Position numbers and translations under genes: made by a program
From: Yuukianura sp. NJ FZ-2021
Taxonomy: Eukaryota
Direction of reading: 5' to 3'
Length of the DNA: 64,000 nucleotides
Assembly: GCA_046563655.1 (NCBI GenBank)
Contig: CM102287.1
Location: 3,410,001-3,474,000 of the forward strand
Notes under the pieces: model-generated
The model's input: only the letters and a program-made list of their open reading frames with translations
Told to the model about the DNA's origin: nothing
Databases searched by the model: none
Shown: in pieces, positions 1 through 64,000 of the stretch
How positions within the stretch are numbered: the stretch's first letter is position 1
Layout: every line of letters starts with the position of its first letter

Positions 1-839
1 ACGATTCCTGAAACTAATGGAGTCCCCCTTGTAGCCGACATGTCCTCAAACATCTTCTCCAGACCCATCGACGTCGCAAAGGTAACACGCCACTCACAAT
101 TTATTTGGAAGATTTCAAGGTCAAAATCCAAATTTTGAAAAAAGTTGAATGAATGTCGATCATTTCGCAGAAAATATGGAGAAAGATGGTTGACCTTTGA
201 CCTTGTTTTAGTTTGGAGTGATTTTCGGTGGAGCTCAGAAGAACATTGGGCCGTCGGGAGTGACGATCGTGATCATTCGTGAGGATTTGATGGGTAATGC
301 CCTCAAGTACACTCCAACAGTCTTTGACTTTGCCACCATCGCCAAGGACAACTCACTCTACAACACGCCACCAAGCTTCGCGTAAGTTGACCCCACAAAT
401 GACCTCGGTTGACCCCAACTCTGGGAAAGTTGTTTCAAATGTGTTTGAATGCAGGATCTACGCGATGAACCTCGTGTTTGACTGGATCCTTGCTAACGGA
501 GGTGTTGAGGAGATGGAGAGTCGTGCGTTGAAGAAGAGCAGTTTGCTGTACGAGACGATGGACAGTTCGAATGGCTTCTACATAAACAGTGTCTCCCCAG
601 AGTGTCGGAGTCGCATGAACGTTGTGTTCCGAATCAAGAATTGTGAGGAGCTGGAGAGTGCCTTTGTGAAGGAGGCCAAGGCCCAAGGGCTCCTGGGACT
701 CAAGGGCCATCGCTCAGTCGGAGGCATAAGGGCCTCCATCTACAACGCAGTTCTGCCACAGCATGTCCAGAGATTGGTCGATTTCATGATCAAGTTCCAG
801 CAAAAACATCAAAGTGAAAAAGGAACCGAAACGTTGTAA
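1..839 (+). CDS. PSAT1: Phosphoserine aminotransferase, 3' part (5' end outside window); exons <1-81, 212-381, 455-839
   Basis: Spliced translation gives [36 protein letters not shown] (PLP lysine), [18 protein letters not shown] and [21 protein letters not shown] introns keep frame. Confidence 0.96.
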
Positions 840-1374
840 ACGTCAAGGTTTAAAAAACGCCGCCATTGAATCTTCATTATTCATCAATTTTTAAAATATT
901 CCGAAGATTCCGTTTTATTTAAATTTAATTTATATTTTAAAACTAATTATACCTGTACAATTAAGTTTAAAGTCATCAATAAAATTCTGATACCCCCGAA
1001 ACTGTTGTCCAAAATTTTTGGCGGGCAACTTTCTCCTTTGCTTTCTTTTCAAATTTTTGGCAAAAAGAAAGGATGAGCAACGCCTAGATTTTCTCTTTTT
1101 GCTTTCTCCTCGGGTAGCGTCGAGAGAAATTTCAGCGATTTCGAAAACTTCAAAATTCAAACTGAGGTCAAAGTTCATCAAAGTCAAAGTTCATAATATT
1201 TCCGTGATCTCCACATTTACAAACTACCGTGACCTTCCTAGTGACCTCGGACTTTGTGGAAACTTTTAAGTTCAAAAGGAATAACTTAGAAGCCAATTTA
1301 AAAAAAATATTGAATTCCTGTAGGTCAACTAATTTTAAATGTCAGTTAATTTGTTGTTCCATCTTCGAAAAACT

Positions 1375-1447
1375 TACGTGTTCTTACGTAATCCCGTCTT
1401 ACGTGTCTGACGTGTAACGTATTTTACGTGTAACGTGTTTCACGTGT
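1375..1447. promoter_or_regulatory. Dense cluster of ACGT-core motifs (TTACGTG, TTACGTAA, TGACGTG, CACGTG) upstream of the Ly6-like gene
   Basis: About eight ACGT cores in ~70 nt of AT-rich DNA; regulatory role is inferred only. Confidence 0.35.
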
Positions 1448-1692
1448 TTTCTTGACAGGTGACGAAGATGAAGGGGTAAGCCTTAACTGGGTCAGTAGGT
1501 CACAGTCTCCTCCTTGCCACAACTCACAACACAGCAACCATTTACTTCATCACAACTTATAACTTCACAAACTGCAACAACTTTTCAAAATTTTAGATTT
1601 TTAAACAATGTCTAAAAATGACACGTTTCAAAATAGGATTCCACTTTATAAAAAAATTAACATTCAAAAAATAGTTTAGAACAAAATCAAGA

Positions 1693-2487
1693 ATGCCGAG
1701 AGCAGAATCGTTTCAGCTCTTGTTCTTCCTCATGTCAGCAATACTTGCCAGGACTTCATCAGTACAAGGTAAGTAGCCTCAATTCACCAAGGTCAATGAC
1801 CTCACCGTGACCTCAATTGAATCACGAAGTTCAATGACCTCGTGACCTCTCTTTTTTTCAGCGTTGTCGTGCTACCAATGTCTTCAACTACCTTGTGAGT
1901 CCTCCTCACTTTGTCACTCCATCAAGCTGTCCATGTCCAACATTTTCTTTGCGCGCCGAAACCACTTGGAGTTCAACCCGAACGTGACATGCCCTTCGGC
2001 TCCATTCGGAAACACGACGACTTGGAGTCCATATAGTCACGAATGTCGCAAAAGCGACTCCGTCTGTCTCCAGGCCAAAGTGGAAGTGGTCACATCATTT
2101 TCTGGCCTAAGGGACTCCTTGGCCCTGGATCCAATGTCGGACACTTCGAGCAAGGGGTACTTAAGGGCCTGTGCCAGTCGTCGCTTCTTGTTGAGCCTCA
2201 GTGAACCAACGCTGGAGGTCAAAGATCAAGAAGCCAATTTGACCTTGGCTGGGTTACGTGACGACCAAACTTCCGCGGACAAATTCTCGGCGGACAAATT
2301 GACCTTGACGGAAATATTCTTCCACCACTTCTACATGGACCATGGAACAGACGACGCAGTAAAGTGTATCCGAGACAACTGTAATGCAAAAGACCCACCA
2401 CCGGAGAATGGTGGCTCAGAAAAGCCCCACCAGGCCCCACCAAAACTTGTTCTCATTGTTCTCAGTTTGTGTTTCTTTAACCTGTAG
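1693..2487 (+). CDS. Ly6/three-finger (quiver/sleepless-like) secreted, probably GPI-anchored protein; exons 1693-1768, 1862-2487
   Basis: Signal-peptide exon MPRAESFQLLFFLMSAILARTSSVQ, phase-1 intron, then LSCYQC...C...RACA...CIRDNCN and a hydrophobic C-terminus (LVLIVLSLCFFNL). Confidence 0.75.
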
Positions 2488-3093
2488 CAAATAAAATAGG
2501 GATTTAAATTTAAATTAGATTCAGATTTAAATTAAATTAGATTCAAGAGAATTAAATTTTTAATTATAATTCCAAATCCAAAAAATAAATTGTCACAAAC
2601 ATCAAAATGTTTTAACTTTTTTAAAAAAATTCAAGCACATTGCTTTAGCGTGCGTAGCAGACTTAAATTTTGAAAGTAATTCTGAGGTGTAATCTAGCAT
2701 TTTTAACACCAATAATTTTAAAAGTGAGTATTTAGCACCAAGGGCTAAGACTTTTGGCATTTCTTGTACATTTTTTGAAAACTCTGGACATATTCGTATG
2801 CTTTTTTTGTATTTTGAAAAGAAGGCTTTTAAAAGTCCATTTCGTTTCGGCATGAAAGATTTCTGGAATCACGCAAATCCTGGACAAAGTGTCACGCAAG
2901 TGACATTCACAAATTCAAATCCAAGTTGTCTAGAAGTCGTACCGTGTCAAGTATTCTGTAAAGTGAGCTAAAACTCTAACGAAGACTAGTAAGGCAAAGC
3001 TAATTGAAGGGCTGCAGAACTGCAGAGTTAATTAAGTTCAAGATTAAGCAAATCCTGGCTTGATTGTAGTTGTATTTTTCGATTGATCTTCAC

Positions 3094-3958
3094 TTAGCTC
3101 CATGCCTGCCCGACTCTTCTGAACACCCAGCTCTCCAGGTCACGCCCCTCCGTTCCAGTGCTCACATCAACTGATCCATACAGTTTAAATCCAAGTCCAC
3201 GCAGATTGGCCAGTATCTGATTGAGTAACATCCGAGATCGAACTGCCTGGGATCCATCAGGCCACCATGGACAGCCTTCCAGCTTAAACTCAAAGGCTCC
3301 ATGATAATCCTTCTCCTTCTGGATTCGACCATTCCATTGAGTAGTAATTGCTTCTCGGACGTACGGAACGACGTTCGGTGCTCCGATTACCCTTATACGG
3401 TCACCCATGTTGAAACTAAGGCCGAATCTACCAAAAACATAACAACAATTAACGTATCAACGTAATAAAAACGTTTTGTCACGTCATGGTTCGCTTACAT
3501 CTGGACTTCTGGATCTGGATGGCCGTTTTCGAAGAAAAGTGTATCCTTATCTCCTGGTTTCTTGCTCACATCAGCTGATTGAATCAAGTTCCAGCCGTGA
3601 CGGGCCATCGTCGCTAGCACGGCGTTCAGCAGTGTCCGAGCAGTGACCGCCTCAGAACCGTTGCCCAACCAAGGATTTCCAACCAGCTACAACAAGTAAT
3701 CAATCAATTAAAAGACACAATAATGGTAAGTTTTTCTAAACTTTTTAGAGCAAAACGTTTTTGCTACGCTCTAACCTTGAACTCATGTGTTCCATGGTAC
3801 TCTCGTTCGTCTTGAATGTTGCCCCAGCTTCGCTGAATGGCCTCTCGGAGGTCAGAGGTCAAGTTCGTCGGAACTCCAACCAATCGGATTCTGTCTGTCA
3901 TGTTCAAAGAAATTGAACATACCTGGATAGAGCCACTGGAGGCAGCGTTGTAGTTCAT
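3094..3958 (-). CDS. Unknown-function protein with two internal repeats, copy 1; exons ~3958-3776, ~3687-3498, ~3428-3094
   Basis: Splices in frame; repeat motif DRIRxxG.P...W..IQ.E..YHG..EFKL.G.PW...G..AV..R.LL occurs twice; close paralog next door. Confidence 0.85.
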
Positions 3959-4481
3959 CCTTGTTTTAAAAAACTGTTCAGCTAAACTTTAAAATAACTT
4001 TTATAAAAAGTAAAAACACATTGCAAATTCCACGCAATCTTTGTCCATTCGACTGATCCGCTTCCAGAAACTTTTGGATCAAAAACTTATCTCTTGTGAT
4101 TTTCCTTATGTACTAAAGTACAAGAGGAAAACAAACCTCCGGAATCTCCCGAATTTTTTGTAAACACAAAAACACATAGCTTTTTTGTGTTTGCAAAAAA
4201 AAAATGTTTTCAAAATTTTTATCAAAGTTAGATAAAGTGGAACAAAAAAAATTGCAAAAAATGCACTACACTTGAGATGCAATGCAAATCAATGAACGTT
4301 TTTTACAATGTTATTTTCTGTAATCTTGTTTAAAGCTGAAGAGTTTGTTTTCGAAAAATAAACGTATTGTTAGATAATACTCGCAAGTTAAGGCTTATGT
4401 GCAACAAAAGGTCAAAGGTCACAGCTGAGTTAGGGTAGGTTAGTTGCGATTAATACGTTTTTTGTTTTGAAACTGTCGTTT

Positions 4482-5297
4482 TTAAGACCATATTGGCGTA
4501 ACTTTTCTAAATACCCAAGTCTCCAGGTCCGTGTCACCGTGTTTTGAACTGGAGTGTCTTTGTCCAACAGTTATGTCAGCCGAAGCGTACAACTTGTACC
4601 CAAGTGCTCGAATATTGGCCAGTACTTGGTTAAGCAGTATCCGAGACGACACTGCTTCAAATCCATCAGCCCACCACGGATTTCCTTCCAGCTTGAACTC
4701 TTGTGCTCCGTAGTACTGGCTCTCTTCCTGGATTTTTCCGCACCAACTAGTTTGGATCGCCTGTTTAACGACGTCGTGCACACTCGGAACAGTATTTGGT
4801 GCTCCAATGATCCGAATTCGGTCGGTTCTGTTGAAACTGACTCCGAACATGAATGCATTGGGGTCTGGTTCTCCTTTTTCGAAAAACAGAGTGTCCTTGT
4901 CCCCGGGTTTTCTGCTGATGTCAACCGACTGAATGACGTTCCAACCATAACTGGCCATTGTATACAAGACAGCATTTAGAAGACGACGAGCATTCACAGA
5001 TTCACGACCTTGACCGGACCAGGGGTTTCCTAAAAGCTAAAACAAAATTCATATTTTTCATTTTTGAAAAATTTTGAAAAAATAATCGAATTTATTTCTG
5101 AAGTTTGTGAAACATACCTTGAATTCATGCGTTCCGTAGTGCTCTCGTTCATCTTGAATGGCTCCCCATGCGGACTGAATGGCTTCGCGAATTGCAGAGG
5201 TCAAGGACGTTGGCACTCCGATTAACCGAATCCTGTCAGTCATGTTCAAAGAAATTGAACAAACTTGGATTGCACCACTGGTTGACGGATGGTTCAT
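4482..5297 (-). CDS. Unknown-function protein with two internal repeats, copy 2; exons 5297-5118, ~5036-4482
   Basis: Highly similar to copy 1 (IQVCSISLNMTDRIRL, KPGDKDTLFFE, EFKLEGNPWW); lacks copy 1's second intron. Confidence 0.85.
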
Positions 5298-5993
5298 CTT
5301 GTACCTCGGTAAATCTCAATTTCTGAAATAAAAAAAATGTAAAAGGTACAAAGTTAATTAGTAAAAACTAACGTTTAAAGTTTTGATAAAGTGAATCTGT
5401 TGCGTGTTTATATTATATGCGTAGACTGACCTTTTGAATCTTCTTCTTTTGGTTCTTTTGTGTTGGTTTACGCCTAACCCAGAGGACGCAAAAGTGCGTT
5501 TGGATCTTGCACTTTATTTGCAGATCTTCATTTGCTGAACAATACCAATGTCATTTTCAATTTTAAAATTTTCAGAATCTTTTCGTTGAAATTCATTTCC
5601 GTTTTCGCATTGAACAGCAAAATGAAAAACGTCATCAGTAGAAACAGAATTCTTGAATTTCTTCAATTAGAATTAATCAATTAATTGAAAGCATAATTAA
5701 TTATTATGCTTTTTCTCTGTGTGTTGTTTACTTGCTCAGCTCATTTGCTTCTGTTGCGTCGTGAGGACTTTCCAAGAACGCCGTTTTCTAGACATGAACT
5801 TCCACTTTAAATCTTCAAAGATTTCAGCAGAGTTTTTAGAAAAATTACTATTGCGCTGAAAATTGGGAATTTATTCTGCGTGATTTGGATTTGACTCCGG
5901 TAAACCACAACAAAATCAAAACCGCACACATTCCTTTTCTTTATGAAAAGACAATTAATTAGTTAGTTAATTCGTAAAGTTAATTGAGATTGC

Positions 5994-7196
5994 CTAACTT
6001 ATCGTTAGTTTGAACGGTTCCATCTGCGTGTTTAGGAAACCAAATTCCCGTAATACGAAATACTGCAACAAAAAATTAAAATAATGAAAGTTAAAGCTTG
6101 TTCAAATTTTTTCAAAACGCTGAATTTTTTTTTAAACGAACACTTCGAATCTTACCTTTCCAGCGACGACAAGATTGGCTTCTACATTAAATGGTCGAAG
6201 TCCAGCCGTTTCCAATTTTTCCCACCACTCTCCCACATTGGTCAGCCAATCACGTTTCCTGAATTTCCCAATTTTCCCTTTCTCAAGATGGAGTTCAATC
6301 TGGAGTTGCGCAAAGGGAAGTTTTTCTGGAAAATCGTTCAAGATCGTCGGCATTGCTTCCCACTCAGCCCCTTCTACGTCCATTTTGAGCACATCGAGCT
6401 TAGTGACCTTGAGATCCTCCATGATAGATTTGAGTGTGCTGTAGTTGCCGACGTTTGTGCCTGAAATTCCGAGGAAGTGGAAGAATGCTCTGCCAGGGTA
6501 CTTCCGGACAACATCAGGCACGCTGTGAATCGTTGGGTCAAACATGTGAACGATACAGCTTTGGGTTCTGTGTAGAAATTCGTCTTCAAAGGAAGTGTCA
6601 CCGCCGACTCCAAAGGAAAACACGGTACAGTCTGGCTTTGTTTCGAGCAGATCAAACCCGCAAATCCATTTCCCGCCGTCACCAACTCTGCCAATTCGTT
6701 CTTTGGTAAAGGGACAGTCGAAACTCGGGTAGAAAAAGTCCCAGATTGTTTGTCGTTTTCGACGGTCGATATCGCGGGACAGTCGAACCTTGTGGATAAC
6801 CAGTTTCCGACGTTCCTGAGATCGAATCCAGTTGGCTTCAGATGCTTTCAGTTGACTTTCAACGCTGTACACGTATGGTTCAGTGTACAAGTGACGTGGG
6901 CCGTTCTTTTCGTTCTTCAGACGTTCCGGAACAGTTGGACGTTGAATACAGTCGAAATCGGAATCAGATTCCTTCAGCTGGAATTCCCCCTTGCACGCTC
7001 CTATGTAAACGTGAAGTACTAATGTTAATTAATGAATGTAAAGTAATGATACATGTATGTAAATGCAAAACTGATTACCTGGGTTAACGCCCGTGTTACC
7101 GTCTGAAGTTCCACACGTGAAAATGAGCAGTGTAACGACACTGGCCAGCACTCGAACGTTTCTCCGTGACGTGTACACCGACGAGGTGACCCCCAT
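5994..7196 (-). CDS. METTL24-like (Methyltransf_22/FkbM-like) methyltransferase, copy 1; exons 7196-7079, ~7000-6156, ~6063-5994
   Basis: CPFTKERIGRVGDGGKWICG, CTVFSFGV...SFE, VHMFDP, LDVLKMDVEGAEW and QLQIELH motifs; N-terminal hydrophobic anchor exon. Confidence 0.88.
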
Positions 7197-7974
7197 TTCC
7201 TGGCCTTAATCAATCATTGTTTATTCAATTACTTTTAAATTTTCATCGGAAATGTTTGATTTGAAGTCTTACCTTGTTGAGCAAAGGAATCGCAAATCGG
7301 TTTGAGAACGTTTTTTCTGTTCAAAATCGGTGATGGAATAAACGGACAAGACGTCGCCTCTATATGTACCGTTCACTTCTACCTTCTGGATTACACAGCA
7401 GAACTATAATTAACATTGTTAATTCACTTGAATTAATAACTTAATTAGTGGACATGTGCGGTGGACGTGGAACAGACCTTGGAAGTTGGGGCTGGAACTT
7501 CTCCAACTCTTAGAAAAGATGAATGAACTTAAGTCCCCACAGCGCAAGCAATGCAAAATAAAATACTGACTAATTTTTGGACACAGAAGCGGCAGACGTT
7601 CATGTCAATTTGTACTTGCGGTCCATCAGCAAGATTGATGATTATGAAATGGTAAGTGCAAGCTCATACAGGCGTTTAAGCACTGTTTTAACTTAAACTG
7701 TGTTTAAGCATCCATCAACACTAGCTCAACTGCACAATTCAAAATTCAAGATGACGATGACGTGAATTTTTAGAAAAACTACTTAATTTGCTGGTTGATT
7801 TATAATCTCTGAAGTAAAATTTTGAAAATTACGGAAAATTTATTACGAGCTAAACAATTACAGTGAGGATTTGAGCGAGTTCGATAAACCACAAAAATCA
7901 AAACCTCATTTATTATTTTTTTTTAAAGAAAATAATTAATTAGTTAATGCGAACAGTTAATGGAGATTACATAC

Positions 7975-9273
7975 CTAACTTAATTTAAACGGTGCCATCT
8001 GAGTGTTTAGAAAACCAAATTCCCGGAATATGAAATACTGCAAGAGAAAAAAACAACTGAAAGTTTGTGCAACTTGTTATTTCTCAAAACGTTTTATGAG
8101 TTTTATGAAACGAAACTTCGAATCTTACCAGTCCAGCGTTGAGAAGATTAGCTTCTTCAATAAATGGTCGAAGTCCAGCCGTTTCCAATTTTTCCCACCA
8201 CTCTCCTACTTTTGTCAGCCAATCAGATTTGTTGAATTTCCCAAGATGGACTTCAATCTGGAGTTGCGCAAAGGGAAGTTTTTCTGGAAAATCGTTTAGG
8301 ATCGCCGGCATTGCTTCCCACTCAGCCCCTTCTACGTCCATTTTGAGTACATCGAGCTTTGTGACCTTGAGATCCTCCATGATAGATTTGAGTGTGCTGT
8401 AGTTGCCGACGTTTGTGCCTGAAATTCCAAGGAAGTGGAAGAATGCTCTGCCGGGATACTTCTGGACGACATCAGGCACCCTGCGAATCGTTGGGTCAAA
8501 CATGTGAACGATACAGCTTTGGGTTCTGCTTAGAAATTCGTCTTCAAAGGAAGTGTCGCCGCTGACTCCGAAGGAAAACACGGTACAGTCGGGCTTTGTT
8601 TCGAGCAAATCAAACCCGCAAATCCATTTCCCGCCGTCACCAACTCTGCCAATCCGTTCTTTGGTAAAAGGACAGTCGAAACTCGGGTAGAAAAAGTCCC
8701 AGATGATTTGTAGTTGAGGGCGGTCGACACCGTCGGTCAATTGAACGTCCTCGATGGCCAGTTTCCGACGTTCCTGAGATCGAATCCAGTTGGCTTCAGA
8801 TGCTTTCAGTTGACTTTCAACGCTGTACACGTACGGTTGAGTAGCCAAGTCACGACGGGGTCCGTTGTTGTCGTTCTTCGGACGTTCCGGAACGGTTGAC
8901 CGTTGAATCCAGTTGAAATCGGTTTCGGAATTGGAATTGGATTCCTTCAGCTGAAACTCCCCACTGTACACGGCTGTGACAAAAAAATACGAATTTTAGA
9001 ATATTCATAACCTTTATGATTAGCATGCCGAAGAAGATGTAAATCGTTAACAGCGGTCTTACAAACACAATTTTATGCAAGTTACGTAAAGCAATGCGTT
9101 TACTGTAAATGTAATGCACAAAACTAATTACCTGGTGTAACACCCGTGTTACCATCAGAAAAATATCTGAAGTTAAACGAAGAAGTTGCCCACATAAAAA
9201 TGAGCAGTGTACAGACACTGGCCAGCAACAGAACGTTTTTCCGTGACGTGTAGACCGGCGAGGGAGTCCCCAT
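7975..9273 (-). CDS. METTL24-like methyltransferase, copy 2 (recent tandem duplicate of copy 1); 3 coding exons
   Basis: Core near-identical to copy 1; flanks and 3' intron also duplicated; anchor VLLLASVCTLLIFMWA. Confidence 0.88.
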
Positions 9274-9991
9274 TTCCTGACCCCAATCAATTACTAATTA
9301 CTTAAGCTTAATTACTTTGTCAATTACACTTTTACACGAAATTGGTGCGATTTGAAGTCAAACGTTACTGAATTCAAAAGAAGAAGCACAGTTGAACGTT
9401 GTTGTTCCTTCCCAATCGTCAGCAAATAAACAACCAGACATCGGCAATTTATAGACCGTTCACTTCTACTGTTCCACGAGCACCAATTGTTTAAATTTAA
9501 GCTGCTTTGTGCATGATTACACAGAACTGTAATTATATTATTGTTAATTAAGTTTCCGTGAAACTTAATTAATGGAAAGGTGGAACAGACCTTGGAAGTT
9601 GGATCTAGAATGGAACTGCGGTTGTGTTGTGGTCAACTCTCATAGAACAATAGATAAATTTAGGTCTCCAAGCATAAACAAACATAGGCATAATAGTTCC
9701 CTCCGGGTAAGAAACGCGCTATAAAAAGCCTTATTATTTCCTAGAAACACTTTATCTAAAAAAAAAGGAATTAAAAAAGAGACTAACAAGGTACTTTTAC
9801 CACTTCCTTTTCTTAAGTTCCAATAAGTTGTAAGTGTATGGTCTTTTTTATCAATGATTTACTAAAACCAGTTTTTATAACAAATTTTTATCAAAGTTTT
9901 ATGAAAAACTGAAGAATTTACTAATTCAGAACAGGGTTAAATTTAATTCAGAACAAGGTTATGAAGGATCAATCAGCGATTTTTTAGAAAA

Positions 9992-11047
9992 TTATTTTAA
10001 CTTGAATGGATCCACTTTGATATTTAAAAAAGCGAGCTCACGAAACATGAAAGGCGTCCACAACAAATTCGGTTCTTCGAAAAATTGGCGTAAACCGGCA
10101 AGTTCTAAATTCCGGTACCACGAACCCAAAATCCGCAACCATTCCGTAGAATTTTGGAACTTGTCAAGGTGTACTTCGACTTGGAGTTGGGCAAACGGGA
10201 GTTTTTGAGGAAAATCTTGTACGATTCGGCGCATTGCGTTCCATTCTGCCCCTTCGACATCCATTTTTAGTACATCCAGTTCGGTCACTTCCAGTTCCGC
10301 CATGATGGCTTCTAAAGTGCCGAACTCCGGTTCGTCTTCCGTACCGGATCCGATTCCTTGAAAGTGGAAAAAAGCTCTGTCGGGGTATCGCTCGACTAAC
10401 GACGGTACATTGGTGATTGTCGGGTCAAACATGTGCAGAACGCAGTGTTTCGTTCTGCGCAGAAACTCTTCTTCAAATGACGTTTCATCTTGTATGCCAA
10501 AAGAGAATACGGTGCACTTGACCTTTGACACTAACAGGTCAAATCCACAAATCCATTTCCCGCCATCACCGACTCTTCCTATACGCTCTTTGGTGTAGGG
10601 ACAATCGAAATTGGGATAGAAAAAATCCCAGATCCGTGTTTCTGTACGCTCAAGGTCATCAGTGATGTGGATACGCTTTAGGACTGCTTTCCGACGGACG
10701 TGGGATCGCCTCCAGTTGGCTTCAGCTTTTTTTAATCGCTTTTTTACTTCTGCGTCTGTGCAATTAGTTGGGGGAGGAGTTACCGAACTGGAATCTTTTG
10801 GCGTTCCGATCTGGGTCCCTGAAAGGACTGGGCCTTTGAGTTCTAAAGAAAATCAGGCGTTTCGACGGTTTTACATTCGGAAAAATAGTGTTTCGACATT
10901 TTTACCTGGCGGTTCCAGAACTTTGTAGGCGAATGACGGAACGGTATGTAGTAGATTGAATGACGGCGTCCAGAAATACCAAGCGAACAATAGTATCGAA
11001 AAGCCTACAAATGCAAATGTCGACGCTTTCCACGCAGAGTGCCTCAT
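9992..11047 (-). CDS. METTL24-like methyltransferase, copy 3; exons 11047-10906, 10842-9992
   Basis: Type II anchor (AFVGFSILLFAWYF), phase-1 intron at the same position as paralogs, GDGGKWICG and KMDVEGAEW motifs. Confidence 0.88.
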
Positions 11048-11426
11048 AGTTGGACTTTTCAGAAAAATTCGTTCCAAAAAAAATTGGAATTGAGAAATTT
11101 TACTGCAAAGTTAATGAAATCACAAAAAATTCGAAAAAGTCGTTTTTATTTTGAATTTTTTGAGACTTTTCAACTTTAGTTTTTTACTCTCAACATGACA
11201 AGCTTTGTTAAATCGTTCAAAAACCTCACATTAAAATTCACTTTTTTGCAAAATTTATAACTCTGAATTAGTAATAGTCACGTCCAAAACGAAAGGGCAA
11301 GTACACCCAAACATGTTAATGAATATTTCACAACACAACATTAGTTTATTATTATTATTTTACATTAATTATTTTATATTAATTATTCTACAATAATTAA
11401 TTCAAACTTTAGCATCTTTTTTTCTC

Positions 11427-12430
11427 TTAATCTTCTAGTTTGAACGGATGTCTTTTGACATTCAAAAAACCAAGTTCACGATACATGAACCGTTCATACA
11501 ACAAGTTCGGTTCTTGAACAAATTGACGCAGTCCAGCGTTTTCTAGATTTTCAAAAAACGAATTCAACGTTCGGAACCAATCGGCTGGGTTCGGAAAACT
11601 GTCCAAGTGGACTTCGACTTGGAGCTGCGCAAACGGAAGTTTTTCTGGGAAATCTTCCAGTGTTCTGCGCATCCCTTCCCACTCAGCCCCCTCTACATCC
11701 ATTTTAAGCACATCGACACTTTTCAAATCCAGTTCCGCCATGATGGATTTCAAAGTTTTGAATTTCCCGCCATCTTCAGCCCCGATTCCAAACGGATAAA
11801 AAACTGCCCGTCCCGGGTAACGTTCAACGATACTTGGCTGCGTAGTCACCGTTGGATCAAACATATGCACTGTACAGTTTTCCGTTCTGCGCAGAATCTC
11901 CTCTTCAAATGAAGTGTCATCACGAACTCCGAATGAAAACACAGTACATTTGACCTTGGCCACTAAAAGTCCAAATCCACAAATCCATTTGCCGCCATCT
12001 CCCACTCTCCCGATTCGTTCTTTGGTATAAGGACAGTCGAAACTTGGCGGGAAAAAATCCCAAATGATCCGGGCATTAGCGTTTCCCTCGCCATCGGGTA
12101 TCTGGTTAGTGTTCAGGACTGCTTGACGTCGGTCGTGGGATCGAATCCAGTTGGCTTCGGCAGTTCGAAGATGCGTTTTCAAGTCAAAACTTTGCCCAGA
12201 ATCGACAAGATTCTCATCTACTTCTGAAGATTCCCAATCTTTTCAAAAATATATTTTTGAAAAATTAAAACAAAAAAGTTGAAAATTCGAAACTTGACGG
12301 AGTTACAACTAATTGGCTTACGGTGCTTTCTTTTACGTTGTTGAACACTCGACATGTAGGAGACTAACACAAAGCTGAATAGAAACGCCCAGATGAACAC
12401 GAGAGTTTTTTTCAAAAATAACTTACTCAT
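11427..12430 (-). CDS. METTL24-like methyltransferase, copy 4; exons 12430-12322, ~12238-11427
   Basis: Anchor TLVFIWAFLFSFVLVSY; same catalytic motifs; in-frame splice. Confidence 0.88.
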
Positions 12431-12789
12431 TCTAAATTTTTTAAAAAAGTAAACTTTTTCAAAAAACGATCAAAATTTACGGGCTGAAAATGAAAGACAT
12501 CGCAAAAGCCAATTTTCAAAAACCAAGTTATTTAGTATTTCAAAAGCAAAAACAACACAACGCTTACCCAAATCAAAGTAACGAGGGCGACATACTTTTC
12601 AAAAACAAAAAGATAATGAAAATTTTTGACAAAATTTTGAAAAATTTCTTGTTTTTGAAGTTTTGTTCTCACAAATCAAAGCGTCTCACTATCGGAACGA
12701 GATTTTTGGAAAGTGGGAAGAGAAATCTGAGTGAAAGGAGAAAGGCAAAACAGATTTTGGAATCACTTGAAGTTTGGCGGGCACGGGAG

Positions 12790-12962
12790 AAGGAAGCTTC
12801 AAAAAGTTGACCTCGTGACCTCTTAAGGAAGCTTCAAAAAGTTGACCTCGTGAACTCTTAAGGAAGCTTCAAAAAGTTGACCTCGTGACCTCTCAAGGAA
12901 GCTTCAAAAAGTTGACCTCGTGACCTCTTAAGGAAGCTTCAAAAAGTTGACCTCGTGACCTT
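12790..12962 (+). repeat. 35-bp tandem repeat, ~5 copies (AAGGAAGCTTCAAAAAGTTGACCTCGTGACCTCTT)
   Basis: Units start at 12790, 12825, 12860, 12895, 12930; array ends about 5 nt before the GABA-B-R3 ATG. Confidence 0.95.
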
Positions 12963-12967
12963 CCCCC

Positions 12968-15900
12968 ATGGGGAAAGTCACTTTCTTTATTTTTGTAGTC
13001 ACAGCTTTTCTCAAAATTCAAAAAATGGAGTTTTTGGAAACCATTTCAAGTGTTGAACATCTTACTGTTCCTATGTCAAGTAACACAAGTGACATGAGTG
13101 ACGCAAGTGCAGAGGTCACGTCGAGGTCAAAGGTCAAGAGTGTCACAATCCTTGGACTGTTTGAATTGACACAAGGCGGGGTCAAGAGAGGTCACGGCGC
13201 CAGCGAAAAGTACATTCCATAACCTTTCCTATTGAATTCTAAATTATCCTAGTTGAATGAGTAGTTTGTACAGGATTTTTTAAAGTTTTAAGATTTCAAA
13301 ATTTTGAAAGCTAAACAATACGAATTGAAAAGACAATTTTTAATCAGAAATGATTGAATTTGTGTAGATTTGCTGCTGAAATGGCGTTGAAGGATATCAA
13401 TCGCAAGAGAATTTTGAAAGACTACAAACTCACTATGCTCAGCAACGACACTAAGGTATAGCAAAGTTTTTTGAAATTTATTTTTTGAATTTCAAATTTT
13501 GAAAAAATTTCAACACATAAACATTATGGAGATGACCATTCAACTGTTAGCATAAGTCTTTTTTTGAAATTTCAAAAAAAAAATTGAAGACGCTTGGCCT
13601 CATTTCGCCATACAGGTTGAAAAAAGTTGAATTTTTTTCATAAAATCGTCATAAAACTGAATGAGCAGCACGAGGTCATTTCATCTCGCTTTTCAAAGGC
13701 AAAAGTTTATTTCATGCAGGTCAAAGGTCACTATAACTCTTTTCGAAATTTCGGCTTTTTGGAATTCTACTTTTCGGAATTTTATGAACGCTTTGATAAA
13801 AATGATGAAGGAGAACATGAGGAACAGTTGGAGTTTCTGGACCGAGTTTTGCTGTAACGTTTTTGAAATTAATTTAGAAAATTAGAATTGTAGAAACTCT
13901 GTTTCAAAAACTCATTTTCTAAACATGATTCAATTTTGAAGAGAGACAGAGAAAGTGTTTTGGTCCTCTGAGGGTTCTTAATTACAAAATGGATGAATGT
14001 CACACAGCGGGATTCAAATAGGATTTTCAAAATTCTCTCGAAATTGAAGCCTTTCAACCATTTTATTTCCAAACTCATTCATATTATTTAGTAACCCAAT
14101 TTTGGAAATTTGTACAACCCATTACGTTTTTAAAACTAAAACAAAAATCAAAGGCAACAAAACCATCCTGGACAAAATCGGCTGAAACTCGGCCAAATTC
14201 GGCCGTAATTGGCTGAAAATCGGCCTAATTGGCTGAAACTCGGCCGTAATTGGCAAAAATGCGGCCTTAATTGGGAAAGAAAATTTAAGACTGCTTGTTT
14301 TTTTCTAAATTTCTGAGTGGTTGTCAAATCCTTCAACTTTTTCTCTTTCCGTGTTTCTTTTGTTGACTTTGTGTTGGAAATGTGATTCTAATTGGTGCCT
14401 TATGCTTTCTCTTCCACAGTCATTTTAGTTAGTCAGTCACTGGGAAAATTTTGGTGAAAGTGAAACCGAAACTTTGTTCCAAATGAATTTCCTGTTCAAT
14501 GTCCCAGAAAACGACGACGGGAGCGGCGCACCACGAAAGTGGCGCCGGAAAAAAAGTTCTCACATTACAAAATTCGACTCCTCGATTTTCCCTCCATTCG
14601 AACTTCCTCTTCCTTTGTCTTTTATTCCTCAAGATGAAGCGGATGCCGAAGTGTGTGGTTTCCATGACGACGCTATCTTCATCTCCCACAGATTTGAATA
14701 GACTTCAAGCACATCTTCAACTTGGGACTCCACTTGAAAGCCAAAAGTTAGGTTAAAACGTTAAACCAAAAAGAATAAGTTCAAACTCATCATCTTTTAC
14801 AAACAGAAAAACTTCATCTTCATTTTCATTTTCATTCATCTTATTTCTTTCTTTTCACCAAAATTCCAAAAATAAGTTTGTTTACTCAACAGAAACTAAT
14901 AAAAACCGAATTCTAAAATTCTACGTTCTAAAAAAGTGATAAATTTTTAGAAAAACTTGTACAGTCCAAATTCAAAATTTCAATCTACCAAAATTGAAAA
15001 TGAAAGGATGAAGCTTTCCACTTTCAAAAAAAAAAGTTGAATTTTTTGAAAATTCATGCTTTTAATTAGTAGTGCTGTTTTGGTGGAAGCTTTTTGAGCC
15101 AGTACAATCCAAAATTTTCGTAGTTTGCTACATCCAGAAAGTTTTGTACAATCTCAAAATTTGGAAAAGTGTAAAAGTTTGTGTAAACTTATATTTGTGA
15201 TTGTGATTGGTGGAGCAATTGGTGAGGTGTAAAATGAGTGTTAATTAATGAGTTTGAGTTGTTTTGGTGTTGAAACAGAAAGTTTTAGGAGTGGGGCATG
15301 TTGTGTTGCTTAGTGTTTGAAGAGGCGTATAATTGGATGTTGGATGGTTTCGAGAGAAAGTGAAGCTTAAGGTTAACCTAATGGTTAGGTTATGTTAACC
15401 TAAAGTAAAGTAAAGTGAAAGTACAGAAATCCACGTACTTTTAGTGGCATAGCATGGACCACATTCTCCACTTCCTTAATTTCCCAACCATCGTCATCCT
15501 CTCTAATCTTCCTTTCACCACATAACTATAAAAACACTTAGCAAAAACTCCCGGTCATAAACTATTATCATTTTTCACACTTTTTCTCAAAAAATGTGTG
15601 AAAAAATTTCGATGATGAAAAAAATTATGAAAAGACTGCAAAATTTGATGTGGTCAGAGTTGCGGGAGTCGCTAACTAAAAAAAACCCATAGTATATGGT
15701 TGAATAATATGATTGGTTTTTATCAAAAATTGTTGAAAATTAAAAAAAAATAGTTAGATTCAACTAAAATTTTTGGATTCTTTTGAATTACTTCATATTT
15801 TATGATTATATTTCAACTTCTGGGTAGATTTGGCTCATTTTTTGTGGTTTTTATGTATGGGTTTGTTTTATTGGTTCAAAGTTTTACTCGATTTTGTGCA

Positions 15901-18900
15901 GGTTGAGTTTTTGCAAGGGCAGCACCTCTGGTTTTAAATATTCATGCTTTTGTCAATTTCTCGATAACTTTTCCATTGTACTCACCGATTGCTTTGACTC
16001 ACTTATTCATGAACTATCATCGTCATTCTTCAGGTAAAGTCCCACTGGGAATTAAAACTCTTCTTTCTTCCCAAATCTCAAATCATGATCACAAAAATGA
16101 AAAAGAGAAAGGAAGTTGGAACTTTCATAAGCTTTTTCTTGTTCCAAAAGTACAGTTGAGCCAATCCCAAAGTAAATGTGAATGTTGAAGTGCGTTGAAG
16201 TGGAAGTGAGTGACCAAATCAAAGTGACTTTTAGTCACTGTGGTGTCATCCAAGGAGAAAATGCACAGGGAAATTGGAGAACTGAGGAAATTGGATTCAA
16301 AATGTAACGGAAATGGAAACAAAACTTGCTTCCTCTCTCCTTTCTTTGCTTTCCGACTGTAAAGTTTACTAAACCCAAATAAACCTAAGCAAACACCAAC
16401 AAAAACGAAGAAAAATCGGAAAAATGAAAAACGAAAAGGAAAATTCTTTCATTTCATTTTCAGTTTTTTCAAAAGTAAAACAAAAGAAAATCAAACAAAA
16501 GAAATTTCAGAAGAGAGATTTTTTGTTGACTTCGTTTGACTTTGTGCTTCCTGAACTTGATTGGTCAAAGAACTCATCCAATATGATTTGAAAAACTGAA
16601 TGTAAATATAAAAATTGTTATAATATAATATATTAAGTGTATTTATTCTATTTACATGTAAAGTGTGATGCTGGTGTGGGAGTTGACGCATTCTTCCATG
16701 CTCTCTACACTCAAAAAAATATCAGAATCGTTTCGCTACTGGGGTCGGCCTGCTCAGAGGTCACGGAACGCCTAGCCAAGGTCGTTCCATACTGGAACAT
16801 CATCCAGGTAACTAAATCATTCGGTATACAATTTGCCAACATTTCAATTTCGACAACGTTGCAATTTCGGCAACATTGCAATTTCGGGAACTTTGAAAAA
16901 ATTTGGCAACATTATAATTTTAGCGACATACCAATTTCGGCAACAGTGGAAAATTTTTGGCAACATTGACGTTTATCGCCAGCTTTGTAGTTTTGGCAGC
17001 GTTGCAAGTTTTGGCAACGTTGCAATTCTTGCGACTTTGCAATTTTTAAATGACATCAACACACTGCAGTACAACGTGAGGGGCAGGAAATAAAGTTACT
17101 GTTGACACATTGAAGAAAGCATCCTCATTGAACCGCCAAAGGGTGGAGAAAGGTGTTAATGAAAACTTTCTCTTCCCCTCAGCTCCCCCCTTCTCCGATG
17201 TTTACTCGGCCTCACGAGTTTCACCGAGTGGAGTGGGATTTTGGAATATGGGGTGATCACTCATATAGCTTAGGTGTAATGTGGAGAGATTTGTCTTCCC
17301 GCTATCACCGGATATATGGTGATATATGAAGGCCGATTCTGACGCTTCGATTGGCTGCTGAGGCCGATTCTGACAACCTGATTGGTTCCATATCTAAACC
17401 TACTTATAAAAACGCATTACGCGGGGGTACATGGGTTTGGCCTATCTACCTGCCCCGGCAGGCCGATTTCTTATCACTGCTGTTGACAGAAAGTGCTAAT
17501 TAAAAAGAAAGTTGCATTTGAAAAGTCAAAAGTGGCTTCGTTTCTTCCAAAATTGGAAAGCGTGGGGAAAAAAAGTGTAGCATTTCTCTCAAAAAATTTT
17601 CACCTTTGGAGTTTTGGCATTTCTCGTTAACGTTTCTTCCGCACAGCATAGTCTCTCTCAAATCAAGAGACTAGTTGGTGAATTACACATTTTGAAAATT
17701 CCACTTTTTAACAATTTTTTCAAAAACACTTTTTTTCAAACAAGACTTTCTCTTTGCCGTAACTTTTAACGAAAAGGAATTGAAAGTGCGAAAAAACGGT
17801 TCACAAAATGACAAAGCTTTCTTCACTCACCTTTGATTAAGAGCTCCACTTGCTTTCACTTTCTTCTTGTTCAATTCAATTGTATGGAGACACGGAAAGC
17901 CTTTAGCCCCACCCACCATCTTCAGTCCCACCAAAAGAGTGGGACCAACGAAACCCACTTCTCGTGGGACCAGTTCCCCCAAAATCCAATTTCCATCATG
18001 TCTGATTTGATTTTAAAGCGTTTTAAAGGCTTCTCACACTTTACTTTTGCTTTTTCAGCATCCTTTTACAAAGAAAGAGGGGGAGGGCGTGTCTCGTTGA
18101 ATTAGTACCGTATTGTCTGGCTATTAATTTTTGAAAATTAGAGAGAAAAGTAACTAATGTGGGCTTTGGTGATTATTTGGAACAATACGGTACTTTGTCC
18201 TGTTCATTAAAGCTCACTGCCCTCCTTTACTTCGAACGCCTTTGGGTATTACAAAAGCCTTTCCATGTCAACTGGAGAGTGAAAGCAAGGAATTTGTAAT
18301 GATCGGCTTCTGAACAAAAGGAAATCGCAACACGTACAAATGCGGGATTACCATAATTTGACATGAAAAGTAGCAAAAGTACGGTAAAGCTGCTTTGAGA
18401 GTATCAAAAAAATACACGCCCGAATAAATTTTCGTTTTTGGATTCTGGACCTTAACATAATTTAAAAAAAAATATACACAATATTTAAAAATAAAGTCGT
18501 TTGAAATCTGAGAAATTGCGGGAGTTGCTATTTGCGAGGATTTAGGGTAAATTTTTGATTTTTTGTATGTTTTGGCGATTTAGTTGAACATTGACGGTAA
18601 ACTTATATTGTTAAAATTTTCAAAAATTTTTATTTTTTTTTCTCGTTTTTATTTAATGAGGTATCTTACGGTTCCACTTCGCCCGCTCTGTCACACCGCA
18701 AAGAGTTCCCGCTTTTCTACCGCACTGTTTCTCCCGTATCCTCGCATAATGATGCCATTCTGTCACTCATTCGACACTTTGGATGGGACACGCTCAACTT
18801 CTTCACTCAAAATGAAAATAAATTTACAATGGTAAGTTTTTCCAAAAAGAAACTCTTTTTTAAAAATTCATAGCATTCTAAACTTCATAGCCCATCTAAT

Positions 18901-21900
18901 TTCTGGGGAATTTCTGAAATTTATTTTACTCTTTTTTGAAATCCAAAATGTCCAGAAATAAGCTGCTTTCCGGTTCATAAATTTCTGGATTGCTGTCGCT
19001 TTCCCCCAAATTTCTCTTTTCCCAGAATTTCTACTTTCTTTTCCGTTTTTCTGAAATGGTTACACTTTTTTTCGTTTTCTTCCGGGAATAATTGAAAGTT
19101 TCAATTGTGGATTGTATCTCACTTTGGGTTGTACTAAATTGAGTAGATTCGGGTTGAAATTGAAGTGGAATTTGACAGAACCAATCAGCGTTTAAGTATC
19201 ATCAATTCTCCTTTCGTCTGAGGAAGAACAGTTTTGATCAGAGGAAGTGGCGGGGAATTAGGGAGAAGGGAAGCACTTGACCTAAATAGAATGTGTCCCA
19301 ATATTTTGTGGATTGAAGTCTCATTTCAATTGAAGGGAAGAAGCCTATTAGGGAAGTCCTTAGAAGTTTCCGTTGAGAGACCCTGTTGCACCCCTTCAGG
19401 AAGTCAAGAAGGATGGGGATTAGCGGGGTAAGTACAGGCTTCACAACGGCACAAGAAAGCTCATTAGAAAAGGAGAAAGCAAAGAACTTCACAAAACATC
19501 CACAAAGAGAGGTTAAACAGAAGTACTCAAGGAGAGAAGAAAAGAGTGGGTGGAAAACGCGTGGGGGAAGAGAAAGTAAATAGTGGTGGGAAATAGGAAA
19601 AAAAAATTAGAAAATGAGAGAAGGGGAAAATTTAAAAAAAATTGGAAAGTAGTGGAAGGAAAAATTAAAAAAAAAAGAAAATTGGAAAACTAGAGCGTAG
19701 CGAAAAAAACGAATAGTTGAGAAAACGGAAAAAAAGTTGGGAAAAGTGAAAATTTTGGGGAAAACTTAACATTTTTTTGATTTCAAAAAAAATTTAGCCC
19801 ATGAACATTTTGGTGACAAACTTGGAGAAAGCCAACGTGACGGTCAAGGCCACACTAACTTTTTCCATGTCGGACTTGAGAGAACAACTGGAGTATCTCA
19901 AGGTAATTCAAAGTCGTTTTCTTAACAGTTTGTAAATTGCACTAATTTTAACTTTGTAATTAACACAAATTAAATCAATTAACTAAAGTTTAGACAATTA
20001 TAATTTCTCACCTTGTTTTTATTTGATATTTCAAAAAAAAAACTTTGAAAAATCTTTGAACTTTAACTTTGCAGGACGTGGACGCTCGAATCATAATTGC
20101 AAGTTTCAATGCTCAATTGGCTCCAACTATTTTCTGTCAGGTAAACACTTAATCTTTCTAATTAATTAAGTAATTAATTAATTATAAAATGTTAAACTAA
20201 TAACATAACCATGCACGTCATTCAAAACATTACAAATCCAACTCTTGAAATAGTCCCAAAGTAAAAGTTTTCATAAAACTCTGGAATGTTCTTGGCAGAA
20301 GTTGAGATTTTTATGAAACTTTCACTCTGCTAAACCCGAAAAAGCAAAACCTTAAAAAATGCTCTAAATTTGCCAAACCCAATATAGTTAGGCTATGAAA
20401 ACAAGGGGGTAATTTTGATTTGATTTGGAAGCCTTATTATTCCTCGTCAGTACGTGATTAGGCTAACCTAATACTAAATTCTAACCGTCAGCAGAGATTT
20501 AATGTCGTAATTTCTCCATTTGATTTGTTTTTATGGATTCAGCAAAAACAAAAGGAAAGTTGAACTTCCGTTGCGTAATAAGCTACGTTTAGGCTTTTCT
20601 CTCAAAGTTTCTGTTGTGCAGGTTACTCAACCTATAGCTTAACGTGAGGCAACCGTTGCCTAACGTATTTTTTGAATTGACTAATGGAATTAAGGTCTCC
20701 TTAGAATCCATTAATGATTCAGCTGGAGAAAGCAGTCGATGTTCTTTAGAGTCAATAAATTTCAAAGGGAAGTGAAGCGAACTTTCTCTTTTTCTGGGAG
20801 GACTCATTTCAAAACGCAATTGGAACCAACAGCATCATTTACTAAAACAAAACAACACAGAAGCTCCCCTTTTAGCTTATGTTCAGTCTACCATTAGCCT
20901 AACTTATTCCGAAACCTAACATATTCTCAATCTCAACACAAAGCTCCATAAACAATCAAATCAAACAGTTCACTTTCACCAACACAAAAGTTTGGAAAAT
21001 GAAAACACAAAAGTTCAAAAAACTTTTGCAAAACCAAACATAAATGCTGGTTCAGAACTAAATTTTAAACATTTTCAAAAACGAAACTTAAAACTGCAAA
21101 AACCAATCTTGCTCTAAAATTCAACAAAAACTGAAAAAAAAGAGATCAAATATCAAATGTGATGAATTTTGACTATTTCAAGTTAGTTTTCCAGATTCTT
21201 TTTCTTGTAGAGAAAGTTGTTGCTTGTAACTCAAAACGGCTTTTAGTAGAGGAAGTAATTTAGATTTTATGTTTTAAAAATCCTGAAATATTTTGTAAAG
21301 TTTTTGTTTAAACTAGTGAAAGAACAGCCCTTGTTTTGTCTTTTCTCTCCCCATTTTGGAATGGTAGACAAAAATGCTTTCTCTCCTCTCTTTTCTCTTT
21401 GCTTGTAAGAAATGGAAAGTTGAGTCTCCAAATCCCCTCGTGGAAGAAAGTTTTTAGAGCTGATTTACAATGTGGAATTAACTTGTCCTTTTCAATCTCC
21501 GCCTTTCACTTTCCCGCCTTCCTCCACTTACACTTTTACATGGGACACATGACATGGGACTACACTTTTCTAAGACATGTCTTTCGGGGTGTTCCAAATT
21601 TGGAAAATGGGACAAAAGTGAAAGTGAAGCGAGCTTTCACTTTGCTCAAAACTCTTTTTTGTCTTTCTGCAACAGGTTCATGAAATGGGGATGTACGGGA
21701 GAGACTATGCTTGGATCCTCATTGGGAAGCCAGAGAGGAGGTGGTGGGTGGGGGCGGAGAGGGGGAGGAAAAAAGGGGGCGGGGCGAGGAATTTGACCTT
21801 GACAGGTCAAGGTCAACCACCCCCTCAAGTGACCTGTACGCTGGACCAGTTGGGTCAAACGATGGAAAACGCCTTGATTGTGGACCGCCACAACTTCATT

Positions 21901-24900
21901 GTCAAGAGCATGACCTCCGTCTCTGGAATGGTGAGTGACCTTGACCTTTGACCCGGCGGGTCAAAAGTTGACCTTGTATGTAAAACGTCAGAAGTTGACG
22001 TTTCATCAGTTGTAGTTTGATCTGCCTTCGCCTACAGTTGACCTTTGACCTTTTGACTTTTTGACCTTCGAAATTTTAGGATGCCAGAGAGTTCAGGTCA
22101 AAGTTTCAAGGTCGAAACCTTCCAGAAAGTCCTTATGGGCCAGAAGCTTACGATGCAGTGTGGGCCATTGCTTTGGCGCTCAAAAACGTCCAGGAATTGG
22201 AAACTCAAAAACTGGAACAATTCAACTACGACAACACAAATTTTTCACGGGAATTCATGCGACAAATGAAGCTTCTAGTTTTTAATGGAATTTCGGTACA
22301 GAACTTTTCAAAAAAATTTTTTTGAAAATTGGTTTTCAAAATTTCAAATTTCCGGGTCCAACATTACATTTCAAAATTTAGGGTCCAATATCATTTTCTG
22401 GAGGAGATCGTATTGGCGTCACTTCCTTTTCACAAGTTCAAGGTGAATTTTCCAACTTTTTTTTTGTACCTCTCATGAAAATCAAAATTTTGAAAATTTT
22501 TCAAACAAGGTAGGGCAATGCTCAAGGGTTGAGCATAGGTCTTCTGGAGTGAGTCGACAATTGATGCGACTTAAACCGGCCTGCCTCAAAACTGTAGAAG
22601 AACTGAGAAACCGTTTTCATGTAGCTGATGCACCAAAACGTCGCTTAAAATTTTCAGTGCGGATGTAAGGTCCTATTTTGTGCATGAGTTGCACCAAAAT
22701 GGTACTCTATTAGGTTACACTCTGCACGAAAATTGTCTTGGGAATTTTACAGTTTAATTGCACCAGAATCATCTTTCAGTTTTGAGGCACATAATATCAG
22801 CACTGAATTGATGTTGTTAATTTGTTGAGCAAGACACACACAACGTATTATGGATGTTGCCATGGTAATGTATTAGTTGCGAACAGCGTTTATTTAACTG
22901 CATAAAAATGTTGTTCAAGTCGGGCTCATATTTCACACTGCTCAAAATTATTTTGATGCACAATCGTTGTCAAGCACGCACAAACTTCCAGTTGAGTGCA
23001 TCATGCACAAAGTTGAACGTTGTGGGGGGGAGGCGAAAGCCGTTTCCTAAAAATCAAAATTGGTTCATGTAAATGCACAATTCAACGTTTATGTATCCCT
23101 ATTGGTGTTAAGTGTGCAACATGCACAAGAATGAGCGCTGGGGTGAGGGGTCGAATATCAATTGTTAAAATCGAAATTATAAAAATTTCTAGTAAATGGA
23201 AATTTGACCCCTGTCATGCACTATTCACATATTAAACATTTAAGCCGGATTTTCTACCCTCTAATAAGTCTCAATTTAACAACGTAAGTTAACATATTGT
23301 CAGAAAATGAGCAGATCAAAACATCGTTGTTAAAAAATATTTTGAGTGTAATGCAGACATAACACAAAATTTTGACGACTTAAGAAACAGCAACGCGAAG
23401 CAGCCGCATACTTTGGCGTTGTTAATGTACGACTTTGAGTGCAATGTAGACCTATGAAAACTCTAGAGCCATACATAACCCCCGGGCAACATGGAGCTTG
23501 AGTTTTAGTGCAAAAGATACTAAAAAAGCGAACGGACAGACAAAGTCGTATCAATAGTCTTCTTCAGCACGTCGTAGACGTGCGTCTCCAGAAGACTAAA
23601 ATGTGTGATTGTGCAAATTTCGGCAGAGAAGAAGGTGGCTCTGGTTGGTCTGTTCTTTCCTACTCATGGAAACCTTAGTCTGGGAACATGCGTAGGATGT
23701 TCGCGTCTGCGTTGGCATGGCAACCAAGTGCCAATCTCCAGGCGCGAATTCCGGTTCAAATTGATTCATGTTACCACAAGGACATATCTGGGCGTTGCCA
23801 TGGTTTCCACATTTGGAATCCTCATGGCCATCTCCTTTCTCATTTTCAACCTGTACAATCGAAAGCTCAAGTAAGAGCATTGCAAAACTTGAATTTCTTA
23901 GAATTTTGAAATTTTCAAAATTTTGAAACTTTGAATTTTGAAAAGATACATCAAACTTTCATCTCCAAGGCTCAACAACATTTTAATCATCGGTTCAATC
24001 TTTGCCTACGTCGCAGTAATCCTGCTTGGGACAGAAGATGAAAACGAACAGGATTTTGCTTACGTTTGTACCGTAAGTCCTTTTGTTTTTCAAAAACACT
24101 TCAACAAAAAAAAAATTTTTTTTGAAAAATCCTTTTGTTCAAAATTTAGTTTTGTTTGAACATGATTTGATTTGTGTTCCAGATCAGAGCCTATTTACTT
24201 TCGACTGGATTTTCTTTAGCCTTTGGTGCAATGTTTGCCAAAACCTATCGAGTTCATCGCATTTTCACTAGAAGTTGCATTGGAATTGTCAAAAATAAGG
24301 TAAAGCGTGCTTTCTAGAACTTTTTGAAAAAAAAAATTCGAAAAAGGAGTGGAAACATTTTGATTTTTTGAAGGGCTTCACAAGTGGGCCCTTAGAACCT
24401 AAAGCCCGCTTTCTCTTCTTTTGTGCAAAAAAGTGCACAAGAAGCCATTTCTTTACTGTTGATTACACTTGAAGAGAAAGTGGCGGAAAAGCTTTGACTT
24501 TTATTTCACTACAACTTTTTCAAAAAAGTTGGTTTTTTGAGAAACTTTTTTTCATTTTTTATGAAACGGTATTTTTTTTTACCGTTCCGTACTTGTAGTA
24601 GAAGTAGGAGAATTCTGAATCGGTTGGGATATTGTGGGTGGAGTTCCGGTATTGCTTCGAGTCGTTTCAATTCCGTGACCTTGACCTCGACGGTGACCTT
24701 TGACCTGAGGTCGAAATTTGAGTAGCACAACAGTGACTATGTGTGTCATGATGAAAATGTTCAAGGAAGTGACTACGAGGAAGCACTTGATTGGAATAGA
24801 GTGAGTCAGAGAGTAGGCAATTGGCAATACAAAGCCAGACAAAGTGACAACTCCGGAAGTGACGACTGAAACTAACCACAGACGGAACCACCAACCATAC

Positions 24901-27900
24901 TTTTCAGTTTTCTGAAAATAATTTTAAACATTTTCGAAATTTTGTGAAAAGTTTGGAAAGTTTTTTTTGTCTTACGTGATTTAATTGCCAAAGGAAGATT
25001 GAACTTCCGATTTGAAGCAGAGCGCTGACAAGTCCCAGGGACACTGAAATTTTGAGTATTGCTAGAAACGGACCGATGCTGGAGGTCAAGAGGTCAAATG
25101 CTTCGGCGTGGGCGCGAATTCCATCGGCCAGTTTCAGTTCACCGACTTTTAAACCGTAAGAGTAGTACGCTAGTGTTTCAGAACGTAGAACAGCTTCAAG
25201 AACCCAACAACAGCAACAGACTTGGATGAAACCCAGAACCTGAAATTTTCAAAAAAGGTCAAAGGTCAATTTTAAGAAAACAGAAAAATTGGTCTTACCG
25301 CTGAAATAATTGCTCCAACTTGAGTGACCTTTGCCTCCACGAGGTCGTAGACATTCATTTTCAAAATTTTGAGAAAAAAATTTAAAAATTTCACTTTTAC
25401 TTTTAAAATTTCTAAATAATTTTTCTTTTTCAAATTCCCATCTTATTGTACATATTTGTACCTGGTATCGATTTGGCACGCAAAACTTGACGATTTACAA
25501 GTTACAACCAACAGGGAAAATCGTACAGAAGTTACTGACTGAGGTTGAAGTAAGCAAAAATCAGAAAATTTGCAAAAATTTTGCAATTCGCAGAGATTTC
25601 GCAACCGATTTGCAAATCTAGTGGTTTGTTATTAGTCATTTTAATTTTCCTGTTCTTTGGAAAACTATCTACTATCGTCACATTTTTCTTTTTGCAAAAA
25701 CGCTAAGTCCTGAGCACAAAATTTTAACTTTTCTGAAACGCCTACTCCAAAATTTTCACAGACTAGTTTAAAAACGAAAGACTTTGTGACGTAATGACAA
25801 AGGTTTTAGATTGAAAAAACAAAGTCTTAGCAGTATGTCCAGTCTTTGCCATAGACCGGCCGACATTGGACTGGACATGCTTTAAGTTTTCCAACCATTA
25901 ATCGATTCATTTCTTTCCGATCATCATGTCCAACAAATTCCTGATCAATTCTTTGAATTGGAAATGGACGTACGAGTCCATCCGGATACTTTCCGCAGAA
26001 GTAGCTGTCATGAGCTAACACTTTTTCTTTATAAGGATAGTAAATATTACGCTCCACGATTTCTTGATCCCAGAACTTCCCTTTACTCCTAGGTCCATTC
26101 TGAAAACACAACAAATTCAAAATTTCATTTCAAATTCTTTTTTGAAAACGTTTTTTTTTTTTTTTTGGAAATTCTTACTCTGATGATTGTGTCCTGGAGA
26201 TCTTTGAGCTCTTTCCTTGGAAAAGCGGAGTTTTTGAACCCCCAGAGTCCCGCGAGTACTTCCGTTTCATGCCAGTGGCTATCCCGTATCACATGGATTG
26301 GCTGCTCTGAGTTCTCCCATTCAGTAACAGCCTGTCTCTCCCGCTCACTCGCAGTGCTATCCAAATCTCGACTTAGGAAAAGGTCAACAGTCGGGTCACC
26401 CAGGACGAGAAACCGCCAAACTCTTCCGTTCATAGCAGATAGATCCCCTAAAAACAAGTCCAGACTCAAAGTAATCAATTAGTCCATTAATTGACTTAAT
26501 TGAGTGATGGATTCCGGTTCATACCATGTTGCGGAATGTTTTTAATGTCACACCATGACAGAAAAGTGTAGTTACAGATGAAGTTGCAGGAGTAGACATT
26601 GAGAGGAATGTTGGTGTAGATTCGAACTTGCCAACCTGGGAAGATTTGCTGAATTTTGTCCAAGTTCGGCCCAATCCCATCCAGAAAGTACGTTCTGGCT
26701 TCGTTATCCTCGACGTATAACGAATACGAAATGACTTTTTGGTTTCCGTAAAAGCTTGCTTCGGAACTACAAGTTGAAAACTTGGTTCTGTAAAACACGA
26801 AAACACATTTTATAGTAAAATGTCGGTTACGTTTTTAGTTATTCCGAAATTATGCAAACTCACATTGAAGACTGTACAGTTTTGTTAATCTCATGATAAT
26901 TATCACATCCACAGCCATAACGTGGAAAAGTAGTTAGAAATCGATCTGAACTTTTCTTTCGACCAGCATAGAACCTCCGTCTATCCTCTGTCATCAGTTC
27001 TATAGCAGAAACTGATTGGCTTGACTGTAACTGGCTAAGTAAAAAAGTTGGTACTGCATCTATCACAGAAAGAGCAAAGATAATGTAAATATCATTCCCT
27101 CATATTTTTTAATTGGAGCATTTTGATCTTACTGTAGTTGACTCGGAAGAAATACTCCAGCACTTGAATCACTATGAAAAGTATGACAGCAAAAATCAGC
27201 AATAACTTAATTATAGCATTCCTTCTTCCCTGCCGTCTCCGTTGCCTTCCAGCTGTCATCACGATTACTAAAGTCAAATATGATTTAATTAATTGGGTTT
27301 ATATCACTTTTAAGTAATTGACATGAACTTAATTACTTTTTATACACTTACCACAACAAGAACAGGTTAGGTTACTCTGACTGAAGTGGAATTACATTTT
27401 AAAGTATCATTCCAAATAATTTACCGAGAAAATGCATTTCCCTAATTATCAATCGTGGTTCTTAGAAGTCATACGTCACACGCCTTACTGTTGTTTTTGT
27501 TTGTAAACAAAAGATAATCTGAGATAACGGGATAAAACATGTGAAGATAAAACGAAATTGACGAATTTTAGAAAAGAAAATTTGAAATTCGGATTTCCCG
27601 CGAACTTGTTGAGACAGCTGAGATTCCTCTCTTCGGTGCGACTAAATCTCGGAAAAGTGAAATAACTTTCTCCGTCGCTTTCTTTTCTCTTTTTTCCAGC
27701 TCCTGCGTGATCGGCAGTTGATGGGCCTTATTCTGGCGTTACTTGTTATAGACACGGTCATCGTTTTTTCTTGGGCGACTTTTGACCCCATGCACAAGCA
27801 CAGACAAAATCTGTCTCTCGAAATTGACCCCTCTGATCGTTCAGTCGTCTACCAACAGCAGGTAAACTAAAATTGTGAAAACATTTTTGTATTTCTTTCA

Positions 27901-29468
27901 AAATAATTTAAAATTTCTAACCTTTGACCTACAGATTAAAGTTTGTCGCTCAACCAATGGACATGTCTGGCTCAGCATTATGTATGGCTACAAAAGCCTC
28001 TTGCTAGCAGTTGGACTATACATGGCCTGGGAAACAAGGTAAACTTGAAGGTCAAAGGGCAGAAGTAACTTTGTTTCTGAATAAGATCAACTCAATTACT
28101 AATTAATTACTAATTGCCTACAAATTTTAATTGAAACTCAGACATGTCAAGATCCAGGTTCTGAATGACTCCAAATACATCGGCCTCTGCGTGTACATCG
28201 TCGTGTTGACGAGTGTCCTAGGCGTGTCACTGGCCAACTTATTGTCTGACAAGGTCACGCTGTCTTTCCTCACCGTGACCTCTCTCATCCTCACTGCTAC
28301 CACAGCTACACTATGTCTCCTGTTTCTTCCCAAAGTAAGTGTCCAAAATGTTAAAAGCTGAAGGTCAGAGGTCAAAGGTCACTTTTCAATTCAAGGTCTA
28401 TGCAATAGTCAAGAAGAAGCATCTGAGTGACCCCGTCGTAGAAAGTTCCGGGCTCAAAATTGAGTCCAACACGAGACGATTCCTGGTTGAGGACACGAAG
28501 GAGTTGCTGTTTAGAGCTGAAGTCCAGAACAGAGTATACAAGCGTCAAATTGAAGCAATTGACGCTGAAATGTGGCGACTTGAAAAAATACTGCTAGGAC
28601 CCAGCAGCGATTCAGCGATTGTACGTCAACAATTTTAATTTAATTACAGAAAAATTTTGAGTTTGGAAACCTTTAAGAACTTTTCTCTCTTTAGCCAATC
28701 GCTGAAATTGAAGGTCAAGTAAGGTCAAATTGCGTAGTTGAGAATGACGACGGTAGCAGCGATTCTTCCAGCGAAATTTACACTGTCTACCTCCATCGTC
28801 CTCGCTTCCTCATTCCAATTTCTCTCCTTCATTTTCAAAATGGGACCAACACAATCGCTGATTTCAGTTCCGTAGCAGCATTTGCAGCGTCAGCACTCAC
28901 CGGACCAAGGTCAAGTTGGCCCAGCACGAGTCAGCGTCCCTCGGTAAAGAAGAATTCAGACCGCAGTTTAGCTGAAACTTCGGAAGTATCTGGCAAATAT
29001 CGTTTCAAATCCGAACCGAAACTCCCGTGTTTCACGGAAAGTGAAACTGACGATGTCGTTTTCAAAAGTCAACTTCACAAAGTCAGCGCTGAAAGTTTAG
29101 GAACGCTGGAGACCGTAGTTGGACCAGAATCTAGGAAAAGTAGTTCACCAGGCACTGGAGCCGTTTCGTCACTCTTTTCAGCCCTTAAGTCCCCTCTAGC
29201 ATATATGACCGGATTGCTAAAACCACCGACCATATCAGTGACAGGTCCAGGTCATGGACCCTTAAGTCCTTCCATGTCACTTGACCAGCACAAGTACGGT
29301 TCAGTTCCTGATTTATGGGGAGTTAGAACTTCTCCAGGTTTTGAGAAACGAAGGGGCACCAAAGTCTCGGTTTTAGGTCAAGACTGTGACAATGTCGAGA
29401 GACTTCCGGGATTCGAGGACCCCTTAATTCGCTTCATCCCTACGACACAACCCTCTCCCTACATATAA
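12968..29468 (+). CDS. GABA-B-R3: Metabotropic GABA-B receptor, R3-type (class C GPCR), ~17 exons
   Basis: Exons join in frame: ILGLFELT, DINRKRILKDYKL, CDAGVGVDAFFHALYT...LLGSACSEVTERLAKVVPYWNIIQVSYGSTSPALS, YGRDYAWIL, AYDAVWAIALAL, IKLSSPRLNN, FAKTYRVHRIF, AWETRHVKIQVLNDSKYIG, LFLPK, EVQNRVYKR. Matches the R3 subtype as I recall it. Confidence 0.9.
14177..14272 (+). repeat. Degenerate ~21-bp intronic tandem repeat (TGGCTGAAACTCGGCCGTAAT-like)
   Basis: Four to five visible units. Confidence 0.75.
16832..17043 (+). repeat. Degenerate ~17-18-bp intronic tandem repeat (TTTCGGCAACATTGCAA-like)
   Basis: Repeated GGCAACATTG / GCAACGTTGCAATT units just after the exon ending at 16807. Confidence 0.75.
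22510..23597 (-). mobile_element. Non-autonomous Helentron-associated element (HINE/DINE-1-like) in a GABA-B-R3 intron
   Basis: Minus strand: TTTT, then 5' subTIR AGTCTTCTGGAG with an adjacent partial inverted repeat forming a hairpin (23556-23597), a TGTCTGTCCG (GTCY-like) remnant, 3' subTIR CTCCAGAAGAC (22539-22549) and terminal stem-loop ATGCTCAA-CCC-TTGAGCAT (22518-22536). Confidence 0.78.
24579..25358 (-). CDS. Nested antisense gene: small multi-pass (~4 TM) membrane protein; exons 25358-25299, ~25239-24976, ~24910-24579
   Basis: In-frame splicing: MNVYDLVEAKVTQVGAIISA/VLGFIQVCCCCWVL...FLAILKISVSLGLVSALLQIGSSIFLW.../WWFRLWLVSVVTSGVVTLSGFVLPIAY...FLVVTSLNIFIMTHIVTVVLL. Confidence 0.72.
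25827..27259 (-). CDS. Nested antisense gene: type II membrane protein, putative GT-A-like glycosyltransferase of an uncharacterised family; 5 exons
   Basis: Basic N-terminus plus TM (IIKLLLIFAVILFIVIQVL); KVISYSLY, FPGWQVRIY, WRFLVLGDPTVDLFLSRDLDS (DxD), ERERQAVTEW, HVIRDSHWH, LAGLWG, DQ and HDSYFC; all GT-AG junctions in frame. Confidence 0.8.
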
Positions 29469-29756
29469 GTTATGGACCAAATACTAATTCTCAATTACTA
29501 ATTAGTCAATTACTAATTCTGATCATATATCCATGTACCCTAACTGCTATTGTTACAATAACGCAAGACGTTTTCTTGAATTTCATAAACGGGCGTCTTT
29601 TGGCTAATTTCAGTAATTGCGCTTACAACTTGTCCAGATCCTGAATGGTAACGTTAAGAGCTAAACAACTGAAATGAGTTAACGAATTCTTGCGAAATTC
29701 TTCATCTCCTGCGAATGTTGAGGTCAAGAGGTCAGTTGCAATTTCGGTAACTGCCT

Positions 29757-30654
29757 CTAAAATTCGTCCTTGGGATATCTTTGATTAGGACATAGACAGG
29801 CTTCGCGTTGAGCGTTGATGAAGGGTTGACATCCGAGAGCTGTTGTCCCTGTGTAGAGCAACTTTGCACCAGCTTGACACCCTAATGAACAAACATCGTG
29901 TTGTTGTAAATTATCAAGTGTCAGTGTCATAACATGAAAGTAATTGGATTCTTATGATTTGTGTTGTAAGTACCTTTGTAGCGCAAAGGAGTCAAAGTTT
30001 CTTTCTTGTTTGAACAGACCTTGTATAGACACTTCTTGAATTTGAGGTCACAATCGTCTTTGTCCTTGAGACATTTTCCGTAACACAGGTCATGAGAATC
30101 ACAGCAGGTCACAAACTCCGACGTCGGTAACATGTCTTCGCTCAAGTATTTCTGGAGAGAAGATGAAGAAGAAAATTACACTTGACATTGGTATAATTCA
30201 CGAATTAGTTCTATTACTTTTTAGTAAGTATCTCACTTCAAGTCCAAATGATCCGCAACCGTTACTCTTCGCGATGTAATCCGGGTTACGTCTTGGTTTA
30301 CTTCCTGTTAACATAAGAATTTCAATTATTAGCAAGGCACTATTTCGAAAATTAAGTTTGATTTTACAAGTTGATTGACTTACCATCAGGACATTCGAAC
30401 AAGCAGTTCTCTTCTACCGTAGAATCCAGGAATTCCTGAACCTGTTTGACCCCCTTGACCAATTTCTTGACCCCGGATGACACATCTTCAGCTACTTTCC
30501 CGAGTTCATCCAAGAATCCTCTTACCGAAGCATAAATGCTGGTACCACCAGCATCCTCGTTACTCTCATAGGAATTAACGGTAATTGGAAATACTAAACT
30601 AACGATGAATGTCAATACTAAAGTCTTCACGACGTTAGGAATTCGGATTTCCAT
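29757..30654 (-). CDS. PLA2G12: Group XII secretory phospholipase A2; 4 exons
   Basis: EENCLFECPDG, NGCGSFG, CCDSHDLCYGKC (His-Asp dyad), CDLKFKKCL, LGCQPFINAQREACLC; C-terminal KDEF. Confidence 0.92.
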
Positions 30655-31173
30655 TAGCGTAGTTCCTATAGTTCCGTCCGATCGATTTCCTGTCAAGGTT
30701 TAATCGCTCCGACAAACGCCGTCCACCTTCCGAAAATGATGAATCCGGAACTCGTCTTTTAGAAAAACTGAATTAGTTTGACACTAATCATAATCAATTA
30801 GGAATTAGAATAACAAAAACCAATGAATTAACGATTTGTTTACTTTTTTGACACTTACGCTACGCCTTGTCAGCTGTCCACAACTTCATCCAGAGTACAA
30901 CTTTCGCGCCTTCTGTCCCCGCCTCGAGCGATGCCTCTTGACACTATCAAAATTATAGCAACACACTTCAACAAAAGCATCCATCTTGCAGTTGACTTAC
31001 CAGTAAGAACCGAATTTACTCAAATCATTAAATCCTAATGTTCTAGAATATGCTAAAAACCATAACTGTAAAAATATGCGATGATACCAGAAGGTAACAT
31101 CTTCAACAAATTCATTAAATTCTAAATCAATCAAAAATAATTCCATCTGTGTAAACCGATTTTCCAGTCTTCG

Positions 31174-34100
31174 TTAAATATCTTCTGATTCTTCGCACTC
31201 GACGTCTCGCTTGACCTGAAATTTGTAAGGCTTGATAAGGAACGGGTTTCAATTACAAATTAAAACGGATTCCTCATCAAGTTTAGTCTAAATCAAAAAT
31301 GGAAAATCTTCTAACTACTTACTGTTTTGCTAGGATGTGGACGACGGGGACGTCTGGTCTTCCGTTCCTTGATAGTTTGATGTTCATCGATCACTATATA
31401 ATAGAAGATAACAAATTAAATCTTAACTAATTTACACACATAGTGAACTGAGAAGTTGCTTTTTACCTGATTTAATTCTATTTTCTAGTATTTCTTATCC
31501 ATTTCTGTTCATTTTTGTGACCTACCCTTCTTGTAGTCCAAGTAAATCTCTTCATTGGGCTGAATATCGCGAGAAGCGTAGATTCCAATACGTTGATCAG
31601 TGTTCACTTTCATAATTTTGACATGCGTGTTGGGCTTGTCTGCGTGATTTGCAAAACGCACTTTACTTCCTTTCTGTTGAGCATCGATACTGTACTCTAC
31701 GGAATAAAAACAATGTTAATTAATTAGTTACCTTCAATTACAATTCGACCTTTGACCTAAACTGACTCACCTGAGTTCAATTCAAACAGAAATGTGTGAC
31801 AACGCTTTTTGTATGCCAGTGCTCGTCTTTGAAAAGAAACAAAACAAAACTTGGAGTTTTGGGTTTCAAAAACATGAACATTCCTTTCGAAATTGAGTTA
31901 CCGATCTGCTTCTCGATCCGTGATGAGTTCGCCAGCGTATTCTTCAATCAGTTCTCCTTTTGAAATTGGTTCCACAGCAAAAATTCCCCAGCCTGCACAA
32001 ATTTCAGATTTTTAAATCTTGAATTTCAAAATTTTGGAACTTGAGTTGCGTGGTGACTAACCGGCTTCGGGAATCTCGCTGGGAGCCAGCTTGATATGCT
32101 TCCGCCAAAGACGCTGAAGTCCAATATTTCGGCAAGTTGTTGCTTCACTTTGGTACAAGTTGGCTCCACAGGAACAACAAAGATCAGGGTCACACTGGAA
32201 AGGTCACGACATGACAATTTTTAAGCATTGAATTACTTATTGTGATCAGACAAGTAAGCGTGGTGACTTACTTCACGTTGTGCAGCGTAACACGGACAAG
32301 CTCTCGTGTTGCAGCGACCTTCACACTTGCATCCAACAGCACGATGGATACCTAGAAAACAAAAATAAAACAATTTAGATCCGAAGTTTTCAAAATTTCT
32401 AAAATACGGAACTCACAATTTGGTGGACAAGTGCAGTACTTTTCGCAAGGAATCTGGGACTCCAGACAAGTACAAATGGACGGAGAACATTCCATTCCTG
32501 GATGGAAACAAGGTTTGTACACCGTTTTCAGAAAAAGTTCGTGCGATGTGACTCCTTTAGGCCAAACAGTTCGAACGGGCTTTCGAACTTTTGGCTGTTT
32601 TCTGGGCTTGGTCACGGCGGGCATGGGCTGACCACTCAAAAGGTCAATCTTCGGCCTCTCTGTCGCTACAAATCTCTCCACCAATCGACAGTGCGTTGAC
32701 ATGATTTTGGCGACGTCACAGTAGTTGTGTTTGAACACATTCAGAAGAACACGACAGATCGAAACGTCATTTGGACCTGGAAGAAGCATTTCGAAATTTT
32801 AGAACATATTTTTAGAAACAAAGCTGTAGTCAGTTTGTGTTTTACCCCACTTGTCTCGTTCATCTTCCTTTTCTCCCAATTCCATATGGCCTTTTAACCT
32901 CCCATGTTTCTTTCCATCCCGAATCTGGTCATGGAGGTAGCAACTAATTGAACACGGAATTGGTGCTGGAAGTTCTGGACGGACTTTTTTAGTGATAAAC
33001 TCAGGAGCCACACCATCTTCAAAAAATAAGTTACAGCATTTAGCGAAGGGGCAGTTTTGTAAGAAAAAAAAAGAATTTCTGCACTAAATTTGCAGAATCT
33101 CAAAACGCACTCACCGTCAATATGAAATGGGCAATTGTAAATGAAGCACTTCCGGCAAAACTAGCGAAAAATAGACACATTATAGTTAAAAAATTTCAAA
33201 ATTTTGAAATACCAAGTCTTTTGAATTTTGAGTGTAAAACCAACCATTTGTCGATAACTGTCCAAGGCTTTATCGGCTGTGGACGTTGTCAAGTTATTGT
33301 CGTTATCTAAGTTCATCCCAGGCGTATGTAAATTCTTGATAATCGGATGCCATTTTTTGAGTAACTGGACAAATCTGAAATTACGAAAGCATTTCAAAAA
33401 ATCAAAATTTTGGAAAATTCGACTCCAAATTATGAAGTTTTCAAAATACCTTTCTCTCAATTTTTCAGGCCTCGTGGCACACTCCATAACTTTGCTCAAA
33501 GCTTCAAACGTTTCCATTGACGGAGTGAACAGGTCTTCGGGAGCCGCCGGTTTGAAATTGTTTGGCACAGGAGCTGAAAATTCACAAAATAGGAATTGAA
33601 AACATTCAAAATTTTCAAATTTCTAAAGCAGTGCATGCACTTAAGCTACAGTATACACAATGAGGCAGGAGTACATGGACGGACGACGGTAGTTTCTTGG
33701 ATCATTTGGTTCCAGTGTGTGTCATCCCCAAGTGGATTTGACCTCTTGCGGTGTTTCTTTTCAAGGTCATGCAGTGTTGTAACTGTATGGTAAAACACGT
33801 CTTCGTCTTCTATGTCCAGTATTTCGTCTTCATTAGTCAAAGTGTCCAGTTCATTCAGAAGTTCAGTGTCTTCAGTAAACGTTGCTTCGTCAAAGTAAGG
33901 AGTGTGACGCTTCACATCTTGGTCTGCAATGACATAGTTCCGAGGCGTCCATGACCAGACGGAGTAATGTGGATTAGGTTTGACAAGAGGAATGGTCACT
34001 GTTGGTCCTTCGTGGACAATTTCATCGTCAAGGTCACCGTATGCATAAGTCCAGGTTTTCGTAAAGGTCAGAGGTCGTGGTAGTTGAAGAGGCGGAGCTA

Positions 34101-34450
34101 CTGGGACGAAATCCGAGTTGTCGTCATCAGACAAAACTCCAGAGTCTTCTAAATCCGGTGGCAGCGACGATGTCGTTGACAGTTCCCACGGACTTGGTAT
34201 GCGTTTCAGGTGACCTTGACCTGAAAGTTTTATTGTAAGATAATTTTTTTCAGAAATATTTATATCAACATTGTTTCTTACATTCTCGTTTACGTTTCTC
34301 TCTGTTTATTTCATAAAGTGCGTCGACTTCTTTTTGTTTTGCTGCCAAGATGGAGTCGTAGACCGATTTGACTACTTTGTGAAAAGGAGTATTCGGTGGA
34401 AAGGACACCGTTATTGGCAGTATTGGTTGAGTCACTTCATCGTCAGCCAT
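31174..34450 (-). CDS. Divergent Enhancer of zeste/EZH-like histone methyltransferase (SBD, SAL/SRM, MCSS, SANT2-like, CXC, SET); ~13 exons; 3' exons tentative
   Basis: FCRKCFIYNCPFH, YKPCFHPG...CEKYCTC, CPCYAAQRECDPDLC, GWGIF...EEYAGELIT..EADRR, TFLFELN, IDAQQKGSKVRFANH, DQRIGIYASRDIQPNEEIYLDY. Confidence 0.9.
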
Positions 34451-36647
34451 CCTACGATCCCGTTCAGAAGTCAACTGTGGATCTAAAATGTGGATGCAAA
34501 AGATAAAATTTAATTACTGATAACTTACTACTACGCTAAAACTTTAACGTTTTAACTAAAATTGAACCAGAGAGTTATAGTTTATGTTATGGAACAGGTT
34601 AACTGAAACGTATGGAAAGTAAAATCAAGGAGGAATCAGTTGCATAAAAATCCATTTTAAGCTTCTGAAATTGAATCATATCATCACCCATCCCAAATTC
34701 GACCCACATTACTAACTACTTGCATAGAAGAATTGCCAATTTTGTAAATACTGCAGTAATAGCAACACATATTTGCACAGTTGCTTCTGCTTCTTCTAAT
34801 ACCTGCCAAAGTTTTGCTTTTTTCCAAAGCTGTCGCTGGTCGTCACGAAGCGATCTTTTGTCCGAAGCGACACTTCGCTATGATTGGCTGTCCGAACCGA
34901 TACTCCTCTCGTCCTCTCTGATTGGTTCTGTAAAACAAAATGTAAAAACGTTTTTACTCAGCGTGAATCCTCATCTTAACTATGAAGAACAATTTGGTTC
35001 AGGGAGAGTGGAAAGAAAATTTTTCGAAAAGGTTTGAACTTAGACATTAGAGAAAAGTTTATTCCGAATCTAACTTTTAAGTTTTTAGCGTCGAGCAGAT
35101 CTTATGAATCACAAAACTTTTAAGCATGAATTTCATTTAAACTAGCAATTAACTTTTAATTAACGTTTGCTTTAAGTCCCTTGAGCTGAGAAATGCTGAA
35201 CCTAAGTAAGCATTTTAGATTAAAACAGACATTCGAAGGTTCTAAAATTACTACTCTAGTACTTTTAAGTTAAGTATTTTCATCTATAGCTTTAACTTTG
35301 CATTTAATTTCACAGTTAATTAAGTTATTGATTAAGTTTAGACCTGGTTTGAATCGATTGTTATTGTACTTTGAATTCCCTTTTTAGTTCAGATTTACTT
35401 TTGTCTTCACTCCGGCCATTGAACTACAGACGCGAGATTTCTTTTGTCATTTGAACGAAACTGTTCAGGCATTCTGCTGATTTCAATGATCCTTTTTAGC
35501 TTACCGGCTAACCTTCGTTAACTCTGTAATCTTACAACATTACATCATGCATAACAGCTAATTGGCAATGACTTTACGACTTAAATTTAATTAGTTAATT
35601 CATGTTAACACAACCTCTGCACATCAACACAACCAAGAGTGATGACGGAAACGTTGAAATGTTCCCTAACCTGTAATGTAACAACCTCAAAATTAGTCTA
35701 GTAAAGCCAACATTTTCCAGCACATCGTCCTAAGGCTAGAGCCATTTAGCCACCATCGTTAGCACTAATCTTAACATTGTAATTAGAGTAGAAGAAATTC
35801 CTCGTAGTAAACCTTACGTTAACCATTAATCACAAGCTAACATTAATCAACTCTCATACTACATTAACTCCCCGAACTAGCAACTGCTGAGCGCTCTTTA
35901 ACTTATACAGTAACCGTCGACCTGACCTGCTGACCTTACAAATACACAGAAATTACGACTATAAAATCATGAGCCATTCGATTCATTTATAAAATTTCAG
36001 ATCAATCTCACGATTACTTTGTAGAAGTCTCTATGTTAAGTTCATGTGTACCAAAACCAAACCCAAAATCCATCGATTACCAATTTAGATCTAAATTCAA
36101 TTAGAATCAACAATTAACACCTACGAATTCCCTTATCACTTAGAAATCTTAGCTTAATTAAAAATTTTGAGTTACGGTTAGGGTTACGGAAAGATCGGAT
36201 TCAGATCCTGTTTGCTTACAGTCCTTGTAGTTAACGCAGAGAGAGAAGGAATGGTCGAATTGTTGCAGGTCAAAGGTCAAATGGTTGTTTGACCTCGTCT
36301 TAGATTGATCCAAGGTCAAAGGTTACGACGACGAAGACAGGAGAGACGGACAGGAGTTAACTGGACAAAGACTTTGACTTGACTTGATGTGGAATTTGTA
36401 TGGAAAATGTGAAAAATTAAAAAGTGGAAAGTTCATCGAGATCCATTTAAAAAATTGGCGCCTTTTTGCTGTTACAAATTTTTGTTGACCTTTGTTGTGT
36501 GTTTACAAAAATGTTGTTGACCATTTTGTTGTTTCATTTGCTCAAGTATTTTTGTTGAACGGCTTGCAATTTGAACAAAGAAGCAACTGCAAAATTATCA
36601 AAGTGTTGACCAAAAACGTTTTTTCAACGTAAATATCGCCGGTCCTG

Positions 36648-38049
36648 TTATTGGTTGTCGTCTCCAATGCTACGCATCAGACAGAGTGAAAACAGGACTC
36701 CCAAAATCTGTAATTCAAAAAAGGTCAAAGGTCAAATTTTCGCTCCAAAAAAGGTCAAAAGTCAAATCTTTTCGCGCCAAAGGTCAATGCCAAGGTAAAC
36801 TTACTTGCAAAAGTGCTAGACCGCCAGAGCTGGCTCCAATGACCAGTAAATAACACCAGAACCACTTTATGAATTCGTCAAAGCAGCCCTAAGACAAAAA
36901 TCGAACAAAATAAGTCACGTGAGTGTTTTTGACCCGGGGTCGAAAGGTCAAAGGTCAACACATACCTTGTCATGTCGGAATTGAATATCAGTTTGCTCTT
37001 TCTGGCATTCTTGCTGATTGACTGGTCTTGGGTGAACCCACTCGTCTTCTTCTTGATACTAAAGATCAAAGTGGGTCAAAATTGAGGTCAAAAGGTCAAA
37101 ATTAAAAGTCAAAAGTTAAAATAAAAGGTCAAAGGTCAGCTTACCTCGTTAGACAGAACACAACAGGTGAGCGGATAGATTTGGCTTTGGTTGAAGGGTC
37201 TTCCATGTGGATCGTAAGGTCTGTTGTAGTCACTGGCACCTTCCACCCCACAACACTTGAACTATTAAAATATATTAATAATTATATTAAATATATTAAA
37301 AATATAAATAATAAAATATAAAATTCCAATGTAACAAAATTTTGGAATTCAAAACCGTTATGCTTACAGTGACTTGAGTGTGGTTGAAAGCTGCCGTGAA
37401 GTCGTGATCGTGCGTGTAGCTTTGACTCCAGTGCGTCTTCAGTTGACCTTTGACCGTCGCAGTGTCCGGGAATGTCCACCAGTAGTACAGCGTCCCAAGT
37501 CCAATCGCTGCCTCCACAAAGCAAATCAGGATCAGGAAGAAGATGTACTAAATACACCAAAAACAGCAAATTTTTAATCAAACTTGGCTTTTTCTGTCAA
37601 AAATTTTGCCTAGATTTGACTTTTTGTTGTTTGCTTTTTGCTGGCATCGGCTTTTGACCTTGACCTTACCGTTCCCACCATACATTTGCTTTCTTGTAGT
37701 GCTCCACAGCATCCAAAGAATCCAACAAACAAAATACTTCCGCCCAGTATGATACTGGCGTAAGCAACGTAGTCCACGATTTCCTTTGGGAATTTGTTAG
37801 GTTCAGATTCGACCAAACTGAAGAGAAAAGCGTATCCTTTGTCATACAGCAAAACTGCACCCAACGCCACAAATGCACAGCCAGACGCCTAAAAAGTAGT
37901 TAATTAATTACAATTAACTTATAAAAACTAAACTAAAACACATAACACTTTACATATTATTTCATGAAAGTGAAAGTTCTTACCCAAAACAGTAGGTTGT
38001 AGATGATTACAAACGTTTTTGAGCATCTCGGCCCACAACATGCAGACAT
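36648..38049 (-). CDS. Tetraspanin (TSPAN1/18-like), 7 coding exons; probable 5' UTR exons near 38200 and 40177-40330
   Basis: YNLLFW, VGFFGCCGALQESKCM, KCCG in the large loop, YPLTCC, GC, four TM segments. Confidence 0.92.
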
Positions 38050-38984
38050 CGTTTTAGCTCAAATTTCCACTTCAAATGAAAATTCGTTTCGGAAAATGAT
38101 TTTTGTTGTGTGCAGAAGAAGCTCAATTGTTCCAAATTTGGCACAAATTGGGATTATCCTTGTGTCCAATTCCACTTTTGCTCCAGAACTCTCAAGAATC
38201 TGTTAGAAGAGAGAAGAAAATTGCAAAAGTTAACTAACCACAATTAACTTAAACTTGGTAAGCAGATCTGCGAAGTTTGAAGCAACAAGCAACAGAAAAG
38301 TTACGAAAATTTAGCACTTGACCTTGAAAATTTTTAAAACAAGGTTTTTAAAAAAGTGTTTAGTATGAGGTTAACGTCAAACACTTTTTTCAAAACCATT
38401 TCAGTCGAAATAAGGACTTAAATTTTAGTTTTCGCCATCATGTTTGACGCAAACTTTGGTAAAGCAATAAAATCGAAACGAAGAATTCGCGAGGTGCTTT
38501 CTCCTCCTTGTTTTGTTTGTGTTTGACCAATAATTTTGAAAAACAAATTTGATAAAAACAATTTGGAATTTATTTATAGAAAGAGCAAAGACATCGGGAA
38601 ATATTGGCAGAGAAATGCCAATACCTTTTGACTTTGAAAAGTGAAAGACGTAGAGACAAGAAATAGTTTTGTTTTGCAAAATGTTGCTAAGCAACGGCTC
38701 AATTTCCTTTTGCATTAGAAATGAAACCGTAAGCCGTTTGAATAAATTAGTTGACCTTCCTTGTACTTCACATTCAACATTGAACTCAGTAGTTCATTTC
38801 AGGAAGTACCACAAAAGAACAACGTTGCGTGACAAAATAACTGCCGACATTGCATTTCATTTTCATCGTGTCCACAAACCACTTTCAGGTGACCACTTAA
38901 AACTAAAACTGAAGGGGACATGAAACGTGTTTTTAGAACAACAAAAAACATCCCAACTTTGTCCAAAAAGTTAAAAAAAATTCA

Positions 38985-39165
38985 GTGAAAAGGCTACTAG
39001 TGTGAAAATTTCACTGAGAAATCTGCAAAGTTTCACTGAAAGAGCTGCAAAAGTGAAAATTTCACTGGAAAGGCTACCAAAGTGAAAATCTCACTGAGAA
39101 ATCTGCTAAAGTGAAAATTCCACTGAAAGAGCTACAAAACTGAAAATTTCACTGAAAAATCTGCA
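38985..39165 (+). repeat. ~29-bp tandem repeat with an internal near-palindrome GTGAAAATTTCAC
   Basis: Six to seven degenerate units (AAGTGAAAATTTCACTGAAAAGGCTAC-like). Confidence 0.85.
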
Positions 39166-41430
39166 GAATGTTGAAGTGAGGTCACCTGGAGGTCATTGAC
39201 CTCGCTAAATTCGCCAGCAGTGAATGACCTTTGAGCGATTGATCTGCCTTGATGACTTTGTCACCTTTCCATTTCTATTTTTAGTGGTAGAGTCATTAGG
39301 CCTATTTTGAAATTCCCCGGAGGATCATTAGACTAGGTGTGATCATTTGTGGTTTTCTGTTACTTTTGTTAGGTTATAGACTCCTTCCAGGAAGTTAGAT
39401 ACGATTGCACTGGACTAAAAGAGTTGTGGAATTCCAGCTACAAGGGAGTTGTAAGTAGACGGAGCTTATCGACCAGGAGGCTGCTTCTGGATAGACACAA
39501 ATCGCTTTCACTTCCGCGCTTTCTCCAATCCACTTTCACCAGCTTCTATTCTTTAACCTTTTGTGGAACTCAAACTACAAGGATTAGTTACTCCCTCCAG
39601 TCTAACATCAAATCTAAAATTATGTTCAGACAGAAGTATTTTTTTAAAAAATACTTAGTTTTTTGAAGTCATTTTACTAAAAAATATGATTTGTTTTAAA
39701 AATTTCATTTCAATTTTTTTCATTTTCCACATTTTCAGTTTCACAATTAAACGCCGGACGAAGAAATTCATGATGAAATTGTGAGACCGATTAAGAAATT
39801 CAGATAGCTGGAACCTCCGAATGGCAGATAAACAGTTATTTTAAAAAATAGAAAGCACACCCTATTCGAAATCGAAACATATCTTTTTCAAAATTTTGAA
39901 AAAGCGAGTTGTACATTGGAAAAAAAGCAACAGGCTACTAGAAGTGTATAATTTTGGTTTGCTTAAAGCTCAAAAGAGCCCCTGAATTGCATGTATTAGG
40001 ACGATCGACTTTCTCCGGAAGTGAAAGTCAATTGGATTAGATTACTTGATTATACACACACCCATTTCTCCAAACAATCATGTTTCCAAATCTTAATTTT
40101 ACAAACATCTTGTTCAAACAAATGTTTCTCTAACTTTTTAGAACAGATTTTCAAAAAGAAAATTCAAAAATCTTACCGCCTTTACCGAAATTCGGCAGAT
40201 TTCACTCAATTTCTTCCTCTTTTTGAAATTAAAGCAAAACTACTTCTAGTCTGTTCGGGAAAAGCAGCGGATGTGCTTCTTTTGGTTTTTGATTTCCGAG
40301 TAAACAAATCCACCCAAACAAGTTCCACTTCTGTTCAAAAGTGAGTTTTTGAACAGACACTTTTTAGAAAATTGGACTTTTTAAAACAAAAAGTGGAGAG
40401 TGTAGTGGAGAGGGAGGAGGTAGGAGTAAAACTGGTTTAATAAAAATTCGGACTACTCCGATTTTCGGGCGCTCCCTTCTTCTTCCTCCCCGACTTGACC
40501 CTCGCACAAGCTCCTCAAAACTCAAATGCTGTTTTAAAAAAAGATTTTGAACAGCACAACTCCGCTTGCGCGAACACTGCTCCACCCTGACACTTGAATT
40601 CCCACGGCCACGCATCAACAACCATACAGAACAAGCAGGGACCCTTCGTTTTTCAACGCACTCGACCTCAATTCCTCAAAACTTCTTCAAACGAACAACT
40701 TTTCGAAAAAAAAACTGAAAAAAAAAAAAACTCACTTTTTGTTTTTTTACAAAAAAGTGAAAAACATGCGATCAAACAGTGATTTTACGAAAAAAGTGGA
40801 AAATGTTTGTGAAACTGAAGACTTAAAAATATTATAAGGAATAAGGAAAAACGCAAAAAACACCAAAAATCACTAAAATTTAGTTTTTCTGCGTTTTGTA
40901 TTTGGTTTTATGCGTTGCAAGTATTATTAAACATTTTAGTCAACCTAACGTACTTTTGTAAACAAATTTTACACAAAACCAAAATAAGTTTGAAATTTTC
41001 GAGAACATTAATCAAGTACTGACAGAAACTTCCTGTTCTCGCAAAAATAGATAAAGTTTCTTCTTTTTCAAAAAAGTTTCATAAAACCAGAAGAAATTAA
41101 CCGTTGACAGTTGAAATTGGAAGAGAAAGTAAAAAATTGACTCCTCATAAAACTTACATTTTGATTTTAGGAACAACTGAAGATTTTCGAATATTCAGAA
41201 AAGTTAACTTTTCCTAGATTTCCGACACAAGAGATCACATTAACTTTTTCAAAAGTTGTGCATATACATAACATTTATAACTTTTTTGAGTATTTTAAGT
41301 AACAAGACCTTACCAAACATACAAATTACAAACTTACTAACTTCAAACTGCCTTTCAATTAACTTTAACTTACCTTGTACAATTAAATATGTTTAGTTCT
41401 CTTGCAGTTTAACTTTTTAGTAACTGAGCT

Positions 41431-44400
41431 TCACTTTGAATAATTGAATCTTCCGATTTTTCCTCTCGGCTCTTCATCCTCACTGTCTTCAATCTCCACA
41501 ACTTCCTCCGAATACTTCCGTTTCTTTCCAATTGGTTCACTTTTCGTTTTCTTTTCAACTTCAGTTTTCTGTCCATTCTGATCACTTTTCTTAGCTGACC
41601 GAGTTCTTCCAGCACTGTCAACTCTTGGAGGCAGTCCTGTTTGATCCTTCTTTGGAGTTTTTGCTCTCGGATCAACTTTCGGTAGCCCATTCCGGACAAT
41701 CAAATCTCCAACTTTCGCAGCAATGCCATTTTTGGGCGGAGTTGCATCCAACTTCGGAATTTTGACCAAAATTTGTCGAGTGAGGGCATCATCTTTTTCG
41801 ATTCTGAGTCCACTTCGTTCATTAGCAGCCTCCTTTTCAAGCATTTCAAACAACAAGTTCGTCCGAGCGTGCAGTTCCTCTCGAGTTCTCGATCGCAGAA
41901 ACCAGCCCATCGCTGGATCTTGCCTAAAATTTCAAAAGATCAGGTTAGGTTAGGCTCTAATTTGAAAATTTTGATTGACCTTTGACCTTACCTGATGTTA
42001 GACTGAAGATCCATAAAGACAAAGTTATCCTGTCCACTTTCGTAAATTTTATGCAACTCCCACAAAATATTGCGGTCATGGTGAATTCGAAATCGCGTTC
42101 CCTGCATCTCCGGCGGATCAAAAGTAATCTCCAACTCGTTTTTCGGATCTTTGTACTTTCGGATCTGAAACAACAAATTTCAAAATTTTAAAAAAAGTTA
42201 GATTTGTGGCAATTTGGAATTTTTTGAACAATGAACGAACCTTAGCAGCCAATAACATTTTGCGAGCAATCATAGGCGCCATAAGGTTGGTCAGTCCAGC
42301 ATTTTTGAGCAGTCGTTCTGCTTCACAGATTTCGACACATCGTTTGAGAAACGTTTGGTGATAAGTAACAAGCAGTTCTGGAGCAACCCACATCCCCATT
42401 GCATCCACCAGCACATCCAAGTTTTCTATTCCCAGTGTTTTGATTACTTCAAAGTACTTCTGGAAAACGGCTTTTGTGATTGTGTCAACAAAAGTGCACT
42501 AAGAAATGTCAAAAATCGTTTATTTTTAGTTCATAAATCCAAGCAATCTCTCAATTTTTTTTCAAAAAAACGTTTTTAATCGATGACTTACACTGTTTTT
42601 CAGCGTATCGAATTCCAGCTCTTCCTCCAAGGTCAGTGGCAAACACCTTTTCAGTCTCTTCCGCTCATTCTTGTGAATTTCCACTTGATCTTCATATGAA
42701 AACTCATACAACCGTGGAATCTTGAACAAGAAAAATAAATGTCTAAAAATGAATCCAAATTATGAAAAATATTTCGAAATTTTGAAAGTTGTTAGTACCT
42801 CCACTTCATTCTTGAACTGCCGGAAAGTATCAAGTTGACGATAGTAAAGCTCAACAAACCGAGCTGGACAGAACTGAAAATCATAGATCGCCTTTGGTTT
42901 TCTGACAGCCTGAAAATCAAAAATTTCAAAAAATGGAATAATTTTTCGAAAAATCAAAATTTTTAGAGAACTTCGTATCACGAACTTACTCGTTGTTTTG
43001 GAGCAAGGGGTTTCTGGATTGATGGAGGCGGAGAAACTTCTTCAGTCTTCTTTGCTTTAGTTTTGTACTTCTTCGGTCGATTCGATCGTACTTGGCCAGT
43101 ACTACTGGACTTGTTGCCAGCATCAGTATCTTCTTCCTCTTCTGCATCGATAACTTCGATCAGTTTTGGATCAGGTACATACGATGGATCTTCTACAGTT
43201 TCATCCAATTTTGTTCTGCCACCAAACCTCGGTGAATCTTCATCATCGTTTGCATTGCTGTTCTTCTTCCGACGGCCACTTTGAACAAGAAAATCCTCTT
43301 CGTACTTTTGATTTCTCTTCCGCTCTCGCAAAACCCTGAACAAAAAAAAAAAAGATTTCAAAATAAATTTTGAGATTTTTTTTTCAATTTGAATTCAATT
43401 TTTAGTTTTTCAGAATCCAATGAGTTACCTATAATCCAGTCCCTCAAAATCATGACATTTGCTTGACTGAATGCTGGTGAGATCATAAACTTTTTCGTTG
43501 ATGAGTGGAGCTGGTTCTTCTTCAATTGCCAAATTCCTCAGCGATTCATCCTCCATCGATCCCAGTTTAGCCGTCAAATCATCCGCTCGCACTTTACTTC
43601 TTGCCAGTATTTCATCAATACTTTCGTCAGTCACCGTCGATTCCTTGGAGGCAATGATACTCTCGGCTCCAAATCGAAGGATTTTGAGCATCTCTTGTTT
43701 CGAAGGTGCGTTCGTTCCTCCCTCGACCAACCCACCTAGAAACAATTTTTAAAAAAGTTATTTCAAGTATTTCAAAATCGCTGATTTTAAAATTTTCAGC
43801 GATTAGTGCTTTACCTTGCTGAATAACTTTACGATCCAAATGCAGTTTGACTTCTGCTCGTTCCACAATTTTTTCATCAACGGTGTTCTCTGTGATTAGG
43901 CGAAAAACTCGTACTTGTTTCGTCTGTCCAATTCGATGGCATCGATCCTACAAAGTTACAAATTTTTCGAAAAATTGCACTTTTTCGTTTTTTTTTCCCA
44001 GGTCAAAGGTCAAATGTCTTACCGTTGCCTGAATATCCATTTGTGGATTCCAATCAGAATCGTAGATGATTACGACATCCGCAGAGGCCAAGTTAATTCC
44101 AAGTCCACCAGCACGCGTTGACAAGAGGAAGATGAATTTCTCACTGTCCTTGGCATTGTACCCATCGATGTCCAACTGACGGTCGCTATGTTTTGAACTT
44201 CCATCCAAACGGCAATACTGTTCAAAAATTGAAAAAATTATTTTAAAAAAGTCAATTTTTTGAGTTTTGATTTAATATTTTGTGAAATGTGTGGTCACCT
44301 TGTAGCCTTTCCACCACAGATAATCTTCCAAGATGTTGAGCATAGTAGTAAACTGAGAAAATATGAGGACTCGGGATTTCTCTTCGTGCAACTTCGGCAG

Positions 44401-46548
44401 TAGTTTGTCCAGTACAACCATTTTTCCACAATTGGTAACAATGTGTGAGTCAGTTGTGTAGGGTGGGCCTGGTTCTGCTGTTGGGAACAAATAGGGATGA
44501 TTGCACACTTTTCGTAAGTGCATCATCACACCATCAACTCGCATCTTCACTTCATTTCCTCCACGGAAGATCGTTATGTCATCCAGAAGTACTTTGCGAT
44601 ACCTGAAAGGTTGCAAGCATCAGCATCAGTATCAACATCCTTATCAGCAACATCAGTATCAGTGGCAACAGTATTTTACCATTCCTTCTGCATCTCTGAT
44701 AGACCAACGTAGACCTTGATTTCTTTCTTGGGCAGAAGACTCTTCTCCACATCCGATTTGATTCTGCGCAGTAGAAATGGACGCAAGATGCCATGAAGAC
44801 GATCCACCAGCGACAGATTTCCCAAACAAGTATTTGTGTCAAACCAAGCATCAAAATCCTAAAATCAAAACAAATGTTGATCAAAATACTGCCAATACTA
44901 TGCTAACGATTATAGAAAGCATCTTGTACTTGGTTTAGTTTTACCTCAGCTGAGTTGAACACATCCGGAAGCAGCATGTTCAGCAGAGCCCAGAGTTCGT
45001 GTAAATTGTTTTGCAGTGGAGTGCCAGTAAGAAGCAACCGATTTTTGGACTTGTACTTGCGAATGGTTTCGGAGAATTTCGTTTTCTCGTTCTTGAGACG
45101 ATGACCTTCCTGTGTTATCCAAAAAACAAGAGGCTTAACATAAACTATTCAAATCCATAAAAATTTTTTGTGTAAACAAAAAAAAAACTTACGTCGACGA
45201 TGAGGTAAACCCAATGCATACGTCGCAGAGCTGAGAATTCCAACAAAATGTACTCATAAGTTGTTAGACAAACGTTGAACTTCTTCTTCTTCAACACGCC
45301 CTCAATGATTTCCTCCTGAAAACAGTTTTTGAATGTTCAATTTCAAAATTTTACCAAGAATTTTTGAAAAAACTTTTCCTCTGAGCTCGATTTTTCAAGC
45401 GTCACAACTTATACCCGTGCTTCCTTTGGCCCAATCAGAGTCACTGCTTTGAGCGATGGACACCATTTGTCTATTTCGTTCTTCCAATTGGCAATTGTAG
45501 AAAGTGGGACAATCACCAGATGAGGTCCATGCTCATTTCGATAGTGTTTCAAATACCTAAGGAATCAAAATGCGCAAGTATTAGAATACTGCTGGTGAAA
45601 TGTCCACAATTTTCCACTTGTCTATGTGAGGTCATACCCGAGTAGCGAAATGGTTTGAATTGTTTTTCCGAGTCCCATTTCATCAGCCAAGATTCCGTTG
45701 ATTCCATTTTCGTAGAGTGAAATTAGCCAATTCAAACCGCGAATCTGATAATCCCTTAGCTTCGTGTTGTGAATATATGAAGGACTAGACTCAAATTGTG
45801 GTATATTTCTCGCCTTTTCTTCAAGGCCCAATTCTGCATCACTGAAAATTAACCAAGAAATAAATCGATTAATCTTAACGAATAACAAAACGTATTTTGG
45901 TTTAACAGCTTACTCCTTCCTGGATTGTACAAGCAACTTTTTCAATTGATCCAGTTTCCTCGGTCTCCCTCTCCCAGGACCCTTAGCCTGGTCCTGTCCA
46001 GTGCTAGCCACATAATCAGCAGCCGGTTTCATGAAATGTGAGAAAAAGTCGGTTCGTTGCAGAAGAAATTCCAAACGTTTTGCCCGATCTTTGTTCTGAC
46101 GAAATCGTAAAACAACAAGGTCAAACACAATGGGTAAGGAAATGACAAAATTGTACCGATCGACTTACCAAATCCTTGACGTGGTCTTCCCGACTCCGGG
46201 TGAACTTGAATGAATCATTGGAGCTGGAAGCAGAAGTCCCCTCATCAACATCCGTAACTGCAAGGAATATAAGGAGTTATGAAAATTGTAATTGCTCGTT
46301 GACGTTTACCCAATTACTTTGTACCGTATAGGAAAAATTAACTGACATAACTTACTATTTGAGCTTGGAGGAGTAGGTGACTTCGAAGTCGACGCTGTGC
46401 TGGGGTCGTTGCTCTCATAATCCGAGTCCGAATCAGAAAGGTTAACCAGTTTAGGCACTTTTGAAGAATACTTTGCCAATCGGTTTTCAGCATTCGATGT
46501 CACTGTAGCCACCGGACCCGGCTTTCTAAAGTTGGCTGGCCAACTCAT
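41431..46548 (-). CDS. Divergent ISWI/SMARCA5-like chromatin-remodelling ATPase, ~18 exons
   Basis: [122 protein letters not shown] and WFLRSRT (HAND-SANT-SLIDE remnants). Confidence 0.92.
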
Positions 46549-47935
46549 TTTGTTCTAGATCCAATCCAATCTTCCAGAAGAATCCAGAACACCGAACCTA
46601 CCACAACAAATGAAATCTCAAATTCAAGGCAAAAGTTAGTGGTTTCCATGCGTCATTCAACCTGAAATGTAATAAAACTTACCCAAAAACTATCGAGATG
46701 AAGCGATCAATCAACCAGATCCTGGAGGAGTCGAAATCTAAAGAATATGAAAATTTTCTCTCCTTGTCTTCCGGTTTACTTTTTAACGCAGTGTCGTCCG
46801 TGTCTTCCTCCTTCAACTTTCAACTGAAGACTGCTGGGTTAAAAATAAGTACAGGAACAATGCAGTGACCTTTTTTAAGAACAACCATAAAATCAAACAA
46901 GGAAACGAAACTCTCCCTCCTCGTTGCCTCGCACTTACTTTTCCAATTGCCTTTCTTTTCTTTTTCTTTGATTGATTTACCGCTGTCCCTCTCAGTGCCT
47001 ACCTGCATACGGCAAAGTTTTTCCCGCTTTTTGCATGAATTTAGCGCCGTTCAGTTTTATCTTACCTGTACGATTGACTAATCCACAGAATACGCAGATT
47101 CTTTAGCTTTCTGAATTTGTATATAAATAACAATTTTTTAAAATGTTTTATCTATTCATTACTTTGTTACATAGTTATGTGATTTGATTTTTACAGTTTT
47201 ATCATCGGTTTTGCTTAGAGTTTTCAGAAATTAACTTTACAATAAAATTTTTACAAAAAACGTAAAGTGTTGAAGATGCAAATTACCAATGCATGGCGAA
47301 TGTGTTGGAAATCTAATCATAAATAGCAAAAATCTATTAGCAATTGTGGAACAGTTTTGCAAATGATTTTTTCTTTGTGTGTCAATGACCTCCATGACCT
47401 CTTTTGGTCATAGCTTCTGGAAGACGGCTTAAGGGCTAAGCCTCATTGACACAGACTTTCTCCCGTTCATCCACAAGTCCCCGAATTCCACCGGATGCAG
47501 ATGTATTGAACTCTTTTTTTGTGTTCATTTCAACCGACGACGACTTGACTTCCTTCCGTTTTTCCCTCTCTATCTTCATCCTCGTCCTCATTTCTAAACA
47601 TTATAGCCTACCGAATGCGATGCTTTCAACACAAAAACTGCAGGGAAAGACAGAAGTCGAAAACATACGAGATCTCTCGCATTAATTTCAAAATTTCAGC
47701 TAAATTCTTAATTTGAAAATTATTAAAGAGTACGAACTTAAGGAAACTTTGAACCTCCTCTTTCAGTGAATTAGGTAGGTACATGGAAATTAATCTAACA
47801 TTTTGAGAAAATTGTGAAAAATTTGACATTATGCATTTTTTTGTCTTTGCAGTTTTTCTGGGATTCTGAGGTTTGGGCATGCCGGAATTTCGTGACCTGT
47901 GACCTGGAGGCGTCTTAACAGCGAAGCATGGACGG

Positions 47936-49390
47936 ATGGAAGATCGTCGCTTGATGTCCAACGATGAACGAGCTAATTGCCACCTTCCACCTATCGTCAA
48001 TGCTACAAAAACGTCATCAAATTTTTACTTGGACGAAGATCTCTTTGACAGAGTTTTAGGAATTCCAGCGAAAGTAGAGATTCCGCAGCGATACGTTGCA
48101 GATCCAGAGGAGTTGACTCCAGAAGAGAAACTGTGGAGGTCAAAGAAGGCTGAAGCCATTTGTCGCTTGTTGGCCAAGGCTGGTGGCCCTACTCAATCGC
48201 TGCTCGTTCCCAAAACGTCACCGAATCATACTTCGGCAGGACTCGGAAAACAACCGAGCAGTAGAAGCAGCAGTGGATTTTACAGTGGGGGGACATTGAC
48301 CTTGGGTGCTGGTGCAGGCGGGAGTCGACAGTCGCCCCAAAGTTTACCTGTGAGTCCACTGTTTCAACGGCAGCAAACCAGTCTAAGAAGAACGACACCT
48401 TCTGATTGGTCAATTAATTCACCACGGTTTCAGTAAGTTCAATTAATTAGTTAATTCTAAAACTGAACTTCATTGAAAAGTTTAAGCATTTAACAAGGCG
48501 AATCCCATTTTAACCGTCGCAACGAACAAACTTTAGTGTTAACAAAAAGGCGCGAAATTCAAAAATATTATTTTCTTCCGGCGTTGATTTTATTTTGAAA
48601 AAAAAAAAACCTAACAAAGACCTAACCATTCTGTACTCAATGAGTTTCGGTTTTAATTAGTTGTTCAATTAATTGCAATTTAATTACTTTGTGTTATCAC
48701 TGTTCGAGCTTCTGAATTGCTGAGTGTGAGGTATCGATTTGCTAATTATCTCTAATCAATTTCTCAATTTGAATTTTTGAGAATCAAAACAGCTGAGCGG
48801 ATTATGTTTCTGGATTTTAATCACATTTTTCTTTAAAAAAATTTCAAGGTTAATTAAGTATATGATTGATTATCGACTTATACTTTTTTTTTGTTTTTAG
48901 ATACTCAAATCGTCGCGGAAGTATTCGACGTGGCAGTGTCCACTATCTGGAGGAGCAGTACTTTGAAGACGCTCACGACGGCATAAGGTTAAGAGAAGAA
49001 TCAATCGCTGCTGAAGAAGCAAGACGAAGAACAGGTCAAGGTCATTACAGGCCTTCCTTGTTACAAAGTGCAAGTTGTGAACCTTTTGTAACTGTCGCTC
49101 ATAATACCCGCGGTGAGTCTCCATCAGTTCGTCCTTCATCTTCGGACTCCCAGAGATCACATTCATCAACTCTGTCCAGCTCAACATCTTCGTCTGACCG
49201 AGATCGGGAAGATATTTTTCACCTTCATCATCTCCTGGCCAAAGAAGTGAGTCAACGGAGTCAAGCAATTGCTCGTCGATCGCTAAATCCTTCACCGAAG
49301 AAACAACCTCCACTTTACTACGATCCACCTTCGCCTCCCTTATCCCCCCGACTGCCAATTACTCAACAACGAGAAAACTACTTAACCTGA
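47936..49390 (+). CDS. Orphan, largely low-complexity Ser/Arg/Pro-rich protein (~328 aa); exons 47936-48432, 48901-49390
   Basis: Two long stop-free, GC-richer ORFs joined in frame by a strong GTAAGT...TTTTTAG intron (CA|A = Gln); no recognised domain. Confidence 0.7.
48549..48563. promoter_or_regulatory. E2F/CDE-CHR (DREAM-type) composite GGCGCGAAATTCAAA; candidate internal promoter
   Basis: Exact composite inside intron 48433-48900; a related TTTGAATTTCGCGC is at 58985-58998. Confidence 0.45.
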
Positions 49391-49797
49391 ATGCATCCTG
49401 ACCTCTCACGTCACTTGCATTCCGACGAGTGTAACGCTCTCATTGACGCTCTGCGACAGTGTCACGAACAGGTACGAAAAAAACACCAAAATTTAGAATT
49501 TCCGAACTTATTTTGTAAATTCTTTCAAAAAACATTTTTCAGAACAAGTTCACGCGCATGTTTGGTGCCTGCAATGAGTTCGACACTGCTATGGTCCGTT
49601 GTCTGAAAGCAGAGGTAACTAAAAACACAACTTTTCAAACACTAATCGGTGACTTCTGATGGTTTTTCTTCGTATTTTGATTGTTTTGCTTCTCTTAGCG
49701 CAAGAAACGTCAACGTGCCAATAACGAAAAAGCTGCAGCGAGACACAAAGAGGCTGCAGACCGTACAAAACAAGCCAAAGTTGACGAGACTAAATAA
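49391..49797 (+). CDS. CMC2: COX assembly mitochondrial protein 2 homolog (twin CX9C); exons 49391-49471, 49543-49614, 49699-49797
   Basis: MHPDLSRHLHSDECNALIDALRQCH...FGACNEFDTAMVRCLKAER; twin CX9C and the characteristic MHPDLS.HLH start. Confidence 0.93.
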
Positions 49798-49938
49798 CTC
49801 AACTAATTAGAAACTAACGAAACGCTTTCAGAGTCAACTTTAATAGTCAACAGTCCTTCATAGTCCACTAAAACCTGGAGCTTCAACTTAGGAATTAGTT
49901 TGTCGAACCATCCTTGAACGCGGTGATTGAAATTTATA

Positions 49939-50731
49939 ATGGATGCTGCTGCTGCCTACGTAGAAGCAGCTGATGCCCTTCCTGGATTAAAAGAAGTGTG
50001 TCTTGATCGCCGTCCATTTGTAGATCGCTATTATACCAAAAAATACTTCACCGGTACTACCGGCAGTACAACTTCAGAAGGAAGGACTACTGGCAGCACA
50101 ACTTCAGAAGCAGAAGAAGGAGACTACATGCTGCTGGTTCACTCTAACAAACTTTCAGTACTAACTCTCGCACCGTCTCACCCCATAATCAAGCAAAATC
50201 TAACCGTCACCTCAATTAACTTTCAGGTAAGTTGTAAGTTGCAACTTGCAACTTATGAGTTACTAATTAATTAAAAAGTTAATCTTCATCTTAATTAATC
50301 GACTTTTCTGTTCTGTTTCAGATTTCTAAGAATGTTAACAGATTAGAAAATGTGGCCAAGGGAAAAGGGAAGAAGGGAGCTCAGTTTTTGCAACCATCTG
50401 CTCCAATTTGCACTGTAAGACCAAAGTTTTTCAAAATTTTAAATTTTATGAAAACTAAAACATTGTAGAAACTTCTGACCGTGACTTCTTTTTGAATTTG
50501 TAGATTGAAACGTCTTGCGGAAGGTCATTTGTGGTGAGAGCCGGAATAGTTGCCAAGTTACTGGAAGTGAACGACCGAATTGTACTGGAGCCGGAACTGC
50601 TTAAGAAAGCGGGCACTGGATACTTGGCCATTTTCTCTTGTCGTGCCGCTGATTTTGAGAAGCAAATGAAATCGCTGATGTCGGAAGAAGAGTATTTAGA
50701 GACGCTCAAGAATAGAAGCCAACTACTTTGA
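49939..50731 (+). CDS. ABITRAM: ABITRAM/FAM206A/Simiate-like protein; exons 49939-50226, 50322-50414, 50504-50731
   Basis: FVDRYYTKKY, LVHSNKLSVLTLAPSHP, NRLENVAKGKGKKGAQFL, KLLEVNDRIV.EPELL....GYLAI; AATAAA at ~50795. Confidence 0.88.
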
Positions 50732-52460
50732 CTTTTACAAGACTATGACCTGTTGTCCTTCAATTAACTAACTGTAGTCAAGCAATACAAATTCTAATAA
50801 AATATAATACATTAATTGAAATTAAACTAATTACTTTAATTGTCCTTAAAAAGTTAGTTTCATATCGTTAAGAAAGGCACGGACGCCGCGCCGATAAGCC
50901 ATATTTCTCGTCTGCCATTTCTGCACATGCGTCGTTTTTGAATGGATGAAAATCGTTCTTTGTTTTTGTTTACATTTTTTATCAGTTGCTCTTTAGTCAG
51001 CCAACTGACCTGTCATCTGTTTGGATTCTGGAAGAGGTGAGTTAATCGATTAATTGTAAGTTTCAGTTAGTTAATTAATTTTTATTCTAACTTAACGTTA
51101 AGTCCGCAGTTAAGTCCTTTCGGACTCCAAAAATTCCAAAGCAGTAAACTGCATTGGGAGGTTTGTCACTTTAGGGTGCCAGCATCAATGCCCTCACTTA
51201 CAGTTCATCGGGTCATTGCTGTCTCCATGGACAAGGTCGGAAGAGGATCCCTAAGTTTAGTACTTCACACTCTGCAAGGTCAAAATCATACGAACGTCCA
51301 TGCATAGATAACTGGACTTATCTCTGCTTTAGTACCTTCAATACGGTACTTTATCCATGATTACTTCTAATTAGTAGCCAGAGGTGCCGATTTTAAACTA
51401 TTTTCTAGATTAATTGATCTTCATAGCTGGAAAATTACGATTTCGATTGAAGTAATTGAACAATAAGGAAGAATTCTTCATCTTGATCATTTGTTCTTAC
51501 AGATCTTCCAGAAGAACACCAGATACCGGTATCCCTGTAGCTTAAGGAGGATCACCTCTTCTCTTCAGGTATTAATTAACAAGTGTTTTAAGACTAATTC
51601 ATTGACAGTAATTGCTAAATCTGTCTAGGAATTACGGTAAGAGGAAGCACGAGCTTTACTTGGATCCTTGGATCTCAAGATAACTAAAACTGGACTGAAC
51701 TAGTTCGGGGGAAGGGAGGCTGTCATCGTCATCAAGGGCAGTACTTAAGTACCCCGCAGCACATCTTGAAGAGTCTTTTACGAATTGGAATTGTCCTTAC
51801 GAATACCTGTTGGTATTTGCTCAAAGTGTTCGTGTTGCTCCTTCCGTAAGTTTTATGCATGAACACGGATATGGTTGTCCTTTGGTGGTGGTGGGCTGGG
51901 CATGAGTAGTCTCTTTTGATCTCAATTTCTCTGCGTATGTTTTTTGTATTTTCAATTTCAGTTTCCTGAGTGCGATCGAGAGAGTTGAGCTGAGCTAATC
52001 TCGTCATCATCATATGCTCTTGTGGTCTTCTGTCAGTCAGCTTAACTTCAATTTGGTTTTACAAATACAATTGTGAAATCTTCCTCATCTGTACGAGTGT
52101 CACTGTAAGAAGAACATCTTAAGTTTTAGTTTTCCAATCACCTTGCCATTACTCTAGATTGGAGGGGTATCAGTTTTTAAGTGAGTGACTCATCTTAATT
52201 GACTCCTGCTGTGATACAGGAGACATCCAAAAAGTTCTGGTGCTCTTCAGAACATTCACGCCCACAAGTTGAAATTAAACCACTGGATATCGGATATTCT
52301 CTTTTGAAGTGCTGAACTGAGGAGTGACGTTAATCGATTGGCGACAGTGCCAAGTGATACTCAAGATACCTCAGAGTACTGCCAGTACTTCGTCAGAATA
52401 CTTCCAGTACTTCGTCAGCATCGATAAAGTGAAGGGTGCCCTTAACAATGGGAGTTAAAG

Positions 52461-55400
52461 ATGACGTCTTCTAGTAACGGCATTCCTCCTCCATTGAGTT
52501 CCCAAAGTAACCCACTTCACGACTACCAATCAGTACAACACGATCCGAATCCAAGGCCATCTCAGCAGGTCAGTAAAGTTCATCAATCGATTACTCTGTC
52601 AATCGATTACTCTATCTATCGATTACTAAATTAGTGAAAGTAATCGATTTGTTTTCGTTTTAGCTAAAGAAACGCTTCAGTTCCATCAGTTCCGACGACG
52701 ACATGATTGACATCACGCATCAGGGAACTGTAAATGAATTGGGAGAAGGTGACTTCCCCATGTCCAATCAGAGTAAGCTGTTTTTCAAAAAAGTTTTCAA
52801 AATTCAAAAAAGTAATTTCAAAATTTTGATTTTGGTTTTCACAGGTTATTATGATGATGATATCCCTGGAATCGGCCAGTATGAAGATTTTCATACGATC
52901 GATTGGCAACGGGACATTGCCCGTGATCGGATGCGTCATCGCTACATCATCAAGAAGCGACAGGTTAGAATTTCAAAAAACGTTCCTTTTACTTGGATTC
53001 TTTGAAAAAAACGTTGGTTGATCGTTTTTTTTCTTTCTTAGGAATCAGTATGTGAAATGATCCGAGGTGCTCATGATGCCTGGAGCGGCTGGCTATGTGT
53101 CCTGCTCGTAGGGATTTTGGCTGGAACCCTTGCAGGGGTCATTGACATTGGAGCCAGTTGGATGACCGATCTGAAGTTCGGAATTTGTCCAGAAGCTTTT
53201 TGGTTGAACAAGGAACAATGCTGTTGGTCATCAAATGAAACTGACTCAGTTTTGCAAGGATGTGCTCAGGTAATCAATACAAACCCAAAGGCTTATACCC
53301 GTTTTGAAACTTTTTATCAACTGCATTTTCAAAATTTCATAAAATTTTGATTTTTGAACAGTGGTTATCCTGGCCAGAAGTGTTCGGAGGCAGTTCGAGT
53401 GGTGCTGGAGCGTACATTGTGTCATACTTCTTCTACGTTATCTGGGCTCTGTTCTTTGCTTCATTAGCTGCTCTTCTAGTCCGCATGTTTGCTCCCTATG
53501 CTTGTGGTTCCGGTATTCCCGAGGTAAGATTTTCAAAAAATCTTCAAAATTAGTTTCTTTTCAAAAAAAAGTTTCAAAACTTAAAAAATTGTGGTTTTAG
53601 ATCAAGACAATCCTGAGTGGGTTCATCATCCGAGGGTACTTGGGCAAGTGGACACTGCTGATCAAGTCAGTTGGACTCATGTGCTCAGTATCTGCTGGGC
53701 TGAGTTTAGGCAAAGAAGGCCCGATGGTCCACATCGCTTGTTGTATTGGCAACATACTGGCTTATCTCTTCCCGAAGTATGGACGAAACGAAGCCAAGAA
53801 GCGCGAAATACTGTCGGCTGCTGCTGCCGCCGGAGTGTCAGTGGCTTTTGGAGCACCGGTTGGTGGAGTCCTGTTTAGTTTGGAGGAGGTATGACCTTGA
53901 CCTTCGACATTTTCTGCTCGTGACCTTTGACCTTTTCTAAAATCTCTTTTTTTTCTGACAGGTCAGCTACTACTTCCCCCTGAAGACCCTGTGGAGATCG
54001 TTTTTCTGTGCTCTAGTCGCAGCCTTTGTCCTTCAGTCCATCAATCCCTTTGGAAACGAGCATTCCGTTCTCTTCTACGTTGAGTACAACAAGCCCTGGA
54101 TCTTCTTTGAACTCGTCCCCTTCATCGGACTCGGAATTCTTGGGGTAAGTTTTTCAAAATTTCGAAATTTTGAAGTTTTTGAGAAATTTTTGAATTGTGT
54201 GATATTGATATTGGTGTTAGGGTATCATTGGAAATCTGTTTATTCGTGCCAACATCTGGTGGTGTCGATTTCGAAAATCTTCGCAATTGGGCCACTATCC
54301 AGTGACAGAAGTTCTTGTGGTAAGTTTAGCATAATCTTAACTAATATAAACTAACGTAACAAAATAATTGTTAATCAATTAGTTAATTAATCGTTGATTA
54401 ATTGTCGTTTTGGTTCCAGGTTACCTTTGTGACTGCAATTCTAGCATATCCCAACCCTTATACAAGAATGCCAACAAGCAAACTCGTAAGTGACTGTTGT
54501 TGTAAATCAAGTTTTTCAAGAAAACGAAACGAAAGACAAGTTTTTGAAAAACAGTTTTGTTTTGTTTGCTGTGTGTAGATTTATTTGCTCTTCTCCAGTT
54601 GTGGACCTGACAAACTTGATGCTCTTTGGTAAGATCTTTTTAGGATTAAAAAGAAAAAGCCTAAAGCATTTTGAATTTCCTAATTTTTAATTCGTTTGCA
54701 GCGACTACAAGCGGAACTTCTCAAATTTGAATTCAGCGATTGAAATCGCAGCAGCAGGACCAGAAGTGTACAATGCCATTTGGCTCCTCGTCCTTGCCCT
54801 CATTTTTAAATTTATCGTTACCATCTTCACCTTTGGTATCAAAGTTCCCGCTGGACTGTTCATACCATCACTCTGCTTCGGCGCAATCGTCGGACGAATT
54901 GTTGGAATTGCAGTGGAACAACTTGCATAGTAAGTCAAAATACATCAAAAAATGTCAATGAAAGCAAGAATTTTGAGAAATTCACTGTTTGGAGAAAACA
55001 CTGAAATTTTGAATTATTTTAGTAACTACCAACACTTTTGGATCTTTGCTGGAGAATGTTCTGCCGGAGAAGACTGCATAACGCCTGGACTGTATGCTAT
55101 AGTAGGCGCCGCGGCGGTGCTGGGCGGTGTGACACGCATGACCGTGTCTCTTGTGGTGATCATGTTCGAGCTAACAGGAGGTGTGAGGTACATTGTACCG
55201 CTGATGGCCGCAGCGATGTCAGCCAAGTGGGTAGGAGATGCGCTGGGAAGACAAGGAATCTACGATGCCCATATCGCTCTCAACGGCTATCCCTTCCTAG
55301 ACTCAAAAGAGGAGTTTGGACATACGACACTCGCAGCTGATGTGATGCAACCAAGGTAACAAATCCAGTCTGAGGTCACGCGATTGACCTCTGACCTTTC

Positions 55401-56270
55401 ATTTCATTCCAAATTCTAGTCTGATGTGCTTGACCTTGACCTGATTTTTTAAATTTTAGGCACACTGAACCCCTGTGTGTGGTAACGCAAGACACTATGA
55501 CAGTTGACGACGTTGAAAGTTTACTCAAAGAAACGGAACACAATGGATTCCCAGTAGTAATCTCACATGACTCTCCTTTTCTCGTTGGATTCGTTCTACG
55601 CAGAGACCTCAACTTGGCTATTTCTAATGCAAGAAGAACCGTTGATGGAGTGGACGGCTCTTCGCTTTGTCTCTTCACCAACAACTTACCACAACAACAA
55701 CAACCAAAGACTGTAAGAACGACAGTAACAAAGTTAATCGATTTACTAAATTTTAATTGTTCATTTTTGATATCAAAGTTTTGAGATTTTGATATCTGAG
55801 ATTTTGATATCAAAATGAGATTTTTAAGGCAGTGAATTGAAAGTTATATTGAATTTGAATTTTAACTAACTTATGTTTTGGTCCCTTCTAGAATGAAGTC
55901 GTAGCGACTCCAGTTAAGCTAAAGAAAGTCCTGGACATGGCCCCTATTACGGTCACTGATCAAACTCCAATGGAAACAGTGGTGGACATGTTTAGAAAAT
56001 TAGGACTCAGACAGACACTCGTGACACACAATGGGTGAGTGACCTTGACCTTAAGTTTACTCTAACTTTGACACAACTGAATAAGCTAAGAAAGAAGTCT
56101 ATAAGTTGAATCTGCGATGATATTATAAATTGTGGAAGTTTTGGTAGAAAAGTTACTAAAATTGTACTTACTTTTACAGGCGCCTGTTAGGAATAATTAC
56201 GAAGAAAGACGTCCTAAGGCACATTAAGCATATGGACGACGAAGATCCAAATTCCGTACTTTTTAATTAG
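52461..56270 (+). CDS. CLCN3: ClC-3/4/5-type H+/Cl- exchanger (ClC-c), ~16 exons, long multi-exon 5' UTR from ~51000
   Basis: [20 protein letters not shown] (gating Glu), FSLEEVSYYFP, GLFIP, GIYDAHI.LNGYPFL, two CBS domains, ending DPNSVLFN. Confidence 0.95.
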
Positions 56271-56357
56271 TGACAGTAGTGGCTCCGTTTCCGTTGTGAA
56301 TGATGACAGAAGTGGAAGAAGCGACGATACCGTTGGAGGTGGGGCCAGGATGAGCTG

Positions 56358-57113
56358 CTACAGAATCATTTGCTGTCGTTTGGAACAACGGAATACAAAA
56401 TTTCTCATGTTACATTCAGACTTATTTAAATCACATGAAAACAAGAAATAAAATGAATTATTTAAAAGCTTACGTCTTGATAAGATGGAGATTAAAGCTG
56501 GACAGTCCCAGTAATTGCACTCTTCTTCATCTCTGTGTATGGAAGCACAGATCTTGCCCTCTGCGACAGAAAAAACGAAATCATGACGTTCTTAGTAGTT
56601 ACTTTGCGATGAGTTTATGTGATTCATCGTTGACTGTTGACTTACCGGGACAGAGGACTCTTCCTGGATTACTCGCGTAATTCGTTTTGAAGTGGGCTGC
56701 AAAGTTTGGTCCGTTCCATCTAAACTCTTGTGAGGCTGCTTGGAATCGGGCTTTCAGATCTTCTGTTTCGTTCTTTATGGCTTCCATCTCGGCATTGATT
56801 GACTGTATTTCCTTGCGTCCATTTTCTTTTGCAGATGATACAGCAATTTGTCTTAATCGTAGTCGCTCTTGATTAGCAGCTAGCATTGCTTCTTCCTCTG
56901 CAATTTCTTTGTCCAATTGTTCCATTAGCTCTAAAAAAAAAACAAAAGTTAGGGTCAATCATAAAATTATATTGAAAACAAAATTAAACACTAAGCTCTC
57001 CTTGTCTTACCTAAATCTTCCCTTCGATCGTTATACAAGGTCAGTGTGTGGTCTTCCAACAGATCGTTCTGCCAGTTCTCCACTGCGTCGAGGTTGATCT
57101 TGCACTTGAACAT
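56358..57113 (-). CDS. Small coiled-coil protein (~195 aa); exons 57113-57011, 56930-56646, 56560-~56358 (3' end uncertain)
   Basis: In-frame GT-AG joins: MFKCKINLDAVENWQNDLL...EDL/ELMEQLDKEIAEEEAML...GRVLCP/EGKICASIHRDEEECNYWD; heptad-like middle section. Confidence 0.65.
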
Positions 57114-57382
57114 CTTGTTTCGTGATTACTAATTGCATTCGTAGAAGGTTGAGTGAAGGTCTTTTGTCGATTCCTCTCTGACGTACAGGAAATTTGTTTT
57201 CTCATGGAAAACGTTTTCAGTCAACTAAGAGTACAGCGACTAGTCAGACAGCATCTGGAAGGAAAAATGATAAAGAATTATTAAAATTAATCGATTAATT
57301 ACATAGATTGAGTGAAGCTAGTACTAACCTATGTATTCCAGTTACAACAATTGCTTGGCCGATTGATGAACGGTTGCTTTTC

Positions 57383-58911
57383 TACGGAAGCTTAAAAGGG
57401 TCAAATCACGTCCCACTTCCCAGTGCTCGGTACTCGATACCCAGTGCGCGGTTCCCAGTACTCGGTGCGCGGTTCCCAGTACTCGCTACCCGCTTCCCAG
57501 TACTCAGTGCGCGGTTCCCAGTACCCGGTACCCGCTTCCCAGTACTCAGTGCGCGGTTCCCAGTACTCGGTACCCGCTTCCCAGTACTCAGTGCGCGGTT
57601 CCCAGTTGTGCTGCGCGGTTCCCAGTTGTCGCTGCGCGGTTCCCAGTTGTGCTGCGCGGTTCCCAGTACTCGATTCCCACTTCTCAGTTCCCAGTGCGCG
57701 GTTTCCGGGTGGTCCTTTTTCTTCAAAAATCGTTATCTCCTTTTTGTTGCCCTTTGGAGCTCGAGCCTTCCTTTCTATCTGCAAAAATGGCAATTATGTA
57801 AATGCAGTACCGTGAGGATCCCAGTGTAGAAGACCCATGGCTGTTATTTATTACCAAAATGAGCGTAACTAAAAAATTGCACTAATTTCAAAAAAATACC
57901 GTACTGCATCGAGAACATTGACAATTAAAATAACATGCGGATACTTAGGTTCAAAAACTGAACAAAAAATCAACAATTAAAAAAAATATTTGAGTTGACG
58001 TTCTTTCTCCTTGCAAGTGAATTTTGAACTATTGAATGATTTGATTATTATACCTATTTTTATCTTTTACACTTACAGTTCTGTTGTGTTAATAAATATT
58101 TGAGTGTTCACTAAAAAATTGAATGATCTAACTATTGATTTTTTTTATTATTGATTTTTTGTTCAGTTTTTGATTTTGTTTCACTCCTTGAAACATTTTG
58201 AAGTAATGAATTTTTTTAAGTATTAAATTTTTATGGAAGTATTGCCATTTTATTTTAATTGTTAATTTGTTTGATGCGTTACGGTATTTTTCTGAAATTA
58301 GTGCAATTTTTTTAATTTTGCTCATTTTGGTAATAAATAACAGCCATACGTCTTCTACACTGGGATCCTCACGGTACTGCATTTACATAATTGCCATTTT
58401 TGCAGATAGAAAGGAAGGCTCGAGCTCCAAAGGGCAACAAAAAGGAGATAACGATTTTTGAAGAAAAAGGACCACCCGGAAACCGCGCACTGGGAACTGA
58501 GAAGTGGGAATCGAGTACTGGGAACCGCGCAGCACAACTGGGAACCGCGCAGCGACAACTGGGAACCGCGCAGCACAACTGGGAACCGCGCAGCGACAAC
58601 TGGGAACCGCGCAGCACAACTGGGAACCGCGCACTGAGTACTGGGAAGCGGGTACCGAGTACTGGGAAGCGAGTACCGAGTACTGGGAACCGGGAATCGA
58701 GTACTGGGAACCGCGCACCGGGTACTGGGAACCGCGCACCGGGTACTGGGAACCGCGCACCGGGTACTGGGAACCGCGCACCGGGTACCGGGAACCGCGC
58801 ACCGAGTACTGGGAACCGGGCAGCACAACTGGGAACCGCGCAGTTAAACTCCAGTGTATTGCTTATGGAGGAGGTAATCGGGAAGCGAGTTGGCCCTTTT
58901 ACGCTTCCGTA
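57383..58911. mobile_element. Non-autonomous foldback-type DNA transposon; long inverted arms containing 20-21-bp tandem repeats; 6-bp TSD CTTTTC
   Basis: Termini TACGGAAGCTTAAAAGGGTCAA and TTGGCCCTTTTACGCTTCCGTA are inverted; CTTTTC at 57377-57382 and 58912-58917; arms ~57383-57987 and ~58139-58911; unit CCCAGTACTCGGTGCGCGGTT; no transposase ORF. Confidence 0.9.
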
Positions 58912-59263
58912 CTTTTCCTTTGTCTTTGTGTTTTTCCTTTTTTTTCGTGTTCTTTTTGTTGACAGTTTTTTTCACAAAAGTTGATTTGAATTTCGCGCTG
59001 AATTTCTGGAGGGAGTCTTCGCAAAAAAAAAAAGTAAACACATGGCAGAGTGTTTTACTTGTAATCCTAATCAGCTGTTTTCTGTCTTAATTTTATACTA
59101 ATTACCCTGCTTAATTAATTAATGAATTAATTAATTTGAGATTCATTGAGAGACTAATCACTGATACATCAAGGTAACAATAATATAAATCAAAATAGTA
59201 TCTGGAGATTTCATAGAACGTTTTTGCCCTGAAGTAATTGTTGTTTTGTTTATGATTCACAGA

Positions 59264-60035
59264 ATGTTTATCTTGTATGAAATGACACGAGACGTTCGGG
59301 TTGACCCAGTTTACCTCAACATGGACCGTCTGGATGCAATTCGAGATGAACTGAACAGAACAATGTCTAATCGGGTCATGCTGGATGTTGGTCTATGTAT
59401 GGTTTTGTGGGACATCAAGTCTGTCGGTACTGCTACGATTTTCCCTGGTGATGGAGGTGTTGTTTCCAAAGTCCGTTTCCGCTACGTAGTTTTTCGTCCA
59501 TTTTGTGATGAAATCATACTAGGAAAAATCAAAAGTTGTACACCCGAAGGTGTCCACGGTAAGATCAGCGCTAAACGCTATGTAGAATGTATTGTTTGAC
59601 TTGTATTTTGGTTTTTCTTTGCAGTTACTCTAGGATTCTTTGATGACATTCTGATTCCGCCAGAAGGACTGCAGTACCCATCAAAATTTGATGAAAAGGA
59701 ACAGATTTGGATATGGGAGTACACAACGGAAGATCAAGAGTCACATGAAATGTACATGGACAAAGGAGAGACAATTCGTCTAAGAATCGTTGGAGAATCG
59801 TTTACCGATACGACTCCCGTTCCACAAGGGATTCCTACTCCAGCTCCTAGTACTTCTACTCAAAGTATTACTCCAGCTCCACCCGACGAACCTTCCAGGA
59901 TACCTTTTATGCTTACCGTAAGTTATCAAAAATTACATGAAGCTAGTTAGTTAATTAGTTAATTAATCCATTCTTTACACTCTTCAGGGTACAATCAATG
60001 AACCAGGACTTGGCCTTTTGTCATGGTGGAACTGA
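59264..60035 (+). CDS. POLR3H: RNA polymerase III subunit RPC8 (Rpc25); 3 coding exons
   Basis: [76 protein letters not shown]. Confidence 0.96.
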
Positions 60036-60368
60036 ACAAATGACACTCTAGTTGCGGACGTTCGGACGATTTCTACTCAATTTAACAGATTTTACAGGAA
60101 TAAATGTTGTATTTAACTAGAGTTCCCACAGCAACAATCTCTTTATGAGTCTTCAGTATTTGTTGACCTAACCAATTTCTTTCAATCTCTTTCTCTCCCC
60201 ATTGCACCACGCTTGATCCAGAAAGTTGATCCTAACCTTTTCGAACCAGCAAGTTTTCCTGCAATTGCAACGGAAAAAAGTGTACACGGACGGAAACTTC
60301 ATCAATTCGTGGATTTTTGGGCAATTCTTTCGATTTGACGTGTGCTGCTTTTCGTTCTAGTCTTCAAA

Positions 60369-61454
60369 ATGCCAAACGACTTGGGTATTATGACCCTGGT
60401 GAAGTACGATGGACCATTTCTGGTCCAGAAGGAGCAGAAAAAGGATTTGAAAGTAAGAATTTTCCATAAAATATCAAAGAAAATTATGAAATGTGATGGA
60501 TTTGCTATGATTTCGATAGGATGATCCATACTTTTGTAAATCAACAAACATTGCTCATCTGAGCTGGAATCCAGATCCGAATGCCATCGCTTTGTGTCAA
60601 GAGACGCTGACGACTCAAAAGGGAATCGAAGAAGTGCTGAATGCCATGCAGCCACCGCTGATCTGGGAAGAAGATGGCAAGAAATGGAGACAAGTCGTAA
60701 GTAGTTTCCAAGAAATTCTTTGACAAATCACTTTTTCACCAAATATTTTCAGGTTTCTTCCGAAATCGCTTCAAGAGCTGACGTGATCTACCTCAATCGG
60801 GAACTGGAACATCGCCTAGTCATTCGGCAAGCTCGAACAGAAGGAATTTGTCCCATCCGACGCGAACTTTACGCCCAAGCTTTTGGTAAAGTTAAGAAAA
60901 TGAAAATTGTTAAAATTTTGATCTTTTTGTTTTTTATGTAAAGTTTCCTAATTTTTTGATTTTCAGATGAATTGATCCGTCAAGTCACCACGAACTGTCC
61001 AGAACGTGGGCTGGTTCTGCTTCGTGTCCGAGATGAAATGAAGATGACGATCAATTCTTATCAAGCTCTGAATGACGCTTCATCTGCTTTCGGAGTTTTC
61101 AAAAAACCGGGAATTGACACGCACAATCGCCTGCTCCACAGATTGGACCGAATTGACAATGATCGCCACAAGTTGCAAAGGGAGTTTCATGATTTGACGG
61201 AAGAGCTGGAACTGGTCAATCGCACTCTGGAAGAGCAAAGGCAGTCTGACGACAAACGACATTTTGAACAAGTTCAGTTTTTGAAAAGAGTCAATCAACT
61301 TCTCAAGGTAAACAAATCAAATTTTCTTTCAAAAAAAAAAATTCAAAAATTTCGAAATTTTGAAAAACTTCTATCAATTTTGCATCTGATTTCCATTTTG
61401 CAGTCAAAGTTTGACGGAGTTGTGAAAACCAAAACGGAAGACTACGATGACTGA
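60369..61454 (+). CDS. DNALI1: Axonemal dynein light intermediate chain p28; 5 exons
   Basis: TLVKYD, PPLIWEEDGKKWRQ.VSS, QARTEGICPIRRELYAQAFDELIRQVTTNCPERGLVLLRVRDE, QFLKRVNQLLK. Confidence 0.93.
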
Positions 61455-61595
61455 GAAAAATCGAACAGAAGCGAGCAGGTCAAAAGTCGCAATCTGAAAA
61501 CTTCTTCAAAACATTATTTTACTTGTAAGAAAATAAAAATCTATGTTTATTTATATTATAAGTTAAATTATATTTTATGTTATTTTAATCGATTC

Positions 61596-63170
61596 TTATT
61601 GACTAGACGTAGTTTCTATGTTCGTTTCCGAAGGAATGTTGCTCTGCCTAATAGAGCAGTCAATTGCATTTTGTTGTGGAGGAAGTTCCAGCGCAAGCGT
61701 CGAGTGCCTGGAACGAATGTGCCTGTCCAGGTCACGTCTTCTTACCAGCACTTTGGTACAGATTTCACACCTGAAACGAATCATTGCCATCGATCAGCGA
61801 TTAGTTAATTAGTGCAAGCCTTATCGCTTAAGCGATTTTTACCTGTACGGTGTGTTCCCATCAGCGTGCAGTCGAACATGTTTGTTAAGGTTGCTTGGAT
61901 CTCCGAACGGCCTTTGACAGATCTTGCACTGGAGGGGTTTGAATCCAGTACTGAAAGGTCAAGGTGAGATTAATCGAGGAAAAGTCAATTAATCGAATAA
62001 TTAATTACACACACAGATTTATGAATGACTTACTGTGTTCGAATGTGTATTTTCAGTCCATATTTCCTAGAGTAGAGTTTTCCACAGTACACGCATACGT
62101 GTGATCCGTTTTTCCCGCGTCCCATGTTGCTCATGATGGTTTCCAGTTGAGCTTGCTGGTCCGACAGCGATTTGACCTGCGTCGTGGTCACTATCGAGGT
62201 CAACTGACTTAGTCCGGATGCTGAGGTCAAAGAATTTGACCTTAGATGACCTTGACCTTTAGAGGCAGTACTGTTTGAGATTTGAGCAGAGAATGGCACC
62301 GAAGCTATTGCAAGCGACGCTGTTGATCCAGTAGTTGTGCTGCTACCGAAGAAGAAACTAGGTGGATCTCGTCCCACCGTGAACGATGGTGGGGCAATCC
62401 TAAAGTTTGGTGGGACAACTCTAAGGGTTGGTGGGGTAATTCTAAGGTTTAGGGATGGTGGGGTCATGACCCGCGGCGTTGCCATGCGACTCCATAGGTC
62501 ATCGATTGGTTGAGCTCCACAAGATAGAGCCAAATGTACTTTAAGTGGATTCGGAGCTTCAAATTCTTTCTGACACTTGTGACATCGGTAACTCTTGCCT
62601 CCTGAAATTCCAAAATTTTCTAAATCAAACTTTCAAAAAGTTTTTTAAAAATTGCCAAAAATTTTTTTGCTAATTAGGAAGTTAACACAAACCTACACAG
62701 ATCTGAACCAGCCTTCGTCATATCTAGGGTTTTACTTACACTTACAAAAATTTCAGAAATTTTTGTAACTGACATCAAACCTTACATCAATTTGACCTTT
62801 GACCTCGACAAGGGCATAGTTTTTGCTTAACACTACATAGTCTTTGGCTAACGTGAGCGTTTTTTTGGTTGACCTTACCTCGGATATTGTTAGGGTTAAG
62901 GTACGGTGGAATTCCGAGGTCGTTGACCAGCACATCTTCTCCGAACCACAGCAAAAGTTCATCTCCCGCTCCAATTTCTTTAGTGACTTGCAAAATCACA
63001 GCATCAGTTTGCCATTTGCAAATTCTGACATTCTGCACATGACAATCCGTTGCAAATTGGATACACTTGATCCAGAACCATGTCACCGGTTCAGCGTCTG
63101 CCCCGTTACGCTTCTTCCCTCTTGCAAAATTTTCGCAAACTTCCAATTCGCCATTTTGAGCCAGTGAAAC
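61596..63170 (-). CDS. PRDM13: PRDM13-like PR-domain zinc-finger protein (5' exon(s) not identified)
   Basis: PR fragment (KEIGAGDELLLWF); ZnF YRCHKC..EFEAPNPLKVHL; HVCVYCGKLYSRKYGLKIHIRTHTGFKPL.C..C.RPFGDPSNLNKHVRLHA.GNTPYRCEIC.KVLVRRRDLDRH. Confidence 0.92.
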
Positions 63171-63650
63171 CTAAATAAGAAACAAAAAATTTGCAATCCT
63201 GTTGCTGTTTTACTGTTTTGTTGCTAAATCATGGCCAAGGTCAGTTCCATCATGATTCAAGGCAGGAGATGTATGGAATTTTTTTGTGCAATTTTTTTTT
63301 TCGCAAATTCGCAAATTGGCTAAAGTGAACTGAAAGGCCGCCTGCTCCTGTCTCGTTAGATTCCTGGCGAAGGTCCAAGGATTCTGGCGCTGTAAATAAA
63401 GTTTTAGCAAAGAGATTCTTTGCACAGAGGAATTTTTTGCGTGAAGGAGATTCACGAACCAGAATAACTCTAAATTTTTATATGTGTTCAATTCTAGAAT
63501 AACGTTAGTGCGTCTTAGGATGTTACAAAGACATAACCTTTGTGCCAAAATTTTAGTATTGTTTCGAAATTTTGAACATTTTGAAAAGTGACACACCGTC
63601 CATAGTGAACAGAATTGGAAAATTTAGGAAATTTTCCAAAATCATCAAGA

Positions 63651-63965
63651 ATGGATCGATTCCTGTCCCAGTTTATTGCTCTACTTGTATTCGCTCTTCT
63701 AGTCTCGGAAACTTACGGAAAGAAAAAAAGTTGGTACAAAATTAGTTCAAAATTTGGAATTTTGAAAACAGTTTTTAGCAAAATTAACTTTTTGTTTTGT
63801 TTAGGTAAGGCAGCTTGTGTTCGTGAATGTAAAGACTGTGAGAAGTTGTGCAAGGACATTTTTGACAGTGAGTCAGTTTGTAAACTGTCTAATCCTCGGA
63901 AGTCATGGGACATTTGCTCGTGCAAAGTCGCTGGAACAATTCCACTTTGGTATTTCAAAAATTAA
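63651..63965 (+). CDS. Small secreted cysteine-rich (CS-alpha/beta, defensin-like) peptide; splice structure uncertain
   Basis: Signal peptide MDRFLSQFIALLVFALLVSETYG; mature region CVRECKDCEKLC...C...CSC (CxxxC plus CxC). Confidence 0.55.
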   Translation: MDRFLSQFIALLVFALLVSETYGKKKSWYKISSKFGILKTVFSKINFLFCLGKAACVRECKDCEKLCKDIFDSESVCKLSNPRKSWDICSCKVAGTIPLWYFKN

Positions 63966-64000
63966 AATTATTTCCAAAAAAAATCAAAATTTCGAAAGTT

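Follow-up and report, generated by a model that had tools for sequence, protein, structure and literature searches.

What accounts for the profusion of the hexamer AGGTCA, arranged in pairs, across the unrelated genes of a 64,000-nucleotide stretch of the Yuukianura sp. NJ FZ-2021 genome (hereafter the window)? A first-pass annotation, made from the letters of the window, described a pervasive AGGTCA-n-AGGTCA motif, and this is borne out at 18 of the 18 positions and four of the four coding clusters it named, to within 1-2 bases; three of these positions (21937, 53892 and 56040) are DR0, and that at 31747 has one mismatch. AGGTCA and TGACCT together occur 175 times in the window, as against 27.0 expected under an order-2 Markov model. 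Allowing up to one mismatch, AGGTCANAGGTCA has 30 matches, 20 of them exact, whereas 100 shuffles average 0.26 and never exceed 1. The sites, among them the window's two perfect IR1 palindromes, are as follows.

191..203, minus strand: exact DR1 at the 3' end of a short intron, phosphoserine-aminotransferase-like gene
1790..1848, unstranded: perfect IR1 (1790-1802) and DR2 (1835-1848), predicted 93-nt intron
3849..3861, plus strand: DR1 with G spacer, predicted coding exon of a minus-strand gene, reading LTSDL
4409..4421, plus strand: exact DR1, non-coding, between two paralogous ORFs
12790..12961, unstranded: 35-bp minisatellite of 4.9 copies with a DR2 in the unit, masked in most statistics
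13113..13136, plus strand: half-site and exact DR1, likely first coding exon of a GABA-B-R3-like gene, reading EVTSRSKVK
13718..13730, plus strand: exact DR1, non-coding, within the span of the GABA-B-R3-like gene
21793..21815, plus strand: half-sites and DR0, coding loop longer than in insect homologues, reading NLTLTGQGQ
21936..22051, minus strand: DR0+DR1 trimer and a second DR1, 149-nt intron (21931-22079)
24676..24714, minus strand: DR1 and DR0, last predicted coding exon of a minus-strand gene, reading QVKGHRRGQGH
25083..25268, plus strand: DR2 at 25083, predicted exon; exact DR1 at 25256, short intron
28362..28381, plus strand: three half-sites in DR1 register, short intron of the GABA-B-R3-like gene
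31746..31758, minus strand: DR1 with one mismatch, intron of an E(z)-like gene
36267..36325, plus strand: exact DR1 and one-mismatch DR1, downstream of a tetraspanin gene
36722..37666, unstranded: densest cluster, arrays of DR1, DR2 and DR0 in short introns of the tetraspanin gene
39190..39202, unstranded: perfect IR1, upstream of the tetraspanin gene
41976-41988 and 44000-44012, unstranded: two exact DR1 in opposite orientations, short introns of an ISWI/SNF2-like gene
47893..49044, unstranded: DR1 with C spacer at 47893; DR0 at 49033, predicted exon
53892..56051, minus strand: DR0 or DR1 at 53892, 53921, 55385, 55431 and 56040, three introns of a ClC-3-like gene
62197..62258, unstranded: half-site cluster and DR0, low-complexity coding exon of a PR/zinc-finger gene, reading KGQGH
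62793..62805, minus strand: exact DR1, intron of the same PR/zinc-finger gene

The excess extends to the whole of this 98.7-Mb, springtail-like genome, in which exact AGGTCAAAGGTCA occurs 4,585 times as against 52 for its reversed control, and the perfect IR1 palindrome 981 times as against 62, a DR1 to IR1 ratio of approximately 5:1. With 16 exact copies of AGGTCAAAGGTCA, the window stands at about five times the genome average. The density is thus far beyond chance, and the nuclear-receptor DR1 form is present genome-wide. Sequence from the region of the densest cluster (36600-37300) has one copy in the genome. As to the nucleosome code suggested as one possibility by the first-pass annotation, the distances between pairs, in coarse bins, do not peak near 150-200 nt. 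A similar richness in TGACCTTTGACC is known from some fish and marine invertebrate genomes; a description of the present pattern was not found in the literature searched, in which subscription papers are few.

The distribution of the motif relative to genes was studied in a 1.53-Mb sample, with gene models from a self-trained gene finder rather than from RNA, in which motif bases were masked when coding potential was scored. The analysed set takes in the window block and one block chosen as motif-rich (C1_2.30). Three of 38 blocks were removed before counting: C4_9.5 and C5_1.0, because their counts were satellite-like, and C1_10.0, because half-sites and control words were absent from it. Also excluded before counting were tandem repeats (71 kb), and transposon DNA of the HINE-like family described below was additionally removed from the short-intron density, chain, spacer, mismatch and site-exactness counts; genes shorter than 450 nt or with fewer than three exons were tallied separately. 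The predicted ClC exons agree with tblastn, although the gene finder left out the final exon of ClC and the early exons of GABA-B, and fused some neighbouring genes. Among ClC loci in metagenomes, one DR1-like site was found in 80, none of these loci being both clearly springtail and of useful length.

In the sample, the density of DR1 in short introns is about ten-fold that between genes (43 per 100 kb of short intron when the window block is left out), and DR1 density rises with coding fraction from 0.28 to 1.16 per 10 kb. Many sites had been described as lying within ~30 nt of splice sites; this is true of 52 of the 55 DR1s in short predicted introns, but is uninformative, as 49.0 would be expected from uniform placement in introns of only ~80 nt. 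A lineage-specific splicing code read on the pre-mRNA would fit the short-intron excess, and the sense word TGACCT is branch-point-like and commoner near acceptors (74 vs 20 in the last 35 nt of introns). Such a code is nevertheless extremely improbable. Short-intron DR1s are split 22 to 24 between the strands and are uniformly positioned along the introns (KS p 0.90), so that neither the strand bias nor the positional bias relative to splice sites that was looked for is found, and the lack of strand bias implies that the signal is on the DNA. Half-sites occur in only 88 of 1,073 short introns, which are no different in length (77.5 vs 79 nt), the ends of long introns have no comparable enrichment, and the excess of TGACCT near acceptors is close to the general avoidance of AG there (CT 0.051 vs AG 0.019 per nt).

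The motif-rich genes lean towards membrane, secreted and lipid functions and the motif-free genes towards core machinery, although Pfam matched no more than 22 of 41 exons in the former and 21 of 46 in the latter; the motif-rich ISWI and ClC genes are exceptions to this leaning.

The geometry of the pairs is highly constrained. The sample contains 114 DR1, 27 DR0, 28 DR2 and 21 IR1, but no IR0 and only one IR2, and chains of increasing length fall in number from 1557 to 114, 4 and 0, which indicates that the dimer is the unit. The rate at which AGGTCA is followed by a second copy after one base (7%) is the highest among 3,813 hexamers, for which the median is 0. The spacer of the 114 DR1s is A in 99, G in 13, C in 2 and T in none, and genome-wide A outnumbers C and T by 4,585 to 431. 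Mismatch tolerance differs between positions and between halves (chi-square p 0.001 in the sample), outer positions being favoured: single mismatches number 66 in the 3' half and 42 in the 5' half, and AGGTCAAAGGTTA occurs 335 times (control 25) as against 62 for AGGTTAAAGGTCA (control 40). Among A-spacer pairs there are 99 perfect partners, as against 53 for all single-mismatch variants on the 3' side and 29 on the 5' side. As a gauge of purifying selection, non-coding sites are retained between duplicates in 16 of 28 cases against 9.4 expected, but only six of 15 pairs are positive (Wilcoxon p 0.76) and four of 48 anagram words match the retention of AGGTCA; these figures, strong before double counting and HINE copies were taken out, are weaker after it.

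Several mechanisms could generate such pairs without selection on the dimer. A neutral micro-repeat of 6-7 bp, produced by replication slippage from single AGGTCA words, is highly improbable, and this origin is already largely refuted. Formally, 86 of the 114 perfect DR1s are exact 7-nt duplications, local arrays exist (e.g. at 37074-37138) and same-orientation neighbours outnumber opposite ones at short range; yet arithmetic gives ~73% exact 7-nt duplication from flank composition alone, and chains do not lengthen. Given the flanks, slippage predicts C and T spacers at ~0.55-0.75 of A, where 0.09 is seen, and partial duplication would leave mismatches at inner positions, where outer ones are observed. 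IR1 cannot arise by slippage, and the excess of monomers is likewise unexplained by it. With arrays stopping at dimers, a fixed spacer and outer mismatches, the earlier proposal of a decayed dispersed micro-repeat is not supported. It is also distinctly unlikely that old waves of HINE transposons seeded the words and that their flanks have since decayed. HINE/DINE-1 elements are non-autonomous Helentrons (PMC7492417, PMC4067079), and the HINE-like family found here likewise has subterminal inverted repeats, of 11 bp, and a GTCY microsatellite as well as a central tandem array; in L311 all three are present, while the 3' hairpin folds weakly (-1.8 kcal/mol). DR1+DR0 trimers are carried by the central array and by the 289-bp internal repeat of this family, a difference from the described elements in that the passages of PMC7492417 searched do not mention TGACC. 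Of the first 30 loci on C1, 19 contain the trimer, its order is biased genome-wide (662 vs 101), and the window site at 21936 has a trimer and a few further bases in common with the HINE unit. However, HINE-like DNA holds only 15 of 155 DR1s, 79 of 1,708 half-sites and none of 24 IR1s, and no site of the window block; the flanks of 46 short-intron DR1s are no closer to HINE flanks than shuffled sequence is (15.83 vs 15.79, p 0.37), trimer order outside HINEs is 5 vs 3, and perfect cores amid wholly decayed flanks would still require selection. That the hits are fragments of one transposon family is not supported; this Helentron-type family carries only ~10% of DR1s. Transposon fragments with shared flanks should match elsewhere, but 7 of 134 sites did so as against 57 of 400 random places, with ~1.6% of the genome as subject, from which low-copy families may escape. 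Interstitial telomeric repeats can be discounted, TTAGG-type arrays being found at three of 16 large-contig ends and an AGGTCA telomeric array at none. Introner-like intron-generating elements are likewise rejected: the positions of the motif-bearing ClC introns are common to other animals' loci (6/8, 2/2 and 1/2 of those showing the anchor, in this one gene).

The motif also enters coding sequence, where its codons are used 2.3-fold more than under a synonymous null (0.73-1.10 for eight control words) and its clusters fall in variable parts of proteins, in agreement with the first-pass view that it appears to shape the protein sequence where constraint is low. EVTSRSKVK lies in the variable N-terminus, immediately ahead of the conserved ILGLFEL strand in the GABA-B-R3-like receptor, for which a first search for homologues returned nothing and a second returned no named springtail. 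The loop at 21793-21815 is ~22 residues longer than in two insect homologues among the matches listed, and is read as coding because hand-checked GT..AG pairs there break the frame. An unlikely explanation, argued by analogy, is a transmission drive, in which repair or gene conversion, skewed by a bound protein towards the perfect-word allele, would spread the word without regulatory benefit. We know of no such drive mechanism in animals. The extreme exactness of the sites would suit it, as would the climb in density with coding fraction and the lack of any concentration upstream of start codons, a result that also counts against receptors; the match of the DR0, DR1, DR2 and IR1 geometries to transcription-factor dimers argues against it. 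The invasion of synonymous sites and variable loops resembles that described for the DNA uptake sequences of Haemophilus and Neisseria, likewise short exact motifs in thousands of copies that raise the encoded peptides and sit at poorly conserved protein positions (PMC2817400). These are bacterial, tied to transformation and mostly within ORFs (PMC2817400), whereas the present motif is found in an animal with no known uptake process, has dimeric geometries and is densest in introns. That it is an animal counterpart of the uptake sequence, driven through gene bodies by a nuclear-receptor-type protein that sits on perfect AGGTCA pairs and tilts repair or meiotic conversion, rewriting codons and variable loops on its way and also adopted by a rolling-circle transposon family, seems quite unlikely.

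The leading reading, to which we assign roughly even chances, is that the AGGTCA pairs are selected high-affinity sites for a nuclear-receptor dimer within gene bodies, with EcR-USP as a candidate. Selected dimer sites are suggested by the size of the unit, the A spacer, the IR1 form and the position-specific tolerance of mismatches, and from sequence we infer the binding of a protein, its identity as a nuclear receptor and which receptor it may be. Selection would probably be keeping DR1, DR0, DR2 and IR1 pairs of exact AGGTCA in short introns and coding exons, and the dimer would act on them from inside gene bodies. In so compact a genome, introns of 80 nt are the sole free space within genes; they would therefore be where sites build up, with some overflow into variable loops of proteins and synonymous positions. 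EcR-USP comes first among the candidates, since both IR1 and direct repeats could be bound by a single heterodimer of this class; for DR1, dimers of USP, Seven-up or Hr78 would also serve. There are 38 zf-C4 matches in the genome, and among its DBDs are some that resemble those of EcR, USP/RXR, Hr78 and HNF4, so named by likeness. This receptor set looks ordinary and hence does not explain why this lineage should be affected, which tells against receptors, as does the expectation that natural response elements would be less exact than these sites. The half-sites AGTTCA and GGGTCA, which receptors tolerate, are also hardly enriched alone (0.96 and 1.34), a further point against this reading. 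An HNF4-specific element is not supported, with CAAAGTCCA at 40 against 26.0 expected (1.5-fold) where CAAAGGTCA is at 214 against 20.8.

LXR belongs to the subfamily of EcR. The bound form of one DR1 was a 5'-half mode for LXR-RXR, and a preference for A in DR1 spacers is reported for receptors (PMC6555819). The AGGTCA-A-AGGTCA consensus with its A spacer is that of the DR1 elements of RXR/USP, COUP-TF/Seven-up, TR2/4-Hr78 and HNF4 (PMC2811727, PMC3384313, PMC6555819, PMC10345098), and orientation independence and lesser use of DR0, DR2 and DR4 are also shared with known DR1 elements; the thousands of perfect copies here, concentrated in tiny introns and coding exons, are not. Human RXR, COUP-TF2 and HNF4 need the 3' half more than the 5' half (PMC3384313), the opposite polarity to the more degenerate 3' half found here, and a homodimer pattern of the RXR/COUP-TF/HNF4 type is accordingly not supported. 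IR1 is the geometry of EcR-USP, and the consensus of the EcR-USP/FXR-RXR element, AGGTCAATGACCT, occurs here (PMC11843329). The natural ECRE quoted in that source is imperfect, whereas here perfect palindromes dominate and DR1 outnumbers IR1.

The motif may have a chromatin or binding role. Whichever reading is true, it is known to confound both annotation and motif discovery here. If it has no regulatory effect, its exactness would point to a drive that is specific to sequence and of which the literature searched gives no description in animals. If it is bound inside genes, the binding DNA would make up a layer of unusual density, one that reshapes proteins; and if the proteins that bind are receptors, a dense receptor platform would extend across the gene bodies of a compact hexapod genome, in its short introns and its exons, with strength enough to change protein sequence, and would so offer a clean, testable case of a transcription-factor motif constraining codons.

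Among all hexamers in the window, AGGTCA with its reverse complement TGACCT ranks first (175 occurrences against 27.0 expected), and the motif is present at every position listed in the first-pass annotation. Direct repeats of this half-site with a one-nucleotide spacer (DR1), allowing up to one mismatch, number 30, against 0.26 in shuffled sequence. The enrichment sought beyond the window was also found in the surrounding genome (98.7 Mb in 22 contigs, with telomeric arrays of the TTAGG type): in 28 evenly spaced 50 kb blocks, AGGTCA is the top hexamer with satellites included (1,623 against 515), and it occurs 1,619 times after masking, against 697 under an order-3 model. Genome-wide, the exact DR1 AGGTCAAAGGTCA is found 4,585 times (reversed control 52) and AGGTCAnTGACCT, a palindromic pair with a one-nucleotide spacer (IR1), 981 times (control 62). 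In nearly all blocks of the sample the CpG observed/expected ratio is 0.7-1.05, such that CpG depletion is barely visible.

At G000:C5:3,410,001-3,474,000, the window encodes, among others, a class-V aminotransferase, methyltransferases, a GABA-B-R3-like receptor, E(z)-like, tetraspanin, ISWI/SNF2-like, ClC and PR/zinc-finger genes, an Rpb7/Rpc25-type subunit and an axonemal dynein light chain. Insect and springtail sequences match a core exon of the ClC-3-like gene at 92-97%. An extra N-terminal stretch of its protein aligns with Allacma and Orchesella and not with thrips or cockroach proteins, and on these grounds the genome is regarded as springtail-like. The three motif-bearing ClC introns occupy positions common to other animal loci (6 of 8, 2 of 2 and 1 of 2). 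Further features are as follows.

Window 3094-5243, minus strand: two paralogous genes matching no Pfam family, one with a coding DR1 (LTSDL), the other with a single half-site at the same place
Window 5994-12355, minus strand: four Methyltransf_22-like genes in tandem, their introns without DR1
Window 57438-57703 and 58481-58842: two arrays, in opposite orientation, of a 21/7-bp G+C-rich minisatellite, with outer flanks in common giving a foldback of about 1.4 kb; a source of long spurious ORFs

Gene models covering 1.53 Mb (35 of 38 blocks) came from a purpose-written, self-trained gene finder, run with motif bases masked.

DR1 per 100 kb by sequence class, with tandem repeats and HINE-like (non-autonomous Helentron-type) DNA masked
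Introns up to 150 nt: 52.3 (46 sites)
Introns 151-500 nt: 19.9 (9 sites)
Introns above 500 nt: 4.6 (10 sites)
Between genes: 5.2 (36 sites)
Coding sequence: 3.4 (12 sites)

Leaving out the window block, short-intron density is 43 per 100 kb. The reported closeness to splice sites holds as a description, since 52 of 55 short-intron DR1 in the unmasked count lie within 30 nt of one, but not as a positional bias, as 49.0 are expected and placement is uniform (KS p 0.90). Orientation is likewise even (22 sense, 24 antisense), and the excess of sense TGACCT upstream of acceptors (74 against 20) is close to the overall excess of CT over AG there. A splicing code, one of the functions initially suggested, is therefore extremely improbable. 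No DR1 peak was found upstream of start codons in the predicted genes of the sample. Site density increases with coding fraction (153 tiles), and 64% of 160 genes have no site in short introns against 38% expected, a sign of clustering, though dimers inflate this figure. Together, the use of both strands, uniform intron position, lack of a start-codon peak and clustering indicate a DNA-level feature of gene bodies rather than a splicing signal.

After masking, direct repeats with spacings of 0 to 5 nt number 27, 114, 28, 5, 16 and 14, with 5-12 at each spacing from 6 to 12, and inverted repeats with spacings of 0 to 3 number 0, 21, 1 and 0. The DR1 spacer is A in 99 cases, G in 13, C in 2 and never T (genome-wide, A 4,585 against C or T 431); around lone half-sites, C or T occupies 25% of 5' and 37% of 3' flanks. 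Single mismatches fall at successive positions 14, 15, 5, 3, 3 and 2 times in the 5' half and 7, 11, 11, 8, 20 and 9 times in the 3' half (p 0.001), the sharpest contrast genome-wide being AGGTCAAAGGTTA (335, control 25) against AGGTTAAAGGTCA (62, control 40). Neutral decay would be expected to strike both halves equally and partial duplication to leave mismatches at inner positions; the pattern resembles neither, which favours selection, or some other sequence-specific process. Counts of successively longer chains drop off as 1557, 114, 4 and 0, and an origin as a slippage micro-repeat is very unlikely.

Seeding by transposons is unlikely, despite 19 of the first 30 loci on contig C1 with DR1+DR0 trimers (DR0 having no spacer) belonging to one HINE-like element. 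This element has 11-bp subterminal inverted repeats, a GTCT microsatellite and a 289-bp tandem unit, the same anatomy as HINE in the available part of its description (PMC7492417).

L311:986-2230 and relatives L290-L314 (individual loci): HINE-like family, the 289-bp internal repeat holding two inverted trimers 98 bp apart; in L311 a second 5' end begins directly after the element

The family accounts for 15 of 155 DR1, 13 of 49 DR0 and 0 of 24 IR1. No HINE-like DNA was found at motif sites in the window block, nor any likeness to the family in the flanks of the remaining sites; flanks match elsewhere in the sample at 7 of 134 sites against 57 of 400 random places, and the densest cluster of the window is single-copy.

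Partners of a half-site are perfect in 99 cases, against 53 (3' side) and 29 (5' side) for all single-mismatch forms; partners with two mismatches hardly exceed background on the 3' side (30 against 24.8) and exceed it modestly on the 5' side (41 against 22.6). This excess of perfect over mismatched partners is a point against the textbook receptor-site reading. A transmission drive analogous to bacterial uptake sequences, as far as these are covered in the available part of PMC2817400, would fit both the exactness of the sites and their effect on proteins, and is a rather unlikely explanation. In a comparison of duplicates (104 pairs without overlap), both copies carry 16 of 28 half-sites in non-coding DNA (9.4 expected) and 10 of 19 in coding sequence (5.9 expected). 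Taken pair by pair, neither excess is significant (non-coding, 6 of 15 pairs positive, p 0.76; coding, 6 of 8, p 0.11), and 4 of 48 anagram control words attain an equal ratio.

The proposal that the motif shapes protein sequence is borne out. The 113,715 predicted codons contain 228 copies of AGGTCA and 171 of TGACCT, respectively 2.29-fold and 2.30-fold the number given by synonymous resampling, a null under which eight control words gave 0.73-1.10, although a few counts may come from wrongly predicted exons. The peptides [KEQ]VKG[QH] (6 against 0.3 expected), G[QH]G[QH] (12 against 2.3) and G[QH]RS (7 against 1.8) are raised, and the motif encodes 6 of 6, 11 of 12 and 3 of 7 of them; RS[KE]V (3 against 3.6) and DLDL (1 against 2.2) show no excess in predicted coding sequence. 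Coding dimers are found mostly in terminal or low-complexity regions; of the two coding clusters in the GABA-B-R3-like gene, one falls in the variable N-terminus and the other in a loop of increased length.

G000:C1 about 8,533,400-8,533,700 (sampled block C1_8.5): perfect IR1 immediately following the DFG motif of a predicted kinase exon

This last case implies that the motif word is able to occupy a functional protein segment.

The genome has 38 zf-C4 matches, with DNA-binding domains that we take to be those of EcR, USP/RXR, Hr78, HNF4, Ftz-F1, Hr3, Hr38, E75 and others. An HNF4-specific word is enriched only 1.5-fold.

G000:C1 about 1,919,765-1,923,000, plus strand (L284, L277): five diverged C4 domains of nuclear-receptor type, in tandem behind a C2H2 zinc-finger array; all five match PF00105 and lie on apparently successive exons, with P-box residues unlike the AGGTCA-reading type; array and domains probably form one protein

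The available portions of published work describe DR1 as the best-bound of several spacings for COUP-TFs (PMC2811727; PMC10345098), a preference for A as the spacer of DR1 (PMC6555819) and IR1 as the EcR-USP geometry (PMC11843329); for human RXR, COUP-TF2 and HNF4 the 3' half matters more than the 5' half (PMC3384313), a polarity that is reversed here. The AGGTCA pairs may well be selected putative sites for a receptor dimer, with EcR-USP the foremost candidate. No published account of such a pattern was found in the part of the literature that was searched. The motif itself is known; its density, exactness and placement in this genome are unusual.

Follow-up and report, generated by a model that had tools for sequence, protein, structure and literature searches.

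An AUG-depleted springtail gene that abuts CMC2 may double as the leader of its neighbour in a conserved dicistronic unit

Dicistronic mRNAs of the Drosophila stoned locus (stnA/stnB) and of Snapin were reportedly described by Wall, Phillips & Kelly in 2005 in J Biol Chem. In GCN4 and ATF4, delayed reinitiation follows translation of short open reading frames located upstream (uORFs), and the element that is bypassed is an inhibitory uORF. According to excerpts of PMC11892635, the upstream cistrons of stoned and Snapin have no internal AUGs and their second cistrons are translated by leaky scanning. The same excerpts describe green-algal bicistronic loci in which ORF pairs are conserved, leaky scanning operates, AUG is under-represented before ORF 2 and spacers are short; ORF 2 often encodes a small organellar protein, and the constructs include the TOM22 and OST4 loci. 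Parts of two further sources describe Drosophila sloth1/sloth2, in which a bicistronic transcript encodes two small mitochondrial assembly peptides (PMC9953451), and count 159 dicistronic pairs in FlyBase (PMC4528330).

Here we describe a locus in a 64,000-nt stretch of genomic DNA from Yuukianura sp. NJ FZ-2021 (the window, meaning the whole stretch analysed) at which the stop codon of one gene directly adjoins the start codon of CMC2. The original prediction had reported a zero-gap, in-frame junction of TGA and ATG, and this is what the DNA contains: the TGA at 49388-49390 and the ATG at 49391-49393 are adjacent codons of a single frame on the + strand. The junction context is ...CTTAACC TGA ATG CAT..., and no splice signal lies between the stop and the start. 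The features of the locus, all on the + strand, are as follows.

47928..47954, +, short uORF of 8 codons, in another frame, starting 8 nt ahead of the main ATG
47936..48432, +, coding exon 1 of the upstream gene (PLEKHA6-C-terminal-like protein), from tblastn to relatives
48433..48900, +, intron, GT...AG, phase 2, with an L002 intron at the same position
48549..48563, +, E2F-like/CHR-like motif GGCGCGAAATTCAAA, inside intron 48433-48900
48901..49390, +, second coding exon of the upstream gene with its stop TGA 49388-49390, ATG-free, the proposed dual-use CMC2 leader
49388..49393, +, TGA-ATG junction of the cistron-1 stop and the CMC2 start, read from the sequence, same frame
49391..49471, +, CMC2 exon 1, Pfam Cmc1 PF08583, E=1e-5, 25.9 bits (cutoff 22)
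49543..49614, +, CMC2 exon 2, Cmc1 E=2.6e-4, 21.4 bits, slightly short of the cutoff if this exon is scanned by itself
49699..49797, +, CMC2 exon 3 with stop TAA, from tblastx to L002
49939..50223, +, opening exon of the gene that follows on this strand, 141 nt past the CMC2 stop, same gene order in L002

The upstream ORF had been called an orphan, a label that no longer applies. Removing the intron at 48433-48900 gives an open 987-nt frame, with homology to relatives on both sides of the intron, and the 328-aa product is a stand-alone member of a conserved springtail family that includes Folsomia candida LOC110857979 and an Allacma fusca protein. Exon 1 was matched by tblastn with P0006 (2.7e-10), L001 (7e-15) and L002 (7e-14), and the C-terminal end encoded by exon 2 is conserved among relatives. 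Family members share homology with the C-terminal part of a damselfly protein of 1094 aa, which has a TBCA_PH domain; in a tblastn search with P0006, only its residues 934-1004 and 1033-1094 matched the window. One source names the Folsomia protein PLEKHA6. PLEKHA4-7-type proteins carry PH and TBCA_PH (PF25541) in the same protein, a combination that the upstream ORF does not have, and judged from its sequence the ORF is a homologue of the PLEKHA-type C-terminal region only. Pfam found no family on the upstream exons of the window, on L001, on exon 1 of L002 or on the Allacma and Folsomia proteins. A word-indexed search with exon 1 among longer proteins gave no match at E<=0.001, and the best scores of an ESM Atlas search (0.76) were uninformative. 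We rejected the idea that the ORF is simply the last exons of a long PLEKHA gene: in L001, L002, Folsomia and Allacma the proteins begin with Met at the equivalent point, and in the window a divergent SNF2/ISWI-type gene lies upstream of the ORF on the opposite strand.

The second gene encodes an 83-aa protein with a twin Cx9C arrangement (two C-x9-C pairs), as in the CMC2 / Cmc1 family. CMC2 is a twin-Cx9C mitochondrial cytochrome oxidase assembly factor. No AATAAA or ATTAAA occurs between the cistron-1 stop and the CMC2 ATG, either in the window or in the two related loci described below; in the window, none follows the cistron-1 stop before 49986, and none precedes the gene at 49939. With the cistron-1 stop directly at the CMC2 start and no poly(A) hexamer in between, all cistron-1 mRNAs would have to extend into CMC2. 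A likeness to ABITRAM was considered for the gene at 49939 and dropped, as Pfam gave no confirmation. An Rfam scan of the whole window returned no families.

The original prediction had also singled out exon 48901-49390 as free of ATG, and a recount of these 490 nt gave zero ATGs against 6.6 expected from base composition. The nearest + strand ATG upstream of the CMC2 start is at 48862, which leaves a 529-nt gap with a first-order Markov expectation of 4.8 ATGs. Taken alone, this gap is only modestly unusual: the + strand of the window has 819 ATGs, and 5 of the 818 gaps between them are at least 529 nt long (about 0.6% per ATG). A gap of similar size, at 53891-54468 (Markov expectation 8.3), falls within a CLC-channel gene and has no apparent leader function, and such stretches of about 500 nt elsewhere in the window, with no obvious leader role, count against a dicistronic reading. 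The longest + strand gap, 640 nt at 48000-48640, is the next one upstream of the 529-nt gap. Exon 1 contains ATGs only at 47936, 47954, 47964 and 48000. Between 48000 and 49391 the only ATGs are those at 48640, 48804 and 48862, and since all three are intronic, the spliced reading is ATG-free for about 920 nt, from 48003 to 49390. Of the 64 trinucleotides, ATG alone has a count of zero in this spliced tract (Markov expectation 8.8), whereas CAT occurs 14 times. Over the whole coding sequence we counted 4 ATGs, none of them beyond the first 67 nt, whereas dinucleotide shuffles averaged 10.8 (P=0.001). The 306 codons past the last ATG contain no ATG out of frame, where synonymous-codon shuffling gives 3.33 (P=0.009).

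We compared the window with two metagenome loci, L001 and L002, the only two of 112 candidate stretches that were confirmed as relatives. In both, CMC2 follows on the same strand right after the conserved C-terminal end of the family. In L001 the coding sequence has a single ATG, the initiator, against 12.1 expected from dinucleotide shuffles, and no out-of-frame ATG against 6.06 expected; none of 3000 synonymous-codon shuffles was as low. ATG is also the only trinucleotide absent from the 1266-nt tract of L001, in which CAT occurs 17 times. The original prediction had proposed conserved ATG avoidance in 48901-49390 as a check. The whole ORF of L001 shows such avoidance, and exon 2 of L002 has no ATG, which is not significant by itself (0 against 0.51 expected). 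Exon 1 of L002 is not depleted and has an ordinary density, with 4 out-of-frame ATGs (two of them with A at -3) where 3.16 are expected. An ATG-free run that ends at the CMC2 ATG is common to the window and L002, extending in L002 over exon 2 and the spacer only. As in stoned and Snapin, the first cistron is depleted in internal AUG, exon 1 of L002 being the exception.

The proteins show the same avoidance. In all five full-length family members (window, L001, L002, Allacma and Folsomia; 317-390 aa, 35-70% identical), Met occurs only at positions 1 and 7, whereas the homologous 175 residues of the damselfly protein include 6 Met. Of 12 fragmentary family proteins, 4 may have a single internal Met (M82 in P0012, M109 in P0013, and the residues that begin P0017 and P0020), which counts against a dicistronic reading. 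These results bear on the possibility that the two genes have no functional link, CMC2 having its own start site inside or immediately ahead of the junction and both the ATG-free run and the adjacency being due to chance or composition. The 5 of 818 gaps that are as long, one of them inside an unrelated gene, would fit this, as would the low-complexity Ser, Pro and Gly stretches in which the upstream protein is rich and which seldom permit ATG; exon 2 of L002 is ATG-free by composition alone. We nevertheless consider the absence of a link improbable, as it would have to accommodate the same-strand adjacency kept in all three loci, the significant synonymous-codon tests in the window and L001, the unique absence of ATG among 64 trinucleotides in both tracts, and the lack of Met beyond positions 1 and 7 in every full-length protein when the damselfly region has 6.

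The spacing of the two genes distinguishes among the ways in which CMC2 might be translated. The cistron-1 stop and the CMC2 ATG are separated by 0 nt in the window, by 29 nt in L002 and by 429 nt in L001. In L002 the two codons lie in different frames (offset 32 nt), and the L001 spacer contains stops. A stop triplet just before or overlapping the CMC2 ATG is also found in L002 (...ttgaATG) and L001 (...attaATG). Ribosomes that end cistron 1 at the TGA could in principle restart at the abutting ATG, an alternative raised in the original prediction to which the adjacency in the window and the stop triplets at the other two CMC2 starts lend some appeal. TGGGA-type motifs mark sites of termination-reinitiation, and without such elements reinitiation after a long ORF is inefficient; none was present within 150 nt upstream in any of the three loci. 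Coupled termination-reinitiation also gives no reason for ATG avoidance over the whole cistron, and the abutment is not conserved, the cistron-1 stop being 29 and 429 nt from the CMC2 ATG in the relatives. We regard it as very improbable.

Similarly low credence goes to the remaining routes, namely readthrough of the TGA into a fusion protein, an IRES (internal ribosome entry site), or spliced-leader (SL) trans-splicing of a polycistronic precursor. The in-frame junction of the window would suit a fusion, and the three closely packed same-strand genes with no canonical poly(A) hexamer between them would suit a precursor. Readthrough, the other alternative of the original prediction, could operate in the window only, because the frame is conserved in neither L002 nor L001. 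The zero gap and the shared frame are thus specific to the window, so neither readthrough nor tight termination-reinitiation is the conserved mechanism. The 230-nt stretch at the junction has no stronger fold than its shuffles (z=+0.44), which suggests a scannable leader and shows no sign of IRES-like structure before the CMC2 ATG. Against trans-splicing, the CMC2 ATG is not closely preceded by an AG acceptor with pyrimidine tract, and no SL RNA was found in the window by Rfam, which is weak evidence; SL trans-splicing is not known from hexapods. None of fusion, IRES or trans-splicing explains the avoidance of ATG.

The introns gave further information about how the two genes may be transcribed. 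L001 lacks all three introns of its relatives: two in cistron 1, deduced from the truncated predictions P0009-P0013 and P0017-P0019, and CMC2 intron 1, which is present in the window and L002. The simplest account of three introns missing across both cistrons is a processed RNA that at one time held the two together. The L001 spacer has 7 ATGs, which count against a dicistronic reading. They would fit a scanning model only if a candidate intron is removed, running from GTAAGA at 1693 as far as a pyrimidine tract with AG near 2029; this intron is hypothetical and hard to square with a processed-RNA origin of L001. A small inserted element as the origin of the L001 spacer was rejected, the only sign of one being a 14-nt, 86% inverted repeat that may be due to chance.

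The cistron-1 intron at 48433-48900 could instead hold a promoter that makes a CMC2 mRNA with the last upstream coding exon as its 5' UTR. In that case only exon 2 would need to be free of ATG, and a dicistronic read-through RNA would add little CMC2. The motif claimed at 48549 is present in the intron as GGCGCGAAATTCAAA, and the candidate donors noted earlier at 48731 and about 48849 correspond to GT dinucleotides at 48731 and 48849. Matches to the motif with at most one mismatch number 3 in the window against 0.10 expected. GCGCGAAnTTCAAA recurs in the orthologous introns (48550 in the window, 2412 in L002), which are otherwise not alignable, and another copy of the motif lies about 280 nt upstream of the start of an Rpb7-like gene, as a promoter element would. 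Exon 1 of L002, with its ordinary ATG density ahead of an ATG-free run of exon 2 and spacer, also agrees with an internal promoter, and the part of PMC4528330 that bears on this states that many dicistronic loci in FlyBase have monocistronic transcripts as well. Against this, an internal promoter leaves unexplained the ATG-free part of exon 1 in the window, the whole ATG-free ORF of L001 and the absence of Met from exon 1 in all five full-length proteins. L001 lacks both the equivalent of the intron and the motif; 3 ATGs in the window and 4 in L002 lie between motif and acceptor. The motif at 58985 faces the other way relative to the downstream gene, and the intronic copy could serve antisense transcription or an enhancer. 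We hold an intronic promoter, which was the leading idea of the original prediction and is the strongest rival to a dicistronic unit, to be possible, if rather doubtful.

We favour a conserved dicistronic unit in which the first cistron doubles as the AUG-free leader of CMC2, and we put its probability at roughly 50%. The anatomy, the conservation of gene order and the avoidance of AUG and Met are read directly from the DNA; from them we infer a single mRNA and a route by scanning or reinitiation. Cistron 1 (47936-48432 and 48901-49390) and cistron 2 (CMC2) would be carried on one mRNA, and the CMC2 AUG would be reached by cap-dependent scanning. A fraction of 40S subunits would start no productive translation of cistron 1, either leaking past the 5' AUG cluster or translating the short overlapping uORF and then resuming scanning. 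These subunits would cross about 0.9 kb of coding sequence, kept AUG-free by selection, and would initiate at the first AUG they meet, that of CMC2. The original prediction of a dual-use exon survives in this model in part: given that gene order, the ATG-free run to the CMC2 ATG and the near-absence of Met are conserved, the last upstream coding exon is very probably a scanning-compatible CMC2 leader. An internal promoter would not tell the whole story, since ATG and Met are avoided in exon 1 of the window and throughout the ORF of L001 as well.

The start codons speak both for and against this model. In its favour, a uORF overlaps the start of cistron 1 in the same relative frame in all three loci. 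In the window its TGA (47952-47954) overlaps the Met7 ATG (47954), and L002 has the same layout, with an ATG at 1721, 8 codons and a TGA that overlaps the Met7 ATG at 1747; the L001 uORF has 19 codons and starts at 440. The window and L002 uORFs have A at -3 and G at +4, placing a strong-context upstream ATG 8 nt before the main ATG, which itself has C at -3 in the window and L002 but A there in L001. In all three loci the context of the CMC2 AUG is weak, with T at -3. A strong first upstream AUG together with this T at -3 counts against a clear picture of ribosome flow. The uORF might act as a gate, such that ribosomes translating it skip Met1 and then either restart immediately at Met7, giving cistron 1, or scan on through about 0.9-1.3 kb that offers no AUG and restart at CMC2; we think this unlikely. 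If it were true, the ratio of the PLEKHA-like protein to CMC2 would be set by the speed of ternary-complex reacquisition, and a GCN4/ATF4-like stress-responsive switch would have been built from a whole coding cistron across deeply diverged hexapods.

Literature searches found nothing relevant on CMC2 in a bicistronic, dicistronic or polycistronic arrangement. Titles and abstracts on dicistronic genes in Collembola held nothing on this pair of genes, a search for bicistronic loci in Folsomia candida returned none, and the searchable part of the FlyBase rule-benders supplements had no match to Cmc1, Cmc2, kmr, kramer or scanning. If the dicistronic reading is correct, the locus would be a deeply conserved addition to the few animal dicistronic mRNAs whose design can be read from DNA. 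An entire cistron would have been kept AUG-free, down to its synonymous codons and Met content, because it doubles as the leader of the next gene. With its spacers of 0, 29 and 429 nt and its conserved uORF, the locus offers a natural test bed for scanning and reinitiation distance through coding sequence. There is also a consequence for annotation: since the first gene resembles an orphan and its neighbour CMC2 seems to have neither promoter nor 5' UTR, pipelines may mishandle both.

Compared with the known systems, the locus resembles stoned and Snapin in having two unrelated arthropod ORFs in series, the first depleted in AUG and the second presumably reached by scanning. It differs from them in its genes (PLEKHA6-C-like and CMC2), in the zero intercistronic distance of the window, in the conserved short uORF over the cistron-1 start, in the lack of depletion in exon 1 of L002 and in being known from DNA alone. 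As far as the excerpts of the green-algal study go, the conserved ORF pair, the scarcity of AUG before ORF 2, the short spacing between the ORFs and the small organellar product of ORF 2 are shared with those bicistronic loci. The green-algal ORF 1 described there is usually short with a weak Kozak context, whereas the upstream gene here has 328 codons behind a strong-context upstream AUG, and here, unlike in those loci, the CMC2 AUG itself is in a weak context (T at -3). In the portion of the sloth1/sloth2 report considered here, the likeness is a small respiratory-chain assembly factor in a two-ORF arthropod arrangement; the sloth products are both small, paralog-like and concerned with complex III, whereas our locus pairs a 328-aa protein that does not look mitochondrial with a complex IV factor. 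Finally, as in GCN4 and ATF4, a short uORF overlaps or bypasses one start and a long AUG-free tract precedes the next, but in the springtail locus the bypassed element would be a full protein-coding cistron.

As the original prediction had it, the stop codon of the upstream open reading frame (TGA, 49388-49390) directly adjoins the CMC2 start codon at 49391 in the sequence (...CTTAACC TGA ATG CAT...). Removing a GT...AG intron (48433-48900) leaves the upstream frame, here called cistron 1, open over 987 nt.

Genes at the junction
47936-48432 and 48901-49390: cistron 1, 328 aa
49391-49471, 49543-49614 and 49699-49797, + strand: CMC2 exons, 83 aa with two C-x9-C pairs

The CMC2 exons matched Pfam Cmc1 with E values of 1e-5 and 2.6e-4. 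The predicted absence of ATG from 48901-49390 was also borne out, against 6.6 expected from the composition of the exon. On its own, the gap of 529 nt at 48862-49391 (first-order Markov expectation, 4.8 ATGs) is only modestly unusual, because 5 of the 818 + strand inter-ATG gaps in the window are at least as long. The original prediction overlooked that the longest such gap in the window, 48000-48640, lies just before it; the only ATGs within 48000-49391 (48640, 48804 and 48862) are all intronic. Over its final 920 nt the spliced cistron-1 frame is free of ATG in all three reading frames. Of the 64 trinucleotides only ATG has a count of zero in this tract (8.8 expected), while CAT, its reverse complement, is found 14 times. 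Elsewhere on the + strand, long ATG-free stretches were seen at 51357-51855, 52014-52448 and 53891-54468 (Markov expectations of 6.1, 6.4 and 8.3). The first pair sits a short way ahead of the opening ORF of a CLC chloride-channel gene and may form its leader; the third, a comparable gap, falls within that unrelated gene.

Cistron 1 matched no Pfam family and had been called an orphan, a label that a wider search overturned. With exon 2 as the query, HMMER returned six proteins from 1.84 billion representatives (E ≤ 0.001), three of which aligned end to end at the C terminus; the other three were repetitive and were disregarded. One end-to-end match, the 1094-aa damselfly protein XP_071453518.1 (Hetaerina americana), carries a TBCA_PH domain (PF25541), and its residues 934-1004 and 1033-1094 match exons 1 and 2, respectively. 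Using the uninterrupted ORF of L001, a metagenome locus with the same gene order, as the query recovered stand-alone proteins of similar length from Folsomia candida (LOC110857979, 317 and 319 aa, named PLEKHA6 in one source) and Allacma fusca (376 aa). Identity of the window protein to the four springtail-type full-length proteins is 35-36%, against 49-70% among those four, a divergence that would fit a hexapod outside that group or a fast-evolving lineage. Judged by homology, cistron 1 is a predicted stand-alone homologue of the C-terminal region of PLEKHA-type proteins, without PH domains, because its stand-alone relatives have their starting Met at the homologous position and a divergently transcribed SNF2/ISWI-type gene lies upstream. 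Between cistron 1 and this chromatin remodeller gene (41431-46554, - strand) lie about 1.2-1.4 kb, which could hold a promoter region common to both.

When metagenome contigs were scanned once, two relatives, L001 and L002, were confirmed among 112 candidate stretches. Both carry CMC2 on the same strand, right after the conserved C-terminal end of the family.

Spacers between cistron 1 and CMC2
L002: stop at 3193, CMC2 ATG at 3225, 29 nt
L001: stop at 1627, CMC2 ATG at 2059, 429 nt

Termination-reinitiation and a readthrough fusion, both proposed originally, rely on the zero gap and common frame found in the window; neither feature is conserved in L001 or L002, which disfavours both mechanisms. 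In none of the three loci does an AATAAA or ATTAAA separate the stop of cistron 1 from the CMC2 start codon, so a cistron-1 mRNA would have no place to end ahead of CMC2. The first such hexamer after 48901 in the window is at 49986, within a third gene, and the gene downstream of CMC2 is the same in L002. The third gene, on the same strand, begins 141 nt past the CMC2 stop (spacer 49798-49938) with neither hexamer before its start; the same order is seen at about 3900-4300 of L002, with ATTAAA at 4223. The transcription unit might comprise more than two genes.

ATG avoidance varied among loci. The window coding sequence has four ATGs, none of them beyond nt 67, whereas dinucleotide shuffles average 10.8 (P = 0.001). 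Over the 306 codons past the last of these, there is no out-of-frame ATG against 3.33 expected under synonymous-codon shuffling (P = 0.009); the same shuffling gave P = 0.049 for exon 2 alone and no significant out-of-frame depletion for the exon-1 part alone (P = 0.30). L001 has only its initiator ATG (12.1 expected), an ATG-free run of 1269 nt and no out-of-frame ATG (6.06 expected; 0 of 3000 shuffles as low). Depletion was not significant in the L002 coding sequence (6 ATGs against 9.8 expected), where exon 1 has four out-of-frame ATGs (3.16 expected), which start ORFs 3 to 13 codons long. Exon 2 and the spacer of L002 are ATG-free over 477 nt, an absence for which composition accounts (0 against 0.51), and the 531-nt gap ending at the CMC2 ATG is the longest among the 101 gaps of that locus. 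In all five full-length family proteins Met is confined to positions 1 and 7; the homologous 175 damselfly residues include six Met, and Met averages 1.25% in long ORFs of the window. Avoidance in the family is thus strong, yet not absolute, because a single internal Met may occur in 4 of 12 fragmentary predictions (in P0012 and P0013, and among the first residues of P0017 and P0020).

Three introns known from relatives are missing from L001.

Introns absent from L001
Cistron 1: common to the window and L002; implied by truncated predictions P0009-P0013 and P0018
Second intron: implied by P0017-P0019
CMC2 intron 1: present in the window and L002

L001 may be an RNA-derived contig, a retrocopy or a product of cDNA-mediated intron loss; because of these absences, the simplest origin by any route would be one processed RNA bearing both cistrons. 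This reading is weakened because the seven spacer ATGs sit between GTAAGA at 1693 and a pyrimidine tract with AG near 2029, a candidate intron that would have stayed unspliced in such an RNA. A 14-nt inverted repeat (1659-1672 and 1996-2009, 86% complementary) flanks all seven; it could have arisen by chance, mark the ends of a small insertion or form a stem.

In each of the three loci an out-of-frame uORF runs across the start of cistron 1, always in the same frame relative to it.

uORFs overlapping the cistron-1 start
Window, ATG at 47928, + strand: 8 codons, A at -3, G at +4, TGA overlapping the Met7 ATG
L002, ATG at 1721: 8 codons, A at -3, G at +4, TGA overlapping the Met7 ATG
L001, ATG at 440: 19 codons

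Position -3 of the CMC2 ATG is T in every one of the three loci, and folding of the 230 nt surrounding the junction is no better than that of shuffled sequences (z = +0.44). We favour, with a probability of about one half, a conserved dicistronic unit in which cistron 1 also serves as an AUG-free leader, which scanning or reinitiating ribosomes would traverse to reach the CMC2 AUG.

The main rival, which we regard as rather doubtful, is that CMC2 has an mRNA of its own from an intronic promoter, with exon 2 serving as 5' UTR. It draws support from GCGCGAAnTTCAAA, present once in the window intron (48550) and once in the orthologous L002 intron (2412), which are not alignable apart from this motif; the window has three matches with at most one mismatch, against 0.10 expected. 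Of the promoter originally proposed, a regulatory element is what the conserved motif supports, possibly a promoter; the motif does not indicate its strand or the gene served. An exact GCGCGAAATTCAAA copy lies at 58985-58998 in opposite orientation, about 280 nt upstream of the start of an Rpb7/Rpc25-like gene (59265). Nearby, two GC-richer low-complexity repeat blocks (57299-57838 and 58355-59043) stay open in several reading frames of either strand and seem to be inverted copies of a single minisatellite. Another copy of the motif, with one mismatch (11757-11770, - strand), is within a methyltransferase ORF. At 6132-12242 (- strand) lie four paralogous ORFs in tandem, 271-303 aa long; the one scanned (6132-7028) has Methyltransf_22 and FkbM-like domains. 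Many dicistronic loci also yield monocistronic transcripts, according to an excerpt of a FlyBase account (PMC4528330). The dicistronic unit and an intronic promoter may exist side by side.

The closest known systems are Drosophila stoned and Snapin, with their AUG-free first cistrons, reportedly the subject of Wall et al. 2005. No paper was found in the literature searched that ties CMC2 or springtails to such a dicistronic locus. In PMC11892635, the first cistron of the stoned and Snapin mRNAs is described as free of internal AUGs and the second as needing leaky scanning; green-algal bicistronic loci, with AUG depletion ahead of ORF 2, are also close. The fly sloth1/sloth2 pair encodes small mitochondrial assembly peptides on a bicistronic transcript, as an extract of PMC9953451 describes. 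With good sequence support across species, the locus would add a CMC2 unit to an already known kind, the AUG-depleted dicistronic mRNA.

Follow-up and report, generated by a model that had tools for sequence, protein, structure and literature searches.

A candidate arthropod-type polycistronic locus that joins an AUG-deficient first cistron to CMC2 and ABITRAM

In the stoned (stnA/stnB) and Snapin loci, the first cistron is deficient in AUGs and ribosomes gain access to the downstream frame through leaky scanning (Wall, Phillips and Kelly 2005, as relayed in PMC11892635). FlyBase, as presented in PMC4528330, holds 159 loci with two cistrons, 7 with three and 2 with four, and the gaps span -34 to 319 nt at those with polycistronic transcripts alone; according to the same source, monocistronic isoforms, made via downstream promoters or alternative splices, often coexist with the polycistronic form. 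Bicistronic loci of green algae are likewise attributed to leaky scanning, with AUGs under-represented upstream of ORF 2, a weak start context at ORF 1, and pairs that are conserved over long distances (PMC7896298, PMC11892635). For spliced-leader (SL) operons, the gaps quoted are ~100 nt in C. elegans and 1 to 60 nt in tunicates (PMC7986045).

In this report, we analyze three unrelated genes that stand head to tail in a 2.9-kb stretch (47.9-50.8 kb) of a window of 64,000 nt, the window being the whole stretch of DNA that was analyzed. Judging from sequence evidence, we give a somewhat better than even chance to the view that these genes, in the order cistron 1, CMC2, ABITRAM, form one conserved polycistronic locus such as those catalogued in Drosophila; the locus would then be of the arthropod polycistronic type, a kind already known. 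The gene models are as follows.

47936 to 48432, + strand: cistron 1, exon 1, with a PLEKHA-tail-like domain; donor GT at 48433
48433 to 48900, + strand: cistron 1, intron of 468 nt with ATGs at 48640, 48804 and 48862; a donor proposed earlier, 48731, lies inside it
48901 to 49390, + strand: cistron 1, exon 2; its terminal TGA (49388-49390) adjoins the CMC2 ATG
49391 to 49797, + strand: CMC2-like gene, 83 codons; exons 49391-49471, 49543-49614 and 49699-49797
49939 to 50731, + strand: ABITRAM-like gene, 202 codons; exons 49939-50226, 50322-50414 and 50504-50731; start ataATGg

The product of cistron 1 has 328 residues, and the stops of CMC2 and ABITRAM are TAA at 49795-49797 and TGA at 50729-50731, respectively. 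Since the TGA of cistron 1 directly abuts the ATG at 49391, there is no space for a terminator or a promoter between the first two genes. The two same-strand gaps between reading frames, 0 nt and 141 nt, both lie inside the FlyBase range of -34 to 319 nt.

The upstream gene had been labeled an orphan in a previous sequence-only reading of this DNA, wrongly, as relatives exist: residues 12-100 of cistron 1 have matches in the C-terminal ~100 residues of large proteins, 1000-2964 aa in length (E 9e-7 to 1e-3). Five of these long matches were scanned for domains, and TBCA_PH was present in all five, PH in two and WW in one; from this WW plus PH architecture, we take the region to be like the C-terminal part of a PLEKHA5/6/7-type protein. 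An Atlas search with exon 1 yielded no usable match, and none of 1072 candidates scored when exon 2 was compared with longer proteins in a word-index search. As for cistron 2, a profile match and two motifs place it in the CMC1/CMC2 twin-Cx9C family: with Pfam PF08583 (Cmc1, cut-off 22), exon 1 scores 25.9 bits and exon 2 scores 21.7 bits, just under the cut-off, and the two Cx9C motifs read from the sequence are C-NALIDALRQ-C and C-NEFDTAMVR-C. It is presumably CMC2 rather than CMC1, given the MHPDLS start. A PDB sequence search with CMC2 returned only noise and no CMC2 structure.

ABITRAM is a poorly understood protein, described to date as a nuclear, actin-associated factor. No Pfam family covers the ABITRAM-like protein of the window; the nearest Atlas clusters of its relative P0001 are named Abitram (score 0.96) and are mostly arthropod, which is a lead only. 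The protein has a weak similarity to GCV_H (E 0.0037), and a PDB sequence search with P0001 gave weak H-protein matches only (entry 2ka7, E 0.0012) and no ABITRAM structure. This similarity fits the distant relationship of ABITRAM (Simiate, FAM206A) to the glycine cleavage H protein given in PMC3859600.

Conservation of the gene order was examined in two related loci, L001 and L002, both metagenome contigs and the only loci confirmed in the second metagenome scan (2 of 309 pattern matches). None was confirmed among the 206 pattern matches of a metagenome scan with P0001 alone, nor in scans for related loci among genome contigs (74 matches) and viral contigs (152 matches). CMC2 and ABITRAM are adjacent in both confirmed loci. 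L002 carries cistron 1, CMC2 and ABITRAM in the same order as the window, with gaps of 36 nt and 77 nt: the frame upstream of its CMC2 is 51% identical to the C-terminal 53 residues of cistron 1 (E 6e-8), its ABITRAM exon 3 is 67% identical to that of the window, and its CMC2 introns occupy the same positions. The gene downstream of ABITRAM differs between the two; from the translations, we take it to be glycogen-synthase-like and on the other strand in L002, and CLC-channel-like in the window. The non-coding first exon of this next gene in the window apparently starts ~100-150 nt past the AATAAA that follows ABITRAM.

L001 is more distant (ABITRAM 39-49% identical) and has CMC2, whose product scores 68.7 bits with Pfam Cmc1, followed by ABITRAM after a 73-nt gap. 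It has none of the four introns common to the window and L002, and its final bases are AATAAA plus 4 nt. Intron-free across both genes and ending in this way, L001 looks as a processed dicistronic mRNA would; its source is a collection labeled as metagenome contigs, in which it may be cDNA or DNA of an intron-poor species. Its 5' open frame was tried as a cistron-1 C-terminus (both end in YLT(S), stop, ATG) and rejected (BLASTP E = 13).

The earlier proposal that ABITRAM belongs to the same unit as CMC2 and the upstream gene finds support in the gene order of L002 and in the CMC2-ABITRAM pair of L001. These two genes have stayed linked in lineages whose ABITRAM proteins share no more than 39-49% identity and whose flanking genes differ, and this maintenance despite such divergence points to co-regulation. 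Perhaps CMC2, a mitochondrial factor for cytochrome-oxidase assembly, and ABITRAM are also functionally linked; within the portions of the literature that our search returned, no report was found on the two together or on their linkage.

The most distinctive property of the locus concerns the distribution of ATGs in and around cistron 1.

47928 to 48002, + strand: 5' cluster of five ATGs, as read from the sequence
48003 to 49390, + strand: ATG-free stretch of cistron 1, 920 nt when spliced, with no ATG in any frame

Within the cluster, ATG 47928 opens an 8-codon uORF whose TGA overlaps ATG 47954, ATG 47936 is the start of cistron 1, 47954 is in frame with it, and 47964 and 48000 are out of frame (ORF end 48059). 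The context of 47936, cggATGg, has C at -3 and that of 47928, agcATGg, is good, with the proviso that the host's own consensus may differ. Past the cluster, the 920 nt of spliced cistron 1 contain 0 ATG, where 8.8 are expected from its own composition or 13 from that of the window. Simulated stretches of 920 nt lacked ATG in 4 of 20000 cases (own composition) or 0 of 20000 (window composition), and an ATG-free sequence resulted from 0 of 2000 shuffles of the codon order of cistron 1 and from 22 of 2000 synonymous permutations. Even unspliced, the two halves of this desert, of 640 nt and 529 nt, rank first and fifth in length among all + strand gaps without ATG in the window.

The same deficiency is visible in the protein family. 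All seven of the closest cistron-1 relatives (P0003-P0008 and P0049), which are related by descent and hence non-independent, have 0 Met in 1244 residues past position 7; the other matches have a Met inside the matched domain in 38 cases out of 38. The seven are probably single-exon ORF calls, since their ends coincide with the end of the window's exon 1. The desert is not absolute among relatives: of cistron 1, the L002 contig includes 160 nt, and these contain a single in-frame ATG (position 57); in L001, two ATGs lie upstream of CMC2, at 75 and 87. In the window, the passage from cistron 1 to CMC2 thus bears the leaky-scanning signature of stoned and Snapin, that is, a first cistron deficient in internal AUGs. 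If this is its meaning, a whole protein family would be kept methionine-free so that its coding sequence doubles as a 920-nt AUG-free leader for CMC2.

Under this polycistronic reading, a promoter upstream of 47.9 kb would most likely transcribe all three genes, with polyadenylation after the AATAAA at 50796. Cistron 1 would be translated from the ATG cluster at 47928-48000, and CMC2 would be read by ribosomes which, having skipped this cluster or reinitiated downstream of its short ORFs, scan the 920 AUG-free nt, which is the stoned/Snapin mechanism. ABITRAM would be carried on the same primary transcript; we infer that its translation would depend either on a further, shorter mRNA or on reinitiation over the AUG-free spacer once the short frame of CMC2 has been read, which spans 83 codons or, counted from the conserved internal Met 49591, 40. 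Frames of 40-83 codons seldom allow efficient reinitiation. A single mRNA for all three genes would offer a clean natural case in which one animal transcript is translated in a graded manner.

The cistron ahead of ABITRAM does not share the AUG deficiency. Internal exonic ATGs of CMC2 number three in the window (49558, 49574 and 49591), five in L002 and five in L001, so that the logic of leaky scanning stops short of ABITRAM, for which reinitiation, a start site of its own or splicing would be required. The start contexts go from weak at CMC2 (tgaATGc) to strong at ABITRAM (ataATGg), and the exonic sequence from 49594 to 49938 amounts to 261 nt free of ATG. The features that bear on the choice between these routes are the following.

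49798 to 49938, + strand: CMC2-ABITRAM spacer, 141 nt, with no ATG, AATAAA or ATTAAA
49814 to 49831, + strand: acceptor-like CTAAC...TTTCAG, of chance-level score and not conserved
49986 to 49991, + strand: ATTAAA in ABITRAM exon 1, which might serve CMC2 mRNA as an alternative poly(A) signal
50796 to 50801, + strand: AATAAA, presumed common poly(A) signal, 65 nt past the ABITRAM stop and the only one in 47800-51000

The sequence-only reading was correct in describing a 141-nt spacer without AATAAA or ATG from the end of CMC2 to the ABITRAM ATG at 49939, and in placing the first AATAAA after ABITRAM. It overlooked two ATTAAA, at 49986 and at 50270 (in ABITRAM intron 1), and a CMC2 mRNA could end at either. 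We infer one poly(A) site common to the three genes, with the ATTAAA at 49986 as the alternative. In L002, AATAAA again occurs only after ABITRAM (at 1510), and neither AATAAA nor ATTAAA is present in its spacer or in ABITRAM exon 1.

An own start site for ABITRAM is the basis of a different explanation, in which the units would overlap and yet be separate. Transcription of ABITRAM would start within the spacer or the third exon of CMC2, the CMC2 mRNA would end at a non-canonical signal or at the ATTAAA at 49986, and gene order would be kept only because the signals of each gene sit inside its neighbor. We consider this possible but rather unlikely. It is in keeping with a compact genome, in which the next gene's first exon apparently follows the ABITRAM AATAAA so closely, with the presence of that ATTAAA, and with the 261 ATG-free exonic nt, as a 5' leader requires; TCAGAG at 49828-49833, which may resemble an initiator (Inr consensus), was also counted in its favor. 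Data on Drosophila, as given in PMC4528330, point the same way: both genes also yield monocistronic mRNAs in 45 of 159 dicistronic loci and one gene does so in 69 of 159, and the 3' gene usually has a downstream promoter. The related loci argue against it, however, as spacers of 73 nt (L001) and 77 nt (L002) leave scarcely any space for a 3' UTR, a promoter and a 5' UTR, L001 runs continuous and intron-free over CMC2 and ABITRAM, and L002 lacks both poly(A) hexamers in the region concerned.

The remaining routes depend on the acceptor-like motif of the spacer, whose CTAAC lies at 49814-49818 and whose TTTCAG ends at 49831. Chance expectations were obtained from 3000 first-order Markov sequences of 141 nt with the composition of the window. 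Among these, 2461 of 3000 contained neither AATAAA nor ATTAAA, so that the absence of these signals from the spacer is expected by chance, and 378 of 3000 were free of ATG. TTTCAG occurred in 289 of 3000 simulated sequences (225 of 3000 with the spacer's composition), and the pattern CTAAY..YYYYAG, defined post hoc, in 61 of 3000. With a weight matrix built from nine confirmed acceptors of this locus and L002, site 49831 scored 4.0 bits, compared to 9.8-17.1 for the training sites (-5.2 to 12.2 when each was left out in turn); 386 sites on the + strand of the window score at least as high, and 209 of 500 shuffled spacers do so too. There is no counterpart in L002, where the best acceptor in the spacer has 1.1 bits (329 of 500 shuffles attain this), and the site of 5.7 bits in the L001 spacer (61 of 500 shuffles) is unused in that contig. 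Alignment of the three CMC2-ABITRAM spacers (window, L001 and L002) revealed no conserved block; ATG is absent from all three. Most likely, then, the motif at 49831 is a chance match and not a dedicated acceptor, and its proposed use, in cis or in trans, finds no support in its score or in the related loci. More generally, every motif and position listed in the sequence-only reading is indeed present in the window, and most of these features, each taken by itself, are near chance expectation.

That reading had also called the acceptor unpaired, which is not strictly so, as four donors lie upstream on the same strand (48433, 48731, 49472 and 49615). Splicing of any of them to 49831 in cis would remove CMC2 and make the ABITRAM AUG the first one downstream of an AUG-free leader. 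With the 48432-49832 join, cistron 1 would end 13 codons on, at TAA 49869-49871, leaving 67 ATG-free nt before the ABITRAM ATG, and both isoforms would make use of 48003-48432, the portion of exon 1 that lacks AUG. The score of 49831 is inside the leave-one-out range of true acceptors, the site is similar to a genuine, though weak, acceptor at 49542, and monocistronic isoforms that arise when an alternative splice breaks up one of the coding regions are noted in FlyBase (PMC4528330). We nevertheless hold such alternative splicing to be improbable, in view of the 386 equal or better sites, the shuffled spacers that match it, the lack of a counterpart in L002, the unused site of L001 and spacers that cannot be aligned.

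Less probable still is a spliced-leader operon, in which SL trans-splicing at 49831 would release a monocistronic ABITRAM mRNA from a polycistronic precursor. With an equally slight chance, the host would be an arthropod from among the copepods, amphipods or their relatives, in which SL trans-splicing occurs and operons are not known to have been reported. The short gap, the conserved gene order and the acceptor-like TTTCAG would suit it, as would the mostly arthropod Atlas clusters of Abitram, again as a lead only; SL trans-splicing itself is documented in copepods and amphipods in the sources consulted (PMC4664967, PMC7986045). Against it, the acceptor is not conserved and does not stand out from background, and the stretch from the CMC2 stop to 49831 is free of AATAAA and ATTAAA. 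Operons of the nematode type have a poly(A) signal ahead of the trans-splice site. A search of the window with Rfam at gathering thresholds gave 0 matches and no SL RNA, which says little as SL genes lie elsewhere. For the strong acceptor at 47852 (9.7 bits), a plausible donor in cis, AG/GTAGGT, lies 76 nt upstream, and the intron-free L001 still joins CMC2 to ABITRAM. Finally, cistrons 1 and 2 abut and are accompanied by the AUG desert, an arrangement that speaks for translation from a polycistronic mRNA and not for its resolution by trans-splicing.

Loci of this type are readily mis-called as a single gene, or lose their small middle gene, during annotation.

Compared to the described systems, the locus resembles nematode and tunicate SL operons, as far as the sources describe them, in its short same-strand gap. 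It differs from them in that no SL, SL RNA gene, conserved acceptor or poly(A) signal before 49831 was found in the window and locus, and in that the AUG desert favors translation of the polycistronic form. With green-algal bicistrons it has in common, from the published descriptions at hand, the scarcity of AUGs before ORF 2, conservation of the pair over long range and, perhaps, a weak ORF 1 context; these belong to another kingdom, and the algal gaps between ORFs are generally short. Closer is the likeness of the first two cistrons to stoned and Snapin, described as combining an AUG-deficient first cistron, a non-optimal start context and a second cistron read by leaky scanning on a mature dicistronic mRNA: here, the likeness at the level of sequence consists of 0 ATG in 920 nt and a methionine-free family. 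The proteins are others, the junction is a direct TGAATG, and a third cistron follows a CMC2 that is not AUG-free. The names Cmc2, Abitram, Cmc1 and 'COX assembly' are absent from the 12 supplement files of PMC4528330 that were covered. The locus is otherwise like the polycistronic loci of FlyBase, as that source portrays them, in bringing together unrelated same-strand genes with gaps inside the known range, and in including a small protein, the 83-residue CMC2, of a kind over-represented among them.

The first cistron, CMC2-like and ABITRAM-like frames follow one another closely in the window, with gene models as follows.

Features of the locus (window positions)
47936-48432 and 48901-49390, + strand: exons of cistron 1
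49391-49471, 49543-49614 and 49699-49797, + strand: exons of CMC2 (83 codons)
49795-49797, + strand: CMC2 stop codon, TAA
49814-49818 (CTAAC), then TTTCAG ending at 49831, + strand: acceptor-like motif
49939-50226, 50322-50414 and 50504-50731, + strand: exons of ABITRAM
50729-50731, + strand: ABITRAM stop codon, TGA

Both Cx9C motifs of CMC2 can be read directly in the sequence, and two of its exons score 25.9 and 21.7 bits against Pfam Cmc1 (cut-off 22). No Pfam family covers the ABITRAM protein, whose model runs colinear with P0001 and P0002, two relatives from the databases. Its name is given because Atlas clusters are named Abitram for P0001 (score 0.96, commonest phylum Arthropoda; a lead only), and because it is weakly similar to the glycine-cleavage H protein, to which a relation of Simiate/FAM206A has been described (PMC3859600). 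A reading of 47800-51600 with a map of ATGs and poly(A) hexamers bore out all the features listed in the sequence-only reading: the 141-nt spacer between CMC2 and ABITRAM holds no ATG, AATAAA or ATTAAA, the CTAAC...TTTCAG motif lies within it, and the first AATAAA comes after ABITRAM. This signal, at 50796, is the sole AATAAA in 47800-51000 and lies 65 nt past the ABITRAM stop; ATTAAA, which that reading did not mention, occurs at 49986 (ABITRAM exon 1) and 50270 (ABITRAM first intron). Further downstream the intergenic space is very tight, as the probable non-coding first exon (50900-51038, donor GAG/GTGAGT at 51038) of the next + strand gene begins only ~100-150 nt past the AATAAA; from reading translations, we take this gene to be CLC-channel-like.

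Cistron 1 is the most informative part of the locus. Its TGA (49388-49390) directly abuts the CMC2 ATG at 49391. Upstream of that codon, + strand ATGs are found at 47928, 47936, 47954, 47964 and 48000, then at 48640, 48804 and 48862; these last three are all intronic, and 920 nt of the spliced cistron-1 mRNA are therefore ATG-free in every frame. Simulation gave an expectation of 8.8 ATGs in 920 nt at the stretch's own composition and 13 at window composition, with zero reached in 4 of 20000 and 0 of 20000 runs, respectively; none of 2000 codon-order shuffles and 22 of 2000 synonymous-codon permutations were free of ATG. Unspliced, the two halves rank first and fifth in length among the ATG-free gaps of the window's + strand. 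At the 5' end, the final TGA of an 8-codon uORF (ATG 47928; 47928-47956) shares its A with the first base of the in-frame cistron-1 ATG at 47954 (a TGATG overlap), another uORF of 7 codons runs from 47879, and an out-of-frame ORF of 31 codons from 47964; all three could supply reinitiating ribosomes to the AUG-free stretch. The ATG cluster is preceded, at a distance of 76-84 nt, by a strong acceptor, tttttttgtctttgcag (9.7 bits, at 47852), with a donor-like AG/GTAGGT 76 nt upstream of the acceptor; cistron 1 probably has a short 5'-UTR intron here (47777-47852).

The label 'orphan' proved wrong for this cistron, as exon 1 matched 46 proteins in an all-against-all HMMER search. Six of these are small (P0003-P0008; E 4e-30 to 1.6e-9) and form the cistron-1 family together with P0049, found by word-index search; in the other 40, the matching stretch usually sits at the C-terminus of a longer protein. 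Domain scans of five long matches detected TBCA_PH in all, PH in two and WW in one, a WW + PH + TBCA_PH architecture that is presumably PLEKHA5/6/7-like. The seven family members, which are related by descent, have no methionine in 1244 residues after position 7, and look like single-exon ORF calls; methionine is present within the matched stretch in 38/38 other matches examined, a count that leaves out P0040 and P0044, whose best stretch falls outside the domain.

When metagenome contigs were scanned with an ABITRAM alignment, two loci were confirmed among 309 pattern matches, on contigs L001 (1223 nt) and L002 (5942 nt); in each, CMC2 immediately precedes ABITRAM in the same orientation.

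Features of the metagenome loci (contig positions)
L002, from before the contig start to a stop at 162-164: upstream frame
L002, start 201, stop ending at 645: CMC2, two introns, their positions matching those in the window
L002, start 723: ABITRAM
L001, 221-475: CMC2, complete ORF (Pfam Cmc1, 68.7 bits)
L001, 549-1085: ABITRAM, complete ORF

In L002, ABITRAM exon 3 is 67% identical to that of the window, the last 53 residues of the 5' frame are 51% identical to the cistron-1 C-terminus (E 6e-8), and AATAAA occurs only at 1510; the downstream neighbour, on the opposite strand, we take from its translations to be glycogen synthase-like. L001 shares 39-49% identity with the window in ABITRAM and 73% over the first 26 residues of CMC2. 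It has a 73-nt, ATG-free gap between the two genes and none of the four introns common to the window and L002, and it terminates 4 nt past an AATAAA. Such a layout would be expected of a processed dicistronic mRNA; cDNA or DNA of an intron-poor species would both fit. The CMC2-ABITRAM linkage thus outlives its flanking genes and substantial protein divergence, and this conserved order is the main support for placing ABITRAM in the same transcription unit, as had been proposed; shared transcription itself we infer. L001 (205-232) and the window (49375-49402) resemble each other in the bases just ahead of the CMC2 ATG (ACTTAAC..CCTGA-ATGCATCC), with TGA abutting ATG in both. Up to that TGA, the L001 upstream frame stays open over 72 codons, yet its translation has no similarity to the cistron-1 protein. 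In L002 as in the window, AATTA-type words come after the CMC2 stop.

Taken by themselves, the features of the spacer are not beyond chance: of 3000 random 141-mers matching the window in composition, 378 lack ATG, 2461 lack both AATAAA and ATTAAA, 289 contain TTTCAG, and 61 contain the post-hoc pattern CTAAY..YYYYAG. The sequence-only reading had seen at 49831 an unpaired acceptor. With four same-strand donors upstream, it could in principle be paired, and ABITRAM might be reached by splicing to it; if 48432 were joined to 49832, cistron 1 would end 13 codons further on, with 67 nt free of ATG remaining ahead of ABITRAM. However, with a weight matrix built from nine confirmed acceptors (five of the window, four of L002), the site scores 4.0 bits versus 9.8-17.1 for the training acceptors (leave-one-out -5.2 to 12.2), a value reached or exceeded by 386 + strand sites in the window and reached by 209 of 500 spacer shuffles. 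Nor does it have a conserved counterpart, as the spacers of the loci do not align and the best site of the L002 spacer scores 1.1 bits (reached by 329/500 shuffles). That ABITRAM mRNA arises by spliced-leader trans-splicing at 49831 is unsupported. Such trans-splicing occurs in copepods and amphipods, and according to the same literature no operons have been described there (PMC7986045, PMC4664967). Rfam gave no matches in the 64-kb window, no poly(A) signal precedes the site, its score does not rise above chance, the layout of cistrons 1 and 2 is that of frames translated off a polycistronic mRNA, and the strong 47852 acceptor has a plausible donor in cis.

Leaky scanning past cistron 1 would end at CMC2, because CMC2 keeps internal exonic ATGs (49558, 49574 and 49591); several are present in L002 and L001 CMC2 too, and the Met at 49591 recurs in L002. 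The start context is weak at CMC2 (tgaATGc) and strong at ABITRAM (ataATGg) in the window, and the intervening spacer is ATG-free in all three loci. Ribosomes may reach ABITRAM by reinitiating once the short CMC2 frame ends (a frame of 83 codons, or of 40 if counted from Met 49591); alternatively, ABITRAM may be translated from an additional shorter mRNA.

Across the whole window, the palindrome TTAATTAA is present in 23 copies versus 3.4 expected (0/100 shuffles reach 23); the five copies placed (48850, 50267, 50291, 51071 and 51572) are intronic or near splice sites. On the minus strand, 6132-12242 holds four tandem paralogues, long single ORFs of 271-303 codons with a common ...IWDFFYPSFDCP(F/Y)TKERIGRVGDGGKWICGF..., presumably FkbM-type methyltransferases. 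Several reading frames stay open on each strand of two inverted short-tandem-repeat blocks (57299-57829 and 58355-58984), which lie ~500 nt apart.

Judged from sequence, it is slightly more likely than not that one primary transcript, with its poly(A) signal at 50796, serves all three genes; for cistron 1 with CMC2 alone, sharing is almost certain. A literature search by current and old names, and the FlyBase supplement in part, yielded no published linkage of the trio or of the CMC2-ABITRAM pair. FlyBase records 159 dicistronic pairs, along with 7 tricistronic and 2 tetracistronic loci, and gaps of -34 to 319 nt where polycistronic transcripts alone are known; these loci are enriched in small proteins and often have monocistronic isoforms as well (PMC4528330). 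The window locus fits this kind of polycistronic locus, and its cistron 1-CMC2 junction agrees with the stoned/Snapin subtype. In the Drosophila stoned and Snapin dicistrons, the described signature of leaky scanning is a first cistron deficient in AUG whose start is not optimal (Wall et al. 2005, via PMC11892635), and the same signature is described for green-algal bicistrons (PMC11892635).
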